Below are positions 1 through 64,000 of a DNA stretch of 64,000 nucleotides, in pieces. The stretch lies in the IMG/VR virus record IMGVR_UViG_3300036761_004198. One strand, 5' to 3'. Made by a program: the position numbers and the translations under genes. The notes beneath the pieces were generated by a model, which saw only the letters and a program-made list of their open reading frames with translations, did not search any database and was not told where the DNA came from. This DNA comes from an uncultured virus (IMG/VR IMGVR_UViG_3300036761_004198). Its lineage: Duplodnaviria > Heunggongvirae > Uroviricota > Caudoviricetes. How positions within the stretch are numbered: the stretch's first letter is position 1; each line of letters starts with the position of its first letter.

Positions 1-294
1 TCAACGCGTCCGCTCCCAGTGATCACGAGCCCGCTCCCACATGTCGAGCTGCCGAGCGTCCTTGACCTGGTCCATGTACCAGGGCAGCCCGGGAAACTCG
101 GTCTCCCATGCGTGCACTTCTTTCTCGTGCGGGCTCAGGCGCGGGCGTGGGCGCTTGGCATACGCGCCGAACACCGTGAGACCAACGACCACAAGACCTG
201 CACCACCGAGCAGCCATGGAACGTTGGAACGTCCCGACGGCGCGTCGGCTCCGATACGTGGGCGAGGGCCGTAGTGACCGCGCTCGTTCGACAT
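1..294 (-). CDS. hypothetical membrane protein
   Basis: Hydrophobic stretch WLLGGAGLVVVGLTVFGAY; TAGACT 6 nt upstream of ATG. Confidence 0.6.
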   Translation of the reverse strand: MSNERGHYGPRPRIGADAPSGRSNVPWLLGGAGLVVVGLTVFGAYAKRPRPRLSPHEKEVHAWETEFPGLPWYMDQVKDARQLDMWERARDHWERTR

Positions 295-308
295 GGATCG
301 AGTCTACC

Positions 309-551
309 TCACGACGACTTGTCGCTCGACAACGACTCGCGCAGTACCTGGTCGGCGACCGTCGTCAACCGGTACTCGTAGGCCGCGTCCGCCTCGCCCT
401 CGTTGCCGCGCCATGCGCGCCGCGTGAGCGCGCCCGCGCGGTACAGGCTCGCGAGCGTGACGCGCTCGCCGCTCGACGCCGCGCGGTACCAAAGGTCCCG
501 CAGGTGGTGGGCGGAAACGACACCGAAGACGTAGCGCTGGAGCTTGGTCAC
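309..551 (-). CDS. hypothetical protein
   Basis: GTG start overlaps the stop of 548..796 (GTGA). Confidence 0.5.
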   Translation of the reverse strand: MTKLQRYVFGVVSAHHLRDLWYRAASSGERVTLASLYRAGALTRRAWRGNEGEADAAYEYRLTTVADQVLRESLSSDKSS

Positions 552-796
552 GACGACGACTTCTCCAGCGCCAGCAGCTCGCGCATCGCGCCGCTCAGCA
601 TGCGCGACTTCTGCTGGAGCGCCCGGCCCCGCAGCTCGCCATCGCAGCACAGGTTCTCGGGGGAGAGCGCGGAGTCCAGCGCGTCGCGCAGCTGCGCTCG
701 GTCCGTAGACGTCAAGCGGTTAACGTCGAGCTGCTTGCCGCCGAACACGGTGGCGTGGAAGTTCTGTTGAGCGACGAACGCAGTCAGCTTCTTCAT
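548..796 (-). CDS. hypothetical protein, first gene after a sigma54-like promoter
   Basis: ATG with GGGAGAG RBS; promoter at 811-825. Confidence 0.65.
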   Translation of the reverse strand: MKKLTAFVAQQNFHATVFGGKQLDVNRLTSTDRAQLRDALDSALSPENLCCDGELRGRALQQKSRMLSGAMRELLALEKSSS

Positions 797-810
797 GGAC
801 TCTCCCTACT

Positions 811-909
811 ACAAACCGCGCGCCAGTCGCCGCACTCGGCAAACCCTCGATCATCCTTGAGCCACGTGCCCAAAAGCGTGATCTTCCATCGACGGGTATC
901 TGGGCACCC
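811..909 (-). promoter_or_regulatory. sigma54-like promoter with one GGGT-N8-ACCC box
   Basis: TGGCGCG-cggt-TTGT (825-811) 14 nt before ATG 796; box at 894-909. Confidence 0.6.
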
Positions 910-946
910 GGATATGTGACGCCTCAAGACCGCGAGACCGCGCGAC

Positions 947-1287
947 GGCTGTGCCTCAGAACCCCCTCTGCTCGGCATTCGGGGGACGCTGACATACCGC
1001 CCATCTGGTCTGGAAAATTGACTGGATGCGAATTCTCCACTCGATCAACCGCGGGCGCCTGCGCTTAATGGCGACATGACGAGCACCGACGAGTACCTGA
1101 CCCTTGACGAGATCGCCGATCTGACGCGAACCCCGCTATCAAGCGTTCGCGCCTGGGTGCGTCTAGGAAAGCTGGCAGCCACTCGTCCCGGACGGCGGGT
1201 GCTGGTGAGCCGTACGGACCTCGATACCTTGCTCCGCACATCTGCTATCCGCGGTCGCACGCAGCCGTGAGCTTGAGGCACCGAGCC
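947..1287. mobile_element. possible decayed non-autonomous derivative of the 43070-50443 transposon
   Basis: 947-968 GGCTGTGCCTCAGAACCCCCTC matches the 43070 end at 19/22; 1273-1287 TTGAGGCAC[CG]AGCC resembles an inverted end; TSD only 6/9. Confidence 0.35.
1076..1270 (+). CDS. excisionase-like HTH DNA-binding protein (HTH_17/MerR-like)
   Basis: YLTLDEIADLT...SVRAWVRLGKLAA..GRRVLV pattern. Confidence 0.85.
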   Translation: MTSTDEYLTLDEIADLTRTPLSSVRAWVRLGKLAATRPGRRVLVSRTDLDTLLRTSAIRGRTQP

Positions 1288-1309
1288 GCGAGCGTCGCAA
1301 GCGCGCTGG

Positions 1310-1576
1310 CTAGATCGTCGCCCCGCCGATCGGAACGAGGGTGGCGTTCACTCCGAAGTAGTCCTTGACCCGCTCTGCGGTCCACGGCCCGTCCTCGTGC
1401 TCCTCGGCGCCGCGATCTTTGAGCCAGCGTGCGGCGAACTTGGCAGCTGCGTCGACGGCCTCCTGCCTGGTGTGCCCAGCGGCCAAGACTTCGTAGGCGA
1501 GCGGCACCTGTGCGACCCAGATCGAACCTTTGGCCGACTTCGTTGCGCGTTTCGACTCGGGTTTCTTGCTGGCCAT
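1310..1576 (-). CDS. hypothetical protein
   Basis: AAGGAA RBS, protein-like composition. Confidence 0.6.
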   Translation of the reverse strand: MASKKPESKRATKSAKGSIWVAQVPLAYEVLAAGHTRQEAVDAAAKFAARWLKDRGAEEHEDGPWTAERVKDYFGVNATLVPIGGATI

Positions 1577-2079
1577 GGTGTCTCGTTTCCTTCCGGTGGT
1601 TACGAAGCGCTCGGTGCCTACGAAGCGCGCGGTGCCTTGTTTTCGCTCACGACGGCACCCGCACGAGCTGTCGATCTTCGACAGATGCCTCGTGGCCGTT
1701 GTCCCAGCGGACGCGGATGCGCGCGCGTGTGCCTCCCGAGCCGTGTGCCACGGCGGTTACCTTGAGGATCGTGCCGACCATGTCGCCGCGTTGCTCGACA
1801 GGGCCTCCGACGGCCTTGTTCCGCGCAACGCGATCGCCCACGGCGAACGGCGTCGTCTTCACGCCGGGCTTCGTCACGGCGTTCCCTCGTTGGTAGGGAT
1901 CGGCAGCACCTGCAAGATCTTGTTGCGTGCTTCCCACTCGTCGTACTCGATGACGGCTCGATAGCCCTGGGCGAGCACGAAGTCCTTGTCGTCGGGAAGG
2001 CTGAAGCGCCGCACCGCTGGCACTGACGCCAGCTCGTGACAGAAGGTGACGGGTCCGTCCGTCGCGTCGACGATGATCA

Positions 2080-2769
2080 TCATGTCGGCGGCAGCCCCAG
2101 CGCCGCACGGCAGCGCTTGCAGGTGACCTTGCTCGGGTCGGAGGTCTTCGCGACGAAGGCCGCGCGACCGCGCCCCACGCCACGGCAGAGCGTGCCGATG
2201 ACCTCACCGCGAGAGGTCTTGACCGGACGCTCCATGTGGACGGTCTCGACCTTCTTCGCCGCGCCGGTCGTCGGGTACTTCTCCGGCGACCACGTCGCGA
2301 TCACCTTCTCGTAGGCGGCGATCGCGCTCCCTGCCGCACGCTCGCGGCTTTCGAGCTTGGCCTTCTCCGAACGGTGCAGCGAAGCGTACGACGGCGCGCC
2401 GGTCCCGTAGGCCGCTTCCTCGCCGTACTTGATGACGACCGGGCGCGAAAGGTCCAGGCGCCCGCCGCGGACGTCGTACTTCGTCGGGTGCCAAGTCAGA
2501 CCGGGGTTCGTTGCGAGGTTGGCGAGAGCAGCCTTTGTGTTTTCGAGAAAGCGCCGCTCACGATCGAGTGCCCACTGCGTGCCCTCCGTCGAGATCCCAA
2601 GATGCGGGAACTGCGTCCCCGCGCACGGGCCCGTGTGGTAGCCGCCATGCTGGCCGTGCCGGACGCCGACGGCCGAGAAGCCGTGTCGGATCGGGCGATC
2701 GCCGTGGAGCTGCATCGAGCGCAGACAGACGCTGCACGTGCCGGCGAGCTTGTCGGTCGCAGATGTCAC
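2080..2769 (-). CDS. hypothetical Cys/His-rich protein
   Basis: CSVC...HG...C and C-terminal CKRC; overlaps downstream gene start. Confidence 0.65.
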   Translation of the reverse strand: MTSATDKLAGTCSVCLRSMQLHGDRPIRHGFSAVGVRHGQHGGYHTGPCAGTQFPHLGISTEGTQWALDRERRFLENTKAALANLATNPGLTWHPTKYDVRGGRLDLSRPVVIKYGEEAAYGTGAPSYASLHRSEKAKLESRERAAGSAIAAYEKVIATWSPEKYPTTGAAKKVETVHMERPVKTSRGEVIGTLCRGVGRGRAAFVAKTSDPSKVTCKRCRAALGLPPT

Positions 2770-2779
2770 GGCGCCTCCA

Positions 2780-3445
2780 TCACAGCGGAGCGTTGCCGGT
2801 TTCCATGATCGAGTCTTCGTCGCGCTTGAGCTTCACGTCGAGGAACTTCTGCGCGCAATCCTCGCCCACGAACATCCCGTGCGTGACGCTGTCGTCGCCG
2901 GTTGCATGCACCGGCACGCGGTGCGACTTCATGACGAGCTTGTTGCAGAGGTTGCAGTGCAGACCACCCGCAAACCGGCTGTCGAAGCGCGTGCCGGGCG
3001 GAAACTGCGGGTAGCCGACCATCACCTTGGCGCGGACCATGCCCTTGATTTTGCCCTGCGGGATCATGCCCCAGCCGCCCTTCTGCTTGCCGCACCGCGG
3101 GCAGTTGCCGTAGGGCTTGTTCGCCTTGGACGCGTCGCGGTGCGCCTCTTGGCTGTAGGCGTGGGTCACCTGGTGACCAGCGCTGTACGGTGGCGGCGGG
3201 ATGACGTGACCATCGACGATCCGCACGAACTTGTGGCCGTGACAGATCGGGCAGGTAACCAGACCCATGACCTCGCGCTCTTCCTCGACCCACTTGATCG
3301 GCGTGAGCTGCCACTGCGACGGCGAGGTGCCCATCTGCGCCAGCGTCACCAGCGCTTTCGCGCTGTGCGGCGTCGTGGCGCCCGCGAGCGCGAGGGACTC
3401 GGCGATCTCGCGATCGAGCTGCGCGGGGCTCTTCTTCTTGGCCAC
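2780..3445 (-). CDS. QLDxEIA-tag protein (N-terminal tag) with CxxC motifs
   Basis: GTG 3445: VAKKKSPAQLDREIAESL; CPIC, CPRC, CNLC. Confidence 0.75.
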   Translation of the reverse strand: MAKKKSPAQLDREIAESLALAGATTPHSAKALVTLAQMGTSPSQWQLTPIKWVEEEREVMGLVTCPICHGHKFVRIVDGHVIPPPPYSAGHQVTHAYSQEAHRDASKANKPYGNCPRCGKQKGGWGMIPQGKIKGMVRAKVMVGYPQFPPGTRFDSRFAGGLHCNLCNKLVMKSHRVPVHATGDDSVTHGMFVGEDCAQKFLDVKLKRDEDSIMETGNAPL

Positions 3446-3447
3446 GA

Positions 3448-3846
3448 CTAGTAGCCCATCTCGTCGTTGTACGCCTCGACACCGTGGAGCATGCCGGCTT
3501 CCATCGCGCGCTCGCGGCGCCACTCTCCGTCGGAGCGCTCCAGCTCGCGGCGGTTGCGCTCGCACGACGGACGATCGGGATTCTGCGTCAGCTCGTGCGT
3601 CTCGGGGCCGTCGATCATGACGTACTCCCACGAGCCGCGCGGCCCGCACGCGAGCGCGAGCTTCGAGTCATCGGGGAACATCACCACCTCGCGGTAGCAC
3701 TGGATCGCCTCCTCGCGCGTGGCGAAGTCATCGCCGGTCCAGCAGTCGTCGTTGTCCGTCTCGTCGGGGTTCGAGCCCCACAGCGTCACGCTGTAGGGCT
3801 TGTCGAGACCGTGGGTGAAGTCGCGGTGCTCGGTGCTCGTGGTCAT
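3448..3846 (-). CDS. hypothetical protein, first gene after a sigma54-like promoter
   Basis: GAGGGAG RBS; promoter at 3861-3875. Confidence 0.7.
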   Translation of the reverse strand: MTTSTEHRDFTHGLDKPYSVTLWGSNPDETDNDDCWTGDDFATREEAIQCYREVVMFPDDSKLALACGPRGSWEYVMIDGPETHELTQNPDRPSCERNRRELERSDGEWRRERAMEAGMLHGVEAYNDEMGY

Positions 3847-3860
3847 GGGCTCCCTCTGAT

Positions 3861-3959
3861 GCGAGTACCACGCCAGGCCATGCGCACGTCAAGTCCGCGA
3901 TCGTGCACGCCTGGGTAGAAAGCTACCCGTGTCGCCACGTGGTGGGTACCTCGAGACCC
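3861..3959 (-). promoter_or_regulatory. sigma54-like promoter with paired GGGT-N8-ACCC boxes
   Basis: TGGCGTG-gtac-TCGC 14 nt before ATG 3846; boxes 3913-3928 and 3944-3959. Confidence 0.7.
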
Positions 3960-3976
3960 GGATATCGAGCTCTACA

Positions 3977-4014
3977 GGCTACGGCTGCTACGGCTACGGC
4001 TGTACGGCTGGCTG
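3977..4014. repeat. imperfect (AC)GGCT microsatellite abutting a transposon-like end
   Basis: ggct acggct gct acggct acggct gt acggct ggctg. Confidence 0.7.
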
Positions 4015-4045
4015 GGCTGTACCCCAAAACTCCCTCGGAAATCCG
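4015..4045 (+). mobile_element. transposon left-end copy (partner end not found)
   Basis: GGCTGTACCCCAAAACTCCCTCGGAAATCCG matches 43070-43100 at 26/31. Confidence 0.65.
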
Positions 4046-4060
4046 CCCTCGACGTGCATC

Positions 4061-4098
4061 GGTAACAGAATGGACCTTCAAGCACGCGTTTTGTTACC
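4061..4098. repeat. 38-bp imperfect palindrome
   Basis: GGTAACAGAA-N18-TTTTGTTACC; same geometry at 45207, 45257, 48256, 50116. Confidence 0.75.
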
Positions 4099-4106
4099 CT
4101 CACGGC

Positions 4107-4760
4107 ATGGTGCGCAAGTCTCCTGCTCAGTTGGACCGTGACATCGCCGAAGCACTGTCGCGGACACCGGGCTCGACAGCGCCCATGACGCACGGAACTT
4201 CCATCGACACCACGACGACCCTTGAGCGCAAGTTCCGTTCTCGTCAACGCGATGCGCTGACGTTGTCAGAGAAGGCGCGGCAGGCTCGTGGGGCTGCCGC
4301 TCGCTGGATGAAACGATCAAGCGCTTATGCACGAGAGGGCGAATTCCGAGCCGCTGATGATGCACAGACCGAGGCTGTTTCGCTCGGACAAATGGCAACT
4401 GACCTTGAAACGGAAGCCGTGCGTATTAGGACCAGGTCGCACGCAACGATGAAAACGATCGCCGCACCGGTCCATCACGATCGCCTGGCCACGGCCATCG
4501 CGAGAGCCGTCCGAGATCCGCACTACTGGCGCGGAGGATCGTTCGACATCGACGATGCGATGCAGGCGCTGCCGAAGCTCCAGGGTGCGTACGACTGGCA
4601 GCGTGTGTTGGACCTGGTCGATGACTATCTGGAGGGTGTCGCCGGTGTTGCTGGCGCGACTGGCGGGGGATTCCCTGAACGTGCTACCCGCGGAGTCGGA
4701 GGTCACGAAGTCAAAGCTGTGCAGGCGATGATTCAACGTCTCCGGCGCGTCTCGTTCTGA
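4107..4760 (+). CDS. QLDxEIA-tag protein (N-terminal tag)
   Basis: MVRKSPAQLDRDIAEAL; internal SHATMK. Confidence 0.75.
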   Translation: MVRKSPAQLDRDIAEALSRTPGSTAPMTHGTSIDTTTTLERKFRSRQRDALTLSEKARQARGAAARWMKRSSAYAREGEFRAADDAQTEAVSLGQMATDLETEAVRIRTRSHATMKTIAAPVHHDRLATAIARAVRDPHYWRGGSFDIDDAMQALPKLQGAYDWQRVLDLVDDYLEGVAGVAGATGGGFPERATRGVGGHEVKAVQAMIQRLRRVSF

Positions 4761-4783
4761 GGTTTCCGACTTCGCGTAGTTCT

Positions 4784-5149
4784 ATGCCTAAAACGCCAAA
4801 GCAACTCGACGATGAGATCGCCGGCGCTCTGGCGCGGCGCAAGGTCATTCAAGATGCGGCGCGGGCAGTGAGATCGGATCTCGAACACGTGGGCTATGGT
4901 GGGGGCCGATGTGCCGACGCGAGCTGTCAGCTCGCAAAGAGACTGAACGCCGCGGGCATCGAAGCGCGGGTGATTGCCGGCCGCTTCAAGATGCCAGAGA
5001 GTAGGGCCGATTCGCCTCATCATTGGGTGGAGGTCGATGGCCACGTGGTCGATCCGACCGTCGACCAATTTCAGATTGGCTTCGACGAACGACTGCCCAA
5101 GATCCTCATCACCTCCTACGAGGATTTTCCGCACTATCGGAAGCCTTGA
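4784..5149 (+). CDS. QLDxEIA-tag protein, transglutaminase/papain-like C-H-D domain
   Basis: MPKTPKQLDDEIAGAL; GRCADAS...HHWVEVDGHVVDPT. Confidence 0.7.
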   Translation: MPKTPKQLDDEIAGALARRKVIQDAARAVRSDLEHVGYGGGRCADASCQLAKRLNAAGIEARVIAGRFKMPESRADSPHHWVEVDGHVVDPTVDQFQIGFDERLPKILITSYEDFPHYRKP

Positions 5150-5180
5150 GAAACCTTGCTGACAACTCCGGCCGAGAGCG

Positions 5181-5714
5181 CTACTTCAGGGGACGCCCAC
5201 ACCGACGACAAATGCGGGCGTGGCCGAGGCTGCGATAGTACCGCTCTTCCTCAGCTGCGAAGTTCCTCTCGTAGACGTAGTCGGGCAGCCTGAAAGCTAG
5301 CTGCGACTCGCGAGCGGGACTCGTATCGTTCAACGCGTCGAGGTCGATCCGATCAAGACAGTACGGCTTACCTTCGGGCATCGTGGCCCAAACAGCCTGC
5401 GCGATCGTCCTGGCGCTCCGTGGGCCTTGCAGATTGTACTTGTGGTTGACGGCGTCGAACTCGGACGGTGACACCGCGTAGTCCACGCCACCGTAATTCT
5501 GAACGACCTCGTAGTTGGTATCGAGGAATGCTTTGAGCGCCTTGGTCTTGGTGTCGTAGCAGACGCGATCCTCTTCGGGCGTTGCCTTGCGCCACCAGTT
5601 CGCGAGTTGGGTGCTGTGGGAAAGGTTTTTGCGGTGAGCTGTAGGCGCGCGACCCGACGCGAGCGCCTCGGCGATCTCGCGGTCGAGCTGGGGCGCGGTC
5701 TTCTTCTTCGCCAT
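5181..5714 (-). CDS. QLDxEIA-tag protein (N-terminal tag)
   Basis: MAKKKTAPQLDREIAEAL; TAGGAT 6 nt before ATG. Confidence 0.8.
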   Translation of the reverse strand: MAKKKTAPQLDREIAEALASGRAPTAHRKNLSHSTQLANWWRKATPEEDRVCYDTKTKALKAFLDTNYEVVQNYGGVDYAVSPSEFDAVNHKYNLQGPRSARTIAQAVWATMPEGKPYCLDRIDLDALNDTSPARESQLAFRLPDYVYERNFAAEEERYYRSLGHARICRRCGRPLK

Positions 5715-5930
5715 GAGGTGATCCTATCAGCTCGACGGCGACGCGGAGCGCGGAGCTATCCGCGGTGAAGATGGTGGGGGTGGTTGGCGTGATCGCCGAA
5801 ACAGCTAGCGCCCGTTTGCGGACGCGCAGTACGAGTCTGTGATCGCCTGACGTCGAAATGATTGCAAAATTCCCGTTGCGGGACTGCGCGAAAATGTACC
5901 TCGCTAGGCGGCCTAGTTACCCTCGGAGCT

Positions 5931-6839
5931 ATGGCAGACATGAACAAGCGAGGACTGGACGATTGCGAGGGTGGTGAAGGTGGCGAGCGCGGCAAGCGCG
6001 GCAAGCGTGGACACCGCGGCCACCGGGGCCACGAGGGTCCGGTGGGACCCACAGGTCCCTCGGGACCTCCAGTCAGTGGATGCACGAACCACCCGAACTC
6101 GCCAGGCATCCAGGCGCTGATGTCCGACCTGGTCTATTGGTCGAAAGACCTTTGGGAGCACTGCATCTTTCACGAGTTCGCGATCACGAATAACCCGGGT
6201 TTCCTTGCCCGCGCGCAGACGCTCGCGAACCCCGGCGCGGGCCCCACGAATTCGTGGCCGGATTTCATAACCGGCGGATATCCCGGCGGCCTCGCGGGCG
6301 CCCGTATTCTCGCGGTCAAGACGCAGACCCTTGAGCAAGATATCTTCAACCAGATGCAGATGCCTGGTCTGCCGGGCTTCGTCGGCTGGCTCTCGCAGGA
6401 TGTCTACGCTCACTGTATCTCCGAGGCGCAAGCGTTCATCGACACCATCGACGGAAAGGTTTGGCAGGTACAAGAGCTGCGAAACCTGTGGTGGAGCTGG
6501 AACGGCGAGCATGCAGCAAGCGGTCAGAGCTTCATCGCGCCGATCTCAGGGAAGACATCGCTCGATCAATCGCGAGCATTCTCGAACAAGTTCTTCGAGC
6601 AACGCGATCAGATGATCGCGATCGGAACTGGAGGCACCGCGTGTAGCTGTGATCTCGATGCGGCGGCCATCGCATCGGGCGTTGCCTACGACAGCTTCCT
6701 CGACGGCTTGCACGTCGGTGCGGGCGCTCCGTTGCAGGTACCCTCGGTCTACATCGAGCTCGTCATCACGCACATCAAAGCCGAGACCGACGCAGCGAAC
6801 CAGATCATCGCCCTGCTCGGCTGCGCGCCGTCGCCTTGA
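5931..6839 (+). CDS. protein with His/Arg collagen-like leader and DUF2935-like helical repeats
   Basis: GERGKRGKRGHRGHRGHEGPVGPTGP; two W-x4-EH ... H-x2-3-E units recalling DUF2935 (by eye). Confidence 0.65.
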   Translation: MADMNKRGLDDCEGGEGGERGKRGKRGHRGHRGHEGPVGPTGPSGPPVSGCTNHPNSPGIQALMSDLVYWSKDLWEHCIFHEFAITNNPGFLARAQTLANPGAGPTNSWPDFITGGYPGGLAGARILAVKTQTLEQDIFNQMQMPGLPGFVGWLSQDVYAHCISEAQAFIDTIDGKVWQVQELRNLWWSWNGEHAASGQSFIAPISGKTSLDQSRAFSNKFFEQRDQMIAIGTGGTACSCDLDAAAIASGVAYDSFLDGLHVGAGAPLQVPSVYIELVITHIKAETDAANQIIALLGCAPSP

Positions 6840-6989
6840 CACTCGACGCAGACGATCGGGGCAGGTGTCAACTTCAACGCCTTCCTCGATAGTCTCCACG
6901 TCGGTGCGGGCGCTCCGACGGAAGTCCAGGCGGTCCTCATTCTGCTCGTGGTGGTGCACATCAAAGCGGAGACGGACGCGACAATGTGA
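6840..6989 (+). pseudogene. diverged in-frame copy of the C-terminal ~45 codons of 5931..6839
   Basis: FLDSLHVGAGAP...HIKAETDA repeated directly after TGA. Confidence 0.65.
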
Positions 6990-7126
6990 CCCTGGCGCTG
7001 CTGAACTACGGCCCGTGATTCGCGTGCTGTGTGATACCCGCGCGCCCGCGTAGAGCGACACCGCGGAGCTGGCCTGTCAGAAGGGCTCCCCTCGTCGACG
7101 AGCACTAGTCGCGATGAGATCGCTCA

Positions 7127-7510
7127 TCAGATCTCCACCGTCGCTACCACGCCCCGCACGTTCCATCGGAACTTCGACAGCCAACGATCGGCCGCGAGGT
7201 GCGGCTCGGGATCGCGGTGGTACTTCGTCAGCGTGATCGTGCGCCGGCCAGATCCCTCGAACGAGTCCTCGATCGAGCGCGCATCGCTCTCGCCCTTGGG
7301 CCACGAGCACGTGTAGCGCAGCATGTCCACCGGGAAGGCCCCGATCCCTTCCACCTCGAAGTCGGTGCGGTAGAGCGCTCCGAGGTAGCCGCGCTCCTCG
7401 GCCGCACGCACTGCGACGATGCAGTCGCTGATAGCCTGATCGGCGCTCTCGCTGTGGCTCCATCTCTGACGCTTGTCCTCCAGGAGCTTGTAGATGTCGA
7501 TGTTGCTCAC
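7127..7510 (-). CDS. hypothetical protein
   Basis: Overlapping start/stop with 7507..8268; FPVDMLRY motif. Confidence 0.65.
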   Translation of the reverse strand: MSNIDIYKLLEDKRQRWSHSESADQAISDCIVAVRAAEERGYLGALYRTDFEVEGIGAFPVDMLRYTCSWPKGESDARSIEDSFEGSGRRTITLTKYHRDPEPHLAADRWLSKFRWNVRGVVATVEI

Positions 7511-8268
7511 GGCGTGTCCTCCTCGCGCCTGCCGTCATTACTCGGCAGAGCGCTGATCTCGGCGTCGACTTCGAGGGCCTTCTTCTCCCACGCGATCAGC
7601 ACTTCCTCGCGGAACGGATAGCGCTCGCGCAGCGCGGGATGGAGCATGAACACCGCCGCGGCGGCGGTCCCATCGAAGTCTCGACGAGGCGCGCCGTGAT
7701 CGCCGACGTCCGACTCCATGAGCCTCACCTGTCCATCTGCCACGGCCATCGCGACGACTGGCCGCGTGTCGTCCTCGCAACCCTCCCCACTCATCAGGGT
7801 CACCGTCAAAATCACGAACGGGAAGGCCGTCGCCAGCGTCTGCCAGTCGGCGCGGATCTCCTCGACGGAGGGCCACTTGCCGACGTTGTCGATGTAGTAG
7901 ATCTGGCCGTCGGGGTGACACCAGCCGTGTGGGCCGTGGATGAAGGACGATCCGATCCAGTTGTTGTGCACGTACTGGGTCTCGATCGCACCCCACACCG
8001 TCTTCCAGCGATCGCAGCGATCCCAGTGCGCCCTCCAGTCGAAACCCTCAGGGTGGCGCTCGGCGTAGTCCTGGAAGTGCGGCATGCGGAACCGCCGCGC
8101 GAGACGGCGATCGCCGTCGCGATCGTTGCAACCATGCCCCGACACGAACCACGAGTCGGTGCGACGGATCACCTCCAGCGCGAGATCTTCGCGGAGACGT
8201 GGGCCGGTGACGATCATCTGGGGCCACTTCGGCAGCCCACGGTTGAGCAGCTCTTCGTCGTCCTTCAT
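7507..8268 (-). CDS. hypothetical phage protein
   Basis: GGAGAA RBS, ATGA overlap. Confidence 0.7.
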   Translation of the reverse strand: MKDDEELLNRGLPKWPQMIVTGPRLREDLALEVIRRTDSWFVSGHGCNDRDGDRRLARRFRMPHFQDYAERHPEGFDWRAHWDRCDRWKTVWGAIETQYVHNNWIGSSFIHGPHGWCHPDGQIYYIDNVGKWPSVEEIRADWQTLATAFPFVILTVTLMSGEGCEDDTRPVVAMAVADGQVRLMESDVGDHGAPRRDFDGTAAAAVFMLHPALRERYPFREEVLIAWEKKALEVDAEISALPSNDGRREEDTP

Positions 8269-8771
8269 TTCTTGTTCTCCACCCGTCGTTGCGCCACAAC
8301 ATCGTGAAGGGCCTGCTGCCGTTCGAGCGACATCGAGCCGAACAGCTCGCGTAGTTCACAGAAGGCCGTCCACGGGGAATTCGGCTGCACGTTGAACATC
8401 CGCTCCCCGAGAGCCAGCTCTTCTTTCGTGAACTCGCGCGTGGACTCCTCCAGCGGATAGGCCCGCCATTCGTACGCGGCTTCCAGGCGCGCCGCGGCCT
8501 CGATCCGCGCGCGGTAGAACGCGTGGATCACGAGCGCCACGATGCGCGCGTCGTACTGCTCTCCGGGGCGCACGCCGCGGACATCACGGAACACGCCCTG
8601 GAGCAATGCGGACGCGCTGCACGTGATCCGCTGCTCGTTCTTGCTGAGGTACAGCCAGACGATCTCGGCGTCGCCGCGGAAATCTTCAGGAACCCAGATC
8701 GTGAGGGAGGAGACCCCGATCGTCTCGGGGTACGGGTCGGCGATGACGTGGCGCTTGGGGCGATCGGTCAT
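8265..8771 (-). CDS. hypothetical protein
   Basis: ATGA overlap chain. Confidence 0.6.
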   Translation of the reverse strand: MTDRPKRHVIADPYPETIGVSSLTIWVPEDFRGDAEIVWLYLSKNEQRITCSASALLQGVFRDVRGVRPGEQYDARIVALVIHAFYRARIEAAARLEAAYEWRAYPLEESTREFTKEELALGERMFNVQPNSPWTAFCELRELFGSMSLERQQALHDVVAQRRVENKK

Positions 8772-10873
8772 GAATCCACCAGCGCCGCGAGGCGTCGCTC
8801 CTCGTATGCCAGCTCGGGGCCGACGTCCCAGCCCGCGGCGATCGCAGCATGCAGGCCAGCGATCTCCTGCTGAGTGTCGCGGATCCGGCGACGACGGGCC
8901 GCGGAGCGACCGACGTAGCGCGGCGGTGGAGCGGCACGGAGGTCGTAGATCGAGGTTGCATCTGGGCCGATCGGAGCCTCGAAGCGGCGGAAACGGAGCG
9001 TGTCCGCCGCATCGTCGTCGTTCGTGTCGGTGTCGATCATGACGTGATCTCCTTCGCGCGTTGCTTGGCCTCGGCCAGCGACGGCCACTCGCCGCGGCAC
9101 TCGCCGCCGATGTAGAGGACCCATGCGGTCACTCGACGGCCTGTACGACTCTTCACGAGGCGAGCAGCGTCGTTCTGCTGCTCGTAGAACTCGCCGCTCT
9201 TGTGCCGGCGCCACCACGTAGGATCGAGGGGCTTCATGGCTACGACTGGATCCCTTCATGCGACGGCAACCCGCCACACGAGACGCAGACTTCGTCGTGG
9301 TCGGGAGGCTGAGCCGCGGCCTCGGCTTCCGTCAAACGGTTGCCGCACTCCGCACAGTGAGGGCCGGGTTCGGGGTGCAGTCCGCGCGCGACACGGCTCT
9401 CCGCGCTTTCCTTCTGCACCTCTTGAAGCGCTTCCGCGCACTCGTAGGCGAACTGGTCGTCGGGCGAAAACTTCACGACGACGTACTCGCCGATCCGCCG
9501 GCTGCTCACCTCGCGCGGCGCGGCGAATACACCACCCTCGTGCTCGCGATCCGTGGGGCATGTGAGGATGCGAAACGAGGCGGGCGTCGTGCCTGACCAC
9601 GCCTCGATGACGGCGATGGCACGGATCACGACGCCGCCTTCACGTCGCGGGCGTCGTCGAACGTCCAGCGCCGCGGCGCCTGGATCTTCTCGCCGGGGCG
9701 CGCCGCGCGCTGCTGGAGCGGGTAGCACGCGAGCTGTAGCCAGTCCGCAGCGTGCTTGCGCCGAATGGCGCGGGTAGCGGTCGCGTCGTTCGCGTAGGCG
9801 CCCACGAGCACTTCGATGCCCTCGGGCGTGATCAGCGTGTAGAGAAACTTCGTGGTCATGATCGGCTCCTGTTTAGAGGTATCCCAACACCATCAGCTCG
9901 ACGTCGAACGGTGTGCGCCAGCTGCCGTAGCGGGTCTTGGGGTTTTTGGCGAGCCTCTCCATCTCGTCGTTCGCCGCAGCGCACGCGAGGATCGCCTCGC
10001 GGTGGGCCTCGGCCCACGCGGGCGAGAACCAGTCGTCGATCGCGTCGCGCGCGTCGCGCGCGGCCTGCGCCGCTGCGCGGAGCACGGCGAGCTTGTTCAT
10101 GGGGATGGTAGCGATGGTGTCGGGATCGATTTCGATGTTCTTGGTCACGATGGTTTCCTTTCCACGAAGCATGCCGAGTCAGAGAGCGACGGGCTGAAAC
10201 GCGACGTCGGTCGCGTCGAGCTGATCGAGGTTGGTGTCGAGCGTTGTCAGCACTCCGCCTCCGTACGTGCTTCCGGCGTCGGGCTCGAAGCGAGCCCACG
10301 GTCGGTTGCTGTAGAGATAGAGAACCTTCCCGTAGACGGGCCCGCGGGGCGTCTTGAAGGTGGCACGCTGTCCCGCGGTGATCACGAAGCGCCTCCGAGC
10401 TTCGGCGCCTTCGCCAAACGTCATCGGCGCAATCACGCGTTGCCGTCCTTCGCCTGATCGCGCAGGTAGTCACCGCGCCCCTCGCGGATCGCTTCGCGCT
10501 TGCGCCGCGCCGCGCCGCGCACGATCTCCGCGTCGCACTCTTCGCAGTGCTTGGCGGTGACGCGCGGACGATCGCAGAGCACGCACGCGAGGCAGCGTGG
10601 GCAGAGGCCGTCGTTGTCGAGCTGCGTGCCCTCATCGTCGCAACCGCAGCACGCTTCGGTGGTCACGACGCGCTCCGCTTCGCGCACTGGTCGCAGCGCT
10701 CGTCCTCGTCGTCAACCTCGGTGACGAACTCGGCGGCCTCGTCGGCTTCGACAGCCGCGCGGTGCTCCTCGCAGACGACGACGACCTCGTAGTCCTCGCC
10801 GTCGGCGTGCGCGCCCTTGCCGTTGTGCACGTGGAAGTAGAAAAGGGTCATCGGCGTTTTCATGGGGTTCTCC

Positions 10874-11140
10874 TTAGCGAAGGCCGTGCCGCTGGAGCAG
10901 GCGGCGGAAGTTGGTGCGATCGAGGCCGGACAGGCGCGCGCCCTCCGAGACCGATCCGCCCGCGCGCTCCATCACGCGGACGAGGTAGACGCGCTCGAAC
11001 TCGGATGCCGCGAGACGCTTGGCGTCGGTCAGCGGCATCGCCATCAGGACATCGGCGTCGGCGAGCGTGGGTACCGCCGCAGGAGCGGCGGCCTCGTCGA
11101 TGAGTGCCTCCTGGGCGACGGTCAGAGCGAGTTGTTGCAT
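10874..11140 (-). CDS. stand-alone Fis-type HTH protein (bEBP C-terminal-like)
   Basis: FERVYLVRVMERAGGSVSEGARLSGLDRTNFRRLLQRHGL; start set at ATG 11140 behind the promoter. Confidence 0.85.
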   Translation of the reverse strand: MQQLALTVAQEALIDEAAAPAAVPTLADADVLMAMPLTDAKRLAASEFERVYLVRVMERAGGSVSEGARLSGLDRTNFRRLLQRHGLR

Positions 11141-11153
11141 GCCGGTGGGTATT

Positions 11154-11294
11154 GCGGCTCGCGTGCCGACCCGGGCGATCTGCAAGCTCGCGATCGGTGA
11201 GCCTGGGTAGCCGAACACCCGTGTCTCGAGCTTCACGTACGATCGCCGAAGCGTGCTTGAGTGGTGCCCATGATATCCGGGTGTCCAGCTACCC
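11154..11294 (-). promoter_or_regulatory. sigma54-like promoter with paired GGGT-N8-ACCC boxes
   Basis: CGGCACG-cgag-CCGC 13 nt before ATG 11140; boxes 11205-11220 and 11279-11294. Confidence 0.7.
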
Positions 11295-11305
11295 AGGCGG
11301 TTGGC

Positions 11306-11716
11306 CTAGGCGGGACAGGTCTTTCGCGCGCCGGTGAGGTATCGCAGCAGATCGACGCGCCCGCCGTAGCTGGCGAGGATGATCGGCGTGCCCGCGAGAT
11401 GGGACGCCGCCAATCGGTGATGACCGTCGAGTAGGACAGGCACGGGGTAGATCCGTCCAAAGTCGCACTCGTTGTCGACCTCGATCGCGTCCAACGTCTC
11501 GCCGGCCAAGAGGCGCTCGTAGAAGTAGCGGACCCGGCCATAGTCCCACGCGCGTGTCGGCTGCTTCCGGGTCCTCGCCAGATCGCTGACGTAGACAGAC
11601 TGCGCTCGGTACATGAGGAGCTTCGCGATCGTCATCTTCCGCATGGGAAGGTTCCGCTCGGGCCAGGGATAGAGATCCCACAACCGCTCGACGATCACCT
11701 TGCTGGCAGCGCTCAC
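11306..11716 (-). CDS. ParB/Srx-like N-terminal domain protein
   Basis: VLLDGHHRLAA motif. Confidence 0.65.
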   Translation of the reverse strand: MSAASKVIVERLWDLYPWPERNLPMRKMTIAKLLMYRAQSVYVSDLARTRKQPTRAWDYGRVRYFYERLLAGETLDAIEVDNECDFGRIYPVPVLLDGHHRLAASHLAGTPIILASYGGRVDLLRYLTGARKTCPA

Positions 11717-11898
11717 GCCTCACCCCACAAGTGCGCATGCTCGATGAAGCAGGTCAGCCAGCGATCGAACTCGTCTGGATCGATCGTACCGTCCGCTCTC
11801 CGACACGCCTCGGCAAGCCCCCGCCAGTGTTCAGACCTGTCCTGCGTTGACGTGTTGGTCATGTCCGGCTTCAAACGCGAACCATACACGCCAGCCAT

Positions 11899-12225
11899 TC
11901 ATGGTTTCTTCGCATCCTCGACGAGCTCGGCGATCTTCGTGAGCCCCGACTTCATCGGCCGCGAGTCCTCGCCGAGCTGGGTGGGGTAGACGGTGACCGG
12001 ATGCTCGGCCATGAGCTTGCTCTTGCTGTTCGCGTCGATCAGGCAGGTCTTGCCCTCGCGATCGAGCAAGCACCGATAGCGCGCCTTGCGGTGATCGACG
12101 TCGACGTGATCGCAGCACGTGCATCCCCCGCAGGTCTCGCAGACCTCGATGCCCTGGTCGGCGTAGTAGACGTAGCCCTCGCAGCTACGCGTGTAGACCG
12201 GCGCTGGTGCTGCGTCCGTGCTCAT
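11899..12225 (-). CDS. Cys-rich protein ending in a copy of the integrase N-terminal segment
   Basis: CETCGGCTCC; C-terminus AEHPV...SGLTKIAELV shared with the integrase. Confidence 0.6.
   Translation of the reverse strand: MSTDAAPAPVYTRSCEGYVYYADQGIEVCETCGGCTCCDHVDVDHRKARYRCLLDREGKTCLIDANSKSKLMAEHPVTVYPTQLGEDSRPMKSGLTKIAELVEDAKKP
11921..12011. repeat. direct repeat, copy B (91 bp)
   Basis: Matches 16559-16652 with 4 substitutions and one 3-bp indel. Confidence 0.9.
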
Positions 12226-12229
12226 GATG

Positions 12230-12829
12230 TCAGTATCCCGCAGTCGCGCGGATCTCCTGCATGCGCTCTCGGACGTACGGGAAGTTCGTCCCGTCGAACC
12301 GGACCACGTTCTTGGAGAACCGCGTGTCGATACCGACGTTCCACGGCTGCGCCACCGCAATCACGAGGCCGCGCGGACGCCAGGTGAGCCACCGCTCGAT
12401 GTACTCGGGCCAGTCGTCACACAAGAGCTTGCCGTAGACGAGGCCCTTGTCCTCGGAGAGCACGATTGGCAAGTCGGGCACGTACTTGACGCACCACTCG
12501 ATCTTCTCGCTGGCCGCGGCTGGGATCTTGCGCGGACTCTTCGAGAGGATCTGACACAGAAAGCGCAGGTCCCGCGCTTCTTCGAGGATCTGGAACCCGT
12601 TCGGGATCGGGGCCAGGTCGCGCCAGAAGCCGGGCTGCGACTTGATCAGTCGACGGCGGGCTTTGACGTAAGGCACCTCCTCGGACGCGGTGACATCGGC
12701 CTCGGGATCTTCGCCTGGGCTGCGCAGCTCGGCGAGCTTGTGCTGCATCGAGGCGTCGAAGTTCGCGAGGGTGCCGTCCAGGTCGAATAGCGCGATCGGC
12801 TCTGCGGTCTTGATCTCGTTCTCACCCAT
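12230..12829 (-). CDS. HAD-family 5'(3')-deoxyribonucleotidase-like protein
   Basis: FDLDGTL motif I; K..W...DK..YGKLLCDD; PWN. Confidence 0.8.
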   Translation of the reverse strand: MGENEIKTAEPIALFDLDGTLANFDASMQHKLAELRSPGEDPEADVTASEEVPYVKARRRLIKSQPGFWRDLAPIPNGFQILEEARDLRFLCQILSKSPRKIPAAASEKIEWCVKYVPDLPIVLSEDKGLVYGKLLCDDWPEYIERWLTWRPRGLVIAVAQPWNVGIDTRFSKNVVRFDGTNFPYVRERMQEIRATAGY

Positions 12830-13061
12830 GGTTCTCTCTCCTATTCGTTGTCTGCTGCGGGATTCGCTGGGGGATATCCCTCGCCCGTTCGCTCGACTTC
12901 GTCGATGGCGATCAGAAGGCCGTTGATTTCATCGCGCTCCGGTTCGCTCAGGCGCCGCCAGATCTGGTCCATCTCGTCAACGACCTCGTAGTAGCGCGGT
13001 TCGTCGGCTTCAAGATCTTTCAGCACAGCGGCGAGCCCCACGTAGCGTTTGCCTTCGTCGG

Positions 13062-13646
13062 TCATGCGCCCTCCTCGGTGATCAGCGACTTCGTTCCGAG
13101 GGCCTTCTCGAGGGCCTTCTCGATGCCCGCCGCCGAGCGTTCGATCAGCCACTTCGCGCGCTCGACGTCGGGATCGTCGAGGCCGTCGTTTGGATGCGTG
13201 AGCACGAGCCACGGCACCAGCGCGTCCATGTCGGAGCAGTCGTCGAGGATGACGAACGCAGTCACCTCGGGGTGGGCGGCGAGCCACTCACCGATCTCCC
13301 AGCCGCGCTCGAGGCGCTCGTACGCGAACGGGGCGCCCTCGCGGACGCGCCAGTTTTCGAGCCAGACTTCGTCATTCACGAGGTCCGGCGTCTCGCCGAT
13401 CACGTCGGCGACCAGCCCGTGGCGCGCGAGCGCGGGCCCCAGGTCCTGCCACCGGGCGAACGTCCGCCAGCTCGACGAGATGACGATCTTCGCACCCGTC
13501 TCGGCGATCAGCCGGTTGAGACGTGCCATGCACTCCGGTGCGATCGGAATCGGCAGCCGCTCCTTCGTCGTCGGTAAGACGTCCGATCGCGTGGCGCTGT
13601 GGTTGAGCACGCCGTCGATATCGAGGAAGACGATCTTCACAGCCAC
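13062..13646 (-). CDS. HAD domain protein (Swiss-Army-Knife RNA repair type)
   Basis: FLDIDGVLN, IVISSSWR, FVILDD. Confidence 0.85.
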   Translation of the reverse strand: MAVKIVFLDIDGVLNHSATRSDVLPTTKERLPIPIAPECMARLNRLIAETGAKIVISSSWRTFARWQDLGPALARHGLVADVIGETPDLVNDEVWLENWRVREGAPFAYERLERGWEIGEWLAAHPEVTAFVILDDCSDMDALVPWLVLTHPNDGLDDPDVERAKWLIERSAAGIEKALEKALGTKSLITEEGA

Positions 13647-15178
13647 CCCGCGTGTTGCCCCATCGCCATGACCTGCATGTACTCGTCCTCGGGATCCTCT
13701 CCAGAGTGCTCGTAGCGGTGCTCTCGGAGCAGCGCGTCGATCTCGGACTCCGAGATCCCATGCTTGCTACAGAGGCGGGCAACGAGGCGCGCGCGATCTG
13801 CCTCGAAGCGCTCGCGCGTGTATTCGAGGTCACCAAACTCTTCTAGTAATTGCTCGATGGTGTCACTCACGGCTTCACAGGACTCCGCGTGCCGCCAGCT
13901 CGCCGCGAACGGCCGCCATTACCTCCGCGGCGAACCCCAGCACCTCGGGATGCGGCGCCAGCGCGTGGACGATGTAGACCGACCGCAGTTGATCGGTCGA
14001 GAGCGCCGCGATCTCCTCTGGGCAGATCTTGCCGTCGCGCACGATGACGACGTGTCCGTCGCTGCTGGGCGAGCAGCTCGGGCACACGATGCCGTCGCGG
14101 CGGGCAGTCAAGCACCAGCCACGCGGATACGGCCGACCAGGGGCCTCCGTCCGACAGACCGCGCATCTTCGCCAGTCGACGGTGAGCATCACGCGTCGCC
14201 CTTGGGCAGCTTCTCGTAGCGCTCGTGGATCTCCGGGATCGACATCGGCTCGCTCGTGCCGCTCGCGGCCCAGACGGCGCTCACCTTGTGCGAAAGCTCG
14301 CGGACCCGGCGCCGGTGCGGGATCTGGCGCAGGACGTACGCGAAGGCGGTGCCCGCAGGGGCATGGTCCTCCATCTGCTGGGCCGCTGCCTCGGCGTCCT
14401 CGTCCGTGATGTCGAGCCGATCGATCGCGCGATCGCCAAACACGTCCAGGAAGCGCAGCCACATGTCGAACAGCGGGCTCGTCGCGTTCTCGACGCGGCG
14501 GTACTCGCGATCCTCGGGAGACATGTCCCTGGTCTCTTCGGCAAGCTCTTCGGCCGTCATCCGCGTGGCGTAGGCAGTCTTCGTCATCTGCGTTCTCCGC
14601 GTTCTCCGTGCAGCGATCGATGGTGCGCCGTGATCCGTCCGGCATGGACGAGCGGCGAGAGCTGGACCTCGACTTCGTGCGGATCTGGCTGCCAGGGCGC
14701 CCCGATCACGAGCACCGTGCCCTTCCCGTCAAGCATGGCGCCGCCTTCTTCATCGAGACACGGCTGACCCGACGCTCCCCCGCAGACGGGACAAGCCACC
14801 GCGTACTCTTGTCGACGGATGGGCACCCAGACGCCGATCGTCGGTGTGTCCGCACGGACACCGATCCAGTCACGAACGCAGCGCGAGAGATCACGCCGCG
14901 CGCGCTCGAGGCTCGCGAAGCGCTGCGCGTGGAGGCGATCGCGAATCCGGCACGCTGCCCACACTTCACCGTCGGTGACCCCGTACGTCGGCAGGTTCTC
15001 GCGGATCGACACGACCGTGCCGTCGACGTCGACCATGAAGAAGCGCGCATCTGGGCGGGAATCGAAATAGCTGGTCGTCTGCATCACTGGAAGGAGCCTC
15101 ATCGGGTGCTCGGCTTCTTCGCGAGCGCGTCGCCGCACGTACACAGCACGGCCATGACGCGGTGAGATTCGATGCGGC

Positions 15179-15736
15179 TCATCTTGGCTCCTGGACCAAC
15201 GATGGCACCACAGTGGCGCTTGCGCGAAGCAGCCAGATCTGCGCGTGACCGTAGGGCCAGCGTGCCAGCCCTCGCTCAAGATGAAGATGCCAGAGCGTCG
15301 TCAGCGGACGCGTATAACCGACTTCCAGCGGCACATCTTGCGGATCGAGTAAAACTTCTCCGATGTACAGCGGCTCGACCCACGAGAAGCTGCCGTCATC
15401 GTCGCCCTTGCCTTCGCGAATGATCGCCTTGAAGGGCGTCTCCAATGACGTGAGCTTCTCGCGATTCTTCGTGATCTGATCGTCGCCGCTTGGCGTCGAG
15501 CCGAGATGGATCGGCGTGATTGTGATCTTCCCTGCTCGAATAGCGGCATAGACCTGACCGAACGCGTAGGCGTCATAGAGGTCGTACGACCCTCGCCAGC
15601 GTTGCGTAACTACGTCGACGATTGGTTCAAACTCACCCGCAAGCATGCGTTTTCGTAGACCCGCGTAGACTTCAAGCGCCCCCGGCTCGCACAACAAATC
15701 GTCGACGTGCGCTGTCCACGTCTCATGGATACTCAT
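15179..15736 (-). CDS. hypothetical protein
   Basis: ATGA overlap with integrase stop. Confidence 0.6.
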   Translation of the reverse strand: MSIHETWTAHVDDLLCEPGALEVYAGLRKRMLAGEFEPIVDVVTQRWRGSYDLYDAYAFGQVYAAIRAGKITITPIHLGSTPSGDDQITKNREKLTSLETPFKAIIREGKGDDDGSFSWVEPLYIGEVLLDPQDVPLEVGYTRPLTTLWHLHLERGLARWPYGHAQIWLLRASATVVPSLVQEPR

Positions 15737-16728
15737 TTCAACACGTCCTCGTAGCGCAGCGCGATCGGCAGCTTCTCAACCGCCTCGCGCTTCCCCTTCT
15801 CTCCACGGCGATCGTAGATGGCCGTCGTCTTGACGTCGGAGTGCCCCATCAGCTTCTGCACCATGAGAATATCGGCGCCGTTCTCGAGCAGATCTGTCGC
15901 GAACGTGCGGCGCAGGTCGTGCGGCGTCAGATCGGGGACCCCGGAGAGCGTTACCAGCTCGCCGAGCACGTGATCGACGCCCGCGCGGCCGAGGCGCTTC
16001 ATCGTGGGCCCCTTGTCGCGATCCCAGCGCACGAACAGCGGTTCGCAGCCACGGCTCTTCTGGAACTCGAACCACGGCACGAGCCACGGCCGGTAACCCT
16101 CGGCGAGGTACGTCTCGCGAAACTTGCCGCGCTTACCGCGCTGGACCTTGATCGCGCCCGTCGCCGGATCGTACAGCGCAGTGTCGAGCGCGGAGGTTTC
16201 CTGTCGACGTAGCCCGCCGGCGAACATCGCGATGAAGAGGGCCTGGTCGCGCCAGCTCCGCGGCTCTTCCTGTCCGGCTGCGGCGCGTAGAAGCGTGCGA
16301 ACCTCATCGATCGAGACCGATCGGCCGGCGGGCGCTAGATCTGCCGTCTTCATGCTCTTGAAGTCGAGCGCACGCCGGTAGTCCTCGGTCTCGATCTGGC
16401 CGAGCTGCCACGCCGCCTTGAGCACGCCACGCAGGGCCGACAGCATGCGGTTGACGGTACGCTCGCCGTAGTTCGAGACGAGCGAGGAGCGGATCGCCTG
16501 CGTGTGCTGGAAGCGGAGCTGGTGCCACGGCAGCGACCATTGCGTGGCACGACGATCCACGAGCTCGGCGATCTTCGTGAGCCCCGACTTCATCGCCGGC
16601 CGCGAGTCCTCGCCGAGCTGGGCGAGGTAGACGGCGACCGGGTGCTCGGCCAGGTTGATCCCGATCGGGGACAGATCTGTGGATCGCGGCTGATGTACGA
16701 GCACACGTGCTCGTTCTTTGCGGGTCAC
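15733..16728 (-). CDS. tyrosine recombinase/integrase
   Basis: GLRRQE, K, HDLRRTF, GHSDVKTT..Y catalytic residues; GTG 16728 overlaps upstream stop. Confidence 0.95.
   Translation of the reverse strand: MTRKERARVLVHQPRSTDLSPIGINLAEHPVAVYLAQLGEDSRPAMKSGLTKIAELVDRRATQWSLPWHQLRFQHTQAIRSSLVSNYGERTVNRMLSALRGVLKAAWQLGQIETEDYRRALDFKSMKTADLAPAGRSVSIDEVRTLLRAAAGQEEPRSWRDQALFIAMFAGGLRRQETSALDTALYDPATGAIKVQRGKRGKFRETYLAEGYRPWLVPWFEFQKSRGCEPLFVRWDRDKGPTMKRLGRAGVDHVLGELVTLSGVPDLTPHDLRRTFATDLLENGADILMVQKLMGHSDVKTTAIYDRRGEKGKREAVEKLPIALRYEDVLK
16559..16652. repeat. direct repeat, copy A (94 bp), inside the integrase 5' region
   Basis: Matches 11921-12011. Confidence 0.9.
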
Positions 16729-17012
16729 GCGGCCTCCTTGCGGAACACCAGGTCCGCCGCTGCGTGGGCGTACTTCGAGACGTAGTCGCTGTGTCCAACG
16801 GCCATGCGCTCGGTGCGCTCGACGACCTCGATCCCGACTGGATCGTAGGCGAGCAGGTTCCGCTGGCGGTTGACCTCGCGCATCACGCACTCGCGCTCAG
16901 CGGCTATCCACGCGTCGACGGTCCGCCCCTTGCGACGCTCGGTCTCGGCGACGAGCTTGGCTCGGATCGCCTCGTAGATCGGCTTGTAGTGGCTCCCAGG
17001 TCCCCTTGGCAT
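16725..17012 (-). CDS. hypothetical protein
   Basis: MPRGPGSHYK...; TAAGGT 5 nt before ATG. Confidence 0.65.
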   Translation of the reverse strand: MPRGPGSHYKPIYEAIRAKLVAETERRKGRTVDAWIAAERECVMREVNRQRNLLAYDPVGIEVVERTERMAVGHSDYVSKYAHAAADLVFRKEAA

Positions 17013-17076
17013 GCCCAACCTTATCACTTGCGAGAATCGCCATTCAATCAAGCGTGTGAAGTAGCTGGAATCAGGG

Positions 17077-17200
17077 CGTTGCATAAAATAACACGCGCGC
17101 CTTATTGAAGTTATGCAACGCGCCGACGAGAACGAGATGATCACTGTGATCGCGCGCGCGGCGAGGGTCGACGGCAGTCGATCGATCATGTTATGCAACG
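17077..17200. promoter_or_regulatory. three TTATGCAACG sites in the divergent intergenic region
   Basis: 17077-17086 (inverted), 17111-17120, 17191-17200. Confidence 0.6.
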
Positions 17201-17209
17201 GGCATCCGA

Positions 17210-17398
17210 ATGGCTGCAACGAAAGCACGCAACGCCGAAGAGCGTACCGAGAAGCATCGCAAGGCGCACAAGCTCGTGCAGACCTGGGTGAGCCCAGAAA
17301 TGAAGAAGCTGCTCGACGCGAGAGCCAAGAGCGAGGGCCGCACGATCGCGAACTGGGTGCGCCGCGAGCTCAGCAAGATCCTCGGCGTCGCGGAGTGA
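17210..17398 (+). CDS. ribbon-helix-helix (CopG/Arc-like) regulator
   Basis: LVQTWVSPEMKKLLDARAKSEGRTIANWVRREL. Confidence 0.75.
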   Translation: MAATKARNAEERTEKHRKAHKLVQTWVSPEMKKLLDARAKSEGRTIANWVRRELSKILGVAE

Positions 17399-17964
17399 GC
17401 ACGATGCGAAGACCGACGCGAAGACCGAACGAATGGAGACAAGACGCTCCACCAGCACACGGGATCACCTCTGCGCTTGGACGTGCGCGGGTGCGCGAAC
17501 TCGAAGCAACGCTTACCGACGAAGAGTGGAAGGGCACTCTCGCTTTCTTCGAGAACCACTGCGCGTACTGTCGTCGGATCTGGTGCCTCGTCGATCACGT
17601 GACGTCGCTCGATCGTGGAGGTGGCACCACGCGGACGAACTGTTTGCCGGCCTGCGGTTCATGTAACCGCTATAAGGGTCAGCGGACGCTCGAAGAACTG
17701 ATCCTCCGGGTCCAGCTTAGGGACGCCAGGGAGGGGAGAGAAGCGCGGCTGTATGCTGCCGTCAGTCCGAACAACCTCGTGCGTGCGCTCGCGTTCCTTC
17801 GTGAACATGGACGCCCACCGATGGAGCCTGCAATAAAACCACTGCGGTGCGCTCAATCCGTCAAGTGCAGCCTAGGGCATCTCCACAGGTGCCAGCTGCT
17901 GTTCGGACACGACAGTGAACATGACGGCAGCGAACGACGAAGCACCGACGAGCCCACGGAGTAG
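17395..17964 (+). CDS. HNH endonuclease
   Basis: CAYC...DHVTSLDRGG...NCLPACGSCNRYKG. Confidence 0.85.
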   Translation: MSTMRRPTRRPNEWRQDAPPAHGITSALGRARVRELEATLTDEEWKGTLAFFENHCAYCRRIWCLVDHVTSLDRGGGTTRTNCLPACGSCNRYKGQRTLEELILRVQLRDAREGREARLYAAVSPNNLVRALAFLREHGRPPMEPAIKPLRCAQSVKCSLGHLHRCQLLFGHDSEHDGSERRSTDEPTE

Positions 17965-17967
17965 AGC

Positions 17968-18642
17968 ATGCTGATCTGCATCGAGAACCTGATCGACGAG
18001 GCGATGGTCGCGCGGCTCCGCGGCTGGCTCGCCGAGGCCACGTTCGAGGACGGCCGCGCTACCGCGGGCGGCAACGCACGCAAGGTCAAGAACAACGAGC
18101 AGGTCAGCGACGATCCAGATCGCCGTGATCCGAAGCTCGAAGAGATGCAAGACCTTGTCATGGACCTCTTGTGGGACCACAACCTCTTCATGACGGCGGC
18201 GCAGCCCAAAGAGATCCACCCGCCGCTGTTCTCCCGCTACCTGCCCGGCATGCGCTACGGCACGCACATGGACAACGCGCTCATGGGCGAGATGCGCATC
18301 GATCTGTCCCTCACGCTCTTCCTCTCCGATCCGTCGGAGTACGACGGCGGCGAACTCGAGATCGACTTCTCCACCGGCCAGCGCTCCGTGAAGCTGCCCG
18401 CCGGCAGCGGTGCGCTCTACGCGACCACGGCCCCGCATCGCGTCGCCGAGGTCACGCGAGGGCAGCGTCTGGTGACGGTGACCTGGGTGCGAAGCCTCGT
18501 GCGCGATCCCGCGGCCCGCGAGATCTTGCTGGATCTCAAGACGGCACAGCGCCACCTATCCACGCAGCTCGGCACGACCCCCGAGATAGAGCTGCTCAAC
18601 AAGACGTACACGAACCTGTTGCGTCGATGGATCGAGGACTAG
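17968..18642 (+). CDS. PKHD-type Fe(II)/2OG dioxygenase (PiuC/YbiX-like)
   Basis: FSRY..G..YGTHMDNA, DLSLTLFL..P..YDGGEL, HRVAEVTRG.R, NLLRRW. Confidence 0.92.
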   Translation: MLICIENLIDEAMVARLRGWLAEATFEDGRATAGGNARKVKNNEQVSDDPDRRDPKLEEMQDLVMDLLWDHNLFMTAAQPKEIHPPLFSRYLPGMRYGTHMDNALMGEMRIDLSLTLFLSDPSEYDGGELEIDFSTGQRSVKLPAGSGALYATTAPHRVAEVTRGQRLVTVTWVRSLVRDPAAREILLDLKTAQRHLSTQLGTTPEIELLNKTYTNLLRRWIED

Positions 18643-18808
18643 CTAAGGGCTTGCGACGTCGGCTGACGCGTCGAGCGCGTCATGCGCGCGCAGGTAGACC
18701 ACAAGCGGGAGCGAAATGATCACGAGCGCAATGCAGACAAGCCCCGTGAGCAGGCGGATCAGCAGCACGTGCAGATCGTACATACCCCGAAGCGTACCAG
18801 CGGAGGGT

Positions 18809-18938
18809 GGGTGGCCGACTACCCGTATCTCGAGCGAAACGCACGCGCACGAACCGCAGCCTTCCAGAGACGGGTGCGGTCCTACCCAGGGTCGCAAGTC
18901 GCGCACTTGCGCCGGCGTGCGTGCGGCACGAGAGCTGC
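18809..18938 (+). promoter_or_regulatory. sigma54-like promoter with paired GGGT-N8-ACCC boxes
   Basis: Boxes 18809-18824 and 18872-18887; CGGCACG-agag-CTGC 14 nt before ATG 18953. Confidence 0.75.
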
Positions 18939-18952
18939 TCTATCCGTCAGGC

Positions 18953-19153
18953 ATGCTCAGAATCAACTGGATCGGCGGCGCGGCGCTCCTGCGCTTGACC
19001 ACCGGCGGTCGTTGCGACTGGGTGTACTGCGGCGGTGGACCCTGGTACCGCGACGTCAAGCGGTCGCACTTCGTCGCCGCGATCGAGTCGCTGCTCGGCT
19101 GGGATCATCCAGCCGCGCAGGAGGCCCGCGATTTCGTTCGGAGCGCCAAATGA
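18953..19153 (+). CDS. hypothetical protein
   Basis: First ORF after promoter; ATGA overlap with next gene. Confidence 0.6.
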   Translation: MLRINWIGGAALLRLTTGGRCDWVYCGGGPWYRDVKRSHFVAAIESLLGWDHPAAQEARDFVRSAK

Positions 19154-19812
19154 ACAAGCCCGTGAACAAGAACACCGCCAAGCGCTTTGTCGGAGAAGTC
19201 GTCGAGCTGAGCCGCGACTGCGAGCTGGGCCAGGAAGGTGATCGCGCGGTCGTGACCGCGTTCGCGGGGCACTACATGACCCTCACCTTCCCTGATCGCG
19301 CGCCCGATTGCCGCGCCGTCCACACCGGAGCCGACTACAAGTACCTCCGCGCGTACGAGGGGCCTGTCGAATGGTCGGACGCTGATCTCGGACTCTCCGC
19401 CAAGAAGCCCGTGGATCGCGGCGCGGTCCTGCTGGAACTTCGCGCGCTCGTGGCCACCTACCTGGAGGGCAGCGACGACGCGCCGCGCGCGGCCAAGCTG
19501 CTCGACGCGCTCGAAGTCCCGGCGCCCGTTCTGGTGCCCACTCCGCAGTCCCCGCCCACCCCCGCGCAGGAGAGCCGCGAGCGCGCGATGTTCGGCTGCA
19601 CGGCGGCGGCGATCGACGAGGCCCTCACGCGCAAGCTGCCGCGCGACGTCGCGATGTACGCGATGAGCACGCTCTCGAACGCGCAGGAGCTGATCCAGCG
19701 CAACGAGTACGAGGGCAAGATCGAGTGGACGGTCGCCGACCGCCACGCGAACACCCTCCGCCAGTTCATCAACATCGCGAAGTACGCCATCGACAAGGCG
19801 GTGCCGCGGTGA
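19150..19812 (+). CDS. hypothetical protein
   Basis: MNKPVNK start; overlap chain. Confidence 0.65.
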   Translation: MNKPVNKNTAKRFVGEVVELSRDCELGQEGDRAVVTAFAGHYMTLTFPDRAPDCRAVHTGADYKYLRAYEGPVEWSDADLGLSAKKPVDRGAVLLELRALVATYLEGSDDAPRAAKLLDALEVPAPVLVPTPQSPPTPAQESRERAMFGCTAAAIDEALTRKLPRDVAMYAMSTLSNAQELIQRNEYEGKIEWTVADRHANTLRQFINIAKYAIDKAVPR

Positions 19813-20387
19813 GCGCCGACAACGTCACGAAGGCTCGCAACGGTGCCTGGACGCCGTGGGCTCGCGTGCTGTGCGTCGAGTGCGAGTACGCCGTGCTCAA
19901 GGACAACCCGCCACGCGGGCTGTCCTACGCCGCGCGCCTCAAGGCCGTGGCCGCGATGGCGCGCACGGCTAACGTCGCGCGCCCCGATGGAGACGGGCTC
20001 GCGTCGTGCGACGAGTGCCGCTGCAAGTGCTGGGTGCGTGACGATGTCGCCCTGTTGCAGCAGGTCGGTTTCAAGTCCTCCGAGCTGGACTGGGAAGGTC
20101 CCTTCGGATGGGAGTTGCGGCAGACCGGAGGCATGTGCTCCGCGCTCGTGTTCTCGACCGAAGGTCGCCAGATCGTCGTCACGGCGATGGACACCACCTT
20201 CTACGTCGGCGAGTACGCGCACACGGAAGACGAAGACGACACGTGGGATCGCCCGCTGCGCACGTGGGAGTCCGCGTCGCTCTATCTCGACGGCGAGATG
20301 AAAGACACGAGCGCGCTGGAGGTCATGGTCGACGAGTGCGCGCGCAAGGTGATCGCGTTCGTTCACAACAAGGCGGTGCCCCAATGA
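19809..20387 (+). CDS. hypothetical protein
   Basis: GTGA overlap; CxxC motifs. Confidence 0.6.
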   Translation: MSADNVTKARNGAWTPWARVLCVECEYAVLKDNPPRGLSYAARLKAVAAMARTANVARPDGDGLASCDECRCKCWVRDDVALLQQVGFKSSELDWEGPFGWELRQTGGMCSALVFSTEGRQIVVTAMDTTFYVGEYAHTEDEDDTWDRPLRTWESASLYLDGEMKDTSALEVMVDECARKVIAFVHNKAVPQ

Positions 20388-20746
20388 TCGTCGCGCGCGT
20401 CGTCAACAACAGTGGCCTCGCGTTCAACGTGCGCCTCGTGCGCGCGGGCGATCGCTACGGCCTCAACGACTGCCTCGTCCACGACAAGGACGAGCCGCTC
20501 GTCGAGTTCTGGGACGCCACCTACGAGCGCGATCCGCGCTTCACGCGCGGGCTCGGCCAGTTCGTGTCGCGCTACTGCCTCGGCACCCTCACTGGCAAGC
20601 CGGGCTGCTACGGACACGATCATCGGCGGGGGCCCCGTGGGATCGCCCTGTGCGGTCACGTGCCTGCGTGGACGGTGACCGGCGGCAACGTCGTCGATGC
20701 GATCAATGCCGTCGAGGCCGCGCTGCGCGCGGAGACCACCTCGTGA
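20384..20746 (+). CDS. hypothetical phage protein
   Basis: ATGA overlap; GDRYG...EPLVEFWD...GQFVSRY. Confidence 0.65.
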   Translation: MIVARVVNNSGLAFNVRLVRAGDRYGLNDCLVHDKDEPLVEFWDATYERDPRFTRGLGQFVSRYCLGTLTGKPGCYGHDHRRGPRGIALCGHVPAWTVTGGNVVDAINAVEAALRAETTS

Positions 20747-21119
20747 ATTCGTTCGATCTCGTCATCGCGCGTGCCCACGCCGCCGAGCGCAAGCTCGCCC
20801 AGATCGCGCGTCGTCGTCGCCCTACCCAAGCAGAGACTGCCGAGGCCCATGCGGCCTACGCAGCCGCTGCGCGAGCCGTCAAACAGCGCAAGGAAAGCCA
20901 ATGAAGTCCGTCACCCTCCCCGACATCCTGACCGAGGTCCAGATCGCGCGAGCCTTGCAGCTGTACAAGGCCCACGGCCTGGACGCCGTAGCGAAGATCC
21001 AGGCCGAGGTCATCGAGCCGAACATGGCGGCGATCAACGCGAAGCTCGGCCAGGAGAACAACGCGCGTTACGTCGCGTACGCGGTCGTGTACGTGTTCTC
21101 CGAGGCGGAGGAGTCCTAG

Positions 21120-21803
21120 ATGATGCCCGACGACGAATTCGAGCGCGCGCACCCGAGCTACGGGCTCGTGAGCATCTCGCGCATCACGGGCGGCTCTGGC
21201 GCGCGGCGGCTGTTCGGTTCACCGCTCGCCAACCACTACGGGACGATCCGCCTCTCGATCGGCACCGCGAAGTGGATCCACGGCCTGCACCACGATCGCT
21301 ACTACGGCAGTCTGCGGGGTGAGCACATCGAGGTCGAGATGTCTGCGGCCCAGTTCGCCGACATGATCACGAGCCTCAACATGGGCAGCGGCACGCCCTG
21401 CACGATCCGCTGTCTCGCGGGTGTTCAGATCCCGTCCCCTCCCGAGCACGCGACCGAGGCCGAGCACATCCGCGACAACTTCGAGGGCTCGCTCGACAAG
21501 TACAAGGCGAAGGCACGCACGTACCGCAAGAAGATCGAGGAGCTCACGACCAAGCTCTCGACGAAAGCCAAGGACGAGATCCGGATCGCGCTCGACGTCA
21601 TCGAAGATCAGCTCTCTTCCAACGTCCCGTTCGTGGTGAAGCAGTTCCAAGAAGCCACGACGCGAATCACGTCGGCAGCGAAGACCGAGGTCGACGCGTT
21701 CGTCACGGGCGTGGTGCGCGCGGCGGGCCTCGAAGCGATCGCAGGCGGCAAGCTGCCGTCACTCCTGACGGGCGGCGACGCGCCCAAGAACGACGAATCG
21801 TAA
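21120..21803 (+). CDS. hypothetical phage protein
   Basis: GGAGGAG RBS; HPSYG...LFGS...G.GTPCTI. Confidence 0.7.
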   Translation: MMPDDEFERAHPSYGLVSISRITGGSGARRLFGSPLANHYGTIRLSIGTAKWIHGLHHDRYYGSLRGEHIEVEMSAAQFADMITSLNMGSGTPCTIRCLAGVQIPSPPEHATEAEHIRDNFEGSLDKYKAKARTYRKKIEELTTKLSTKAKDEIRIALDVIEDQLSSNVPFVVKQFQEATTRITSAAKTEVDAFVTGVVRAAGLEAIAGGKLPSLLTGGDAPKNDES

Positions 21804-22269
21804 CCCTCGCCAAAAGGAGCTGCTGTCATGGGAGCAAGTTGGAGAGCGCACGCCGTCATCGGCTGCGAGGTCACAGGAAAGTTGATCCAAGACGTCAGTC
21901 GCCCCGGCTGCGCACACGTCACGCTGCCAAGCTCGGCGCCCTTCTGCGCCCAGTGTGGCAAGCGCGCGTCCGTGATCGAGAAGGAGCCGATCGCGGGATA
22001 CGACGGTGACAACGAAACGATCGGTACGTTCGCCGTTGTCGGTACGACCGACGAGAGCCGACAGTTCGTCGGCTACGCGATCAGTGCGAGCGACTACAAA
22101 GAGTCGGCGAGCATGCGCGCGATCCTCGACGTCGGAGCGATCAAGACCGCGCTACGCAGCACGCTGGAACCAATGGGGCTCTGGGCCGAAGAGTCCTTCG
22201 GCCTGTGGTCGGTCCTCCACTGCTCCTACTGAGCGAAAAGCCGTGAACGCTCCATGTCGCAATAGCTCC

Positions 22270-22390
22270 GGGTATCTGGCTACCCGTGTCTCGAGTGCCT
22301 CCCCCTGTGGGAGCGCGAAGACTGGGTGCGTCGATACCCACGGTTTGCAATCGCGTGCTTGCGAGCCGTCACCGCCGGCACGCGGGGTGC
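22270..22390 (+). promoter_or_regulatory. sigma54-like promoter with paired GGGT-N8-ACCC boxes
   Basis: Boxes 22270-22285 and 22324-22339; CGGCACG-cggg-GTGC 14 nt before ATG 22405. Confidence 0.75.
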
Positions 22391-23166
22391 TCTACGAAGA
22401 GACCATGCACGGTGCAGCGCAAACGCTCGAACTCCTCCAGCTTCTCGGCAAGGCGTGGACGACCACGCTGACCTGCCTCACGTGCGATCAATGGCAGCTC
22501 CGCATCCAGAGCGGCCCGAGCTGGAACGAAAGCTTCGCGTACACGTACCGCGGCTCGCTCACGAGCGTGGTCGCGCGCGCCTACGAGGGCGTGCCGGATG
22601 ACGGCGATGACGGCGAGGCGGTGTCCGCGTGAAGACCCGGCACACCGCGCCCGGTCGTCGCCCCGTCGAGTTGGAAGGCCGGCATCTCTGGGAGGTCACG
22701 GCCACGTCGGACGGCCAGACCGCGACCGCAGTCGTCGCCGCTGACGACGAGTGGAAGGCGCGCACGTGTCTCATGCTCGTTCAGACGACGATGCGCCTGC
22801 GCGGTCAGCTCGTGGAGTATCAGGTCCGCCAGCTTGCCGCGGAGAGCACGTCGTGACGTTCAAGATCCAGATCGGCAAGTTCGGCGACGACGACACGGCC
22901 GAGATCAAGGTCGACGGTCGCGTGGTCGGCTGGCTGGAGCGTGTGCACGGCGAGCGTTTCGCGTCCGCCACGAGCCGCGCGCGCGTCTCGTTCGTCTCGC
23001 ACTACTCGATCGTGCTGACGGACGACTTCGCCGACAATCATCTCCAGAAACACGACGTTGACTCACGCGCGGACGCCAAGCTCGAAGTCGAGCGCACGTT
23101 CGATCGCGCGTGGCAGAAGCTCACAAGCAGCGCGCCAAGCGCGCACGCACCCAAGGATCAAGCGCC

Positions 23167-24000
23167 ATGAAGACCATGAACACCATGAACAAGCGCGCAG
23201 ACAGCGCTCCCCGGCAAGAAGTGAAGGGGTACAACCCCGACGACGTCATCGTCATCGGCATCGACACCGATGACGGACCCTCGCACTGGGGCTACGACGA
23301 GGAGAGCAACAAGAATCCGCTGCTCGAAGCGGACGTCCTGTTCACCTACGAGCACGGTGTCATCCAGAACGTGCTCGGTCGGCGCGACGGCAAGAAGATC
23401 GTGATCGTCGCGGGCCGCGGGCGCACCCGCCAGCTCCGCGAGGCCAACAAGCGCCGCAAGGCCGACGGACTGCCGCCGTGGTTCCTGCCGGTGAAGATCG
23501 TCATGGGCGACTCGCGCAAGATGCTCGTGCTCAAGCACGGCGAGAACTCGCACCGCCGCGAGCAGAGCCCGTTCGTGCGTGCGCAGCAGGCGTACGAGCT
23601 GTCGCAGCAGTTCCCCGCCGATCAGGCCGCCACGATCATGGGTCTGGGGCTCCCGCAGTTCAAGGCCGTCCTCAAGCTGCTCGAAGTCGGGCCGGCCGTG
23701 AAGAAGGCCGTCATGGAGGGCAGCCTGAAGCCGACCGCGGCGATCGAGCTGGCCTCGCTGTCGGAGGTCGATCAGGCGACGCAGCTCGCGTCGATCATGT
23801 CCACCGCCGCGGTGAACGGCAGCAAGCCGACGACCCGCGACGTGAAGGCCAAGGTCCGCGAGGCGAACGGCAAGGTGCCGCTCGAAACCCCGGCCACCCG
23901 GATCAAGAAGGTGGTCGGGATCCTCGACAAGCTCGAAGACGGCTCCACCAAGGATGACCTCTGGGGCGCGATCAAGAAGATCCGGCAAGCACTGAAGTAG
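23167..24000 (+). CDS. ParB-like protein
   Basis: GVIQNV...IVAGRGRTR...ENSHRRE..P and following HTH-like region. Confidence 0.75.
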   Translation: MKTMNTMNKRADSAPRQEVKGYNPDDVIVIGIDTDDGPSHWGYDEESNKNPLLEADVLFTYEHGVIQNVLGRRDGKKIVIVAGRGRTRQLREANKRRKADGLPPWFLPVKIVMGDSRKMLVLKHGENSHRREQSPFVRAQQAYELSQQFPADQAATIMGLGLPQFKAVLKLLEVGPAVKKAVMEGSLKPTAAIELASLSEVDQATQLASIMSTAAVNGSKPTTRDVKAKVREANGKVPLETPATRIKKVVGILDKLEDGSTKDDLWGAIKKIRQALK

Positions 24001-26921
24001 TCACAACGCACAACGGACGAAAGACCATGCACGAGATCCACCACGCCACCGAAACGCTCCTCCAGACCGCGCGCGAGTACGGCAGCAGCAACGCGCTCCC
24101 CGGCGACGTCGTCGCCGCCGCGTACCGCCTTGCGGCCACGAAGCTCCGCGAGCATGGCATGAACGACACCGCCAAGGACCTGGAGCGCGCGGCTGTGCAA
24201 GCGGAGAAGCCCTCGTGACCGCGACTTCGTATCCCGCGCAGATCGTCTTCACCGAGGTTGACCGCGTACTCGGTCCACGGACGTGGACCGGACGACTCCT
24301 GCGCCGATCGGCGTGCGTCGACGTCGCCGGGTACAAGGGTCGCGTTCGCGCGGTCACCTGGACCCCGCACTTCGACATCGTCGAAGATCCCGGGACCGGC
24401 CGGTGCACCGTCACCCTGAACGGTGGACCCACGCGGCACAGCCGCCGCTACGCGAACTACCACGACGTCACCGCGGCGCAGGAGGCCGGCATCCGCTGGG
24501 CCGGGCGCCGCTTCCGCATCCCCGCGGAGATCACGCCGTGATCCGCGACCACTTCAACGCTGACAGCTCGCTCGCGTTCCTCACGCGCCAGAGCACTCCC
24601 AGTGCTTCGGACGGCACGCTGACGGCATGGGCGCTCCTCGCGCTCGTGCTGGTCGTTGTAGCGCTCCTGATCGGAGCACACTGACGTGACCAAGGACAAG
24701 TACATCGATCTCATCGGCCAGACGGACGTGCGTGTGCGCGTCGAGCGCGTCGACGGCAACTGGTCGCGGCACGGGGTCGAAGTCTGGTGGGATCGCGAGC
24801 TGATCGCCTTCATGGCGCCCGCCGGGCCGTCCGTGAAGACGATCAACGAGGCCGAGGCCAAAGTCCTGACCGCGATCCGCGCCGTCGACATCGACCCCGG
24901 CAACGCGAGGGGCGAGGTGGCCATGTTCCACGGCACGTTCGTCAAGGTCGATGTCTGGTGCCCGGTCGGCACCGCAAAGCGGCTCGGGATCAAGGGGTAC
25001 GGGAAGTGAAGCTCACGGCCGATACGATCACGGACGCGCAGATCCTCGCGCTGTTTCACGCGGACGAGATCGCCGCGATCGAGCTGACTGTGGCTACGCT
25101 GCCCGGCTGGAGTGCGGACGATCGCCAAGAGGCGCGCGCTCGCTGCGCCGAAATCTTCAACGCGACGGCCCCGGAGCGCTGTCGGGCGCGACGCCACGAC
25201 AAACACATCGGTGATGCCTGCACCGGGACCTGCTGCGCCAACTGCGGCGGTCCGATCGACGAAAACGAGGAGTGCCGATGCTGACCCGCGATGACATGAC
25301 CCTCGACGAAGCCCGCGAGACCCTCGGCCGATTCGTGTCTCAGATCGACGAGACCTCGGACAGTCACCGGCGCCTCGCCGCTGCCCTCGTGCTCGATGAA
25401 GCCAAGCGCCTGCGTCAGCTCCTGCGCGACCTCGTCGATTTCGACATGGGCCTGCCGCCAGAACTCGACCAGCTCGACGCAGAGTACGGATCACGCCAGC
25501 TCGTACGCATGGAGCGCGTGTGGGAGGCCGCGATCGCCGAGGTCGGCCCGCGTGACCAGCCCCGCTTCCTGGAAGACGTGCCGTGAAGACGCTGCCTGAC
25601 ATCCTCCGTGACGCGATGCTCCTACTCGGCGATGGTCGCGAAAACGTCGTGATCGCGCGCGGTCACGCACACGAACCGCTCGATGGCCGCAGCAGCGCGT
25701 TCCAGATACGGCTCTTGGCGTCGACGTCGTTCGGCCTGATCAAGTATAGGTGCGAGTCACGTTCGTGGCTCGGCGAGCAATGGTCGAACTGGCGTGTTCA
25801 CCACGGGTGGCTCGGCGGCGCCAGCTTCGACCTCGATGACGTGCTCGCGACCGGCTGGAGGATCGCATCGTGAAGCTCGACCTGATCCGACTCGGCGAGC
25901 AGCTCGCCGCAGAGAATGACGCTGCACATGACCTGTGGTCGTGGCTGCCCTCCCACGCGATCGCCGTGAAGCACCACGGCGACTACGCCTCGGAACACTG
26001 CCCGAGCAACCAGGACGTCATGAAGGAAGCAGCGATGTATCTGGGCCACCTGAAGCACCCCGAGGCCGCGCTGACGCCCGAGGAGCAAGAGTGGTTCGCG
26101 AGCTGTCCATGCGGCGAGGACCACGACGAAGGAGGCGTGCCATGACCCGATCAGAGCCCCACCCGCACCAGCTCACCCCCGAGGAGCGCGCAGCAGACGC
26201 TCCTCGTAAGCACCTGAACCAAGCCAAGGCCGCCGCACACGAAGCCTACCTCGCCGCGAATCGCGCGGTCCATCTACTCGACGAGACCGTGGACGAAGCG
26301 TTGATCACTCTCGCCCACGCATCTCGTGAGTGCGCTTGGGCACTCTACACGGCGCTCATGGCCGAGACGGAGTGGTAGCCATGCACTGCATCGACGACAA
26401 ACCGAACGGGATCATCCTCAACCACGACGGCGACTGGAGCGGCGACGTGCGCATCGCCTGGTACATCGCGGGCGAGCGCCGCGACCCTGGACCGACACCG
26501 CCGTCGTTGCGCGAATGCTGGTGCAGCGGTCGCGATCTCGTCGCCGGTCTCTTCACGCCCGTGACGAACGCCAGCGAGCCGGAGCCCGGTGCCGTCGTCG
26601 TTCCCGAGCCACCAGTCAACGTCCTCACGCGCGCGGTCGCGCTCGCCGTCGAGGGCTGCCTGCGCTTCCAGCTCGGCCGTGCCTACGATGATCTCTTCAT
26701 CCGGCGGGGCAAGCTGTGACGACCTGTCGATGCGGATGGAACGGTACGGGTGATCACCTCTGCCATCGCTGCGTCAAAGCCCCTGGGCAGCGACGGCTGT
26801 ACGTGCCCACGTTCAAGTTCTCTCTCGCCGGCGTGCAGCCGAAGTTCAGCGTGGCCGATACCTGGGGGTGCGACGGCTGCTGGGCAGGCTTTCAGAAACT
26901 CCTGGAGGAGAACCCGAACCG

Positions 26922-27233
26922 ATGACCGATCCAATGATCAAGGACTCCGCGACCGCTGGGCTCGTCACGTGCGGCTACTGCGATCAAGGCTTCCGCCGCG
27001 TGGACGGGATCCACATCGGCAGCCAGCGCCTCGGGATGATCCCCAACGCGCCGTGCGATCGCGTCTTTGCATCCCACGGTGGCAACATGACGGACGACAA
27101 CAAACGCCCGTGGATGGCGTACGTCGACGGCGATCCGATCCGCAAGCAGCGCGGCGACGCGCGGCGCTTCTCCTCGGCGAAGGCGGCCTACGCTGCCGCG
27201 CGCAAGGCGTCACCCCAGAGGTGGCACCCGTGA
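26922..27233 (+). CDS. hypothetical protein (paralog of next gene)
   Basis: PCDRVFA...W.AYVDG...RFSS...RWHP. Confidence 0.65.
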   Translation: MTDPMIKDSATAGLVTCGYCDQGFRRVDGIHIGSQRLGMIPNAPCDRVFASHGGNMTDDNKRPWMAYVDGDPIRKQRGDARRFSSAKAAYAAARKASPQRWHP

Positions 27234-27688
27234 GCCATCTCAAGCGCTTCGCCATGTTTTCCGGTGCCCAGTTCTACCCGAGCGGCGGATGGAACGACTA
27301 CCAGGGCAGCTACGCGACGCTCGACGAGGCTGTGGAAGCTCCGACCTCCGGCGACTGGCGTCACATCGTCGATCTGACGACCGGCCAGATCTTCAAGATC
27401 CCCGTCCACGACGCCGAGTCTGCGAAGGCTGTCCAGTGCGACATGTGCCGGTGCGAGGCGCCGCGCATCGAGGGCGGTGTCCACATCGACAGCGATCGGC
27501 TTGGGCTGTCGGCCGACACTCCCTGCGATCGAGTGTTCGCCATGCGCGACGGAGCCGGCTGGCTGGCCTACGTCGACGGAGCGCCGCTGCTGCTGCACGA
27601 GCAGCGCGGTGAGGTCCTGCGTTTCTCCTCGGTCACGGCGGCCTACCACGCGGCTTGCGAGGCAGCGCCCAAGCGGTGGCACCCGTGA
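27230..27688 (+). CDS. hypothetical two-module protein
   Basis: N-module FYPSGGWND; C-module paralogous to 26922..27233. Confidence 0.65.
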   Translation: MSHLKRFAMFSGAQFYPSGGWNDYQGSYATLDEAVEAPTSGDWRHIVDLTTGQIFKIPVHDAESAKAVQCDMCRCEAPRIEGGVHIDSDRLGLSADTPCDRVFAMRDGAGWLAYVDGAPLLLHEQRGEVLRFSSVTAAYHAACEAAPKRWHP

Positions 27689-28120
27689 CCGCGCTCGTGG
27701 CTGCGATCGAGCAGCGCGTGATGGATCGTCTGCTCGTCAAGCTTCAGGCGATCCGCACCGAGCTGGGTGACCTCAAGAAGAGCTACGCCAACAGCGTCAG
27801 CCTGCGCTGCCAGGGCTTGAACGACCAGTGCGATCTCTTGGAGGAGATCTTGGGCGTTCCGCGATCGTTTCCGCGCGCAACGCAGGCGGACCGATGATCC
27901 AGCGTCGCATCGTTGATTTCGATCGTGGAGTCGTCATCATGGACGAGGACGAATATCTGCGGACGATACTGCGCTCTCTGCGCGAGCTCATCCGCCGTCG
28001 CCGAAGACAACGGCCACGCCGACGATCCTGTCGTCACGCGAGCGAAGGCCGAGAGGTCTCGCGTCCGCTCTCGGAACAGCAAACAGATCTCTTGCAACAG
28101 ATCATGGGACGTAAGCAGAC

Positions 28121-28873
28121 ATGACCGGCGACGACCTCAAGCGCATGCAGGATCACTTCCTCGAAGGTGCGAAGAAGATCCTCCTCGAATCGGGACGGCT
28201 ACGTCCCATCGGCTTCGTCATCACGTTGCACAAGCACCTCGACAAGCTCTTCGAGAGCGGCTGGGGTCTTGAGATCATCGATCCCAAGACCTGTGTGATC
28301 GACAACAGCTCCGACGACAAGGTCGCCACGCTCATCCTCGATCTAGCGATGGACTGGAAACGGCTCTATCACGCCGTGGTGAACGTGTACCCCAAGGCCC
28401 GTGACGTTCTGCCGGCCATGATCCAGCTCGCCGAGACCTTCGGCGTCGATGATCCGTACAAGCGGACGATGCGCCCGTTTCTCTCCGCCACGCAGCTTGA
28501 CGAGAAGGACGTCATCGCTGCCACGATGCGCAAGATCTGCGGAGAGGCCCACGCGTTCGCCAGCATCATGCAGTCGGAAGCGTGGCTGCGCATCGTCGAT
28601 CCCTCCGAGGATGTCGATCAGATCCCGGACAGCCTGGGGGACGACAAGAAGTCCATCGAGGTCGTCATCAGCTCGATGGAGACCTACGACTTCGCGCGCC
28701 TGATCACAGTCCCCATCCAACGCGCGACGGCACAGACCTCGAAGAAGAAGCGCGACTCGGGCAAGGTCACCGGCTTCGGAGAGCCCACCGAGTGTCTCGA
28801 CACCCCGAGCGACACGAACGTGCTGGAGGGTCGCCTCGTGCGCTTTCTCAAACCGCTGGAGACCACGCCATGA
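28121..28873 (+). CDS. hypothetical protein
   Basis: Long ORF, strong GC3 bias, ATGA overlaps. Confidence 0.7.
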   Translation: MTGDDLKRMQDHFLEGAKKILLESGRLRPIGFVITLHKHLDKLFESGWGLEIIDPKTCVIDNSSDDKVATLILDLAMDWKRLYHAVVNVYPKARDVLPAMIQLAETFGVDDPYKRTMRPFLSATQLDEKDVIAATMRKICGEAHAFASIMQSEAWLRIVDPSEDVDQIPDSLGDDKKSIEVVISSMETYDFARLITVPIQRATAQTSKKKRDSGKVTGFGEPTECLDTPSDTNVLEGRLVRFLKPLETTP

Positions 28874-29779
28874 CCCGCATCTTCACGCTCGAGTACGAAC
28901 ACACGTGGCCAACAGAGTGCTGGTCCAATGATCTTCCCCTCGCGCCCGGTGTCCATCGGGAGATCTGGGGGGCCGACGCCGGCAAGCCCACGGGCCAACG
29001 GTTCCTGCGTGACGTGCCGGATGTGAAGGATCACGAGCACGCCTGGGCGATCGTACGCGCAGACGCTCGACCTGGTTTCGGAAGCATCCTGCACTCGGTA
29101 ACGCCACGGCCGGCCGAGTACGTCAGCCAAGGATTCCGCAAGAAAGTATCGCCGTGACGGCCGACGAGTACCAACGCCTCTGCGCCCGCCTGGCACGCAA
29201 GGCGATCCACTTCGCCACGAAGATGATCGCCGACGAGGAGCCCGGCGATGGTGACGCGCAGCGCGAGCACTGGATCAACGTGTTCATGGACGAGCATCTG
29301 CCCGACATCGACGCCGGCGCGTTGCTCGAAGTAACGCCCCGCGCGGATGCCTGGGACAAGTCAGGTGGTCACAGATACGCGGGCAAGGAGGTCCGCGCGA
29401 TCGCCGCGTTTCAGGCGGACGTGTGGGACGCGATCAATCGCGAGGTGCCGCCGTGATCCAGAAGCGCGTAGAGGAGCGGCCATTCGCGATGCGCGATCGC
29501 ACACGCGCCATGGGTAAGAGCTCGGTGATGGCCGAGTGCCCGTTCTGCGGCGCGTCCGTGGTGATCTTTTTGTGGTCGATCGCCGGCAACGGCAAGAAGC
29601 TCTGCGCGTGTGGTGCCGCGCTGCACTCCGATCGGATCGCACGCAAGCTCATCGAGCTGCCCGATCCGCTACGCGACAACCAAGGCGGCCAGCGGTGAGG
29701 CCCTTTCGGCTGTGCTGGCGGATCCAGGTTGAGGGAGCGCGGCGCGGAGTTTCGATGATCGCGCCACGCCACACGCACC

Positions 29780-29902
29780 GGGTACGCCGCTACCCGTGTC
29801 TTGAGCACCACGAGCTGGGGCATGGCAAATACTGGGTGCGCTGCTACCCACGCGTGCACGAACGGCTACTTGCGGACCGCTGCCGGTCGGCACGCCAGCT
29901 GC
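29780..29902 (+). promoter_or_regulatory. sigma54-like promoter with paired GGGT-N8-ACCC boxes
   Basis: Boxes 29780-29795 and 29834-29849; CGGCACG-ccag-CTGC 14 nt before ATG 29917. Confidence 0.75.
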
Positions 29903-29916
29903 TCTATCTAGCTGCG

Positions 29917-30600
29917 ATGAGCAAGTCCAGCAAACGCGCCAAGCGGTCTCGCGGAACCATCGATCGTTCGGCCACCACCGATGTCGTGACCCAGCTCGAA
30001 TGCGCGGTGCGCAATCCGCACGCGGCGCTGATCGGCGCCGTGATCGGCGGCCTGGTCCCCTGGTTCGGGCGGACGCTCGCCCATGAGGAAATCCCGAGCG
30101 TCTGGTCTGCCGGCAACCACGGGCTCGCGATGGCGATGATCGCGGTCGTGCTCGGCTGCGCGTGCTTCTCCGCGATTTCCGTCTACAAGTTCGGCAAGGC
30201 TGCATTCGGCGACTCGCGCAAGGCGCTTGGTTTCGTGCTCGCCCTGGAGGGCGTAATGCTCGTGTCCCACGGGGCCACGAGCAACGCCGCACTCGCCGTT
30301 CTGATCCTGATCAACGCCGTCGCGAACGGATCAGTGATCGCGCTCTCGCGCGACGCCACCCGTCGTCGTTGCGAGGCGGATGCCCGCCGCGCGGCGACCC
30401 GCACGCGCAACCGCACCGAGCACGCGCCGTCCGCGCCTTCCCCGCGCCGTGTCCCGACCCCAACGCCGATCGCCACGGCTCCTGTGGCCGCGCGCCCTGC
30501 CCGTGCTCCTGGCAACGCGCTCGTCGCTCCCATGCGGCGCCGCCCGCACCTCGACGACGTGATTGACGCCGAGATCGTCTCCGAGGAGACCTACTCGTGA
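29917..30600 (+). CDS. hypothetical multi-pass membrane protein
   Basis: About four hydrophobic segments, Pro-rich tail. Confidence 0.65.
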   Translation: MSKSSKRAKRSRGTIDRSATTDVVTQLECAVRNPHAALIGAVIGGLVPWFGRTLAHEEIPSVWSAGNHGLAMAMIAVVLGCACFSAISVYKFGKAAFGDSRKALGFVLALEGVMLVSHGATSNAALAVLILINAVANGSVIALSRDATRRRCEADARRAATRTRNRTEHAPSAPSPRRVPTPTPIATAPVAARPARAPGNALVAPMRRRPHLDDVIDAEIVSEETYS

Positions 30601-31217
30601 AGAAGTCGATCAACCAGACGGCTCAGGAAGACGGCGACAGCTCGGCGAACGAGGCTGCCCGGATCCACGAGCGTGAGGCCGCCGTTGCGCGGGCGTGGCG
30701 AACCGTCGCGTACCACGAGGGCGAGGCCGCCTGCACCGCCGACCGGATCGCGACGATCGCCGAGCTGCCGATCGCCTACGTCCAAGACATCTGCGCCCGG
30801 AAGGGACTCGATCTCCAGTGAACACCCGATCCGCCCACCCGGAGCACTTCTTCGCCGCGGTCGAGCACGCGCTCTCGCTGCTCGCGGCAAGCGCCTCGCC
30901 GGCCCTGATCGGCGTGATGGCCCGCGGCGCGGCCCGCCGCGGCCTCACGGATGCGGCTGCTGGTTACGACCACGCGCGGCTGATGACGCTGGGGATGGAA
31001 TCGTGATGGGAGCGTCAGATCTGGTGCCGATCGAGCGTCATGGAGACGAGACCATGCAACCGATCGATCCTCACGTGCTCGTACACTTCGTCGCCGCCTG
31101 CCAGGTCGCGGGTGTCACCGTGACGGGGCTCGACTCGTCGGACCTCCGCGCACTGATCCAACGGCTATCGCGACTGTCGATCCCGGACGCGGTCAAGTCC
31201 TTGAGCAAGGAGGCCCC

Positions 31218-32186
31218 ATGAGCAAGCAACAGGTTCGCGCACGCCTGCTCGACACGGTCCTCTCCAGCATCGTCCTGCCGCCGCTTCCGCCTCACGCGTT
31301 CGCGTTCGATCCACAGGAGACGTTCGAGCACAACGCTGCACTCCGATCGATCCTGCTCGGATCGACGTGCATCGAAGCGACGAACGTCGCGCGCTTCTTC
31401 GACGACAACTACATGATCGACAACGACAGCGGCGAGGCGTTCTGGCGCGACCTGAAGTGCCTCGTGCCGCCGCACCAAAAGTTCTTCATCGAGTGGGATC
31501 AGCCCCGCATCCCGAACACCAAGCGCATGGGGATGCTGTTCGTCGCCTGCGCCCCTGAACAAGCCGAAGGCATCTCGCGGGAGATCATCGGCGCGGGCGC
31601 GAAGTCGACCCCGGAGAAGATCGCCGAGTTCCGCAAGGACGCGCGCTGTCGGTGGATCTACCTGACGATGGACTTTCTCGAATTCAAGGACGCCGCGGTG
31701 CACATCTCGGCGCTGCGCGGGCCCTACCACGTCGGAGTCATCTCCGTCGCCGAGGACGGCTCGTTGCTCAACTTCTGGATGAGCCACGGATCGGTCATCT
31801 CCCAGGACGAGTCACTCCAGGTCGCCGCCGCATCGCTCGTCGCTTGGACGACGCTCGCGATGATGAACTGCGCGAACATCGATACCGTCGAGCATCGCGC
31901 ACCTGAGGCGTTCCAGAAGGCACGTGTCCGTAGCGGCAAGAAGCCGCTCGTCTCGTATCACACGGTGCGCGTCGACCTCGACAAGACACCGCAAGCGATC
32001 GCGGCCGAGAGCCTGCCCGGCGACGGCACCACGCCACGACGCCACAAGAAGCGTGGGCACATGAAGGACTACCGCGGCGGCAAGGGCCTGTTCGGGCGCT
32101 ACAAGGGCGTCTGGTATTGGGGCCCGGCGCTTGCCGGATCGGCGGAGAAGGGCGTCATCGTGGCGGACTACGAGGTGACGCCGTGA
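31218..32186 (+). CDS. hypothetical phage protein
   Basis: AAGGAGG RBS; C-terminal RRHKKRGH...W. Confidence 0.7.
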   Translation: MSKQQVRARLLDTVLSSIVLPPLPPHAFAFDPQETFEHNAALRSILLGSTCIEATNVARFFDDNYMIDNDSGEAFWRDLKCLVPPHQKFFIEWDQPRIPNTKRMGMLFVACAPEQAEGISREIIGAGAKSTPEKIAEFRKDARCRWIYLTMDFLEFKDAAVHISALRGPYHVGVISVAEDGSLLNFWMSHGSVISQDESLQVAAASLVAWTTLAMMNCANIDTVEHRAPEAFQKARVRSGKKPLVSYHTVRVDLDKTPQAIAAESLPGDGTTPRRHKKRGHMKDYRGGKGLFGRYKGVWYWGPALAGSAEKGVIVADYEVTP

Positions 32187-32851
32187 GTCGCGAGATCCCG
32201 ACGTGGTGGCCGCCGAAGGTCGGCGACAAGTTGAGGCACTACACGTGGCAGAGCGCGGGAAGCGGTCAGGGAACTTACGGGGAGGCGCTATTGCACGTTC
32301 TATCGGTGTTCGAGGACAAGGACGGCGAGCAGCGCATCGTGACTGCCGAGTGGTTCCCGAGCAAGCGCCGCTGGAACTACGAGGTGTTCTGGTGGTACCA
32401 GGCCGCGCTTGGCACCATCTGGCCCGACGGCACCAAACGGCCGGAGCAGCTGTGATGAAGCCCGAAACCTTCCTGTTCCGCTTCGTCAAGATTCGCGGCG
32501 TGCGCTACCTCCGCCTCGATGACGTCGCTACATTCCTGCGCGAGCTGGGCAGCGCCGAGGAGACCGACGTGCGGAACCGTCTTGATGAAGCGGCTCGTCG
32601 AATCACTGGCAAGGCGTCGCCGTGAAGAAGCTCAAGATGTGGGTCGGCAACCTCGACGGCTCGCGCGAGGGGCTCGTGATCGCGCCGACCAAGGTGCGCG
32701 CGAGAGAGATCCTCGGCTCGCGCACGAGTCGCACCGACTTCGATGCCTACTGGCGAGAGCATCCCGTCGATCTGAGGCTCGAACCCGAGGTCCTCTACAC
32801 GCGGCGCTTCGGCGCGCATGTAGAGGCGTGGTTTCGCGGGAGGTGCCCACT

Positions 32852-33283
32852 GTGACGCTCGTCGATCGTGCAAACACCATCGCGCGCGACATCCGCACGA
32901 GCCTGCTGCGCTACGACGAGACGCCGCGCAACCTCGCCGGTCAGTGCGGGCTCGCCGCGATGCTCGTGGCCGCGGCCCTCGATAACCCGCACGCCCTCCG
33001 CACCGGCTTCTACCTGAAGTTCGAGAGCCTCTTCGGCAAGCGCGGACGTTACCCGCACCGGCACGCCTGGTGTCGCGTCGGGACGATGATCGTCGACGTC
33101 ACCGCGACGCAGTTCGACCGCGGCAACAAGGCCGTGCACGTGGCGCGCTACGACGAAGACACGCGCTACATCGAGACGGCGAGCGGCTGCGACGCGATCG
33201 ACGACATCATGAACAACTGGCGTGGGCGCGAGCTACCCGCGTACGTGCAGCTGGCCAAGGGCCTGCGCAGGAGAGGCGCGTGA
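32852..33283 (+). CDS. transglutaminase/papain-like C-H-D protein
   Basis: GQCGLAA...HAWCRVG..IVDVTATQF. Confidence 0.55.
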   Translation: MTLVDRANTIARDIRTSLLRYDETPRNLAGQCGLAAMLVAAALDNPHALRTGFYLKFESLFGKRGRYPHRHAWCRVGTMIVDVTATQFDRGNKAVHVARYDEDTRYIETASGCDAIDDIMNNWRGRELPAYVQLAKGLRRRGA

Positions 33284-33852
33284 CGAAACGACCGTCGCTC
33301 GATCCGACACGCAAGGTGTCCGAGGGAGGCCATCCCGAGCACCGACTCGCGCTCGGCACCGCCTGCCCGGTGCCGAGCTGTCGCGCGCCAAAGGGTGAAT
33401 GGTGTCCAATGCCCGGGACCACGTGGAACCTGTGCGGGAAGCGCATCAACGTCGCGCGCGGCTACGACGAGCGTGGCAACAAGGTCAAGCCGTGAGACCT
33501 GTCCCCGGAAGCGTCTACGAGGTCGTCAGGCAGTTCACTGTGCAATCAGGGAAGACCTACGATCCCGAAACCAAGGCACTTGAGAGGAAGGCCGACGAAT
33601 GATCACCGCTGAGACGATCACCGACGAGCAGATCCAGGAGCTGCGTAAGGAATTGGTGGCCGAGATCGCACGCCTCGCGAGCACGCCCGAAGCCTGGACG
33701 ATGCCCCTCGACAAGGCTCTCCAAGAAGCGGATTGGGCACTGTCTCAGGGCTGGGGCTTTGTCGTCAACGCCGCGTGCGATGTCCTGGAGGACCGACGAC
33801 GCGCCGCCCGTGCCCGCTGCGCCGAGATCCTCAATGCCCAGAAGGCCCCCAC

Positions 33853-34725
33853 GTGATCTACAAGCTCGACATCCTCGACTCGACCAAGACGCCCGTGAAG
33901 TGGCTCTCGAGCGTCGAGGCGTTCAAGAAGCCGCGCGCGTTCGAGTTCAAGCCTGGGCTCAACGTCTTGTGGGGGCGAAACGGCTCTGGCAAGACGTCGC
34001 TGACCAAGGTGCTCGCGCGCCTGTTCCACTGCGAGCAGGGCAACCAACCGATCGTCACCCAGGAGTCACTCTCTGAGCTAGTTGGCGGTCGAGTCATGGA
34101 CGACATCGATCTCAAGGCGGGCCTGAAGATCACGCACGACGGCCAGGGCGTCCGGCACTTTGACCCCGGTCACGCGGTCGGCCTCATGGGGGGTGGCGCG
34201 GCGTTCGATTGGGCCTTCGGGATGGAGGGCATCGCCAACACGCTGTTCAAGGGATCGGCCGGCCAGACCACGATGTTCCGGTTCGATCGACTCATCAACG
34301 AGATCGTCGCGGGGGAGATTCCCGAGGTTGAGTGGAAGTTCTCGCGCGAGCGCCTCAGCGGCGTCTGGGCAGAGCGCGCCAAGCTCGCGAGCTACTTCCT
34401 CAAGGGCAACGCCGCGAAGGGGCCACCGACCATCTTGCTCGACGAGCCCGAGCGCAGCTACGACCTGAACGCCCAGGTGGGCGTCTGGCGCTTCCTGCGC
34501 GCCTACTCGGATCAGATCCAGTTCGTCGTGGCGTCACACTCGCTGTTCGCGCTCAAAATCCCCGACGCGCACTACATCGAGCTGTCGCCGCACTACCTGG
34601 CCGGCTCCGAGGCCGTGCTCGACATCCTCCAGAAGTGGCCGGAGGAGAAGCCCGCCAAGCCCTCCAAGGAAGCGGCGAAGACCGCGCGCGCGGGCCTGAA
34701 GAAACACAAGGCATCGTCGCGATGA
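33853..34725 (+). CDS. ABC/AAA-family ATPase
   Basis: Walker A GRNGSGKT, signature SAGQ, Walker B LLDEPE, H-loop SHS. Confidence 0.88.
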   Translation: MIYKLDILDSTKTPVKWLSSVEAFKKPRAFEFKPGLNVLWGRNGSGKTSLTKVLARLFHCEQGNQPIVTQESLSELVGGRVMDDIDLKAGLKITHDGQGVRHFDPGHAVGLMGGGAAFDWAFGMEGIANTLFKGSAGQTTMFRFDRLINEIVAGEIPEVEWKFSRERLSGVWAERAKLASYFLKGNAAKGPPTILLDEPERSYDLNAQVGVWRFLRAYSDQIQFVVASHSLFALKIPDAHYIELSPHYLAGSEAVLDILQKWPEEKPAKPSKEAAKTARAGLKKHKASSR

Positions 34726-35072
34726 AGACCAGCGCACGGCGTGCACGCATCAACAAAAAGGAGCCCCGCGAGCGCCTGTCTCGAGCGCTGCGCCGCCAGT
34801 GGTTGACAGGCGCTCTCTTACAACGACGAGGGTTCTGGACGGTGGCGCAGCTCGCCGACACGCTCGACGTGTCCAAGGCGACCTGCCAGCGCGATCTCGA
34901 CCTCCTAGCGGAGCTGTTCATCGTGCGCACCGCGAAAGATCCGCACCACCGCCAGCGCAGCTGCTACCGCATGGTCGGGACGTTCAAACCGAACCTCACA
35001 TTCGAGCCGCTGCTCAAGAGACGTCGCGTCAAACCAGGAAAAGTAGCCGCCAGAAAGAGGAGGTCCGTGTGA
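34722..35072 (+). CDS. winged-HTH protein (HTH_11/DeoR-like)
   Basis: TVAQLADTLDVSKATCQRDLDLL. Confidence 0.8.
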   Translation: MKTSARRARINKKEPRERLSRALRRQWLTGALLQRRGFWTVAQLADTLDVSKATCQRDLDLLAELFIVRTAKDPHHRQRSCYRMVGTFKPNLTFEPLLKRRRVKPGKVAARKRRSV

Positions 35073-35109
35073 AGCCCGCCATGCCTGTACTGATCACGGA
35101 TGTCTGCCA

Positions 35110-35862
35110 ATGGGCCGGCAGGAGGTCCTCTTGAAATCTTATTTGCTCCTTGGCGATACACACAACGACCTCGACTTCGCCGAGAGCGCTGCAAAGCTCG
35201 CGCGAGAACACTCCGCCGAGATCATTCAGCTCGGTGATTGGGGATTCATTTGGCCAGGCACCACGCAGCTTGACGAGCTCTCTGACATGCTCGTTGGGCT
35301 GGGCGTCACGATGCGCTTCATCGACGGCAACCACGATGTTCACCCGACGTTGAAGAAGATATGTGGACGCGTCCGTAGAGGTGCGGTCGTGATCGCGCCG
35401 AACGTGATCTACCAGCCGCGCGGATCGGTGCATGAGGACACGGACGGCACGCGCTTCCTGTTCTGCGGCGGCGCGCCGTCGATCGACCGCGCAAGCCGCG
35501 TCGAGGGGGAGTCATGGTGGCCCGAGGAAACCATCACGGACGCCGAATTCAAGCTCGCAGAGTCGGCGAAAGGTCCCATCCACGTGCTCGTCACGCACGA
35601 CGCGCCCGACTTCCCGCCCGGCTTCTCGGGCAAGGGCTCTCCCGGCTACCAGCGTGATCAACTGCGCTCGATGAAGCTCGTCGATGCACTCATCAAGAAG
35701 CACCGGCCGACACGCCACATCCACGGCCACTGGCACGCGCGATACGATCGCCGGCACGCCAAGGGCACGATCGTGACCGGGCTCGACTGCAACCAGCTCG
35801 ACTCCACGTACCTCGACGACTCCACGCTTTTGTGGTCGCGCGATCAGGAGAAGACACCATGA
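35110..35862 (+). CDS. calcineurin-like metallophosphoesterase
   Basis: GDTH, GDWG, GNHD, THDAP, HGHWH. Confidence 0.9.
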   Translation: MGRQEVLLKSYLLLGDTHNDLDFAESAAKLAREHSAEIIQLGDWGFIWPGTTQLDELSDMLVGLGVTMRFIDGNHDVHPTLKKICGRVRRGAVVIAPNVIYQPRGSVHEDTDGTRFLFCGGAPSIDRASRVEGESWWPEETITDAEFKLAESAKGPIHVLVTHDAPDFPPGFSGKGSPGYQRDQLRSMKLVDALIKKHRPTRHIHGHWHARYDRRHAKGTIVTGLDCNQLDSTYLDDSTLLWSRDQEKTP

Positions 35863-36812
35863 CGAAGCACCCGTGGCCATGTCCCGGCAAGCCCGAGGAT
35901 CTCAAGGGTCAGCCGATCAGCATGTACCACTGCGAGTTCTGCGGCGAGATGCAGCTCGCGGGCGTCCCGCACCTGCCGCCGCAGTTCCCCTCGCAGTGGG
36001 AAGAGCCGTTCCCCAAGGTCGAGGAGCCCATCGAAGAGCCCGACATGGTGTCGTATCCAACGTCGCCGATCAGGATGGAAACCATCGAGCCGATCGGGCC
36101 ACCACACACACGGCCGGCACTCGTGCCTCCATCCAGCTTTCCAACCCTCATGACCCACCCGCCGACCCACCCGCCGATCAAGAACGGCACTCGCGTCAAG
36201 GTGACGCTGCTCCGCTCCGGCAAAGACGACTACACCCGAAGTGCCGTCGCGGCGCGAGCGCTCCATGATGGCAAGACTGGCGTCGTGTTCGAGCACCACG
36301 ACTCTCACGGTCTCTGCTACGGCGTGCGGTTCGAGGAAGGTGACGCCTTCTATGACCCACAGGAGCTGGAGGTCCTGCCGTGACGCGAAACAACCCGCAG
36401 CCCCGCCTCGGCCAGCGCGTCCGTCGCGTCGCCGCGCACTGGGGAATCCCGCCAGGGCAGCTCGGAACGATCGACGTCGTGCACGATAACGGTCGGGACT
36501 TCTGGGTCGCCCCCGATGAGGGCGGCTTCAACGGGTGGACGAGCTACGAGCACTGGACGCCGATCGGGAAGGACGCGGCATGAAGGGTCCGCGGATCGCG
36601 ACGACGAGAGACGGCCCGTTCCGCTACTTCACGTGCACGTGCGGACAGGTCCAGGCGATCAACGAGACCATGCCGTGGTGCTGCAAGTGCGTCGTCGAGT
36701 ACGACGTCAACCGCGTCTCCGTGACGCTGCGCCCCGATCGCAAGACGCCGCGCTTCGCATTCGCGAAGGCCCTGAACGCGAGCGGTGGCATGCGCCTCGG
36801 ACGAGAGAAGCC

Positions 36813-37409
36813 ATGACCGACGTCGACTTCTACGTCAACTTCGTGATGCACGCGATCCTCGGACGTCTCGGCGAGGCGGATCAGCTCATGCGCGTCTGCG
36901 GTGATCCGATCCGTCGCGTCGCGGGGCGCCTCGCCGAGAAGTGTCCGATCCCAACGACGCCGCTCCATCGTGGCCTCTTGCTCGATCCCGAGCAGCCGTT
37001 CGTACTCGATCCCAAGCTCACGTTCCTGTCATGGAGCGAAGATCGCGACGTCGCACTGTGGTTCGCGTGCCCTCGATCGGTCGTCAGCGAGCCGCTCATG
37101 CAGCACAACCCGAAGCTCCGCGGACACGTCATCGAGATCGCGGCACCCCGATCGTGCGTGCTGTTCCACCACAGCTGGGCGGACGTGTTCGGCGGACTCG
37201 CTCCGCTGGCGATCATGCACCCGCTCATGGGCGAGGAAGGGCAGCGGCAGATCGAGTGGTCGCTGAGCACCCAGCGCGAGGTCATTACCGAGCCCGCGCA
37301 CGATCTCCGTCCCGAGCGCGTCACCGACCTCGACACCGCGACGCTCGAGGCCCTGGAGCGACGCCTCTCGCCGCCATGGATCATCGAAGAGGAGGGCGTT
37401 CGACGATGA
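36813..37409 (+). CDS. putative ADP-ribosyltransferase-fold protein (R-S-E)
   Basis: LHRG ... LSWS ... QREV in canonical order. Confidence 0.5.
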   Translation: MTDVDFYVNFVMHAILGRLGEADQLMRVCGDPIRRVAGRLAEKCPIPTTPLHRGLLLDPEQPFVLDPKLTFLSWSEDRDVALWFACPRSVVSEPLMQHNPKLRGHVIEIAAPRSCVLFHHSWADVFGGLAPLAIMHPLMGEEGQRQIEWSLSTQREVITEPAHDLRPERVTDLDTATLEALERRLSPPWIIEEEGVRR

Positions 37410-38129
37410 TGACGAAGAAGAAGAAGAAACCGGCCGTACGCACGAATCGAAAGAAGTCGGGTACGTCGGGTAAGCAGAGCAGCAAAGCCCCGCGCCGAGA
37501 GAGTCGAGCGCTTGCGCGGATGCCGCAGGCCCGCGAGGAGGTTCGCCCTGCCAATCGGCCCGCGGGCGAAGGGCGGGCCAAGGCGAAGATCGATCCGCTC
37601 CTCGACGACCTGCCGGCCGTCACCCTCAAGGACGAGCACGAGGTCCTCGACCACTTCGCGCGCGTCGATCCGCGTCTCGCGGAGGCGTGGAAGCGCGACG
37701 TGGTGGTCCACAAAGGACCGATCACGCTCCGCCGCGTCCTGTATCCCGCGAGCTTCGGCGGTGCGACGCACTACGCGTACGTCGATCGGCGTCTGCTCTG
37801 GTATCTCAGCCACGATCCATCCGATCCGGACGGCGCGCGTTGGGACGGCTACCTGGCCAGTGCTCGCGATGCGCCACCGGGCACGACCGTGGTCGTTGTC
37901 GGCCGTGACATCGTGGTCAAGAAGCGTCCGCCGCAGCTCGGGGAGGGAGGGCGATGAAGCTCACCAAGAAGCAAATCCAGTGCCTGGAGTACGTCGCGAA
38001 AGGCGATCGGCCACCGTTCAAGATCACGACCGTCGAGTCGTTGGCGCGGAAGGGTCTTGTCGAGCACACGTCCCTCGGCTGGCGCATGACGTTGGAAGGC
38101 CAGCTGCTACTTGCAAAGGTGCGCGCAGC

Positions 38130-38624
38130 ATGACGTTGCGACTCACCGCGATCCGCGACCTCGCCTATCGCTTCGTCCCCGGCGCGGCGGCCGACGAGCG
38201 CCTCTACAACTACGGAGCGAAGTCGTGGTGGCCCGCGCACGAGATCGGCCACTTCCTCATCGCCACGCGATCCGAGTGCCGACGGTACATGTTCGGTCTC
38301 GACATCATGTCCCGGACGTCACGGCGCTACCGCTACGCGATCCTGAAGGAGATCGCTGCGATCTCGATCTCGCAGCGCATGCTCCGCCGATCGGGACACA
38401 CGGCGCTCGCCGACGAGGAGATCGAGTACACGGACATGGACACGCTCGACTGCACGTTCGATCCCTGGTGCAAACGCGCGGTCGGCAAGCTGCTACGAGA
38501 GCATCGGATCGTGCGCCTACCGGCCACGCTCGAGGGCATGGAGGCTCTACTCGCGCGCAAGGCCCGCGAGGTCGGAACAGCACCCTACCCGTCGCGAGCA
38601 GCAGCCGAAGGTGGTCAACGATGA
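38130..38624 (+). CDS. HExxH zincin-motif protein
   Basis: AHEIGH with downstream E (KEIAA). Confidence 0.5.
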   Translation: MTLRLTAIRDLAYRFVPGAAADERLYNYGAKSWWPAHEIGHFLIATRSECRRYMFGLDIMSRTSRRYRYAILKEIAAISISQRMLRRSGHTALADEEIEYTDMDTLDCTFDPWCKRAVGKLLREHRIVRLPATLEGMEALLARKAREVGTAPYPSRAAAEGGQR

Positions 38625-39135
38625 GCAAGGGCGACAAAGACGCGCGTGTGCTGCAAGACGCCACCGGCGCGAGATATATGACCTGCCTAGCGCGTGTGCG
38701 CAGCCTTCGCGCGCTCGCGCCAATTCCAATGGAATCCAGTGACGGACGGAGCTTCGAGAAAGCACTCGACTCGTTCATGGACGGTGTCGAGGCACTGCCC
38801 GATCTCGTCGACGGCCAGACGCGCTGCGCGACCTGTCTGCAAGATCTCACACCCGCCAAGCACTGCACGTGCCTATGACAGAAGGAACCACCACGATGGC
38901 GAATGCACGCACCGAGGAGCAGGAGAGCGCGCGGCAGCAACTGATCGACGCCGTCAAGGCGTGGCGTGAGACGCGGTGCCTCTACGCGCGCGCGTATCCG
39001 CCAGGACACGCGATCGGCGACGACTCGCTCTGCGTCGGCGACAACCACCTGGAGGAGTGCCCAGTCGAGAGCGCGCGGCAGGACCTCATCGCCTCCCACA
39101 ACAAGGTCGAGCAGCTCAGAGCGGGCTGAAACCTC

Positions 39136-39858
39136 ATGAAGAAGGGGCAGAAGACACCCGAGGCCACAAAGCAGAAACTTCGTGACGCAGCGCTAGGGCG
39201 TAAACTCACCGAGGAAACGAAACAAAAGATCGGAGCCGCCCACAGGGGAAAGAAGCGCACCGAGGAAACGAAACAGAAGATCAGCAAAGCCCTAAAGGGT
39301 CAGAAGCGCCGTCCACACACTGAGGCCGAGAAGCAAAGAATCGGCGAAGCGTCGAGAGGACGTAAGCATACCGAGGCGCCAAAACAGAAGATCAGCCAAG
39401 CGCTGAAAGGAAAAACACGATCCCCGGAGACGTGTGCCTACTTGAGCAAGATCCGTAAGGGCAAACCAGCTCCTTGGGTCCGAGAGCGAATGCTCGGATC
39501 GAAGATCAAGCTGTCACCGGAAGGGCTTGAGGCAGCCGTCCGCCGAAACAAGGCACGGGCATTGCCCGAAGACGAACGGAAGCGTAGGCGCCAGGAAATT
39601 AGTCGACACTGCCAGCTAAGAGCACGCTACGGCCTATCAGCCGCCGAATACGATCGCTTGCTAGCGCTTCAGGGCGGTGTCTGTCGTATTTGCAAAGAGA
39701 CTTGCAGCACCGGAAAGCGGCTTGCTGTCGATCACGATCATGAAACAGGCAAGGTGCGTGGCCTGCTCTGCCGCCGTTGTAACCGTGGGCTCGGACACTT
39801 CCCGACGGCAGAGCTTCTCCGCAGGGCGCTTGCGTATTGGGAGAGTCATCAGTGCTGA
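39136..39858 (+). CDS. NUMOD3-repeat plus endonuclease VII homing endonuclease
   Basis: Repeats xEETKQKIS/G; QGGVCRIC...LAVDHDHETGKVRGLLCRRCNRGLG. Confidence 0.9.
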   Translation: MKKGQKTPEATKQKLRDAALGRKLTEETKQKIGAAHRGKKRTEETKQKISKALKGQKRRPHTEAEKQRIGEASRGRKHTEAPKQKISQALKGKTRSPETCAYLSKIRKGKPAPWVRERMLGSKIKLSPEGLEAAVRRNKARALPEDERKRRRQEISRHCQLRARYGLSAAEYDRLLALQGGVCRICKETCSTGKRLAVDHDHETGKVRGLLCRRCNRGLGHFPTAELLRRALAYWESHQC

Positions 39859-40649
39859 TCAAAATCACGCAATATTGCAGTCTCGGCTGTTCGCACTGTT
39901 GCGAAGACTCAACCGTCGCCGGGCAGCACATGACCCGCGAGACGTTCCTGGCCGCGCTCGAGCTCACTGAGCGCATGGAGAGCCTCGCGTGGCGCCGCGG
40001 CATCCCGAAGCTTCTCCTCCTCAGCGGCGGCGAAGCCACCGAGCATCCCGACGTCGAGTGGTTCCTGGAGACCGCGCGTGCGGCCGGCTACCAACGGATC
40101 TTGATCACCAACGGTATGTGGCTCGACAACCCCGAGCTGCGCGCGAAGATCCTGCGACCCGACTGGACCGATCTGATGGTCCAGGTGACCAACGATCCCA
40201 GGTTCTACCCCTCGGCGCCCAAGGCCGTGCCGACCGACGATCCGCGCGTCGTGTTCGTGCCGTCCCTGACCTTGCTCGTCACGCTCGGCCGGCTCAAGCG
40301 ATCGCGGCTGCCGGCGGCGCCGCCGGTCCGCAGGGCACCCACCTCGTTCAACCTGCGATCGCTGACCCGATCGCTCCGCGACGTCCGCGAGGCCCTCGTC
40401 ATGCTGCGCGCACGGGCCGCGATAGGGATGTCGGGCAACTGCTCGCCGAGCATCTCGAGCGACGGGACGTTCGTCGCGGGTGAGACCTCGAACTGCTTCC
40501 CGATCGGCGACGTGCACTCGACCGCCGAGGACGTCACCCGCGCGCTCGTCGCCATGCAGTGCAACAAGTGTGGCCTGGTCGACAACCTCAGCCAGGAGGA
40601 GAAGCTCGCGATCGGCGAGGCGCACATCGTGCCCCCGAGGTCTCCATGA
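39852..40649 (+). CDS. radical SAM protein
   Basis: CSLGCSHC, LSGGEAT.HP, ITNG. Confidence 0.88.
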   Translation: MLIKITQYCSLGCSHCCEDSTVAGQHMTRETFLAALELTERMESLAWRRGIPKLLLLSGGEATEHPDVEWFLETARAAGYQRILITNGMWLDNPELRAKILRPDWTDLMVQVTNDPRFYPSAPKAVPTDDPRVVFVPSLTLLVTLGRLKRSRLPAAPPVRRAPTSFNLRSLTRSLRDVREALVMLRARAAIGMSGNCSPSISSDGTFVAGETSNCFPIGDVHSTAEDVTRALVAMQCNKCGLVDNLSQEEKLAIGEAHIVPPRSP

Positions 40650-40902
40650 AGGACCTCGACGAGCTGAACACGCTAGGAAAACACATTCGACGCGAGCTGC
40701 GCCGCGCGAAGGCACCGCTCACCCTGAACGAGATCGCCAAACGCCTGGGCGCCTCCCGCTACGACGTACACGACGCAATCTCGATCAGCCTGCACGGCTG
40801 GATCGAAATCACGCGGGACAACACGTACAAGCTGCTGTGAGGACCGTGCCACGGGACGGCCCAAAAATTCCCTCCTGCTCGCCGGTTGACTAGGATGGGC
40901 GT

Positions 40903-41838
40903 ATGGCCGAGATCCAAATCCATCCCCTCTGCGCCGATGACTGCGAAGGCGAGCGCGGCGAGCGGGGCAAGCGTGGTCACCGCGGTCACCGCGGTCACGA
41001 CGGCGCGGCAGGCCCCGCGGGACCCGCAGGTCCGGCCGGCACGACAGGATCTTCCATCCTATGGTCGCCGAGCGGCAACGGCGACGCGACGACATTCGCC
41101 GAGGTGATGTCGTTCGTTGCCCCAAGCTCGGCGCCGCTGAACATCTACGTCGACGGCAACGCCGTGATCCCAGCGGGTGTCTACGCGATGAAGGGATCAG
41201 GGTTCATCTCCGATCCGATCATCGGATCGTTCACCATCACGATGGCGGACGGCGCGCAGCTCGAGAACCTCGGCTTCGTCGAGGGCCAGATGGTCCTGGA
41301 GGCGAACTCGACGGTGCTGACACCGCTGGTGTTCAACGCCGCGTCGGGCGGATCGCCGAACGCGCTGATCCTGCGCTTCAACGGCATCCTTCGGAACAAC
41401 GGCTCGATCCCGATGATCGAAGTTCCGGGAGGTACCTTCTTCGTGTTGGGGATGGTCCTCAACGCCACGCTGCTGGTGCCTGGCCTGGCACCGATCATCA
41501 ATGCGAACGGCGGCGCGGGCACGGCGATCATCGTCGGCGTCCTGGGCACCGCAGGCATCAACAACAACTGGCTGACCGGCCCCGTCGGCTGCGCGCTGCT
41601 CTACCAGAACCTCGGGGGTGCGCCGTCGCCGCTGCCGACCAACGCGGGCTTCCTGGGAACCACGATCCAGAACCTCTTGCTGGGCGCCTCCTGCACGGGA
41701 CCCGCGACGCGACCTGCCAATCCGTTCGGCCCGCTGCCGATCGGCGCGCTGGTCTTCGATCAGTCGCTCGGCGCAACCGGCAAACCGATCTGGTGGGACG
41801 GGACGCAGTGGGTCGACGCGACCGGCGCGCCAGCGTAG
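40903..41838 (+). CDS. protein with His/Arg collagen-like leader and beta-rich body (possibly structural or surface)
   Basis: DDCEGERGERGKRGHRGHRGHDGAAGPAGPAG; C-terminal GKPIWWDGTQWVDATG. Confidence 0.75.
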   Translation: MAEIQIHPLCADDCEGERGERGKRGHRGHRGHDGAAGPAGPAGPAGTTGSSILWSPSGNGDATTFAEVMSFVAPSSAPLNIYVDGNAVIPAGVYAMKGSGFISDPIIGSFTITMADGAQLENLGFVEGQMVLEANSTVLTPLVFNAASGGSPNALILRFNGILRNNGSIPMIEVPGGTFFVLGMVLNATLLVPGLAPIINANGGAGTAIIVGVLGTAGINNNWLTGPVGCALLYQNLGGAPSPLPTNAGFLGTTIQNLLLGASCTGPATRPANPFGPLPIGALVFDQSLGATGKPIWWDGTQWVDATGAPA

Positions 41839-41845
41839 ATCATCC

Positions 41846-42997
41846 TCACGGTTCCGACGTGAGCCGCTGATCGCGCTGACGCAGCTCCTCGAATTTGAGG
41901 AGCCCTTGTTTGTACGCGTCGGGGATGCCTTCGAGGCCGAACCGTGCTCCGAGAATCGCGCCCGCGATCGCGCCACGGGTGTCCGCATCGCCACCGAGCT
42001 TGACCGCCGCGATCACGCCGTCGCGGAAGTTGGTCGCCCAGAGCGCGCAGTAGATCGCCGACGCCGTGATCTGCCACGCGTTACCGCGACGGCCGGCGCA
42101 TTCGCTCGTGAACAGCTCCGGGGAGTGGCCAAGCACGAGCGCCGCGTGCGCGTCGGCGAGGCTCTTCTCGACGTGCGTCGGCGGGCTAACGAGCGTTGCA
42201 CGGTGAATCGCCGCGAGCACGCGAGGCAGCACGTCTGTCGGCTCGATGCCCTGGAGCACGAGATGGACCGAGAGCGCTACGGCGAAACTTGCAGCAACGG
42301 CTTCAGGATCTGCGTGCGTGATGTACGCGTCTTGGCGGCACGCGTTGAAGATCGTTGACTCGTTCGAGAAGTAAGCGCCGATCGGCGCGGCACGCATCGG
42401 CGGTGCGCTGCCGACCTTGTTGGGATCGTCGAACGAGATGCCGCTACGGCGCCAGTCCGCGCCGATCGCGAGCTTCTCCATCGCAGCACGCGTTGTCCCG
42501 CCCATGCCGTGGGGCGTCGCCTGCGACCACGCGAGGTAACGCCGCGCGACGTCGCGACCGTCGAAGCCGTTACACGCGTGCAGCGACGTCGCGAGGCACT
42601 CGGCCATCTCGGTGTCATCGGTCCAGTGGCCGGCAGGCAGCTTGTGCCATGTGCCGGGCTGATACGAGCCGTCCCATGTCGCGAGATCGGAATGAACCTC
42701 GTCGCCGAGCTTCTCGAAGGGCATTCCGAGCGCGTCGCCCACTGCCTGACCGACGAGTACCGCTGGAGTCATGACAGAACGTAGATGCCGTGGATCGTGC
42801 ACAGGCTTCCACGGACCGACCTCGTAGTCAGCGTCGGGAAGCTCGAAGCGGCGCGGGTCCTGGTAGCCGCACGCGAGACACGACGGGTTGAGCGCCTGGC
42901 AGTCGCGGGACCTCCGACACTTCGGACAGGTGAACGTGTTCGTGGACGCGTCGACGCCCGGCGCGAAGCCTCGGACTACCTGCGGGGTGCTGACCAT
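41846..42997 (-). CDS. ADP-ribosylglycohydrolase with N-terminal Zn-ribbon (alternative start 42772)
   Basis: GQAVGDALG, WTDDTEM, MRAAP, TH, GGDADT. Confidence 0.92.
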   Translation of the reverse strand: MVSTPQVVRGFAPGVDASTNTFTCPKCRRSRDCQALNPSCLACGYQDPRRFELPDADYEVGPWKPVHDPRHLRSVMTPAVLVGQAVGDALGMPFEKLGDEVHSDLATWDGSYQPGTWHKLPAGHWTDDTEMAECLATSLHACNGFDGRDVARRYLAWSQATPHGMGGTTRAAMEKLAIGADWRRSGISFDDPNKVGSAPPMRAAPIGAYFSNESTIFNACRQDAYITHADPEAVAASFAVALSVHLVLQGIEPTDVLPRVLAAIHRATLVSPPTHVEKSLADAHAALVLGHSPELFTSECAGRRGNAWQITASAIYCALWATNFRDGVIAAVKLGGDADTRGAIAGAILGARFGLEGIPDAYKQGLLKFEELRQRDQRLTSEP

Positions 42998-43024
42998 AGT
43001 GTAAAGCGTACACCCTTATGGGCC

Positions 43025-43040
43025 GGGTATCCAGCTACCC
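43025..43040 (+). promoter_or_regulatory. GGGT-N8-ACCC box separated from its partner (50472) by the transposon
   Basis: GGGTATCCAGCTACCC followed by GTATCTTGAG, as in other distal boxes. Confidence 0.7.
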
Positions 43041-43709
43041 GTATCTTGAGCGCGCCGATCACGGAAGGCGGCTGCGCCTCAAAACCCCGTCGGAAATCCG
43101 ACCTTTTGAGGAATCGCCCTGGGTTTTGAGGTAGGAAAATTCGACTCGCGTCGCATTTTGAGGAAGCGCGGTGCTACTCGCGTCGCCATTCGACAACCTG
43201 GTACGGCGTGCCGCGACGACTCGACGACCCGACGAGAGTAGAACTACGGTTTCCTCAAAACCCGACGGAAGTAGAACCGCTGAGAACGTCCCCCCGCCAG
43301 GTGACGCCAAGATGACGCCAAGATGGTGCAACGCTCATCGGCTTGGCTGCTCTACAGTTCCGAAGCATGCTTGACGACAAGGCCGCTGAAATCTGCTTCG
43401 GCTTGAGGAACGCGCTCGATGTCTTACTACCTGAGGAGCCGCGAATTCAGGTCGAGGTTCTACTTCTCGTCGCTGTTCGATTACGACTGGATGCTGGAAG
43501 CGATCGGGCGACCGCTTATACGGAAGTTTCGGAACTGTTGCGATCAATCGAAGAACGAGGTCGATCGCCGATGCTGTCGCTCGTCCCGTGATCGCGCGCG
43601 AACGCGACCGGAACCGGACCTGATCGCCTTCTGGACGTACTTATCGAACTAGGGAGAGCACGGGGCATTTTCTTGGCCCTCAAGATCCATCGGCCGACGA
43701 TCTCGCGGA

Positions 43710-44417
43710 GTGCCTCGGAGGAAGAAACGCCCGTACACGGCGACGAAGGAAGAATGGGCCGAGCTGGCCCCGCAGCTCCACAACACGACGAAGGAGGAGT
43801 ACGAGGCGATCGTCAGACGCATTCACACGCTGACGAAGGAAGACTGGGACGAGGTCGTCGGCAACATCACGCGCGGCAGCTACCTCGACAGCGCGCCGTT
43901 TCGCAAGAAGGCCGACGAATTCGCGCTCGCCCTGGAGAAGAAGGGCTGCCAAGCGCATCGCGACGCTGATCGACTGGAGGTCCTGAGCTACTTCCGAGAG
44001 AAGGCGAAGGACGTGCGCGTGTCCGAGTATTCGCGGAGCGCGCTCAAGGCCGAGCTGGAGGCAGAAAAGTACGACGATCGCTTCTTTCACTTCGTCGACT
44101 TCCTGTTTGATCAGCTCGTCGAGACCGGCCTCCGCATGCACAAGCAGCTTCGTCAGCAGGCGGCGACGATTTTGGACGTAGCCGAGTACGTCTACGAAGA
44201 GCTGGCCGCGCACGAGCGTCTCATCAAGGCGATCCGACGAAAGCGTCGCACGTACGACGGCGCCCCGCCGACGCGGCGCCTGATGTCGATCGTGTCCCTG
44301 ATGATCACGTCAGACATCGATCCCAAGGAGATGTCCGAGCAGCTCCGCAAGCGCGGGATCCGTCTGAAGCCCAAGACCCTGAGCGTGTACCGTTGGCGCC
44401 GCATGACCGGCAAGTAA
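43710..44417 (+). CDS. hypothetical protein, possible C-terminal HTH (cargo)
   Basis: Helical 235 aa ORF; start uncertain. Confidence 0.6.
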   Translation: MPRRKKRPYTATKEEWAELAPQLHNTTKEEYEAIVRRIHTLTKEDWDEVVGNITRGSYLDSAPFRKKADEFALALEKKGCQAHRDADRLEVLSYFREKAKDVRVSEYSRSALKAELEAEKYDDRFFHFVDFLFDQLVETGLRMHKQLRQQAATILDVAEYVYEELAAHERLIKAIRRKRRTYDGAPPTRRLMSIVSLMITSDIDPKEMSEQLRKRGIRLKPKTLSVYRWRRMTGK

Positions 44418-44435
44418 CAGAACGTCGTCGGGCGC

Positions 44436-44795
44436 TTAACCGCCTTTCCACGGCCTCAAGTCATGCGCGCGCGTTTCGACCGCTACGCCATCAACGAGTA
44501 CAACAACGCGATCGTCGTGCGATCCGAGTCGATATCGGATCAACTTACCGACTTGGCTCGTCGAAACGATGTGAACCTTGTCACCCATCACGACGCCAAA
44601 CGATCCGCCTTGACCGTCTGGATCTGGACCGACGAGTACACGATGCCCCATTTGCGCTTCGTAGCCCAAGGGCAGGTCAAGAATGACTCCAAAGTGCTCC
44701 GCGCAGAAGTCTGTGCTTGCATCGCAGGCTGCGCATCGCGGGGAATGCAACACGCTGGCGCGATCGGTCCAGTGGGAGTCGTCGTCGTTCATCAT
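44436..44795 (-). CDS. hypothetical protein (cargo)
   Basis: TAATG coupling to upstream gene, GGAGG RBS. Confidence 0.55.
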   Translation of the reverse strand: MMNDDDSHWTDRASVLHSPRCAACDASTDFCAEHFGVILDLPLGYEAQMGHRVLVGPDPDGQGGSFGVVMGDKVHIVSTSQVGKLIRYRLGSHDDRVVVLVDGVAVETRAHDLRPWKGG

Positions 44796-45193
44796 TACCT
44801 CGAAACCTCCGTACGCAGCAGACAGAGAATTTCCCTCGGGCTCACCGTGATCCAACCGCTTATCTTCGAGTAGTCCGGGTAGTTGATTACGTCGAGAGCC
44901 TCGTCGTACCAACGAAGGATCCTCGCGACAGCATCGCCGCCGCCCGCGATGCCAGCGTGCTGCGCGTACCAGTCACACATCCGACCGTCGTGACCGAGGT
45001 ACTCGTAGACGCCATCGAAGCGGGCTCCGCACGAGCAATCGATGATCGAGCTGCGGTTGCCAGGACCGCCTTTGATCGTGCGCTTGAGCCGTGGGGAGTG
45101 ATAGGTGGTTGGCTCGTCCTTTGGAGCTTCACCGAAGGGCTGCACAGCGTTGCCCACGCGGATGTCTTTGATGATCCAGTTGTCGGTGCTCAC
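44795..45193 (-). CDS. hypothetical protein (cargo)
   Basis: TAGGCT 6 nt before GTG. Confidence 0.55.
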   Translation of the reverse strand: MSTDNWIIKDIRVGNAVQPFGEAPKDEPTTYHSPRLKRTIKGGPGNRSSIIDCSCGARFDGVYEYLGHDGRMCDWYAQHAGIAGGGDAVARILRWYDEALDVINYPDYSKISGWITVSPREILCLLRTEVSR

Positions 45194-45206
45194 GGGTGGA
45201 GCCTAG

Positions 45207-45294
45207 CGTAACAGAACGTCATCGATTTCGCCCGTTCAGTTGCTCAAGCGCTCCAGGGTAACGAAACGCTTCGCGACGACGACATTCTGTAGCC
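45207..45294. repeat. two tandem 38-bp palindromic sites
   Basis: 45207-45244 CGTAACAGAA..TTCAGTTGCT; 45257-45294 GGTAACGAAA..TTCTGTAGCC. Confidence 0.65.
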
Positions 45295-45392
45295 GTATTG
45301 CGGATTCGCGCCGCGCTTCGCGGCGTTGCGAGAGTCACAAGACGAAAGATCATCGCGAGCACTGTGACCGTTTTCATCGGTATCTAAGCCGC

Positions 45393-46265
45393 GTGTCGAC
45401 GAGTTCACGCGACGAAGTTCGACGGTTCGCTTTGCTGAAAGCGGCGCTACTCGCGGCTGCACGCGCGGCGGTGGAAAAGCTCAGCGACGATCAGTGCGAG
45501 GTCCTCTACGTGGAGATCGAGCAGCGGCTCGCAGTCGCTGTGCGCGGCACGCCGTCCGTCGCGGAACCCGTCGAGGAACAAACCGCGCTCGCAACGGAGC
45601 CCTCCGAGAAGACGGCAACCGAGACTGATCTACCAATCGCAGTGGTCAAGCGGCGTGCTGCGGAAGACATCGAGCGCGACTACCTCGCAGACCTGATGAA
45701 GCAGGCGAACGGCTCAGTCACCGTGGCAGCACGCCTGGCCGACGAAGATCGGACGAACTTCCGACGACGTCTCCAGCGCGCCGGGTTGCGTGCACGAGGC
45801 CAGATGAAGCCCGGACCCAAGTACACCGATCAAATCCTGAAGATCCTCGACGAGCACAAGATCGGACTTCGCACATACGAGATCGCCGAGCGGACCGGCC
45901 AGACGGTCCCCAACGCGTTCCGAATCCTGAAGCTGCTTGAGAAGCAGGAGCGCGCGGTTCGGCACGGCAAGCGCACGAGCACGCTGTGGACACTTCCGGG
46001 TGACGTCCCCGAGCAGCGCATCGAGACGATCCAGGCCGTGATCGTCGACGTGCTCTCGAAGGGAGCAGTCCCGATGGATCGCTGTGTCCTAGAGATCCAG
46101 GTCGATCGTTTCCTCCGCGAGAAGGGCCGCAAGCTCAAGTCCTCGACGCTCATGTCCGAGATCGGGCGCCTCGTCGAGAAGGGCATCGTCGCGTTCCACG
46201 GCGCGAACGAGCACGGCCCGATGTTCGCGTTGACGGTCCCAGAAGGAGAGCCCGATGTGAACTGA
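45393..46265 (+). CDS. Fis-type HTH plus winged-HTH multidomain DNA-binding protein
   Basis: ERDYLADLMKQANGSVTVAARLADEDRTNFRRRLQRAGL; LRTYEIAERTGQTVPNAFRILKLLE; start uncertain. Confidence 0.75.
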   Translation: MSTSSRDEVRRFALLKAALLAAARAAVEKLSDDQCEVLYVEIEQRLAVAVRGTPSVAEPVEEQTALATEPSEKTATETDLPIAVVKRRAAEDIERDYLADLMKQANGSVTVAARLADEDRTNFRRRLQRAGLRARGQMKPGPKYTDQILKILDEHKIGLRTYEIAERTGQTVPNAFRILKLLEKQERAVRHGKRTSTLWTLPGDVPEQRIETIQAVIVDVLSKGAVPMDRCVLEIQVDRFLREKGRKLKSSTLMSEIGRLVEKGIVAFHGANEHGPMFALTVPEGEPDVN

Positions 46266-46292
46266 TCGTCCCTCCCCACAACCAACGAAGAA

Positions 46293-46487
46293 TCACTTCG
46301 CGGCGGCGTTCGCCTTCCGCTCGATTTCGCGCATCGCCACCGACAACATCCACGAACTGAGCCCGAGGCACTCCTTCGCCGCCGCCTCGGCCAGCACCTT
46401 CTTCTGCGCCTCGGTGACGCGGATGAGGATTCCTTTGTCCTTGATGCGCACCGGCTGCGCCTTCTTCGCCTTGGTCTTTGCCGCCAT
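46293..46487 (-). CDS. ribbon-helix-helix regulator divergent from the transposase
   Basis: ILIRVTEAQKKVLAEAAAKECLGLSSWM. Confidence 0.75.
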   Translation of the reverse strand: MAAKTKAKKAQPVRIKDKGILIRVTEAQKKVLAEAAAKECLGLSSWMLSVAMREIERKANAAAK

Positions 46488-46543
46488 GTCCTTGATAGCC
46501 CTTGTATATCCATTGGCGCACGGAGTCAATCCCATGAGTTGTC

Positions 46544-46558
46544 ATAGCCATTGGCTAT
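46544..46558. promoter_or_regulatory. palindrome ATAGCCA-T-TGGCTAT, probable operator
   Basis: Perfect inverted repeat between divergent RHH and transposase starts. Confidence 0.5.
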
Positions 46559-46570
46559 ACATTGGTCATC

Positions 46571-47959
46571 ATGAACGACGAGATCTCCTCCCCGGATTCC
46601 TCCGACGTCCGCTCGCAACGTGGCCTCGCGCTCGCGCAGGCGAACAAGGACTCGATCAAGGCGCTCGTCGGTACGAAGTATCTCGTACCGAGCGCTGCGT
46701 CGAACGGCAGCCGCTACGTGGTCGACACGAAGGCAGAGACTTGCTCGTGCTTGGACTGGTCCAAGCTCGGCGGCCACGACCGGCCCCATCGCTGCAAGCA
46801 CCTGTGGGCGGTGATCTACGTGCTCAAGCTGGCGGACGGAAGCGAGCTGATCATGTCTGAGCGACCCGAGGTTCCCCGCGAGCCGCGCCCGAAGTACCCG
46901 CGGAACCACAAGCTGATCAACGCATGCCGCACGCTGATCCCGCACTTCGGCCCGCACTTCTGCGAGCTGCTCGTGGACGGGCTCGGGCTGCGCGGACGCG
47001 CGGCCGGCGAGAACGGCCGGCCTGGGGTCCCGCTGCGCGATGTGTTCTTGGTCGCGCTGATCCGCGCCTTCGAGAACCTCACCGCGGGCGAGGCTGTCGT
47101 CCAGGCAGGGCGCTACTGGAAGCTCGGCCTCATCAGCCTGACCAAGATGCCGTCCTACAACACGCTGCTCCGCGTGTTCGCCGATCCGGTTCACATGGCG
47201 ATGCTTCACCGGTTGCTCGCGGGCTCCGCGCTGCCGCTCATCGGGCTCGAAGAGGTCTTCGCGGTCGATGGGACCGGGTTCGGCTCTAGCGTGTACGACT
47301 GCCATCACACGCAGAAGCATGGGTCCGACGCGGCGAAGCGGACGCCGACACCCCACCACGCGTGGGCGCAGGCCACGCTCGTCTTCGGCGTGCGCACGCT
47401 CTGCGTTCCCGCTGCGCAGGTCTCGCAGCAGTGCGGCGAGTGCCCCTTCATGCCCGAGCTGGTTCGGCGCATCGTCGCCGGTGGTGGCCGCATCGTGGAT
47501 TGGTGCGGCGACGCCGCGTACACCGCCTGGTACAACGTCGTCGCCGTCGAGGAAGCGGGCGGGAGCCCCTACTTCGATTGGCCCAAGGGCGTCACGGGAA
47601 AGACGCGGCCCGAGACGCTGGGACGCCTGTACAGCCGGTTTCGCGACGACCAGGACCTGTACTGGAAACACTACGGCAAGCGGTCGCTGTCCGAGAGCGG
47701 CATCAACGTCATCAAGACGCGGTTCGGACACTCGCTCCGCTCGCGATCGGAGCACGCCATGTACGCGGAAGTGATGCTCCGTCTCGTCGCGCACAACATC
47801 GCTCAGCTCATCCAGGCGGTGGAGAAGTTCAACGTGGATCCACGCTACTGGGCGCAGGATCTGATCGCCAAGCTCCCCGACTTCGGCACCGCGATGCCGC
47901 CCGACAGCGCGCTCGTGCGGCTCGGCGCGAAGCCTTTAGAGACCACGGAGGCCGAGTAG
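46571..47959 (+). CDS. DDE transposase with N-terminal SWIM Zn finger
   Basis: CSC...CKH SWIM; AVDGTG, GDAAY, YGKRSLSESGINVIK (Y-2-R-3-E-6-K). Confidence 0.9.
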   Translation: MNDEISSPDSSDVRSQRGLALAQANKDSIKALVGTKYLVPSAASNGSRYVVDTKAETCSCLDWSKLGGHDRPHRCKHLWAVIYVLKLADGSELIMSERPEVPREPRPKYPRNHKLINACRTLIPHFGPHFCELLVDGLGLRGRAAGENGRPGVPLRDVFLVALIRAFENLTAGEAVVQAGRYWKLGLISLTKMPSYNTLLRVFADPVHMAMLHRLLAGSALPLIGLEEVFAVDGTGFGSSVYDCHHTQKHGSDAAKRTPTPHHAWAQATLVFGVRTLCVPAAQVSQQCGECPFMPELVRRIVAGGGRIVDWCGDAAYTAWYNVVAVEEAGGSPYFDWPKGVTGKTRPETLGRLYSRFRDDQDLYWKHYGKRSLSESGINVIKTRFGHSLRSRSEHAMYAEVMLRLVAHNIAQLIQAVEKFNVDPRYWAQDLIAKLPDFGTAMPPDSALVRLGAKPLETTEAE

Positions 47960-47961
47960 TC

Positions 47962-48231
47962 ATGGCGTACCGCGATCTCTCGCTCGACGAGCAGCGGAAC
48001 GTACTCGACATGCTGCGCGCGCTGCGTGCTCGGTTCGGCAACTGGTTCACTGTCGAAAAGGCCCTCCCGATCTCGCACAGCCAGCGCGTCGAGATGACCG
48101 AGGGGCGCACCGAGGTGAGCACGACGATCGCGTTCCGCATCGCCAAGCTCCTGGAGGTCTCGCTCCACGATGTGATCCAAGGCGTCGCGCTACCCAAGTC
48201 GACGTGCCCGCACTGCGGGAAAGTGATCTAG
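47962..48231 (+). CDS. XRE-like HTH protein with C-terminal CPHC
   Basis: IAFRIAKLLEVSLHDV; CPHCG. Confidence 0.6.
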   Translation: MAYRDLSLDEQRNVLDMLRALRARFGNWFTVEKALPISHSQRVEMTEGRTEVSTTIAFRIAKLLEVSLHDVIQGVALPKSTCPHCGKVI

Positions 48232-48255
48232 CCTGCGGGAGTGGGATCTACTTGA

Positions 48256-48293
48256 GGCGACAAAACGACACCCTGACAGCCCGTTTTGTTACC
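48256..48293. repeat. 38-bp palindromic site
   Basis: GGCGACAAAACG-N14-CGTTTTGTTACC. Confidence 0.7.
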
Positions 48294-48301
48294 TTTGCCG
48301 C

Positions 48302-48898
48302 ATGCAGATCCATGCAGAGCCCACCAATGGCACGTGCTCGGCGTGCGGCGAGCAGCAGCGCGTGGTTGCCGTGACCATCGGCGCTACGACCTCCAGGCTG
48401 TGTCGCGAGTGTGGCGGCCACGCGGCGACCACGATCCAGGACAAGCTGTCGATCCTCAACAGCTCGGTGCCCTCGGACGACGAGGTGACGTCGTCGTCGG
48501 TCGCTTCATTTGCGACCTATCCACGTGACCTGCTCCTCGACGAACTGGTCATGTGTGCGGTGAACTACCGCGTGGGACCGCTCGACGCCGACAAGCGCCG
48601 TATCGCGACAGCATTGCTGGAACGCCTTGCCACGTTGGGGCTCGCGCGCAAGGTGCATCGTACAGGGTGCGAGATCTGGCCGAAGTACCGTCTCTGCGAC
48701 TGCCCCTGGGAGGCAGGCCGAGCGGAGCACGGGATGGTCCCATTCCTCACCGATCGCCAACGATATTCTCTGCGCTGCCTGAGAGACTTCGCGCGGCCTC
48801 GTCTCGCATCCGCCGAAGCGGAACATCAGAATCGCTGCGATCCAGGACTCTCTTGGCTTGATGACCTTCTTGATGGAAAGGGCTGCGATGCAGCGTAA
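48302..48898 (+). CDS. hypothetical Cys-rich protein (cargo)
   Basis: CSAC...CREC; ATG 8 nt after the 38-bp site. Confidence 0.55.
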   Translation: MQIHAEPTNGTCSACGEQQRVVAVTIGATTSRLCRECGGHAATTIQDKLSILNSSVPSDDEVTSSSVASFATYPRDLLLDELVMCAVNYRVGPLDADKRRIATALLERLATLGLARKVHRTGCEIWPKYRLCDCPWEAGRAEHGMVPFLTDRQRYSLRCLRDFARPRLASAEAEHQNRCDPGLSWLDDLLDGKGCDAA

Positions 48899-49514
48899 TT
48901 CAACAAGGCTGCCTCCGCTCGATCATGTCTTGGGTGGTGGACTCGTTCGGGCCTCTGTCGTTCTGCTCGTGGGCCGGCCCGGCGTAGGCAGAACGAACCT
49001 TACACTTCAGATGCTCAACGGGCTTCGTCATCGCTGTCTCTACGCCACAACCGAGGAGACGCGTGAGCACGTCGCGGCGACAGCTAGCCGCATCGGTGCC
49101 GCATCCGATCTGGTCTCTGTGATCACCGAGCGAGACCTCAACAAGATCCTTGCTGAAGCGCAGGCTGTTCACGCTCAGACGATCGCGATCGATACGATCC
49201 AGAAGCTGTACAGCGATGTCGGAGCCCAGCCCGGATCTCCGACGCAGCTCAAGAAGTGCGTGGAGCGGTTGGTCTCATACGCGAAGGACAACGACACAGC
49301 TATTTGGCTCGTTGGTCACGTTACGCAAGCTGGCGACATCGCCGGCCCCAGAGCAATCGAACACTCCGTTGATGTGACGCTCCAACTGGAACTGGAACTG
49401 GAACCGTCTGCCGACAACGAACGAACCTTGCGCTGTGCCGGCAAAAATCGTTTCGGTTCAACCAGCCCGGTGGGTCGATTCGAGCTGACCAAGAGCGGTT
49501 TCGTCACCATCTAG
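48888..49514 (+). CDS. truncated RadA/Sms-like ATPase domain
   Basis: LDHVLGGG, GRPGVGRT, IDTIQ, LVGHVT..G.IAGP..IEH.VD, KNRFG; no Zn finger or Lon-like domain. Confidence 0.85.
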   Translation: MQRNSTRLPPLDHVLGGGLVRASVVLLVGRPGVGRTNLTLQMLNGLRHRCLYATTEETREHVAATASRIGAASDLVSVITERDLNKILAEAQAVHAQTIAIDTIQKLYSDVGAQPGSPTQLKKCVERLVSYAKDNDTAIWLVGHVTQAGDIAGPRAIEHSVDVTLQLELELEPSADNERTLRCAGKNRFGSTSPVGRFELTKSGFVTI

Positions 49515-49587
49515 GGCAGCGTCGTGCACGAGCGAGGACTCGCGTGTGGCGCGCGAGGGCACCGAGCTGAGCTGCACGTGCTGATTT

Positions 49588-50115
49588 TTAGGGGCCGTGG
49601 TCCTTGACGATGTACACGCCAGAACGCCGCAGCGAATCCCGTCCAGGCGGATCGGTCATATAGCGCCGAGCCAGTTCGTCGGCACGTCCTTTGGTCATAT
49701 ATGGTCCCGCTACCCACCGATCTCCGGTAGCCCGGCCCGTCTCGAAGATGTGCCACGTCTTCTTCGACCGTGATGTCTTCTTCGTTGCGTGATGCCGCGG
49801 GCCGGCGGTCGTGCCCTGGGGTTCCTCGACGCCGCGTACGTCTCGCCAGGCGCGGGGATCCTCCATGCTCGCAATGAACTCCTTGAAAAACTTCTCCACG
49901 ACCTTGCCGATCGCGTCCCAGTTGCGCGACTTGCAGCCGGTATCCTCGATCGCAAGCCACCCGGGACCGCGGCCGACGAACCTCAGCTCCCCGATCCACT
50001 TGTAGCGCTTTCGCAGCGTCTCTCCTAGGTCGTCGCGCGAACGCGCCGCTTCCTCCCACCAGAGGGCGTCAATTTCGCTTTCGGAGAGCCGTTCGCGAAC
50101 GAAGTCGGGGATGTT
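49588..50115 (-). pseudogene. 5'-truncated two-module gene with HHATKK linker
   Basis: Frame open from ~50166 to 49588 with no ATG/GTG/TTG until 49899; protein-like sequence begins at the 38-bp site. Confidence 0.5.
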
Positions 50116-50153
50116 GGTAACAAAATGCGCGTTTCTTGCTTCGTTCTGTGACC
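50116..50153. repeat. 38-bp palindromic site
   Basis: GGTAACAAAATG-N14-CGTTCTGTGACC. Confidence 0.75.
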
Positions 50154-50471
50154 ACGCGGATCTCGGTCAGGGTGCGTTCACACCCGGCTCTCGCGCGCCA
50201 CGCGATCGTGATTTTCGGGACACTGGGTCGACGGTGACCCGGATCGTGATCACGTATTTAGCTCGGTGCGATTCCTGCCGAGTTTTAAGGAAACGCGGTG
50301 CGATTACCGTCGGACCTCGGTTCTAGTCCAGTCGGCGCAGCTCTCGCGTTCCGCGAATCGACGCGCGTGGTTACCGGATGTTGGCTGGGGTTTTGGGGAA
50401 GGCGTCAGGGTATTGAGGAACCGACCCCTTTTGAGGCGCAGCCACGGAAGGCGCTGTGTACCGTCCGCGAC

Positions 50472-50548
50472 GGGTAGTCCGCTACCCAGGGACGCGGGAC
50501 GCGGACTTGCTCCTCCAGATCCCTTTCCTCGCGCGGCACGCCGCGTGT
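50472..50548 (+). promoter_or_regulatory. proximal GGGT-N8-ACCC box and sigma54-like promoter
   Basis: Box 50472-50487; CGGCACG-ccgc-GTGT 13 nt before ATG 50562. Confidence 0.65.
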
Positions 50549-50561
50549 ACTACCCAGCGGC

Positions 50562-51122
50562 ATGACGACGGCCCACATCGAGCAGCAGCTCCTGACCCTT
50601 GTCGAGTCCTCGATCGAGGACACTCGCGTCCCCGATGCGATCGCCACGCACGCTGACAAGCGCGCGGGCAAGCCGGTCACCAAGACCGACGCGGAGCAGC
50701 TCGAAGCGCAGCTCGGCGTTCCGGTCCGCATCCGCCGCCAGTACGGCATGACCCACGTCGCGTGGGCGATCGGCACGGGACAGAACCCCTGGAGCGACGA
50801 GCGATCGATCCTGCTCGCGCACGCGGACAGCGGTGTCCGCTGGCCGAGCGGCGCCGATCTGCGCCAGAAGGAGCCCGCGTACTTCGGCGCACGCGACGAG
50901 CGTAACGCCGCTCGCCGCCAGCTCCTCCAGGAGCACGCGACCATGCGCGGGGCGATCGGTGGTGAGAAGCCGGACGAGGACGACGCGAGCGCGATCTATC
51001 GTGCAGCGCAGGTGATCGTGAAGCTCCGCGAGGCCCGCGCCGAGCTGGAGAAGCTGACCGACTACGGCGGACCGCTGAACGTCGTGCTCTATGCCGTCGA
51101 GAAGCTCGCCAAGGAAGGGTAG
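50562..51122 (+). CDS. hypothetical protein
   Basis: First ORF after promoter; internal EHATMR. Confidence 0.7.
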   Translation: MTTAHIEQQLLTLVESSIEDTRVPDAIATHADKRAGKPVTKTDAEQLEAQLGVPVRIRRQYGMTHVAWAIGTGQNPWSDERSILLAHADSGVRWPSGADLRQKEPAYFGARDERNAARRQLLQEHATMRGAIGGEKPDEDDASAIYRAAQVIVKLREARAELEKLTDYGGPLNVVLYAVEKLAKEG

Positions 51123-51131
51123 GATCGGAAC

Positions 51132-51575
51132 ATGGCCATGCAGGGCAAGCTTGTCGACCGGAACGGTGCGCTCCACGTGCTGTACCAGACGACATTCGAC
51201 CAAGAGCCGATCCGCCGATCGCTCTACTGGAAGGTGATCCAGACGACCGGCAATCCGTACGGTCACGAGCGCCCGGCTGCCGGCGACAGCGTGCGCTACA
51301 GCAGCTCGGGGAGCTGGGCCGTCACCAACCGCAGGGCGGGCGGTGTCTCGACAGGTGACGGCACCGTCGATGCCGCCTTCGTCGAAGACGCGCCGGTACC
51401 GCCGCCACAGGCCCGCGGCAAGGAACTCCGCTGGTACCAGGGGCGCTGGCAACGATCGTCCACCAAGGGCTGGATCGACGCGGGCGAGGGAAGCTCGAAA
51501 CCACGCGGCCGAAGAAGCCGTGCGGCTCAGCTCGACTCCGAGATCACAGAGGCGCTCTCGGGACGAAAGGAGTGA
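51132..51575 (+). CDS. QLDxEIA-tag protein (C-terminal tag)
   Basis: RRSRAAQLDSEITEAL at 51510-51557. Confidence 0.75.
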   Translation: MAMQGKLVDRNGALHVLYQTTFDQEPIRRSLYWKVIQTTGNPYGHERPAAGDSVRYSSSGSWAVTNRRAGGVSTGDGTVDAAFVEDAPVPPPQARGKELRWYQGRWQRSSTKGWIDAGEGSSKPRGRRSRAAQLDSEITEALSGRKE

Positions 51576-51578
51576 CCC

Positions 51579-52331
51579 GTGCCTGCACGGAAGAAGAAGC
51601 CCTCGCCCTACACGTCCGAATCTCTCGCGGTGTCGCGACGCGGCCCACTCCACGAGGAGCGCGCGATCATCTACGATCTGATGTCGCACTACCGTCACCT
51701 CCAGTCGACGCTGGCATACTACGACCGCTCGACCGGCAAGCCGATCGCTGACGAAGCCGAGAAGCTCCGGCAGGAGACGTGGCGGCGCATCGAGGCACTT
51801 TCTGGGTCGTCGCGTGCCAAGGCACGCGAGCTTTGCACTCGTATCATCGACGGCGAGACCGTACCGATCGACGAGCTGCGCCGCGTAACGACACCTGAAA
51901 CTACGCGAGCGTTTTTGGGCAAACAGCAGCACGCGACGAAGAAGACAGCGAGGCAGCTCGACGGCGAGATCGCCGATGCGCTCACGCAACGGTCCAAGAA
52001 GCCGTCGTCCATGGTGCTTGCGGTGTTTGAGAGCATGGTCGACAACGCCGAGACCGAGGGTGGCGAGAACCTGTCCCTTGGACAACGCGGCTTGGGCTAC
52101 ACCGGTGATCCCAAGGAGTTCCGCTTCAGCAAGATCTTCGCGAGCCGTATCCCAGGCGCCAAGTACGAGCGCCTCGTCGAGATCATCGAAGAGCACAGCC
52201 AGCGGCCCCACGATCGGCTCGGTCGAGTGTTCACACCGAAGGAAGCCGCTTGGATGCTTGCCGAGGCGCGCAAGATCTACGGTGACGAGCGCCGTCACAT
52301 CGATAACGTCCTGCGCGAGAGGAATCTCTAG
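51579..52331 (+). CDS. QLDxEIA-tag protein (internal tag)
   Basis: HATKKTARQLDGEIADAL at 51930-51983. Confidence 0.75.
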   Translation: MPARKKKPSPYTSESLAVSRRGPLHEERAIIYDLMSHYRHLQSTLAYYDRSTGKPIADEAEKLRQETWRRIEALSGSSRAKARELCTRIIDGETVPIDELRRVTTPETTRAFLGKQQHATKKTARQLDGEIADALTQRSKKPSSMVLAVFESMVDNAETEGGENLSLGQRGLGYTGDPKEFRFSKIFASRIPGAKYERLVEIIEEHSQRPHDRLGRVFTPKEAAWMLAEARKIYGDERRHIDNVLRERNL

Positions 52332-52413
52332 TCATGTCACAAGAACTTATTGTCTTTCATCCCGACGGCGATCTCCGCACCAATCTCTCGCGCGAGATGT
52401 ACAGGGCCTGACG

Positions 52414-52743
52414 ATGCTCGCGCGCAAGAAGAAGGAAGGCTACTACTACGTCGGCGGCATGCTACGCGACGAGCTGATCGAGGGCATCGACGCGCTCGGC
52501 TGGGAAGGCGAGGACGCGAAGCGTGCTGCCAAAATCAAGGTCGCACTCCAGATCGCTACCCCGCGCCGCAGCGGCTACCTGTTCGACGTGCACGATTGGG
52601 ACTGGGAGGACTTCGACTTCCTGAAGTCGATCCTCGTCGACGTTGTCGAGACGGACCTCGGCCACACGGCAGCGTCTCGCGGGATTGGCCTTGGCAGCAC
52701 GCCGATCGGCCGTCAGATCCGCGCGCTACGGGAGAAGCTGTGA
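52414..52743 (+). CDS. hypothetical protein
   Basis: MLARKKKEG start; overlap with next gene. Confidence 0.55.
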   Translation: MLARKKKEGYYYVGGMLRDELIEGIDALGWEGEDAKRAAKIKVALQIATPRRSGYLFDVHDWDWEDFDFLKSILVDVVETDLGHTAASRGIGLGSTPIGRQIRALREKL

Positions 52744-53078
52744 CCACGCGAAAGTCTGCTGCCCGGCTCGACAGGGCCGAAACGCGCGGCGACAAACCGC
52801 GCGTCCTGCGCGTACGCCTCTCGACGGGGCTCGCTCGCGCGATCCAGCGCCGCAGCGGCGTCGCCGTATTCCAGGCACTCCAGCACGGCAAGCGCGACTA
52901 CATGTTCGAGTCGTCCGACGCGGGCGCGGTTCGCGCGTTCTGGATTGCGCTGACCGCCGTTTACTACCACGCCCCGAGCGGCTCGGGCGGGCGCGCGATC
53001 GCCGAGGCCGCGGGGGCCAAGCGCGCCGAGCTGCTCGCCACGATCCAGGACGTCTGGCCCGAGGCGCTGACAGAATGA
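52740..53078 (+). CDS. hypothetical protein with degenerate N-terminal tag
   Basis: VTTRKSAARLDRAE. Confidence 0.55.
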   Translation: MTTRKSAARLDRAETRGDKPRVLRVRLSTGLARAIQRRSGVAVFQALQHGKRDYMFESSDAGAVRAFWIALTAVYYHAPSGSGGRAIAEAAGAKRAELLATIQDVWPEALTE

Positions 53079-53268
53079 AGGCCATGCCAAAGATCTGCGA
53101 ACGCTGCGGGGACACCGAGTGGCCCTGCTTCGTCGTCAACGGGCTCTGTCGCATGTGCCAGGCACGGCGACGTGACGAGCGGCGCCACGAGCGCCGCATC
53201 GAGCACCGCGACCAGGAGACGGCATCGTGTACCTGACGACACAGCGCGTGATCTCGCCCAGTGACGAG

Positions 53269-53301
53269 AACGGCATCAACGGCATCAACGGCATCAACGG
53301 C
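53269..53301 (+). repeat. (AACGGCATC)x3.7 tandem repeat in a 38-codon ORF 53227..53343
   Basis: Encodes NGINGINGING. Confidence 0.75.
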
Positions 53302-53339
53302 TTTCTCTTCGAGCATGGCGCCGCCGCGGGTGCGCCCCG

Positions 53340-54266
53340 ATGAAACCTGTCGACCTCCCCGATCCCGCATCGCACCCACACGGGACGCGCGCCCGTTACG
53401 TCAGCATGAAGTGCCGTTGCGACGCCTGCCGCGCAGCGAACACGCAGTTCGCACGGGACTGTGCCGCGCGCGCGAAGGCGCGCGCGCTCGAAGCGGCGAC
53501 CGGCGCAGCTGCGGAACCGGCACCGCAGATCTGGACCGCGCCCGACGGCTCAAAGCAGATTCGCATCTACAAGCGCCTCTGCGCGGGCATCAACGGCCAA
53601 CCCTGCCCGACGAAGTCGCACCTGCGTAAGGATTCGACCGGCGACATCTGCGGAAGGTGCCGCATCGGTCTCGCCTACGCCGGCCTCGTGTCGAGCGAAC
53701 GAGCGCGGGCACATCTCAAAAAGCTCGCCCAGGAGGGTGTCGGGAAGATTGCCGTGCGTGATGCCTGCGATGTAGCCGCCTCGATGCTGCACGAGATCCG
53801 GCGGGGCCGCTATCCGCGGATCCGCGTCGAGACCGAGCGCCGCATCCTCGCGGTCGATCGCGAGGCAGTCGCAGATCACGCGATCATCGACGGCCGGCGG
53901 ACGCACCGCGCGATCGCCAAGATGCTCGGCCACGGTCTCACCAAGGGCGAGATCGCCCAGCGCCTCGGCTGCGAGACGCCCGCACTCCAGATCAAGCATC
54001 GCGTGATCGCGAAGACCGAGGCCCGCGTCCTGCGCCTGCTCGCCCAGGTCCGCGCTGAGGCCCTGGCGTGCAAGTGTTCGCCGAAGATCTGTCCGATCTG
54101 CGGGCTGTCGCACGCGCGGACCGACCGGCTGCGCGTGATCGCGCGCATGCTGCCCGCAGACTTCGTGGAGGTCCATGCCGCCTGGCCGTGCCTCTACGAG
54201 AACACGAACACGGGCTACGTGCGGTTCTTGCGCGATCGGCGCGTCCTCCAGGAGAAAATGCCGTGA
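53340..54266 (+). CDS. Cys-rich phage DNA-binding-like protein
   Basis: HGT..RY...CRCDACRAA; HTH-like segments. Confidence 0.65.
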   Translation: MKPVDLPDPASHPHGTRARYVSMKCRCDACRAANTQFARDCAARAKARALEAATGAAAEPAPQIWTAPDGSKQIRIYKRLCAGINGQPCPTKSHLRKDSTGDICGRCRIGLAYAGLVSSERARAHLKKLAQEGVGKIAVRDACDVAASMLHEIRRGRYPRIRVETERRILAVDREAVADHAIIDGRRTHRAIAKMLGHGLTKGEIAQRLGCETPALQIKHRVIAKTEARVLRLLAQVRAEALACKCSPKICPICGLSHARTDRLRVIARMLPADFVEVHAAWPCLYENTNTGYVRFLRDRRVLQEKMP

Positions 54267-54685
54267 AGATGTCCGCGTCCGCCGAGATCTGGAAAAGCCT
54301 CACGCAGCGCCAGCGCCTGGAGCTGCTCGGCGTAGCAGAAACCGGCGTCCATGAAGTCGTCGATCCGTACGACGATGAAACCGACGAAGTGATCGCGGCG
54401 GTCAAGGCGAGTGTCGGGATCGACGACCCACGACTCGATTTCTTTACGTGGTCGCGCACCACGAGAGGGGCGCTTGTCAAGAAAGGGCTGATCAAGATCA
54501 GGCCGATCCAGGGGGCGCGGGATCTGGCGAACGTCGAGCTGACTACCCTCGGACGAAGAGTCGTCGAGCGCGCGAAGTCGATCATGCACCGCGCGGCCTC
54601 TTCGGCCGAGACGGGTGCTCACAACAAGAAGAGTGCGCGGGAACTCAACGCCGAGATCGCCGAGGTACTCCAGGAGAAGCTATGA
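54263..54685 (+). CDS. QLDxEIA-tag protein (C-terminal tag)
   Basis: HNKKSARELNAEIAEVL at 54620-54670. Confidence 0.7.
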   Translation: MKMSASAEIWKSLTQRQRLELLGVAETGVHEVVDPYDDETDEVIAAVKASVGIDDPRLDFFTWSRTTRGALVKKGLIKIRPIQGARDLANVELTTLGRRVVERAKSIMHRAASSAETGAHNKKSARELNAEIAEVLQEKL

Positions 54686-55065
54686 AGCCTGCCCGCGTCT
54701 TCCTGTCCGTCCAGCCCGTCGGCCACCGCAAGCCAGCAGGCGCTAATCCGTTCACCTACCGCGAGACGCGGCCCTCGCGTTGGCGCGCAAGCTGGTGGAC
54801 ACGCGGCACGACGACCGAACTGTACCGTGGCAAGCCCGTCGCTACGCAGGAGGAAGCCGTGCGCCTGGCCCGCGCGTGGCTCGGCCGCAGAAACAAGGAG
54901 GCCGAGGCCGAGGGACGGCCGGCCGACACGCGCCTGATCGACACGACCGACCAGCCCGAGCGCTACGGCTACGCGCACGAGCCAACCACACCCGCCGAGA
55001 AGAAGAAGAGCGCCGCGCAGCTTGACGCCGAGATCGCCGCGTCGCTCGCGAGAGGAGAGCACTGA
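54682..55065 (+). CDS. QLDxEIA-tag protein (C-terminal tag)
   Basis: KKKSAAQLDAEIAASL at 55000-55047. Confidence 0.75.
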   Translation: MKPARVFLSVQPVGHRKPAGANPFTYRETRPSRWRASWWTRGTTTELYRGKPVATQEEAVRLARAWLGRRNKEAEAEGRPADTRLIDTTDQPERYGYAHEPTTPAEKKKSAAQLDAEIAASLARGEH

Positions 55066-55066
55066 C

Positions 55067-55369
55067 ATGCGCGAAGTTCGCCGTACCTTCCACGTGGGAC
55101 CGCGCGGCCTCACCCGCCCGATCGTTCTGCGCAGCACCGCCCCTGGGTACTGGCGAGCGCCCGACAACGCCCTGTTTCTGCACCACGGTCACGTGTGGCT
55201 GGGTCCGATCGAGAAGTGGATCGCGCCACACACGGAGCGCACGTTCACCTCGCTCCAGTCCGCCGTGAACGACTGGGCGCGCGCGGGACAGGCAGCCCAA
55301 GAGAAGAAGAGCCCGCAGCAGCTCGACGCCGAGATCGCTGAGGTGCTCGCGCGGGAGCCGCGGCCGTGA
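55067..55369 (+). CDS. QLDxEIA-tag protein (C-terminal tag)
   Basis: KKSPQQLDAEIAEVL at 55304-55348. Confidence 0.75.
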   Translation: MREVRRTFHVGPRGLTRPIVLRSTAPGYWRAPDNALFLHHGHVWLGPIEKWIAPHTERTFTSLQSAVNDWARAGQAAQEKKSPQQLDAEIAEVLAREPRP

Positions 55370-56179
55370 AGGTAGCCTCGATCTTCTTCAACGCCCCCGA
55401 GGCGCGACGCGCATATCAGGACGCGCTCCGCAAGCGCATGTACGCGGCCGGCTACGAGCCGCACCAGGTGACGGAGTACCTGCGCCTGTGGTTCCCGTCG
55501 AAGAAGCTGACCGGCTTCATCTCGGGCACGGACGTCGCGGAGCGCGCCGCCGACGTCGCGGGAGAGGTGCACGGCGTCATGGTCAAGATCAAGGTGGAGC
55601 CGTGAGCTTTGACGACGAGCGGCGCGAATGCCCGTTTCTGATCCAGCCCGGCATCGTGCCGCGTCCCGCAAACGCGCTCTGCATCGAGGCTGGTGCGTGG
55701 CCATCGGCGCGCTGCACGCTGAAGCTTCCAGAGCACTGGAAAGGCCCCGGAGCTTCCGCGCTTCGCTGGCTCGGATCGGGCGGGAGTGCGCTCGTCTTCG
55801 GGCGCTGCACGGCGAACTGCCCCCGCGAGAGCACGAAGCCCGAGGGCTCGAAGTGACCGTCGATGAGGTCGTCACGATGCTCCTGGAGCTGGGCTTCGCC
55901 CCGGCCGGTGAGACGGCCGAGCAGGTCGTTCGTATCCCGACGATGCGATCCCCCGTCTATGGGGGCCTCGGTGGCGAGCGGCGCACGCTCGGCGGTCGGG
56001 CGCGCTACGCGCTGCCCGGCACCGACCTGCGCGTAACCGTCGGTCCGCGCACAACGAACGTGTACTTCTCGCGCGGCGGCGGTAAGACCGAGTTCGTGTT
56101 GAACGAGAAAACGAAGGAGCTGACCGCGCCCGCCCTTCGTGACGTCGTGACTTCCGCGACGGGCAAGGAGTCCTAAACG

Positions 56180-56740
56180 ATGGCCGCCAAGCCGCGCAAG
56201 AAGAAGGAGCCCACTCTCTCCAAGGAGGCCGCGCTCGAGATCGTTCGGCGCCTCATGCGATCGACAGGCTTTGACGAGGAGGGGCAAGAGGGCGATCGGA
56301 TCCACTTCGGTTCCCGCGAGGGTGGCGACATGGAAGAGGATCGCGCCGATCCGGCCCTCGTACGATTTGCCCTCACGAGGGCCAAGGAAATCGAGGCCGC
56401 TGTCCCCGGATCGAAGGTGCGTGTCGAGCCGGTCGACGAGTGGGTCACGATCGATGTGACGCTGCCGTCCGAGGCCGCGAAGGCAACGAAGCCGCCAAAG
56501 CCACCGAAGCCTCCGAAGGCCGCGATCATTTCCCCCGCCGCGCCACCCGCTCCGCAACAGCGACGCTACCTCAAGCCCGGCGACGAGGTTGACTACACGA
56601 ACTTCACGATCGGCGGCTCGTTCAAGGGCACAGCGATCGTGTCGTGGGATCACGGCAAGTACGTCGAGGCGCGTACGCTCGGCGGCGAGAGACTCCATCT
56701 GGAGCGCGCCGCCGATGGATCGCTCAGAAGGTTTACGTGA
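56180..56740 (+). CDS. hypothetical two-module protein with KPP linker
   Basis: AAGGAG RBS; KPPKPPKPPK. Confidence 0.65.
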   Translation: MAAKPRKKKEPTLSKEAALEIVRRLMRSTGFDEEGQEGDRIHFGSREGGDMEEDRADPALVRFALTRAKEIEAAVPGSKVRVEPVDEWVTIDVTLPSEAAKATKPPKPPKPPKAAIISPAAPPAPQQRRYLKPGDEVDYTNFTIGGSFKGTAIVSWDHGKYVEARTLGGERLHLERAADGSLRRFT

Positions 56741-57093
56741 AGAAGACGGCGCCCCAGCTCGACGCCGAAATCGCGGAAGCGCTCTCCGCGCACGAGGAGC
56801 TCGCCCGCCGCCAGCGGCAGCGGATGTCCAGGCTCCGACCCGTCGAGGGTCTATGGATCCCCGCCGACGCACGCGATGAACTGACGCGCTTTTGGCAGGC
56901 GCGTCCCGCCTTGAGGAAGGGCTGTCTGGGCAAGTATGGCTTCGATCCGATCGACGAGGAGACGTCCTACTGGCGCTTCGGTTTGGCCGAACCAGATCAC
57001 AGCGACGTTCTGCGTGCAGTTCGACGGGACGGCGGCGTCTTCTCGCTTCCGCACGTCAAGCGCTGGGAGATCGAAGAGCTGAGGGACGCATGA
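56737..57093 (+). CDS. QLDxEIA-tag protein (N-terminal tag)
   Basis: VKKTAPQLDAEIAEAL. Confidence 0.75.
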   Translation: MKKTAPQLDAEIAEALSAHEELARRQRQRMSRLRPVEGLWIPADARDELTRFWQARPALRKGCLGKYGFDPIDEETSYWRFGLAEPDHSDVLRAVRRDGGVFSLPHVKRWEIEELRDA

Positions 57094-57521
57094 ACACGCG
57101 CGACCAGAAGGTTCACGTGAAGAAGACGGCGTCCCAGCTCGACGCCGAGATTGCAGAAGCACTCGCGGGCGAGCACTACTACGTCACGATCGACCGGCGC
57201 GGCGGGCACAGAACGATCTACGGACCGTTCGAGACGCTCAAAGACGCCGAGTACGCGGGCTACTTCGCCAAACCCGTTGCCGAGCGCGACAGCCAGCCTG
57301 CCAACATCTACTTCATGCGCGGCGTGCAGCGCTACGACGCGGACGAGATCAGGAGCCTCTCCGACTACCCCGGGGAGTACGACCTGAAGAGCGTGAAGCT
57401 GAAACTGGGTAATCCACCCGTGCACCCGTCGTGGCGTGCGTTCGACAAGACCGACAAGACCTTCCGCGTGGAGCTGCGCGACAAGGACTACGAGCACTAC
57501 CAGCTGATCATGCGCAGGTGA
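57090..57521 (+). CDS. QLDxEIA-tag protein (N-terminal tag)
   Basis: MNTRDQKVHVKKTASQLDAEIAEAL. Confidence 0.75.
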   Translation: MNTRDQKVHVKKTASQLDAEIAEALAGEHYYVTIDRRGGHRTIYGPFETLKDAEYAGYFAKPVAERDSQPANIYFMRGVQRYDADEIRSLSDYPGEYDLKSVKLKLGNPPVHPSWRAFDKTDKTFRVELRDKDYEHYQLIMRR

Positions 57522-57529
57522 TCCCAAAG

Positions 57530-58096
57530 ATGCCCAAGAAAACGGCCAAACAACTCGACCGCGAAATCACCGAAGCGCTCACGCGATCGTACCCGAACAA
57601 CCGTCCGTGGTGGATCTGGCAGCTTTCGCCAAAGCCGAAGGTCACTAAGAAGGTTGACCTGCCCTGGGCTTATTCTTGGAAGGGCGTCACCGAAGGGCAG
57701 CCGTTCTCACGCGAGGACATCCGCTCGCTCATGGGCTTCAAGGATATGGCCAAGCTCAAAGCGCTGCCTCGTCGTTTCGGTTCGATGCTGGCCGTCGAAA
57801 TGACAGCGCCGGGAATGCGGCGAATGCTAACGCCCCCGCTGTACGTGTTCGCAGACTTGAAGAAGATCGATCCGCAGCTCGATCTGCGCGACATTGGCAG
57901 TCCTCGCTTCTGGATCCAGCCCGAGATCTATCAAGCGACGCACGGCGAGATCTACCAGGGTGAGAATGCGCAAGACTTGCTCGACGTCGATCGCGACGCC
58001 TTGACTGAAGCTGCTGATCAGAGAGCCGTGAACGACGTGCTGGTCGCTCTCGACGCGTATCTAACGACAGATCGACCCGACGTGCGCTTCGTGTGA
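57530..58096 (+). CDS. QLDxEIA-tag protein (N-terminal tag)
   Basis: MPKKTAKQLDREITEAL. Confidence 0.75.
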   Translation: MPKKTAKQLDREITEALTRSYPNNRPWWIWQLSPKPKVTKKVDLPWAYSWKGVTEGQPFSREDIRSLMGFKDMAKLKALPRRFGSMLAVEMTAPGMRRMLTPPLYVFADLKKIDPQLDLRDIGSPRFWIQPEIYQATHGEIYQGENAQDLLDVDRDALTEAADQRAVNDVLVALDAYLTTDRPDVRFV

Positions 58097-58762
58097 CCAT
58101 GACCCACGTGAAGGCACGCGGACGTCGACGGCAGGCGCGTGAAGGACTCGAACGCCGGATGATCACGACGCCCGGCGGGCGCTGCATCGATGAAGTCGGT
58201 GAGGCGTACAAGCTGGGACAACAGAGCGCGACACGCGCCTGGATCGGCATGAACCCGTTCAATCCCGAACACGGCAAGCTCGAACACGGCGTTGCGATGG
58301 TAGCCCTCGATCTCATGATCAACGATCAGCTTGAAGCCGCGCTGAAGCTGCTCGGATTCAGAACTCCTGACTTCGATCTTGGGGATCGTGCTGTCAGTGA
58401 AGGCTACCGACGCGGCTACGCGAACCAGCTCAAGGACTACTTGAGCTATGAAGGACGGAAGGCGTGATCCAGGACGACTTCAACACGATCGCCTGGCGGG
58501 ACTTCATCACGTGGGCGTGGAACGAGCCCGAGATGCGTGCGCAGTTCACTGCGGCCACGGGCGTTGAAATCCAGTCGGTAACCGCGCCGATCAACGCGGC
58601 GATCGACGCGGCGACCGGAGCAAACGACAGCCGCGCCGCGCGGTTCATCGAATGGGCGACGCGCGCGCACTGGGGCGTCGAGTCGGCGCCCGTCGCGTAC
58701 CAGAAGGCGATCGCCGCCAAGAAGAAGATCCAGGCTCTCGCCGCCAAGAAGATCCGGCGCCC

Positions 58763-59200
58763 ATGAACGCGAGAGCGATCCGCACGCTGTCGGAAGCGGA
58801 GGTGATCCGCCGCTGGGCCGATCTGTACGCGGCCGGCAAGCACAAAGGCTACGCGCCGCCGAACCCAGAGCCGTACCTCGGCCGCGACGTGACGTGGGTC
58901 GAGGTCGAGGTGCCGCACGACCTCTATGATGCGGATTGGAACGCCCCCGAGAGCATGCCGCTATCATCGAAGCAGATCGAGTGTGCCGATTGTTATGCTC
59001 GGATGCCCGGGTCTCTGCCGCCGGGCATGGCTGGCTACACGGGGCGCCGCGCCAAGCGCCGCCTCGGTAAGCTGTTCGTCTCCGACGGCAACCACCGCGC
59101 CTACGCCGCGTTCCTGCGCGGCAGCCCCACAGCGCACTTCTACATGCCGCAGAGCGAGTGGAGACACTTCCAACAAGTTCAACAGGAGGTCCAACTCTGA
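58763..59200 (+). CDS. ParB/Srx-like domain protein
   Basis: LFVSDGNHRAYAA. Confidence 0.6.
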   Translation: MNARAIRTLSEAEVIRRWADLYAAGKHKGYAPPNPEPYLGRDVTWVEVEVPHDLYDADWNAPESMPLSSKQIECADCYARMPGSLPPGMAGYTGRRAKRRLGKLFVSDGNHRAYAAFLRGSPTAHFYMPQSEWRHFQQVQQEVQL

Positions 59201-60103
59201 TGCCGAAGCCGCAGCCGACGTACCCACGATGGATCGTCATCTACTACATCCACACCCCCGGTTCGACGTGGCTCGGAAAGGGCGTGGAGTTTTTCGACGA
59301 CGAAGCACCTGCGCGCAAGCGCGGTCACGAGACGAAGGGCACCAGCCGCCCGTTCTATCCGCCCTACGATCGTCAGTACCTGGGCGCCGCGCAGGGGTAC
59401 GCCGCACCTGTTCCCTTGACGGCGTACCTCCAGGAGCAACGGTCGTGAGAAAGGAAGCGCCCCATGGATGAGGTTCCCGCGGAGGACATCGCCGGCAAGA
59501 TCGTCGAACGCGCCGTCGCGCTCGTGCGTCGTCCCGTACGCCTGCGCGGCACCACGCTCGAAGTGTTCTACGTCGACGCGAAAGAGCAGCTTCCGACGCA
59601 GAAGAAGCTCCACGACGGACTGCAAGAAGTCCTGCAAGAAGTCCTGAAGATCGACGCGCGGCGCTTGACGATCATCTTCCACACGCGCGGCGAAACGCAT
59701 CGGCTCTACGCGGACTTCGTCGACAAGTTTCCCCACCACTGTGACTACAACGTCGAGGTCAACTTCGACGGCAAGCGCAAGTTCTTCTGCGACCTGTGCG
59801 GAGGAGCCTTCTGATGGCAGCGGCGAAACACGTCCTAACCGAGACGAACTACTGCGCCACGATGTTCGAGCACCGCCCGGTCAACGGGCGCTATCGCTGT
59901 ACGGCAGCTGGACGCTACATCGACACGAACGGACGTGTGATCTGCGAGCGCTGCGCGAAGGGCCTCGTGGTCACCAAGCTCACCGCGGTCCCCAAGCTTC
60001 TCCAGATCGTCGACCAACTGCTCGCCACGAAGGAGACCCTGACCGACGAGCTGCGCGCCGAGCTGCGGACCCTCGTGGCCCAAGCCCCGAGGGAGGTCTT
60101 GCC

Positions 60104-60664
60104 GTGATCACGATCGTGCACGGCGGACAAACCGGCGTCGATCGCGGCGCGCACGAGGCCGCGATCAACAACGGCTGGAGCCTCGCGGGCTACATGACGC
60201 GCGACCAGCGCGACGAGCTCGGCCAGATCCCGCCCGACGTCGCGCGGTTTCTCGTGGCGATCGACAAGACGAGCTACGCGGCGCGCACCGAGGCCAACGT
60301 GCGTGCGGCCACCGCAGCCCTGATCGTCGTACAAGACGCAAACGACCCGGGCGTCACGCCCGGCACCGCCAAGACGATCGATCTCGTCATGGAGCGCCGG
60401 ATGCGCCGGACGATCGTTGACCCTCAGGCGGACGCGACCGTGATCGCACGCTGGATCTGGACCGATCTCCGCATGATGAGCACGTTGCCCTTGCCGCTCG
60501 AGATCGAGACGAAGGTCCTCGATCCGGTCCCCACGCGCCTGCTCGTCGCGGGACCCCGCGAGAGCAAGTGGCGGGGCGCCCGCGTCGAGACCGCGGCGCT
60601 GCTCCGGCGGGTCGGCCTGGCCCTCGTGGAGATCGCCCGTCCCCCGGTCCGAAAAGAGACCTGA
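60104..60664 (+). CDS. SLOG-fold putative molybdenum-carrier-like protein
   Basis: IVHGGQTGVDRGA...RTEANV...GT..T...VAGPRES. Confidence 0.8.
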   Translation: MITIVHGGQTGVDRGAHEAAINNGWSLAGYMTRDQRDELGQIPPDVARFLVAIDKTSYAARTEANVRAATAALIVVQDANDPGVTPGTAKTIDLVMERRMRRTIVDPQADATVIARWIWTDLRMMSTLPLPLEIETKVLDPVPTRLLVAGPRESKWRGARVETAALLRRVGLALVEIARPPVRKET

Positions 60665-60948
60665 CCCGGCCCCCGCGGTAAGATCGACCGATGGCGGCGC
60701 TGCGGTCCAAGACAGGTCTTTTGAACTACCGTGACGGTAGCGTGGAACCCGCGCGCTTCTACTACGGCGCCGACGAGACCGAGCCGCAGAACCACACCCG
60801 GGTCGATCCCGAGAACCACGCGACCTGGGTCGAGGACGACGGCGCCGTCGGGATCCGCCGCGGCACGTCCGTCTCGGTCGGTGCGTCCCCCGTGTACTCC
60901 AAAAACTACGACACCGTCGACTGGGGAAACTAGGATACAGGAGAAGCC

Positions 60949-61878
60949 ATGGCGTTCATGAGACCCGAGATCACCGAGAAGCAGGAGTGGGCGGAAGTCG
61001 AGACGACGGCCGGTATTTGGTGGGTACCGTTCGACGTACTGTCCAAAAGCGAGGCCGAGAGCGCGCGGCGCGGCGACTTCGCGCCGCTCCTCAAGTACAC
61101 CGAGGGTAACGCTGTGTACCTCGACCAGTCGAGCATCAAGAAGGGTTACGGTGTTCGCCTCTCGGCACCCGGCTACATGGACGCGACCGAGTGGGAGGTC
61201 TACGGCAACCTGAAGGAAGCGCAGCGTCGCGCGAAAGAGCTGATCGAGGAGGAAGACGAGGAGGGGACGCCGGCTCCGGGCCACGCGACGATCGCGCACG
61301 CGACGAAGAAGAAGTCCAAGGCGCAGCTCAATCGCGAGATCGCCGAGGCGCTCGCGGGCAAGGGCACTTCGCGAGGAAGGCAGCACAGCTCGATTTCCGA
61401 TAGCGACAAGATTCGCAACGCCATCGCGCGCTTTCCGTCTACGTTTGGGCTTCGGGGCTTCCCGGGGGACGTGTTCCGCATCTCGCCGACGTCGAGTTAC
61501 GTCAGCGGCGAGCGCGTCATGCTCTACACAGAGCGCAAGGACAATGGTGCTTGGCTAGACTTCTCCAAGGGCACCGAATCCGAGCTTCGGAGCGAAGTCA
61601 CGTCGCTTGCATCCACAGGCAGTAGGTCGCACTCGACAAAATCGAAGAAGCGCCCTTCGCAGGGCAGTGTCGTGGGCAGGCACGGTCTCGGTACAGCGGA
61701 TGTACGGACGGGCGAGGGCGCCTACTGGATCGTCACGGGGCCGACCGGATATCGCGTCGACTACAAGCCATGGGGACCTAGCAGCGAGGTCGATCTCGGC
61801 ACGTTCTCCTCGCGGAGGCAGGCCCGCGCGAAGATCACCGTGCATGCTGGCAGCATCGGCGCGACGATCGTTTCTTAG
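60949..61878 (+). CDS. three-module QLDxEIA-tag protein
   Basis: HATIAHATKKKSKAQLNREIAEAL (61282-61353); second linker SHSTKSKK. Confidence 0.8.
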   Translation: MAFMRPEITEKQEWAEVETTAGIWWVPFDVLSKSEAESARRGDFAPLLKYTEGNAVYLDQSSIKKGYGVRLSAPGYMDATEWEVYGNLKEAQRRAKELIEEEDEEGTPAPGHATIAHATKKKSKAQLNREIAEALAGKGTSRGRQHSSISDSDKIRNAIARFPSTFGLRGFPGDVFRISPTSSYVSGERVMLYTERKDNGAWLDFSKGTESELRSEVTSLASTGSRSHSTKSKKRPSQGSVVGRHGLGTADVRTGEGAYWIVTGPTGYRVDYKPWGPSSEVDLGTFSSRRQARAKITVHAGSIGATIVS

Positions 61879-62189
61879 CCCGACGTCCCCACCCGCCGCG
61901 GCGTGATACTTCCGCCACATGCCAACGAAAAACGCTATGCCGCCCCAGAACCAGCAGCCCAAAGGTCCCAAGGCCATCCCGAGCCAGCTCCAACTGCCCG
62001 GCGGGATCGTGCTCAAGGGCATGCCGTTCAAGATCGTCGCGTACAACCCCGACGGCACGCCCAAGCTCTTCGAGCTACAGCCCCCCGGCCCCCACGACCT
62101 CAGCGCGGACGGTGCGTGCGTCCTCTTCGCGCGCGAGGAGCTGCTCCGCAACCCGTGGCCGCGGAAGGCCCACGAGTAAAGGTACAGCG

Positions 62190-62666
62190 ATGACCAACAT
62201 CGAAGCCGACAACCTGATCGCGACGCTCCCCAAGCCGGGTGGGCTCAAGCTCTTCCGCGAGGACGATCGGATCGTGATGGACGGTGGCAAGTGGGGAACA
62301 CACGCGCTCAGCGCCAAGGTCTCGAGCGCAGAGCGGCTGCTCGTGCACTGGAGGGGCTACGTCGAGAACCAGGGCCTCGCACTCGGCCCCGGTTACTCCA
62401 CCGAAAGGCCGTCCCCCGCGCTCATCCCGCACCTCAAGAGCACCGAGCGCGACTACCAGCCCGGCGACAAGATCGCTTTCAGCGCGCCCAGCTACTCGGG
62501 AAAGAGCGCGCATGGCTACCGGCCGGGCGTCGTCGTGCGCGCGACGCCCAAGCGCGTGCTCGTCGAGTATTCGTTCAAGTACGACCTCGAAGACGCTCGC
62601 AAAACCAAGCAGCCACCGCGTCGGCACCAGATCTGGAAGAAGCGCTCCGAGGTGCAGAGGCGATGA
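62190..62666 (+). CDS. hypothetical protein; N-domain paralogous to the 63435 ORF
   Basis: GTHAL...SS.ER.L.HWRG.V.N.G. Confidence 0.65.
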   Translation: MTNIEADNLIATLPKPGGLKLFREDDRIVMDGGKWGTHALSAKVSSAERLLVHWRGYVENQGLALGPGYSTERPSPALIPHLKSTERDYQPGDKIAFSAPSYSGKSAHGYRPGVVVRATPKRVLVEYSFKYDLEDARKTKQPPRRHQIWKKRSEVQRR

Positions 62667-62796
62667 CGAAAAAACTCGGCGCGGGCGTGGGCGAGCTGTG
62701 CTCAACGCCGAAGTCGGGACACATGCACCACGATGTGCATGGGGTCCGTCGTAACGTGCGCAGGCGTTAGTCCCCAGGAGATCGAGGAGCAGACCC

Positions 62797-63438
62797 ATGC
62801 GCGACATCGAAGACATTACGGGGCTGAGCGCTGACGCCCGTCGGCTGTTTGACTGGATGACCGCGGCATTCACCGGCGACGTCAACGAGGCGCTCGCGGA
62901 TGCGCAAGCAAGCGGGACGTCGATCTCGAAGTGGCCGCACGAGCGACTGCGCAAGGCGCACGCGGAGCTGAAGGAGCGCGGAGTGCTCACGGCTGACGCG
63001 CCGGCACTTGAGCCCACTGCCCCAACGCGGGGTCATGCGACGAAGAAGTCCGCGCGCCAGCTCGACGCAGAGATCTCCCAGGCTCTCGCGAAGACGACGT
63101 CGCCGATCTCGCCGGTTGCGACACCTGCGAAGCACAAGCGGCTGACCAAGGCGCAGATCAAAAAGCTGCGCGTTGAGCTACGCAAGGCGATCAAGGTCGA
63201 GCAGGAGGAAGCCGAGTACCGCCACCGCTACATGAATGAAGATGACTACCAACGCGCCGGCGATAATGCGATCAAGGCCGCTGGGATTTATGGAAAGGCG
63301 GCGGGACAAGCAGGTGACGACGGCGTGGAGATCTGGGAGGTCGTTCCCGGAGAGGGAACGGTCGACGATCAGATCGCGGAGTGGCACGAGCCAAAACAAT
63401 CGCCAAGGTTTACTGAGCTAATCGGGCGCATACGATGA
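62797..63438 (+). CDS. QLDxEIA-tag protein (internal tag)
   Basis: GHATKKSARQLDAEISQAL (H at 63034 to 63087). Confidence 0.78.
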   Translation: MRDIEDITGLSADARRLFDWMTAAFTGDVNEALADAQASGTSISKWPHERLRKAHAELKERGVLTADAPALEPTAPTRGHATKKSARQLDAEISQALAKTTSPISPVATPAKHKRLTKAQIKKLRVELRKAIKVEQEEAEYRHRYMNEDDYQRAGDNAIKAAGIYGKAAGQAGDDGVEIWEVVPGEGTVDDQIAEWHEPKQSPRFTELIGRIR

Positions 63439-64000
63439 AGCATGACGAGGCTCAGAAGCTCGCGCAAACGCTATCCGCCTGGGGAGAGAAGGGAATCCTC
63501 ATTGCTCGGATCTCTGCTGACGGTGATCAGATCGTCTTCGGTGGAACAGGCGCGAAGACCGGCACGCATGGCCTGGACATCAACTCCAGCTCGCGCGAGC
63601 GCGTGCTCGCGCACTGGCGCGGCTTCGTCACGAACAACGGCGGCACCATCCCCGTGGAACCCACGCCGGTGTCGCCACCGGTCAAGACGCCGCCGGCTCA
63701 GCTCGACCGCGAGATCGCCGCAGCGCTGCGGCAGCCCACGCGCACGGCACTACGCCAGCCCACGCCGTTTGATGCTGATCTCTCACGGGATCGACAACCG
63801 ATCCGTCACCACGTCCGCCGCTTGGTCGTCGTGACCTACTGGGGAGATCCGCAGCACAAGGCCGGCGGCCGACAGCAGCTCGGCGAGTTCACGACGAGTG
63901 ACCGCTATGCGCGTGCCTGGCTCGCCAATAGCCAGCGTTTCGCCAAGTACGAAATCGACACGCACCAAAAGGGGACCGCCTACTCCGGTGGACCCGTTGC
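63435..64000 (+). CDS. QLDxEIA-tag protein (internal tag), runs off the window end; absent from the ORF track
   Basis: ATGA overlap; MKHDEAQKLAQ...KTPPAQLDREIAAAL (63684-63728). Confidence 0.75.
   Translation, partial: MKHDEAQKLAQTLSAWGEKGILIARISADGDQIVFGGTGAKTGTHGLDINSSSRERVLAHWRGFVTNNGGTIPVEPTPVSPPVKTPPAQLDREIAAALRQPTRTALRQPTPFDADLSRDRQPIRHHVRRLVVVTYWGDPQHKAGGRQQLGEFTTSDRYARAWLANSQRFAKYEIDTHQKGTAYSGGPV

What the first reader, a model, noticed from the sequence alone, without database searches (positions are those of the whole stretch)
2780..63728. Portable peptide tag KK(S/T)xxQLDxEIAEAL fused to 15 unrelated proteins
Seen: a basic patch plus amphipathic helix occurs at the N-terminus (3392-3445-, 4107, 4784, 5661-5714-, 56737, 57117, 57530), the C-terminus (51510, 54620, 55000, 55304) or between modules (51930, 61297, 63034, 63684), with a degenerate copy at 52740. 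The carrier proteins share nothing else. Copies cluster at 2.8-5.7 kb and 51-64 kb, and I saw none in the ~45 kb between. All are in frame with synonymous codon variation (CAG CTC GAT / CAG TTG GAC / CAA CTC GAC / CAG CTT GAC), which points to selection on the peptide. Inference: a position-independent sorting signal, for example loading cargo into the capsid for ejection into the host (analogous in function to the T4 internal-protein capsid targeting sequence or encapsulin targeting peptides), or docking onto one shared phage or host protein. I do not recognise it as a described family.
Basis: partly seen in the sequence, partly recalled or inferred. Interest (0 to 1): 0.92.

Follow-up and report, generated by a model that had tools for sequence, protein, structure and literature searches.

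The report
Portable helix tag on phage proteins
A group of very large, uncultured phage-like elements puts the same short helical peptide on hundreds of otherwise unrelated small proteins, most likely as an address label, and joins the protein modules with a second short motif that looks like a cut site.

Summary
All 15 copies of K-K-[S/T]-x-x-Q-L-D-x-E-I-A-x-x-L sit at the stated places, in frame, in 15 proteins with no other BLAST-detectable similarity. There are none in other frames and none between 5.7 and 51.5 kb.

The tag is not private to this window. A profile of it finds 879 protein clusters among 1.84 billion representatives. All listed carriers are small (35-398 aa) and nearly all lack any known domain. 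Those looked up lie on metagenome contigs of up to about 0.5 Mb that carry phage-like genes. I found the tag in no GTDB species genome, IMG/VR contig, GenBank phage, plasmid, Pfam, NCBIfam or PHROG model, PDB natural protein or searched paper.

Selection acts on the peptide. Synonymous change is as frequent as in the flanks, while amino-acid change is three times rarer.

Three new points emerged:
- Carriers are chains of freely shuffled small modules.
- Each chain carries one tag, whatever its number of modules.
- A second motif, R-x-H-A-T-K-K, marks inter-module linkers and is almost never near a protein end.

Best reading (about 0.35): an address helix read by one shared receptor, probably for loading basic, cysteine-poor cargo chains into the virion, with HAT as the cut site. 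No receptor, cleavage or virion link has been shown.

The parts
3392..3436 (-). Tag copy (KKSPAQLDREIAESL). It is N-terminal in the zinc-ribbon-rich carrier 2780-3445(-), start GTG 3445.
   Evidence: 36.8 bits
4113..4157 (+). Tag copy (RKSPAQLDRDIAEAL). It is N-terminal in carrier 4107-4760(+).
   Evidence: 38.2 bits
4787..4831 (+). Tag copy (PKTPKQLDDEIAGAL). It is N-terminal in carrier 4784-5149(+), a small transglutaminase-like Cys-His-Asp peptidase-fold protein.
   Evidence: Pfam Transglut_core E 5e-5
5661..5705 (-). Tag copy (KKTAPQLDREIAEAL). It is N-terminal in carrier 5181-5714(-).
   Evidence: 40.1 bits
51513..51557 (+). Tag copy (RSRAAQLDSEITEAL). It is C-terminal in carrier 51132-51575(+).
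   Evidence: 31.4 bits
51939..51983 (+). Tag copy (KKTARQLDGEIADAL), internal in carrier 51579-52331(+) and directly preceded by HAT.
   Evidence: predicted helix 124-138 in a low-confidence model
54626..54670 (+). Tag copy (KKSARELNAEIAEVL). It is C-terminal in carrier 54263-54685(+), which has a weak match to a PHROG transcription-regulator family.
   Evidence: 33.8 bits
55003..55047 (+). Tag copy (KKSAAQLDAEIAASL). It is C-terminal in carrier 54682-55065(+).
   Evidence: 34.1 bits
55304..55348 (+). Tag copy (KKSPQQLDAEIAEVL). It is C-terminal in carrier 55022-55369(+).
   Evidence: 37.5 bits
56740..56784 (+). Tag copy (KKTAPQLDAEIAEAL). It is N-terminal in carrier 56737-57093(+), whose GTG start overlaps the stop of the gene upstream.
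   Evidence: 39.3 bits
57120..57164 (+). Tag copy (KKTASQLDAEIAEAL). It is N-terminal in carrier 57117 (or 57090)-57521(+).
   Evidence: 40.7 bits
57536..57580 (+). Tag copy (KKTAKQLDREITEAL). It is N-terminal in carrier 57530-58096(+).
   Evidence: 38.5 bits
61309..61353 (+). Tag copy (KKSKAQLNREIAEAL), internal in the three-module carrier 60949-61878(+), between modules X (aa 1-105) and Y (aa 151-216).
   Evidence: AF2 with alignment gives helix 124-136 at pLDDT about 70, flanked by linkers below 50-60
63043..63087 (+). Tag copy (KKSARQLDAEISQAL), internal in carrier 62797-63438(+) and preceded by HAT.
   Evidence: 34.7 bits
63684..63728 (+). Tag copy (KTPPAQLDREIAAAL), internal in carrier 63435->64000(+), which runs off the window.
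   Evidence: 33.7 bits
52743..52781 (+). Decayed tag (TTRKSAARLDRAE) at the N-terminus of a gene that probably starts at GTG 52740.
   Evidence: GC3 0.90 in this frame; not found by the HMM
51930..51938 (+). HAT junction motif directly before the tag at 51939.
61282..61305 (+). Two HAT motifs in tandem (GHATIAHAT) in the disordered linker after module X, directly before the tag.
   Evidence: linker 107-119, pLDDT below 50
61630..61638 (+). HST junction motif (SRSHSTKSKK) without a helix, in the linker between modules Y and Z.
   Evidence: linker 224-236, pLDDT below 50
63034..63042 (+). HAT junction motif directly before the tag at 63043.
4440..4448 (+). HAT junction motif (RTRSHATMK) inside carrier 4107-4760, about 100 aa after its N-terminal tag.
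   Evidence: the same arrangement occurs in homolog P0009
5610..5618 (-). HST motif (NLSHSTQ), 24 aa after the Q of the tag in carrier 5181-5714.

Best explanation
The tag is a lineage-specific, portable address peptide. It consists of two lysines, a Ser/Thr helix cap and a three-turn helix (Q-L-D-x-E-I-A-x-x-L). Eight of its positions are nearly invariant and cover about two thirds of the helix surface, so it most likely docks into a groove of one shared receptor.

The tag is attached once per polypeptide, at either end or between modules. The polypeptides are chains of small, freely shuffled, mostly unknown domains. A second motif, R-x-H-A-T-K-K, sits in the disordered linkers between modules. 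It is almost never near a protein end and is most simply read as the site where chains are cut into their modules.

My committed guess for the destination is the virion. The element looks like a very large phage, and the carriers are small, basic and poor in cysteine. The design (one conserved address on many polymorphic cargoes, followed by proteolysis) is that of the T4 capsid targeting sequence.

Shown here: the anatomy, the spread, peptide-level selection, module shuffling, one tag per chain and the internal-only placement of HAT.

Inferred: docking to a shared receptor (about 0.7), cleavage at HAT (about 0.4), and the capsid as destination (about 0.3-0.35).
For: Anatomy of the tag:
- Across 164 non-redundant copies the conservation is K-4 93%, Q 98%, L 99%, D 92%, E 97%, I 98%, A 84% and L 95%. 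The variable positions (+3, +7) lie on one face of the helix.
- In an AF2 model with pLDDT above 90 for the flanking modules, the tag is an isolated helix (residues 124-136, pLDDT about 70) and the HAT-bearing linkers are below 50.

Selection on the peptide:
- In 115 homologous carrier pairs, core tag positions show 28% synonymous change and 10% amino-acid change. The flanks show 24% and 32% (odds ratio 3.6).
- Of 55 homologs of one carrier that span the tag columns, 52 keep the tag core.

Portability:
- The 164 copies fall in 91 carrier families.
- A profile search finds 879 protein clusters at E<=1e-3.
- Only 8 of the top 150 carriers have any Pfam domain.

Module shuffling at the tag and HAT:
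- The arrangements X-tag-Y, tag-Y-Z, other-tag-Y-Z, X-tag-Z and X-HAT-other all occur.

One tag per chain:
- Of 238 proteins, 208 carry one tag and 8 carry two.
- Of 84 proteins with 2-5 HAT motifs, 78 have exactly one tag and none has two.

HAT motif:
- The tripeptide HAT was seen 134 times against 5.8 expected.
- 291 of 294 H[AS]T (HAT/HST) lie at least 30 aa from the C-terminus and 283 of 294 at least 30 aa from the N-terminus.
- HAT/HST directly precedes 109 of 165 internal tags, 2 of 34 N-terminal tags and 1 of 7 C-terminal tags (5 of 27 C-terminal copies in the loci).

Cargo-like make-up:
- Window carriers have a median pI of 9.2 and 0.56% Cys, against pI 7.0 and 1.72% Cys in 63 non-carrier genes.
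- Cys is 0.2% in the top 150 carriers.

Phage-like setting:
- PHROG matches occur in the window.
- Relatives carry IF3, sigma factors, Ro60 with RNA ligases, and endolysin-type Amidase_2 and GH25 domains.
- One carrier module is a stand-alone small ORF in T4-like and jumbo phages.
- The only significant fold match is to a protein of Burkholderia phage BcepSaruman.
- Relatives lie on contigs of 324-502 kb.

Precedent, read as passages of two papers:
- The T4 CTS is the only conserved part of highly diverse internal proteins and can package foreign proteins (PMC3012670).
- It is a 10-20-residue propeptide removed by the prohead protease. Jumbo-phage heads hold 50 or more proteins (PMC5694885).
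Against: - No capsid, portal, prohead-protease or terminase gene was seen in the window or in about 160 kb of tag-bearing loci. The neighbours are replication, RNA-repair, regulatory or unknown genes.
- The whole contigs could not be read, so even the phage assignment is unproven. The window holds an integrase, ParB-like and RepB-like genes and a transposase.
- The family is absent from the IMG/VR set searched.
- No receptor is known and no cleavage has been measured.
- Known T4-type and jumbo-phage head proteases cut after Glu (passages). HAT-KK holds no Glu, and the I-A-E inside the tag has its Glu in only 55% of copies.
- HAT is scarce before C-terminal tags. This fits 'the tag must stay on its cargo' better than 'the tag is discarded after loading'. 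However, those copies come from few families and are not independent.
- The selection tests are conditioned on both members still having a recognisable tag, and loci were fetched by a pattern that fixes the core residues. Both inflate the apparent conservation.
- Low cysteine and high pI also fit other readings, such as nucleic-acid binders or disordered-rich proteins.
Confidence: 0.35

Rival explanations
1. The tag is a docking handle for a hub inside the infected cell, not the virion. It would tether many small early or accessory proteins to one phage or host machine, such as RNA polymerase, the replisome, a chaperone or AAA+ protease (including use as a timed degron), or a condensate or compartment.
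For: - It rests on the same anatomy as the best explanation: an invariant polar and hydrophobic helix face, one tag per chain and independence of position.
- Tag genes sit among regulatory, replication and unknown small genes in tightly packed same-strand blocks, not among structural genes.
- Carriers include a sigma region-4 protein, HTH-like regulators and peptidase-fold proteins.
Against: - No hub has been identified.
- An eightfold cysteine depletion (0.2% against 1.72%) and the basic pI are not expected of ordinary cytoplasmic regulators.
- Terminal degrons are usually tied to one end of a protein, whereas this tag works at either end or internally.
Confidence: 0.3
2. This is a polyprotein economy with no sorting. 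The chains are only a way to express many small proteins together. HAT is the cleavage site, and the helix is the exosite where the processing peptidase docks. The peptidase could be one of the tagged peptidase-fold proteins, such as the transglutaminase-like protein at 4784-5149 or the YgjP-like metallopeptidases of relatives.
For: - HAT is internal only and lies in disordered linkers.
- HAT units can be doubled or tripled in one linker.
- Fused and split forms of the same modules interconvert, with split genes starting at M-x-K-K-[ST].
- Peptidase-fold proteins carry the tag themselves.
- Proteolytic release of domains is the proposal made for polyvalent proteins (PMC5512222, passages).
Against: - 34 of 206 tags in database proteins are at the extreme N-terminus and 7 at the C-terminus of chains, mostly without HAT. 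An exosite for cutting would have nothing to do there.
- There is one tag per chain, not one per junction.
- Many HAT junctions lack a helix (79 of 163).
Confidence: 0.15
3. The tag is a self-association handle. Tag helices from different proteins bundle together and so assemble the small proteins into mixed oligomers.
For: The only PDB sequences that match the tag profile are designed helical-barrel coiled coils with the heptad EIAQALK or EIAKALK (best E 8e-4). The conserved face of the helix is wide.
Against: - The helix has only about 12 residues, under two heptads.
- Its invariant Q, D and E are unlike a simple hydrophobic seam.
- The matches to designed peptides concern one heptad only.
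Confidence: 0.07
4. The tag is a selfish or neutral in-frame DNA repeat, or a scar of recombination between gene cassettes, with no function as a peptide.
For: - Some synonymous codons are more uniform than the background: Leu+1 CTC 78% against 45%, Arg+3 CGC 83% against 47%, and Ala+6 GCC 61% against 33%.
- Module shuffling does break at these sites.
Against: - All 15 matches found in the window lie in the coding frame. None is out of frame or intergenic.
- Synonymous change in the core is as frequent as in the flanks, while amino-acid change is three times rarer.
- The tag is retained in 52 of 55 homologs.
- Mean DNA identity of the core among window copies is only 70%.
Confidence: 0.03

Closest known systems
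Capsid targeting sequence (CTS) of T4 internal proteins IPI-III and Alt
   Same: In both cases one short conserved peptide is the only thing shared by a polymorphic set of small proteins, and it is portable to unrelated cargo. Both are coupled to proteolysis (PMC3012670 and PMC5694885, passages).
   Different: - The CTS is an N-terminal propeptide of 10-20 residues that is removed by the prohead protease after a Glu.
- This tag also works at the C-terminus and between modules, and is mostly not preceded by a cut-like motif when terminal.
- Its companion motif (HAT-KK) contains no Glu.
- The tag is found on 879 or more protein clusters.
- No link to a virion has been shown.
Polyvalent proteins of phages and conjugative elements (Iyer et al. 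2017, PMC5512222)
   Same: Both are chains of unrelated domains in variable combinations, encoded by mobile elements. Polyvalent proteins are proposed to be delivered with the DNA and to be cut into their parts by peptidases (passages).
   Different: - Polyvalent proteins are large, with 2-15 mostly recognisable enzymatic domains and often embedded zincin peptidase domains.
- No conserved linker motif is mentioned in the passages I read.
- The chains here are no longer than about 430 aa. Only 8 of 150 have any Pfam domain.
- They are punctuated by two conserved linker motifs.
Cargo-loading peptides of encapsulins and encapsulation peptides of bacterial microcompartments
   Same: From my own knowledge, not tested here: these are short helical or extended peptides on flexible linkers, at either end of unrelated cargo enzymes, that dock onto the inside of a protein shell.
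   Different: No encapsulin or microcompartment shell gene is present in the window. The sequence is unrelated, and this tag also occurs internally.
Prohead-protease processing of jumbo-phage head and ejection proteins (SPN3US, phiKZ, 201phi2-1)
   Same: Many proteins of unknown function are loaded into a very large head. Long propeptides probably target them, and several cut sites occur per propeptide (PMC5694885, passages).
   Different: Those sites are A/S/G-x-E with cleavage after Glu, and no shared helix tag is described there. Here the motifs are HAT-KK and a defined helix.

Membership tests
T4-type capsid targeting sequence | Located at the extreme N-terminus of the cargo | tested here: not met
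   Only 7 of 15 window copies are N-terminal; 4 are C-terminal and 4 internal. In database proteins the counts are 34 N-terminal, 7 C-terminal and 165 internal.
T4-type capsid targeting sequence | Ends in a prohead-protease site, with cleavage C-terminal to Glu (PMC5694885 passages) | tested here: inconclusive
   I-A-E lies inside the helix, but its Glu (+7) is present in only 55% of 164 copies. The invariant Glu (+4) follows D-x. No cleavage data exist.
T4-type capsid targeting sequence | Carriers are proteins of the virion interior | not testable with these tools
   There is no isolate and no proteome. The only indirect evidence is composition: pI 9.2 and Cys 0.2-0.56%.
T4-type capsid targeting sequence | The genome encodes a prohead protease and a scaffold core that read the tag | not tested
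   The whole contigs were not readable. No such genes appear in the 64-kb window or in 123 (Pfam) and 115 (PHROG) ORFs of the loci.
Polyvalent proteins | Two or more unrelated domains in one polypeptide, with variable architectures across relatives | tested here: met
   Modules X, Y and Z occur in many combinations. AF2 shows separate folded modules on disordered linkers.
Polyvalent proteins | Large proteins dominated by recognisable conflict-related enzymatic domains, often with embedded zincin peptidase domains | tested here: not met
   Carriers are 35-428 aa, and none longer than 398 aa turned up in two searches for longer forms. Only 8 of 150 have a Pfam domain: DUF6496 six times, Sigma70_r4 once and DUF5661 once. 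Peptidase-fold proteins occur as separate small carriers.
Encapsulin or microcompartment cargo peptides | A shell protein gene lies next to the cargo genes | tested here: not met
   There is no encapsulin or microcompartment shell family among 108 window ORFs or 123 locus ORFs.
Any described protein family or motif (Pfam, NCBIfam, PHROGs, PDB, literature) | A model, structure or published string that covers the tag | tested here: not met
   No model lies over the tag. The PDB profile search finds only designed coiled coils. Ten tag strings searched in about 8.4 million full texts gave 0 papers.
In-frame selfish DNA repeat (such as palindromic elements translated within genes) | Conserved as DNA, with copies in all frames and in non-coding DNA | tested here: not met
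   No copy is out of frame. Synonymous sites are free and amino acids are constrained.

The most novel reading that the evidence does not exclude
A clade of 0.3-0.5 Mb phages, possibly of Myxococcota-like hosts, uses a two-part protein code. One 15-residue address helix per chain sends an otherwise unconstrained string of small effector modules to a common destination, which I guess to be the head and from there the next host. HAT-KK separators let a protease release the modules. If so, the tag gives a sequence-only read-out of the whole delivered effector repertoire (879 or more protein clusters, almost all without known function). It would also be a natural system that tolerates the tag at either end or in the middle of a cargo.
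Probability: 0.3. Interest if true: 0.85.

Novelty: new variant of a known kind. Interest (0 to 1): 0.75.

Why it matters
If the tag is an address label, it sorts the gene 'dark matter' of a whole group of giant phages into 'sent to the same place' and 'the rest', using sequence alone. It also names hundreds of candidate delivered effectors for testing.

The tag differs from the T4 capsid targeting sequence in accepting any position in the chain. It comes with a separate junction motif and with clear evidence of domain shuffling at those junctions. That makes it a natural example of how phages build and re-sort multi-effector chains.

The claims are directly testable with a synthetic peptide, a reporter fusion and a handful of candidate peptidases.

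Tried and rejected
- **Whole genome:** none is held for the window. The records behind the loci could not be searched, so I could make no census of structural genes.
- **Near and protein-level searches of GenBank phages and plasmids:** no match for window 50-64 kb or for carrier 5184-5714. P0005 matched phages only through its C-terminal module, not the tag. It had one chance-level plasmid hit.
- **Tag DNA pattern:** 0 hits in GTDB species genomes and 0 in IMG/VR. The tag profile in IMG/VR gave 61 pattern matches, none confirmed by tblastn; that number is in the range I estimate for chance.
- **ESM Atlas:** no usable look-alike.
- **AF2 on a single sequence** (51579-52328): poor, pLDDT 44.
- **Fold search of the good model:** nothing in the PDB at E<=0.001. 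There was one viral hit, an uncharacterised protein of phage BcepSaruman.
- **Complex prediction with four copies of the 36-aa tag alignment:** no verdict (score 0.02, mark 0.42).
- **The look-up of sequencing runs:** no RNA holder listed. Three runs labelled sediment metagenome hold the stretch, and two of them may be its source.
- **Search for long tagged proteins:** none at 542-2000 aa with the window copy. Only 4 proteins of 362-398 aa were found with a canonical copy. This is weak evidence.
- **Census of gene families that recur beside tags:** confounded by alternative-frame translations of the tagged genes themselves. No shared untagged neighbour emerged.
- **Host hint from the IF3 gene of a 333-kb relative:** the best matches are a Myxococcales MAG (57%) and Geobacteraceae (60%), but 80 hits span 44-60% identity across many phyla. 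This is only a weak lead.
- **Resemblances recalled from memory:** sliding-clamp-binding motifs, ParA/MinD-stimulating peptides, double-glycine leader peptides, the Pup modifier helix, and cis-autoproteolysis His-x-Ser/Thr sites. No Pfam, NCBIfam or PDB search supports any of them. HAT also lies in disordered linkers after unrelated modules, which argues against fold-driven self-cleavage. I file the tag under none of them.
- **Previous notes of this scan**: these list other 'portable tag' findings in other giant phages. They are analogies, not evidence.

Full report
**Observation**

There are none in any other frame. Each copy lies in a long open frame.

- Seven copies are at the N-terminus of their gene, four lie 4-8 residues before the stop, and four lie between predicted modules.
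- A degenerate DNA pattern for the tag hits the window 7 times, against 0.00 in 100 shuffles.
- An HMM of the 15 copies recovers exactly those 15 (31-41 bits) and nothing between 5.7 and 51.5 kb.
- With the tag masked, the 15 carriers show no similarity to each other at blastp E<=0.01.
- The 'degenerate copy' at 52740 is a decayed N-terminal tag of a real gene.

**What the window is**

GC content is about 65%, and there are no tRNA genes. Genes are small and packed, on the minus strand up to about 17 kb and on the plus strand after that.

Pfam and PHROGs find an integrase, ParB-like and RepB-like proteins and a DDE transposase. They also find a DnaB/KaiC-like ATPase, a 2OG-Fe(II) oxygenase, a metallophosphoesterase, a radical SAM protein and an ADP-ribosylglycohydrolase. 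HAD/NT5C nucleotidases and two collagen-like proteins are present as well. No capsid, portal, protease or terminase gene appears.

No whole genome is held. Runs labelled sediment metagenome hold the stretch.

**Relatives**

The tag's DNA pattern has no hit in 185,579 species genomes or in IMG/VR. It has 94 hits in metagenome contigs. These include several places each on one 333-kb and one 461-kb contig. The loci are 75-91% identical to parts of the window.

ORFs of these loci encode IF3, three sigma-like proteins, Ro60/TROVE with RNA ligases and NUDIX. They also encode an intein-bearing helicase-like protein, Amidase_2, GH25 and YgjP-like metallopeptidases.

- One carrier module is a stand-alone small ORF in T4-like, Stenotrophomonas jumbo and Bacillus phages.
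- The only significant fold match of a modelled carrier is a protein of phage BcepSaruman.
- Homologs of one carrier sit on contigs of 324-502 kb.

I read the clade as very large phages. This is not proven, because no virion gene was seen in the roughly 220 kb I could examine. The IF3 of one relative is closest to Myxococcales and Geobacteraceae sequences, but only weakly.

**Spread of the tag**

The HMM finds 164 non-redundant copies in the window plus loci, in 91 carrier families. A 36-column profile (A1, 114 rows) finds 879 proteins at E<=1e-3 among 1.84 billion cluster representatives.

The best 150 are 35-398 aa long. Only 8 of them have any Pfam domain: DUF6496 six times, Sigma70_r4 once and DUF5661 once. 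All names given by the sources are 'hypothetical protein'.

Searches for longer tagged proteins found none above 398 aa. No Pfam, NCBIfam or PHROG model covers the tag. No natural PDB chain matches it. None of ten tag strings occurs in the full-text library.

**Anatomy**

Over 164 copies the conservation is as follows.

| Position | Residue(s) | Frequency |
|---|---|---|
| -5 | K | 80% |
| -4 | K | 93% |
| -3 | T or S | 85% |
| -2 | P or A | 73% |
| 0 | Q | 98% |
| +1 | L | 99% |
| +2 | D | 92% |
| +4 | E | 97% |
| +5 | I | 98% |
| +6 | A | 84% |
| +9 | L | 95% |

Positions +3 and +7 vary. On a helical wheel (my inference) the invariant residues cover about two thirds of the surface and the variable ones share one face. 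The S/T-P/A-A-Q stretch looks like a helix cap.

With an alignment of 61 homologs, AF2 models the carrier 60949-61878 as two confident modules (pLDDT above 90) and a third, weaker one. The linkers are disordered (below 50) and hold the HAT motifs. The tag is a free-standing helix at residues 124-136 with pLDDT about 70.

**Selection**

Codon use in the tag is close to the background, with moderate excess of CTC, CGC and GCC at three positions.

In 115 homologous carrier pairs the ten core positions show 28% synonymous and 10% amino-acid differences. The flanks show 24% and 32% (all 15 positions). Of 55 homologs of one carrier that span the tag columns, 52 keep its core.

Two caveats apply. The pairs are not independent, and both tests lean on copies that are still recognisable.

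**New findings: module shuffling and a second motif**

*Module shuffling.* The carriers are beads on a string. The same modules recur in different company. Module X of 60949-61878 occurs with tag-Y, with tag-Z or with other modules. The combination tag-Y-Z occurs as a separate gene that starts M-x-K-K-[ST] at residues 8-11, or behind unrelated N-terminal modules. Y also occurs alone. Within a module family the tag keeps its side: 73 N/N, 46 C/C and 7 in/in pairs, against 1 discordant pair.

*The HAT motif.* A second motif, R-[H/S]-H-A-T-[K/R/M]-K, is strongly enriched. The tripeptide HAT was seen 134 times against 5.8 expected in the top 150 carriers. The counts below are of H[AS]T (HAT or HST).
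- It sits 8-9 residues before the Q of the tag in 84 of 163 cases.
- It sits 12-24 residues after the Q in 28 cases, and in other linkers otherwise.
- It is almost never near an end. Of 294 occurrences, 291 lie at least 30 aa from the C-terminus and 283 at least 30 aa from the N-terminus.
- It precedes 109 of 165 internal tags, but only 2 of 34 N-terminal and 1 of 7 C-terminal ones (5 of 27 C-terminal copies in the loci).
- It can be doubled or tripled in one linker.

*One tag per chain.* Tag number does not follow module number. Of 238 proteins, 208 have one tag, 8 have two and 22 have none. Of 84 proteins with 2-5 HAT motifs, 78 have exactly one tag and none has two.

**Make-up of the carriers**

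Window carriers have a median pI of 9.2 and 0.56% Cys, against pI 7.0 and 1.72% Cys in 63 other window genes. The top 150 database carriers have 0.2% Cys.

**Interpretation**

The facts fit an address-plus-separator design. One helix per chain is read by a common receptor. The modules are free to shuffle. A junction motif is useful only between two modules and is therefore probably a cut site.

The closest known design is the T4 capsid targeting sequence. It is the only conserved part of very diverse internal proteins, can package foreign proteins, and is removed by the prohead protease (PMC3012670 passages; PMC5694885 passages). The chains also recall polyvalent proteins of phages and conjugative elements (PMC5512222 passages).

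I therefore commit to virion loading as the destination, but only at about 0.35. My estimate that the tag is a docking helix for some shared partner is about 0.7, and that HAT is cleaved about 0.4.

Points against the capsid reading:
- No structural genes lie near any tag.
- The family is absent from IMG/VR.
- Known T4-type and jumbo head proteases cut after Glu, and HAT-KK has none.
- HAT is scarce before C-terminal tags.

**Rivals**

- A cytoplasmic hub or degron (0.30).
- A polyprotein economy in which the helix is the protease's exosite (0.15).
- Self-association of tags (0.07).
- A selfish in-frame repeat (0.03), which the frame and codon tests disfavour.

**Membership**

The tag fails the defining N-terminal rule of the T4 CTS and the size and domain profile of polyvalent proteins. 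It has no shell gene as encapsulin or microcompartment cargo would. It works like these systems at the level of design, but I file it under none of them.

**Novelty**

I found no model, structure or paper that describes either motif. Supplements were not searched.

Noticed in passing
window 4440-4448, 5610-5618, 51930-51938, 61282-61305, 61630-61638, 63034-63042; proteins P0001-P0240: A second conserved motif, R-[H/S]-H-A-T-[K/R/M]-K, marks the disordered linkers between modules of tag carriers and is nearly absent from protein ends. In 12 of 163 cases the residue after HAT/HST is Met, which could be an internal start.
   Followed up: yes
P0164; P0188, P0160: Linker units can be tandemly repeated. 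Examples are RATKKSPS three times before the tag in P0164, and two or three HATKK units in a row in P0188.
   Followed up: partly
P0002, P0004, P0047: A carrier family holds a serine/threonine-rich repeat (RSPTSTS..VRSPTSTSTE..). Near its N-terminus it carries variant tags of the form KK[IL]DREI[KH][AE]L, in addition to canonical C-terminal tags.
   Followed up: no
all tag copies, e.g. window 3392-3436: Because Glu-Ile is mostly coded GAG-ATC, almost every tag carries a GATC site. About 40% carry a second one through GAT-CGC. I did not test whether this matters for methylation or restriction.
   Followed up: no
window 48858-49514; L021:5220-7610 and 7595-8257: The DnaB/KaiC-like ATPase of the window (phrog_26214) has a relative in which the gene upstream carries a Hint/intein domain and a second copy of the ATPase region. 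This suggests an intein-bearing or split replicative helicase.
   Followed up: no
window 5862-6839 and 40903-41838; L040:238-1008: Collagen-like Gly-x-y repeat proteins match phage tail-fibre PHROGs only through the repeat. One has a C-terminal match to a 'virion structural protein' PHROG (phrog_20787, E 4e-8).
   Followed up: no
window 15736-16890(-), 46562-47959(+): A tyrosine integrase and a DDE transposase with a SWIM zinc finger lie inside the element. This leaves open a temperate or plasmid-like lifestyle.
   Followed up: no
L004:6625-7341, L051:1036-3558, L027:6948-8567, L003:5976-7046: The relatives encode IF3, a Ro60/TROVE protein next to an RNA ligase, and large sigma-like proteins. 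Such genes are often reported in very large phages.
   Followed up: partly
window 4784-5149; L004:2280-2675; L032:6340-6747: Peptidase-fold proteins are themselves tag carriers or neighbours. They are a 121-aa transglutaminase-like protein with an apparent Cys-His-Asp triad, and YgjP-like metallopeptidase domains. They are candidates for the enzyme that would cut at HAT.
   Followed up: no
window 548-796(-): A small non-carrier ORF holds HAT followed seven residues later by KQLD (NFHATVFGGKQLDVNRL). It may be a remnant of the tag or a chance match.
   Followed up: no
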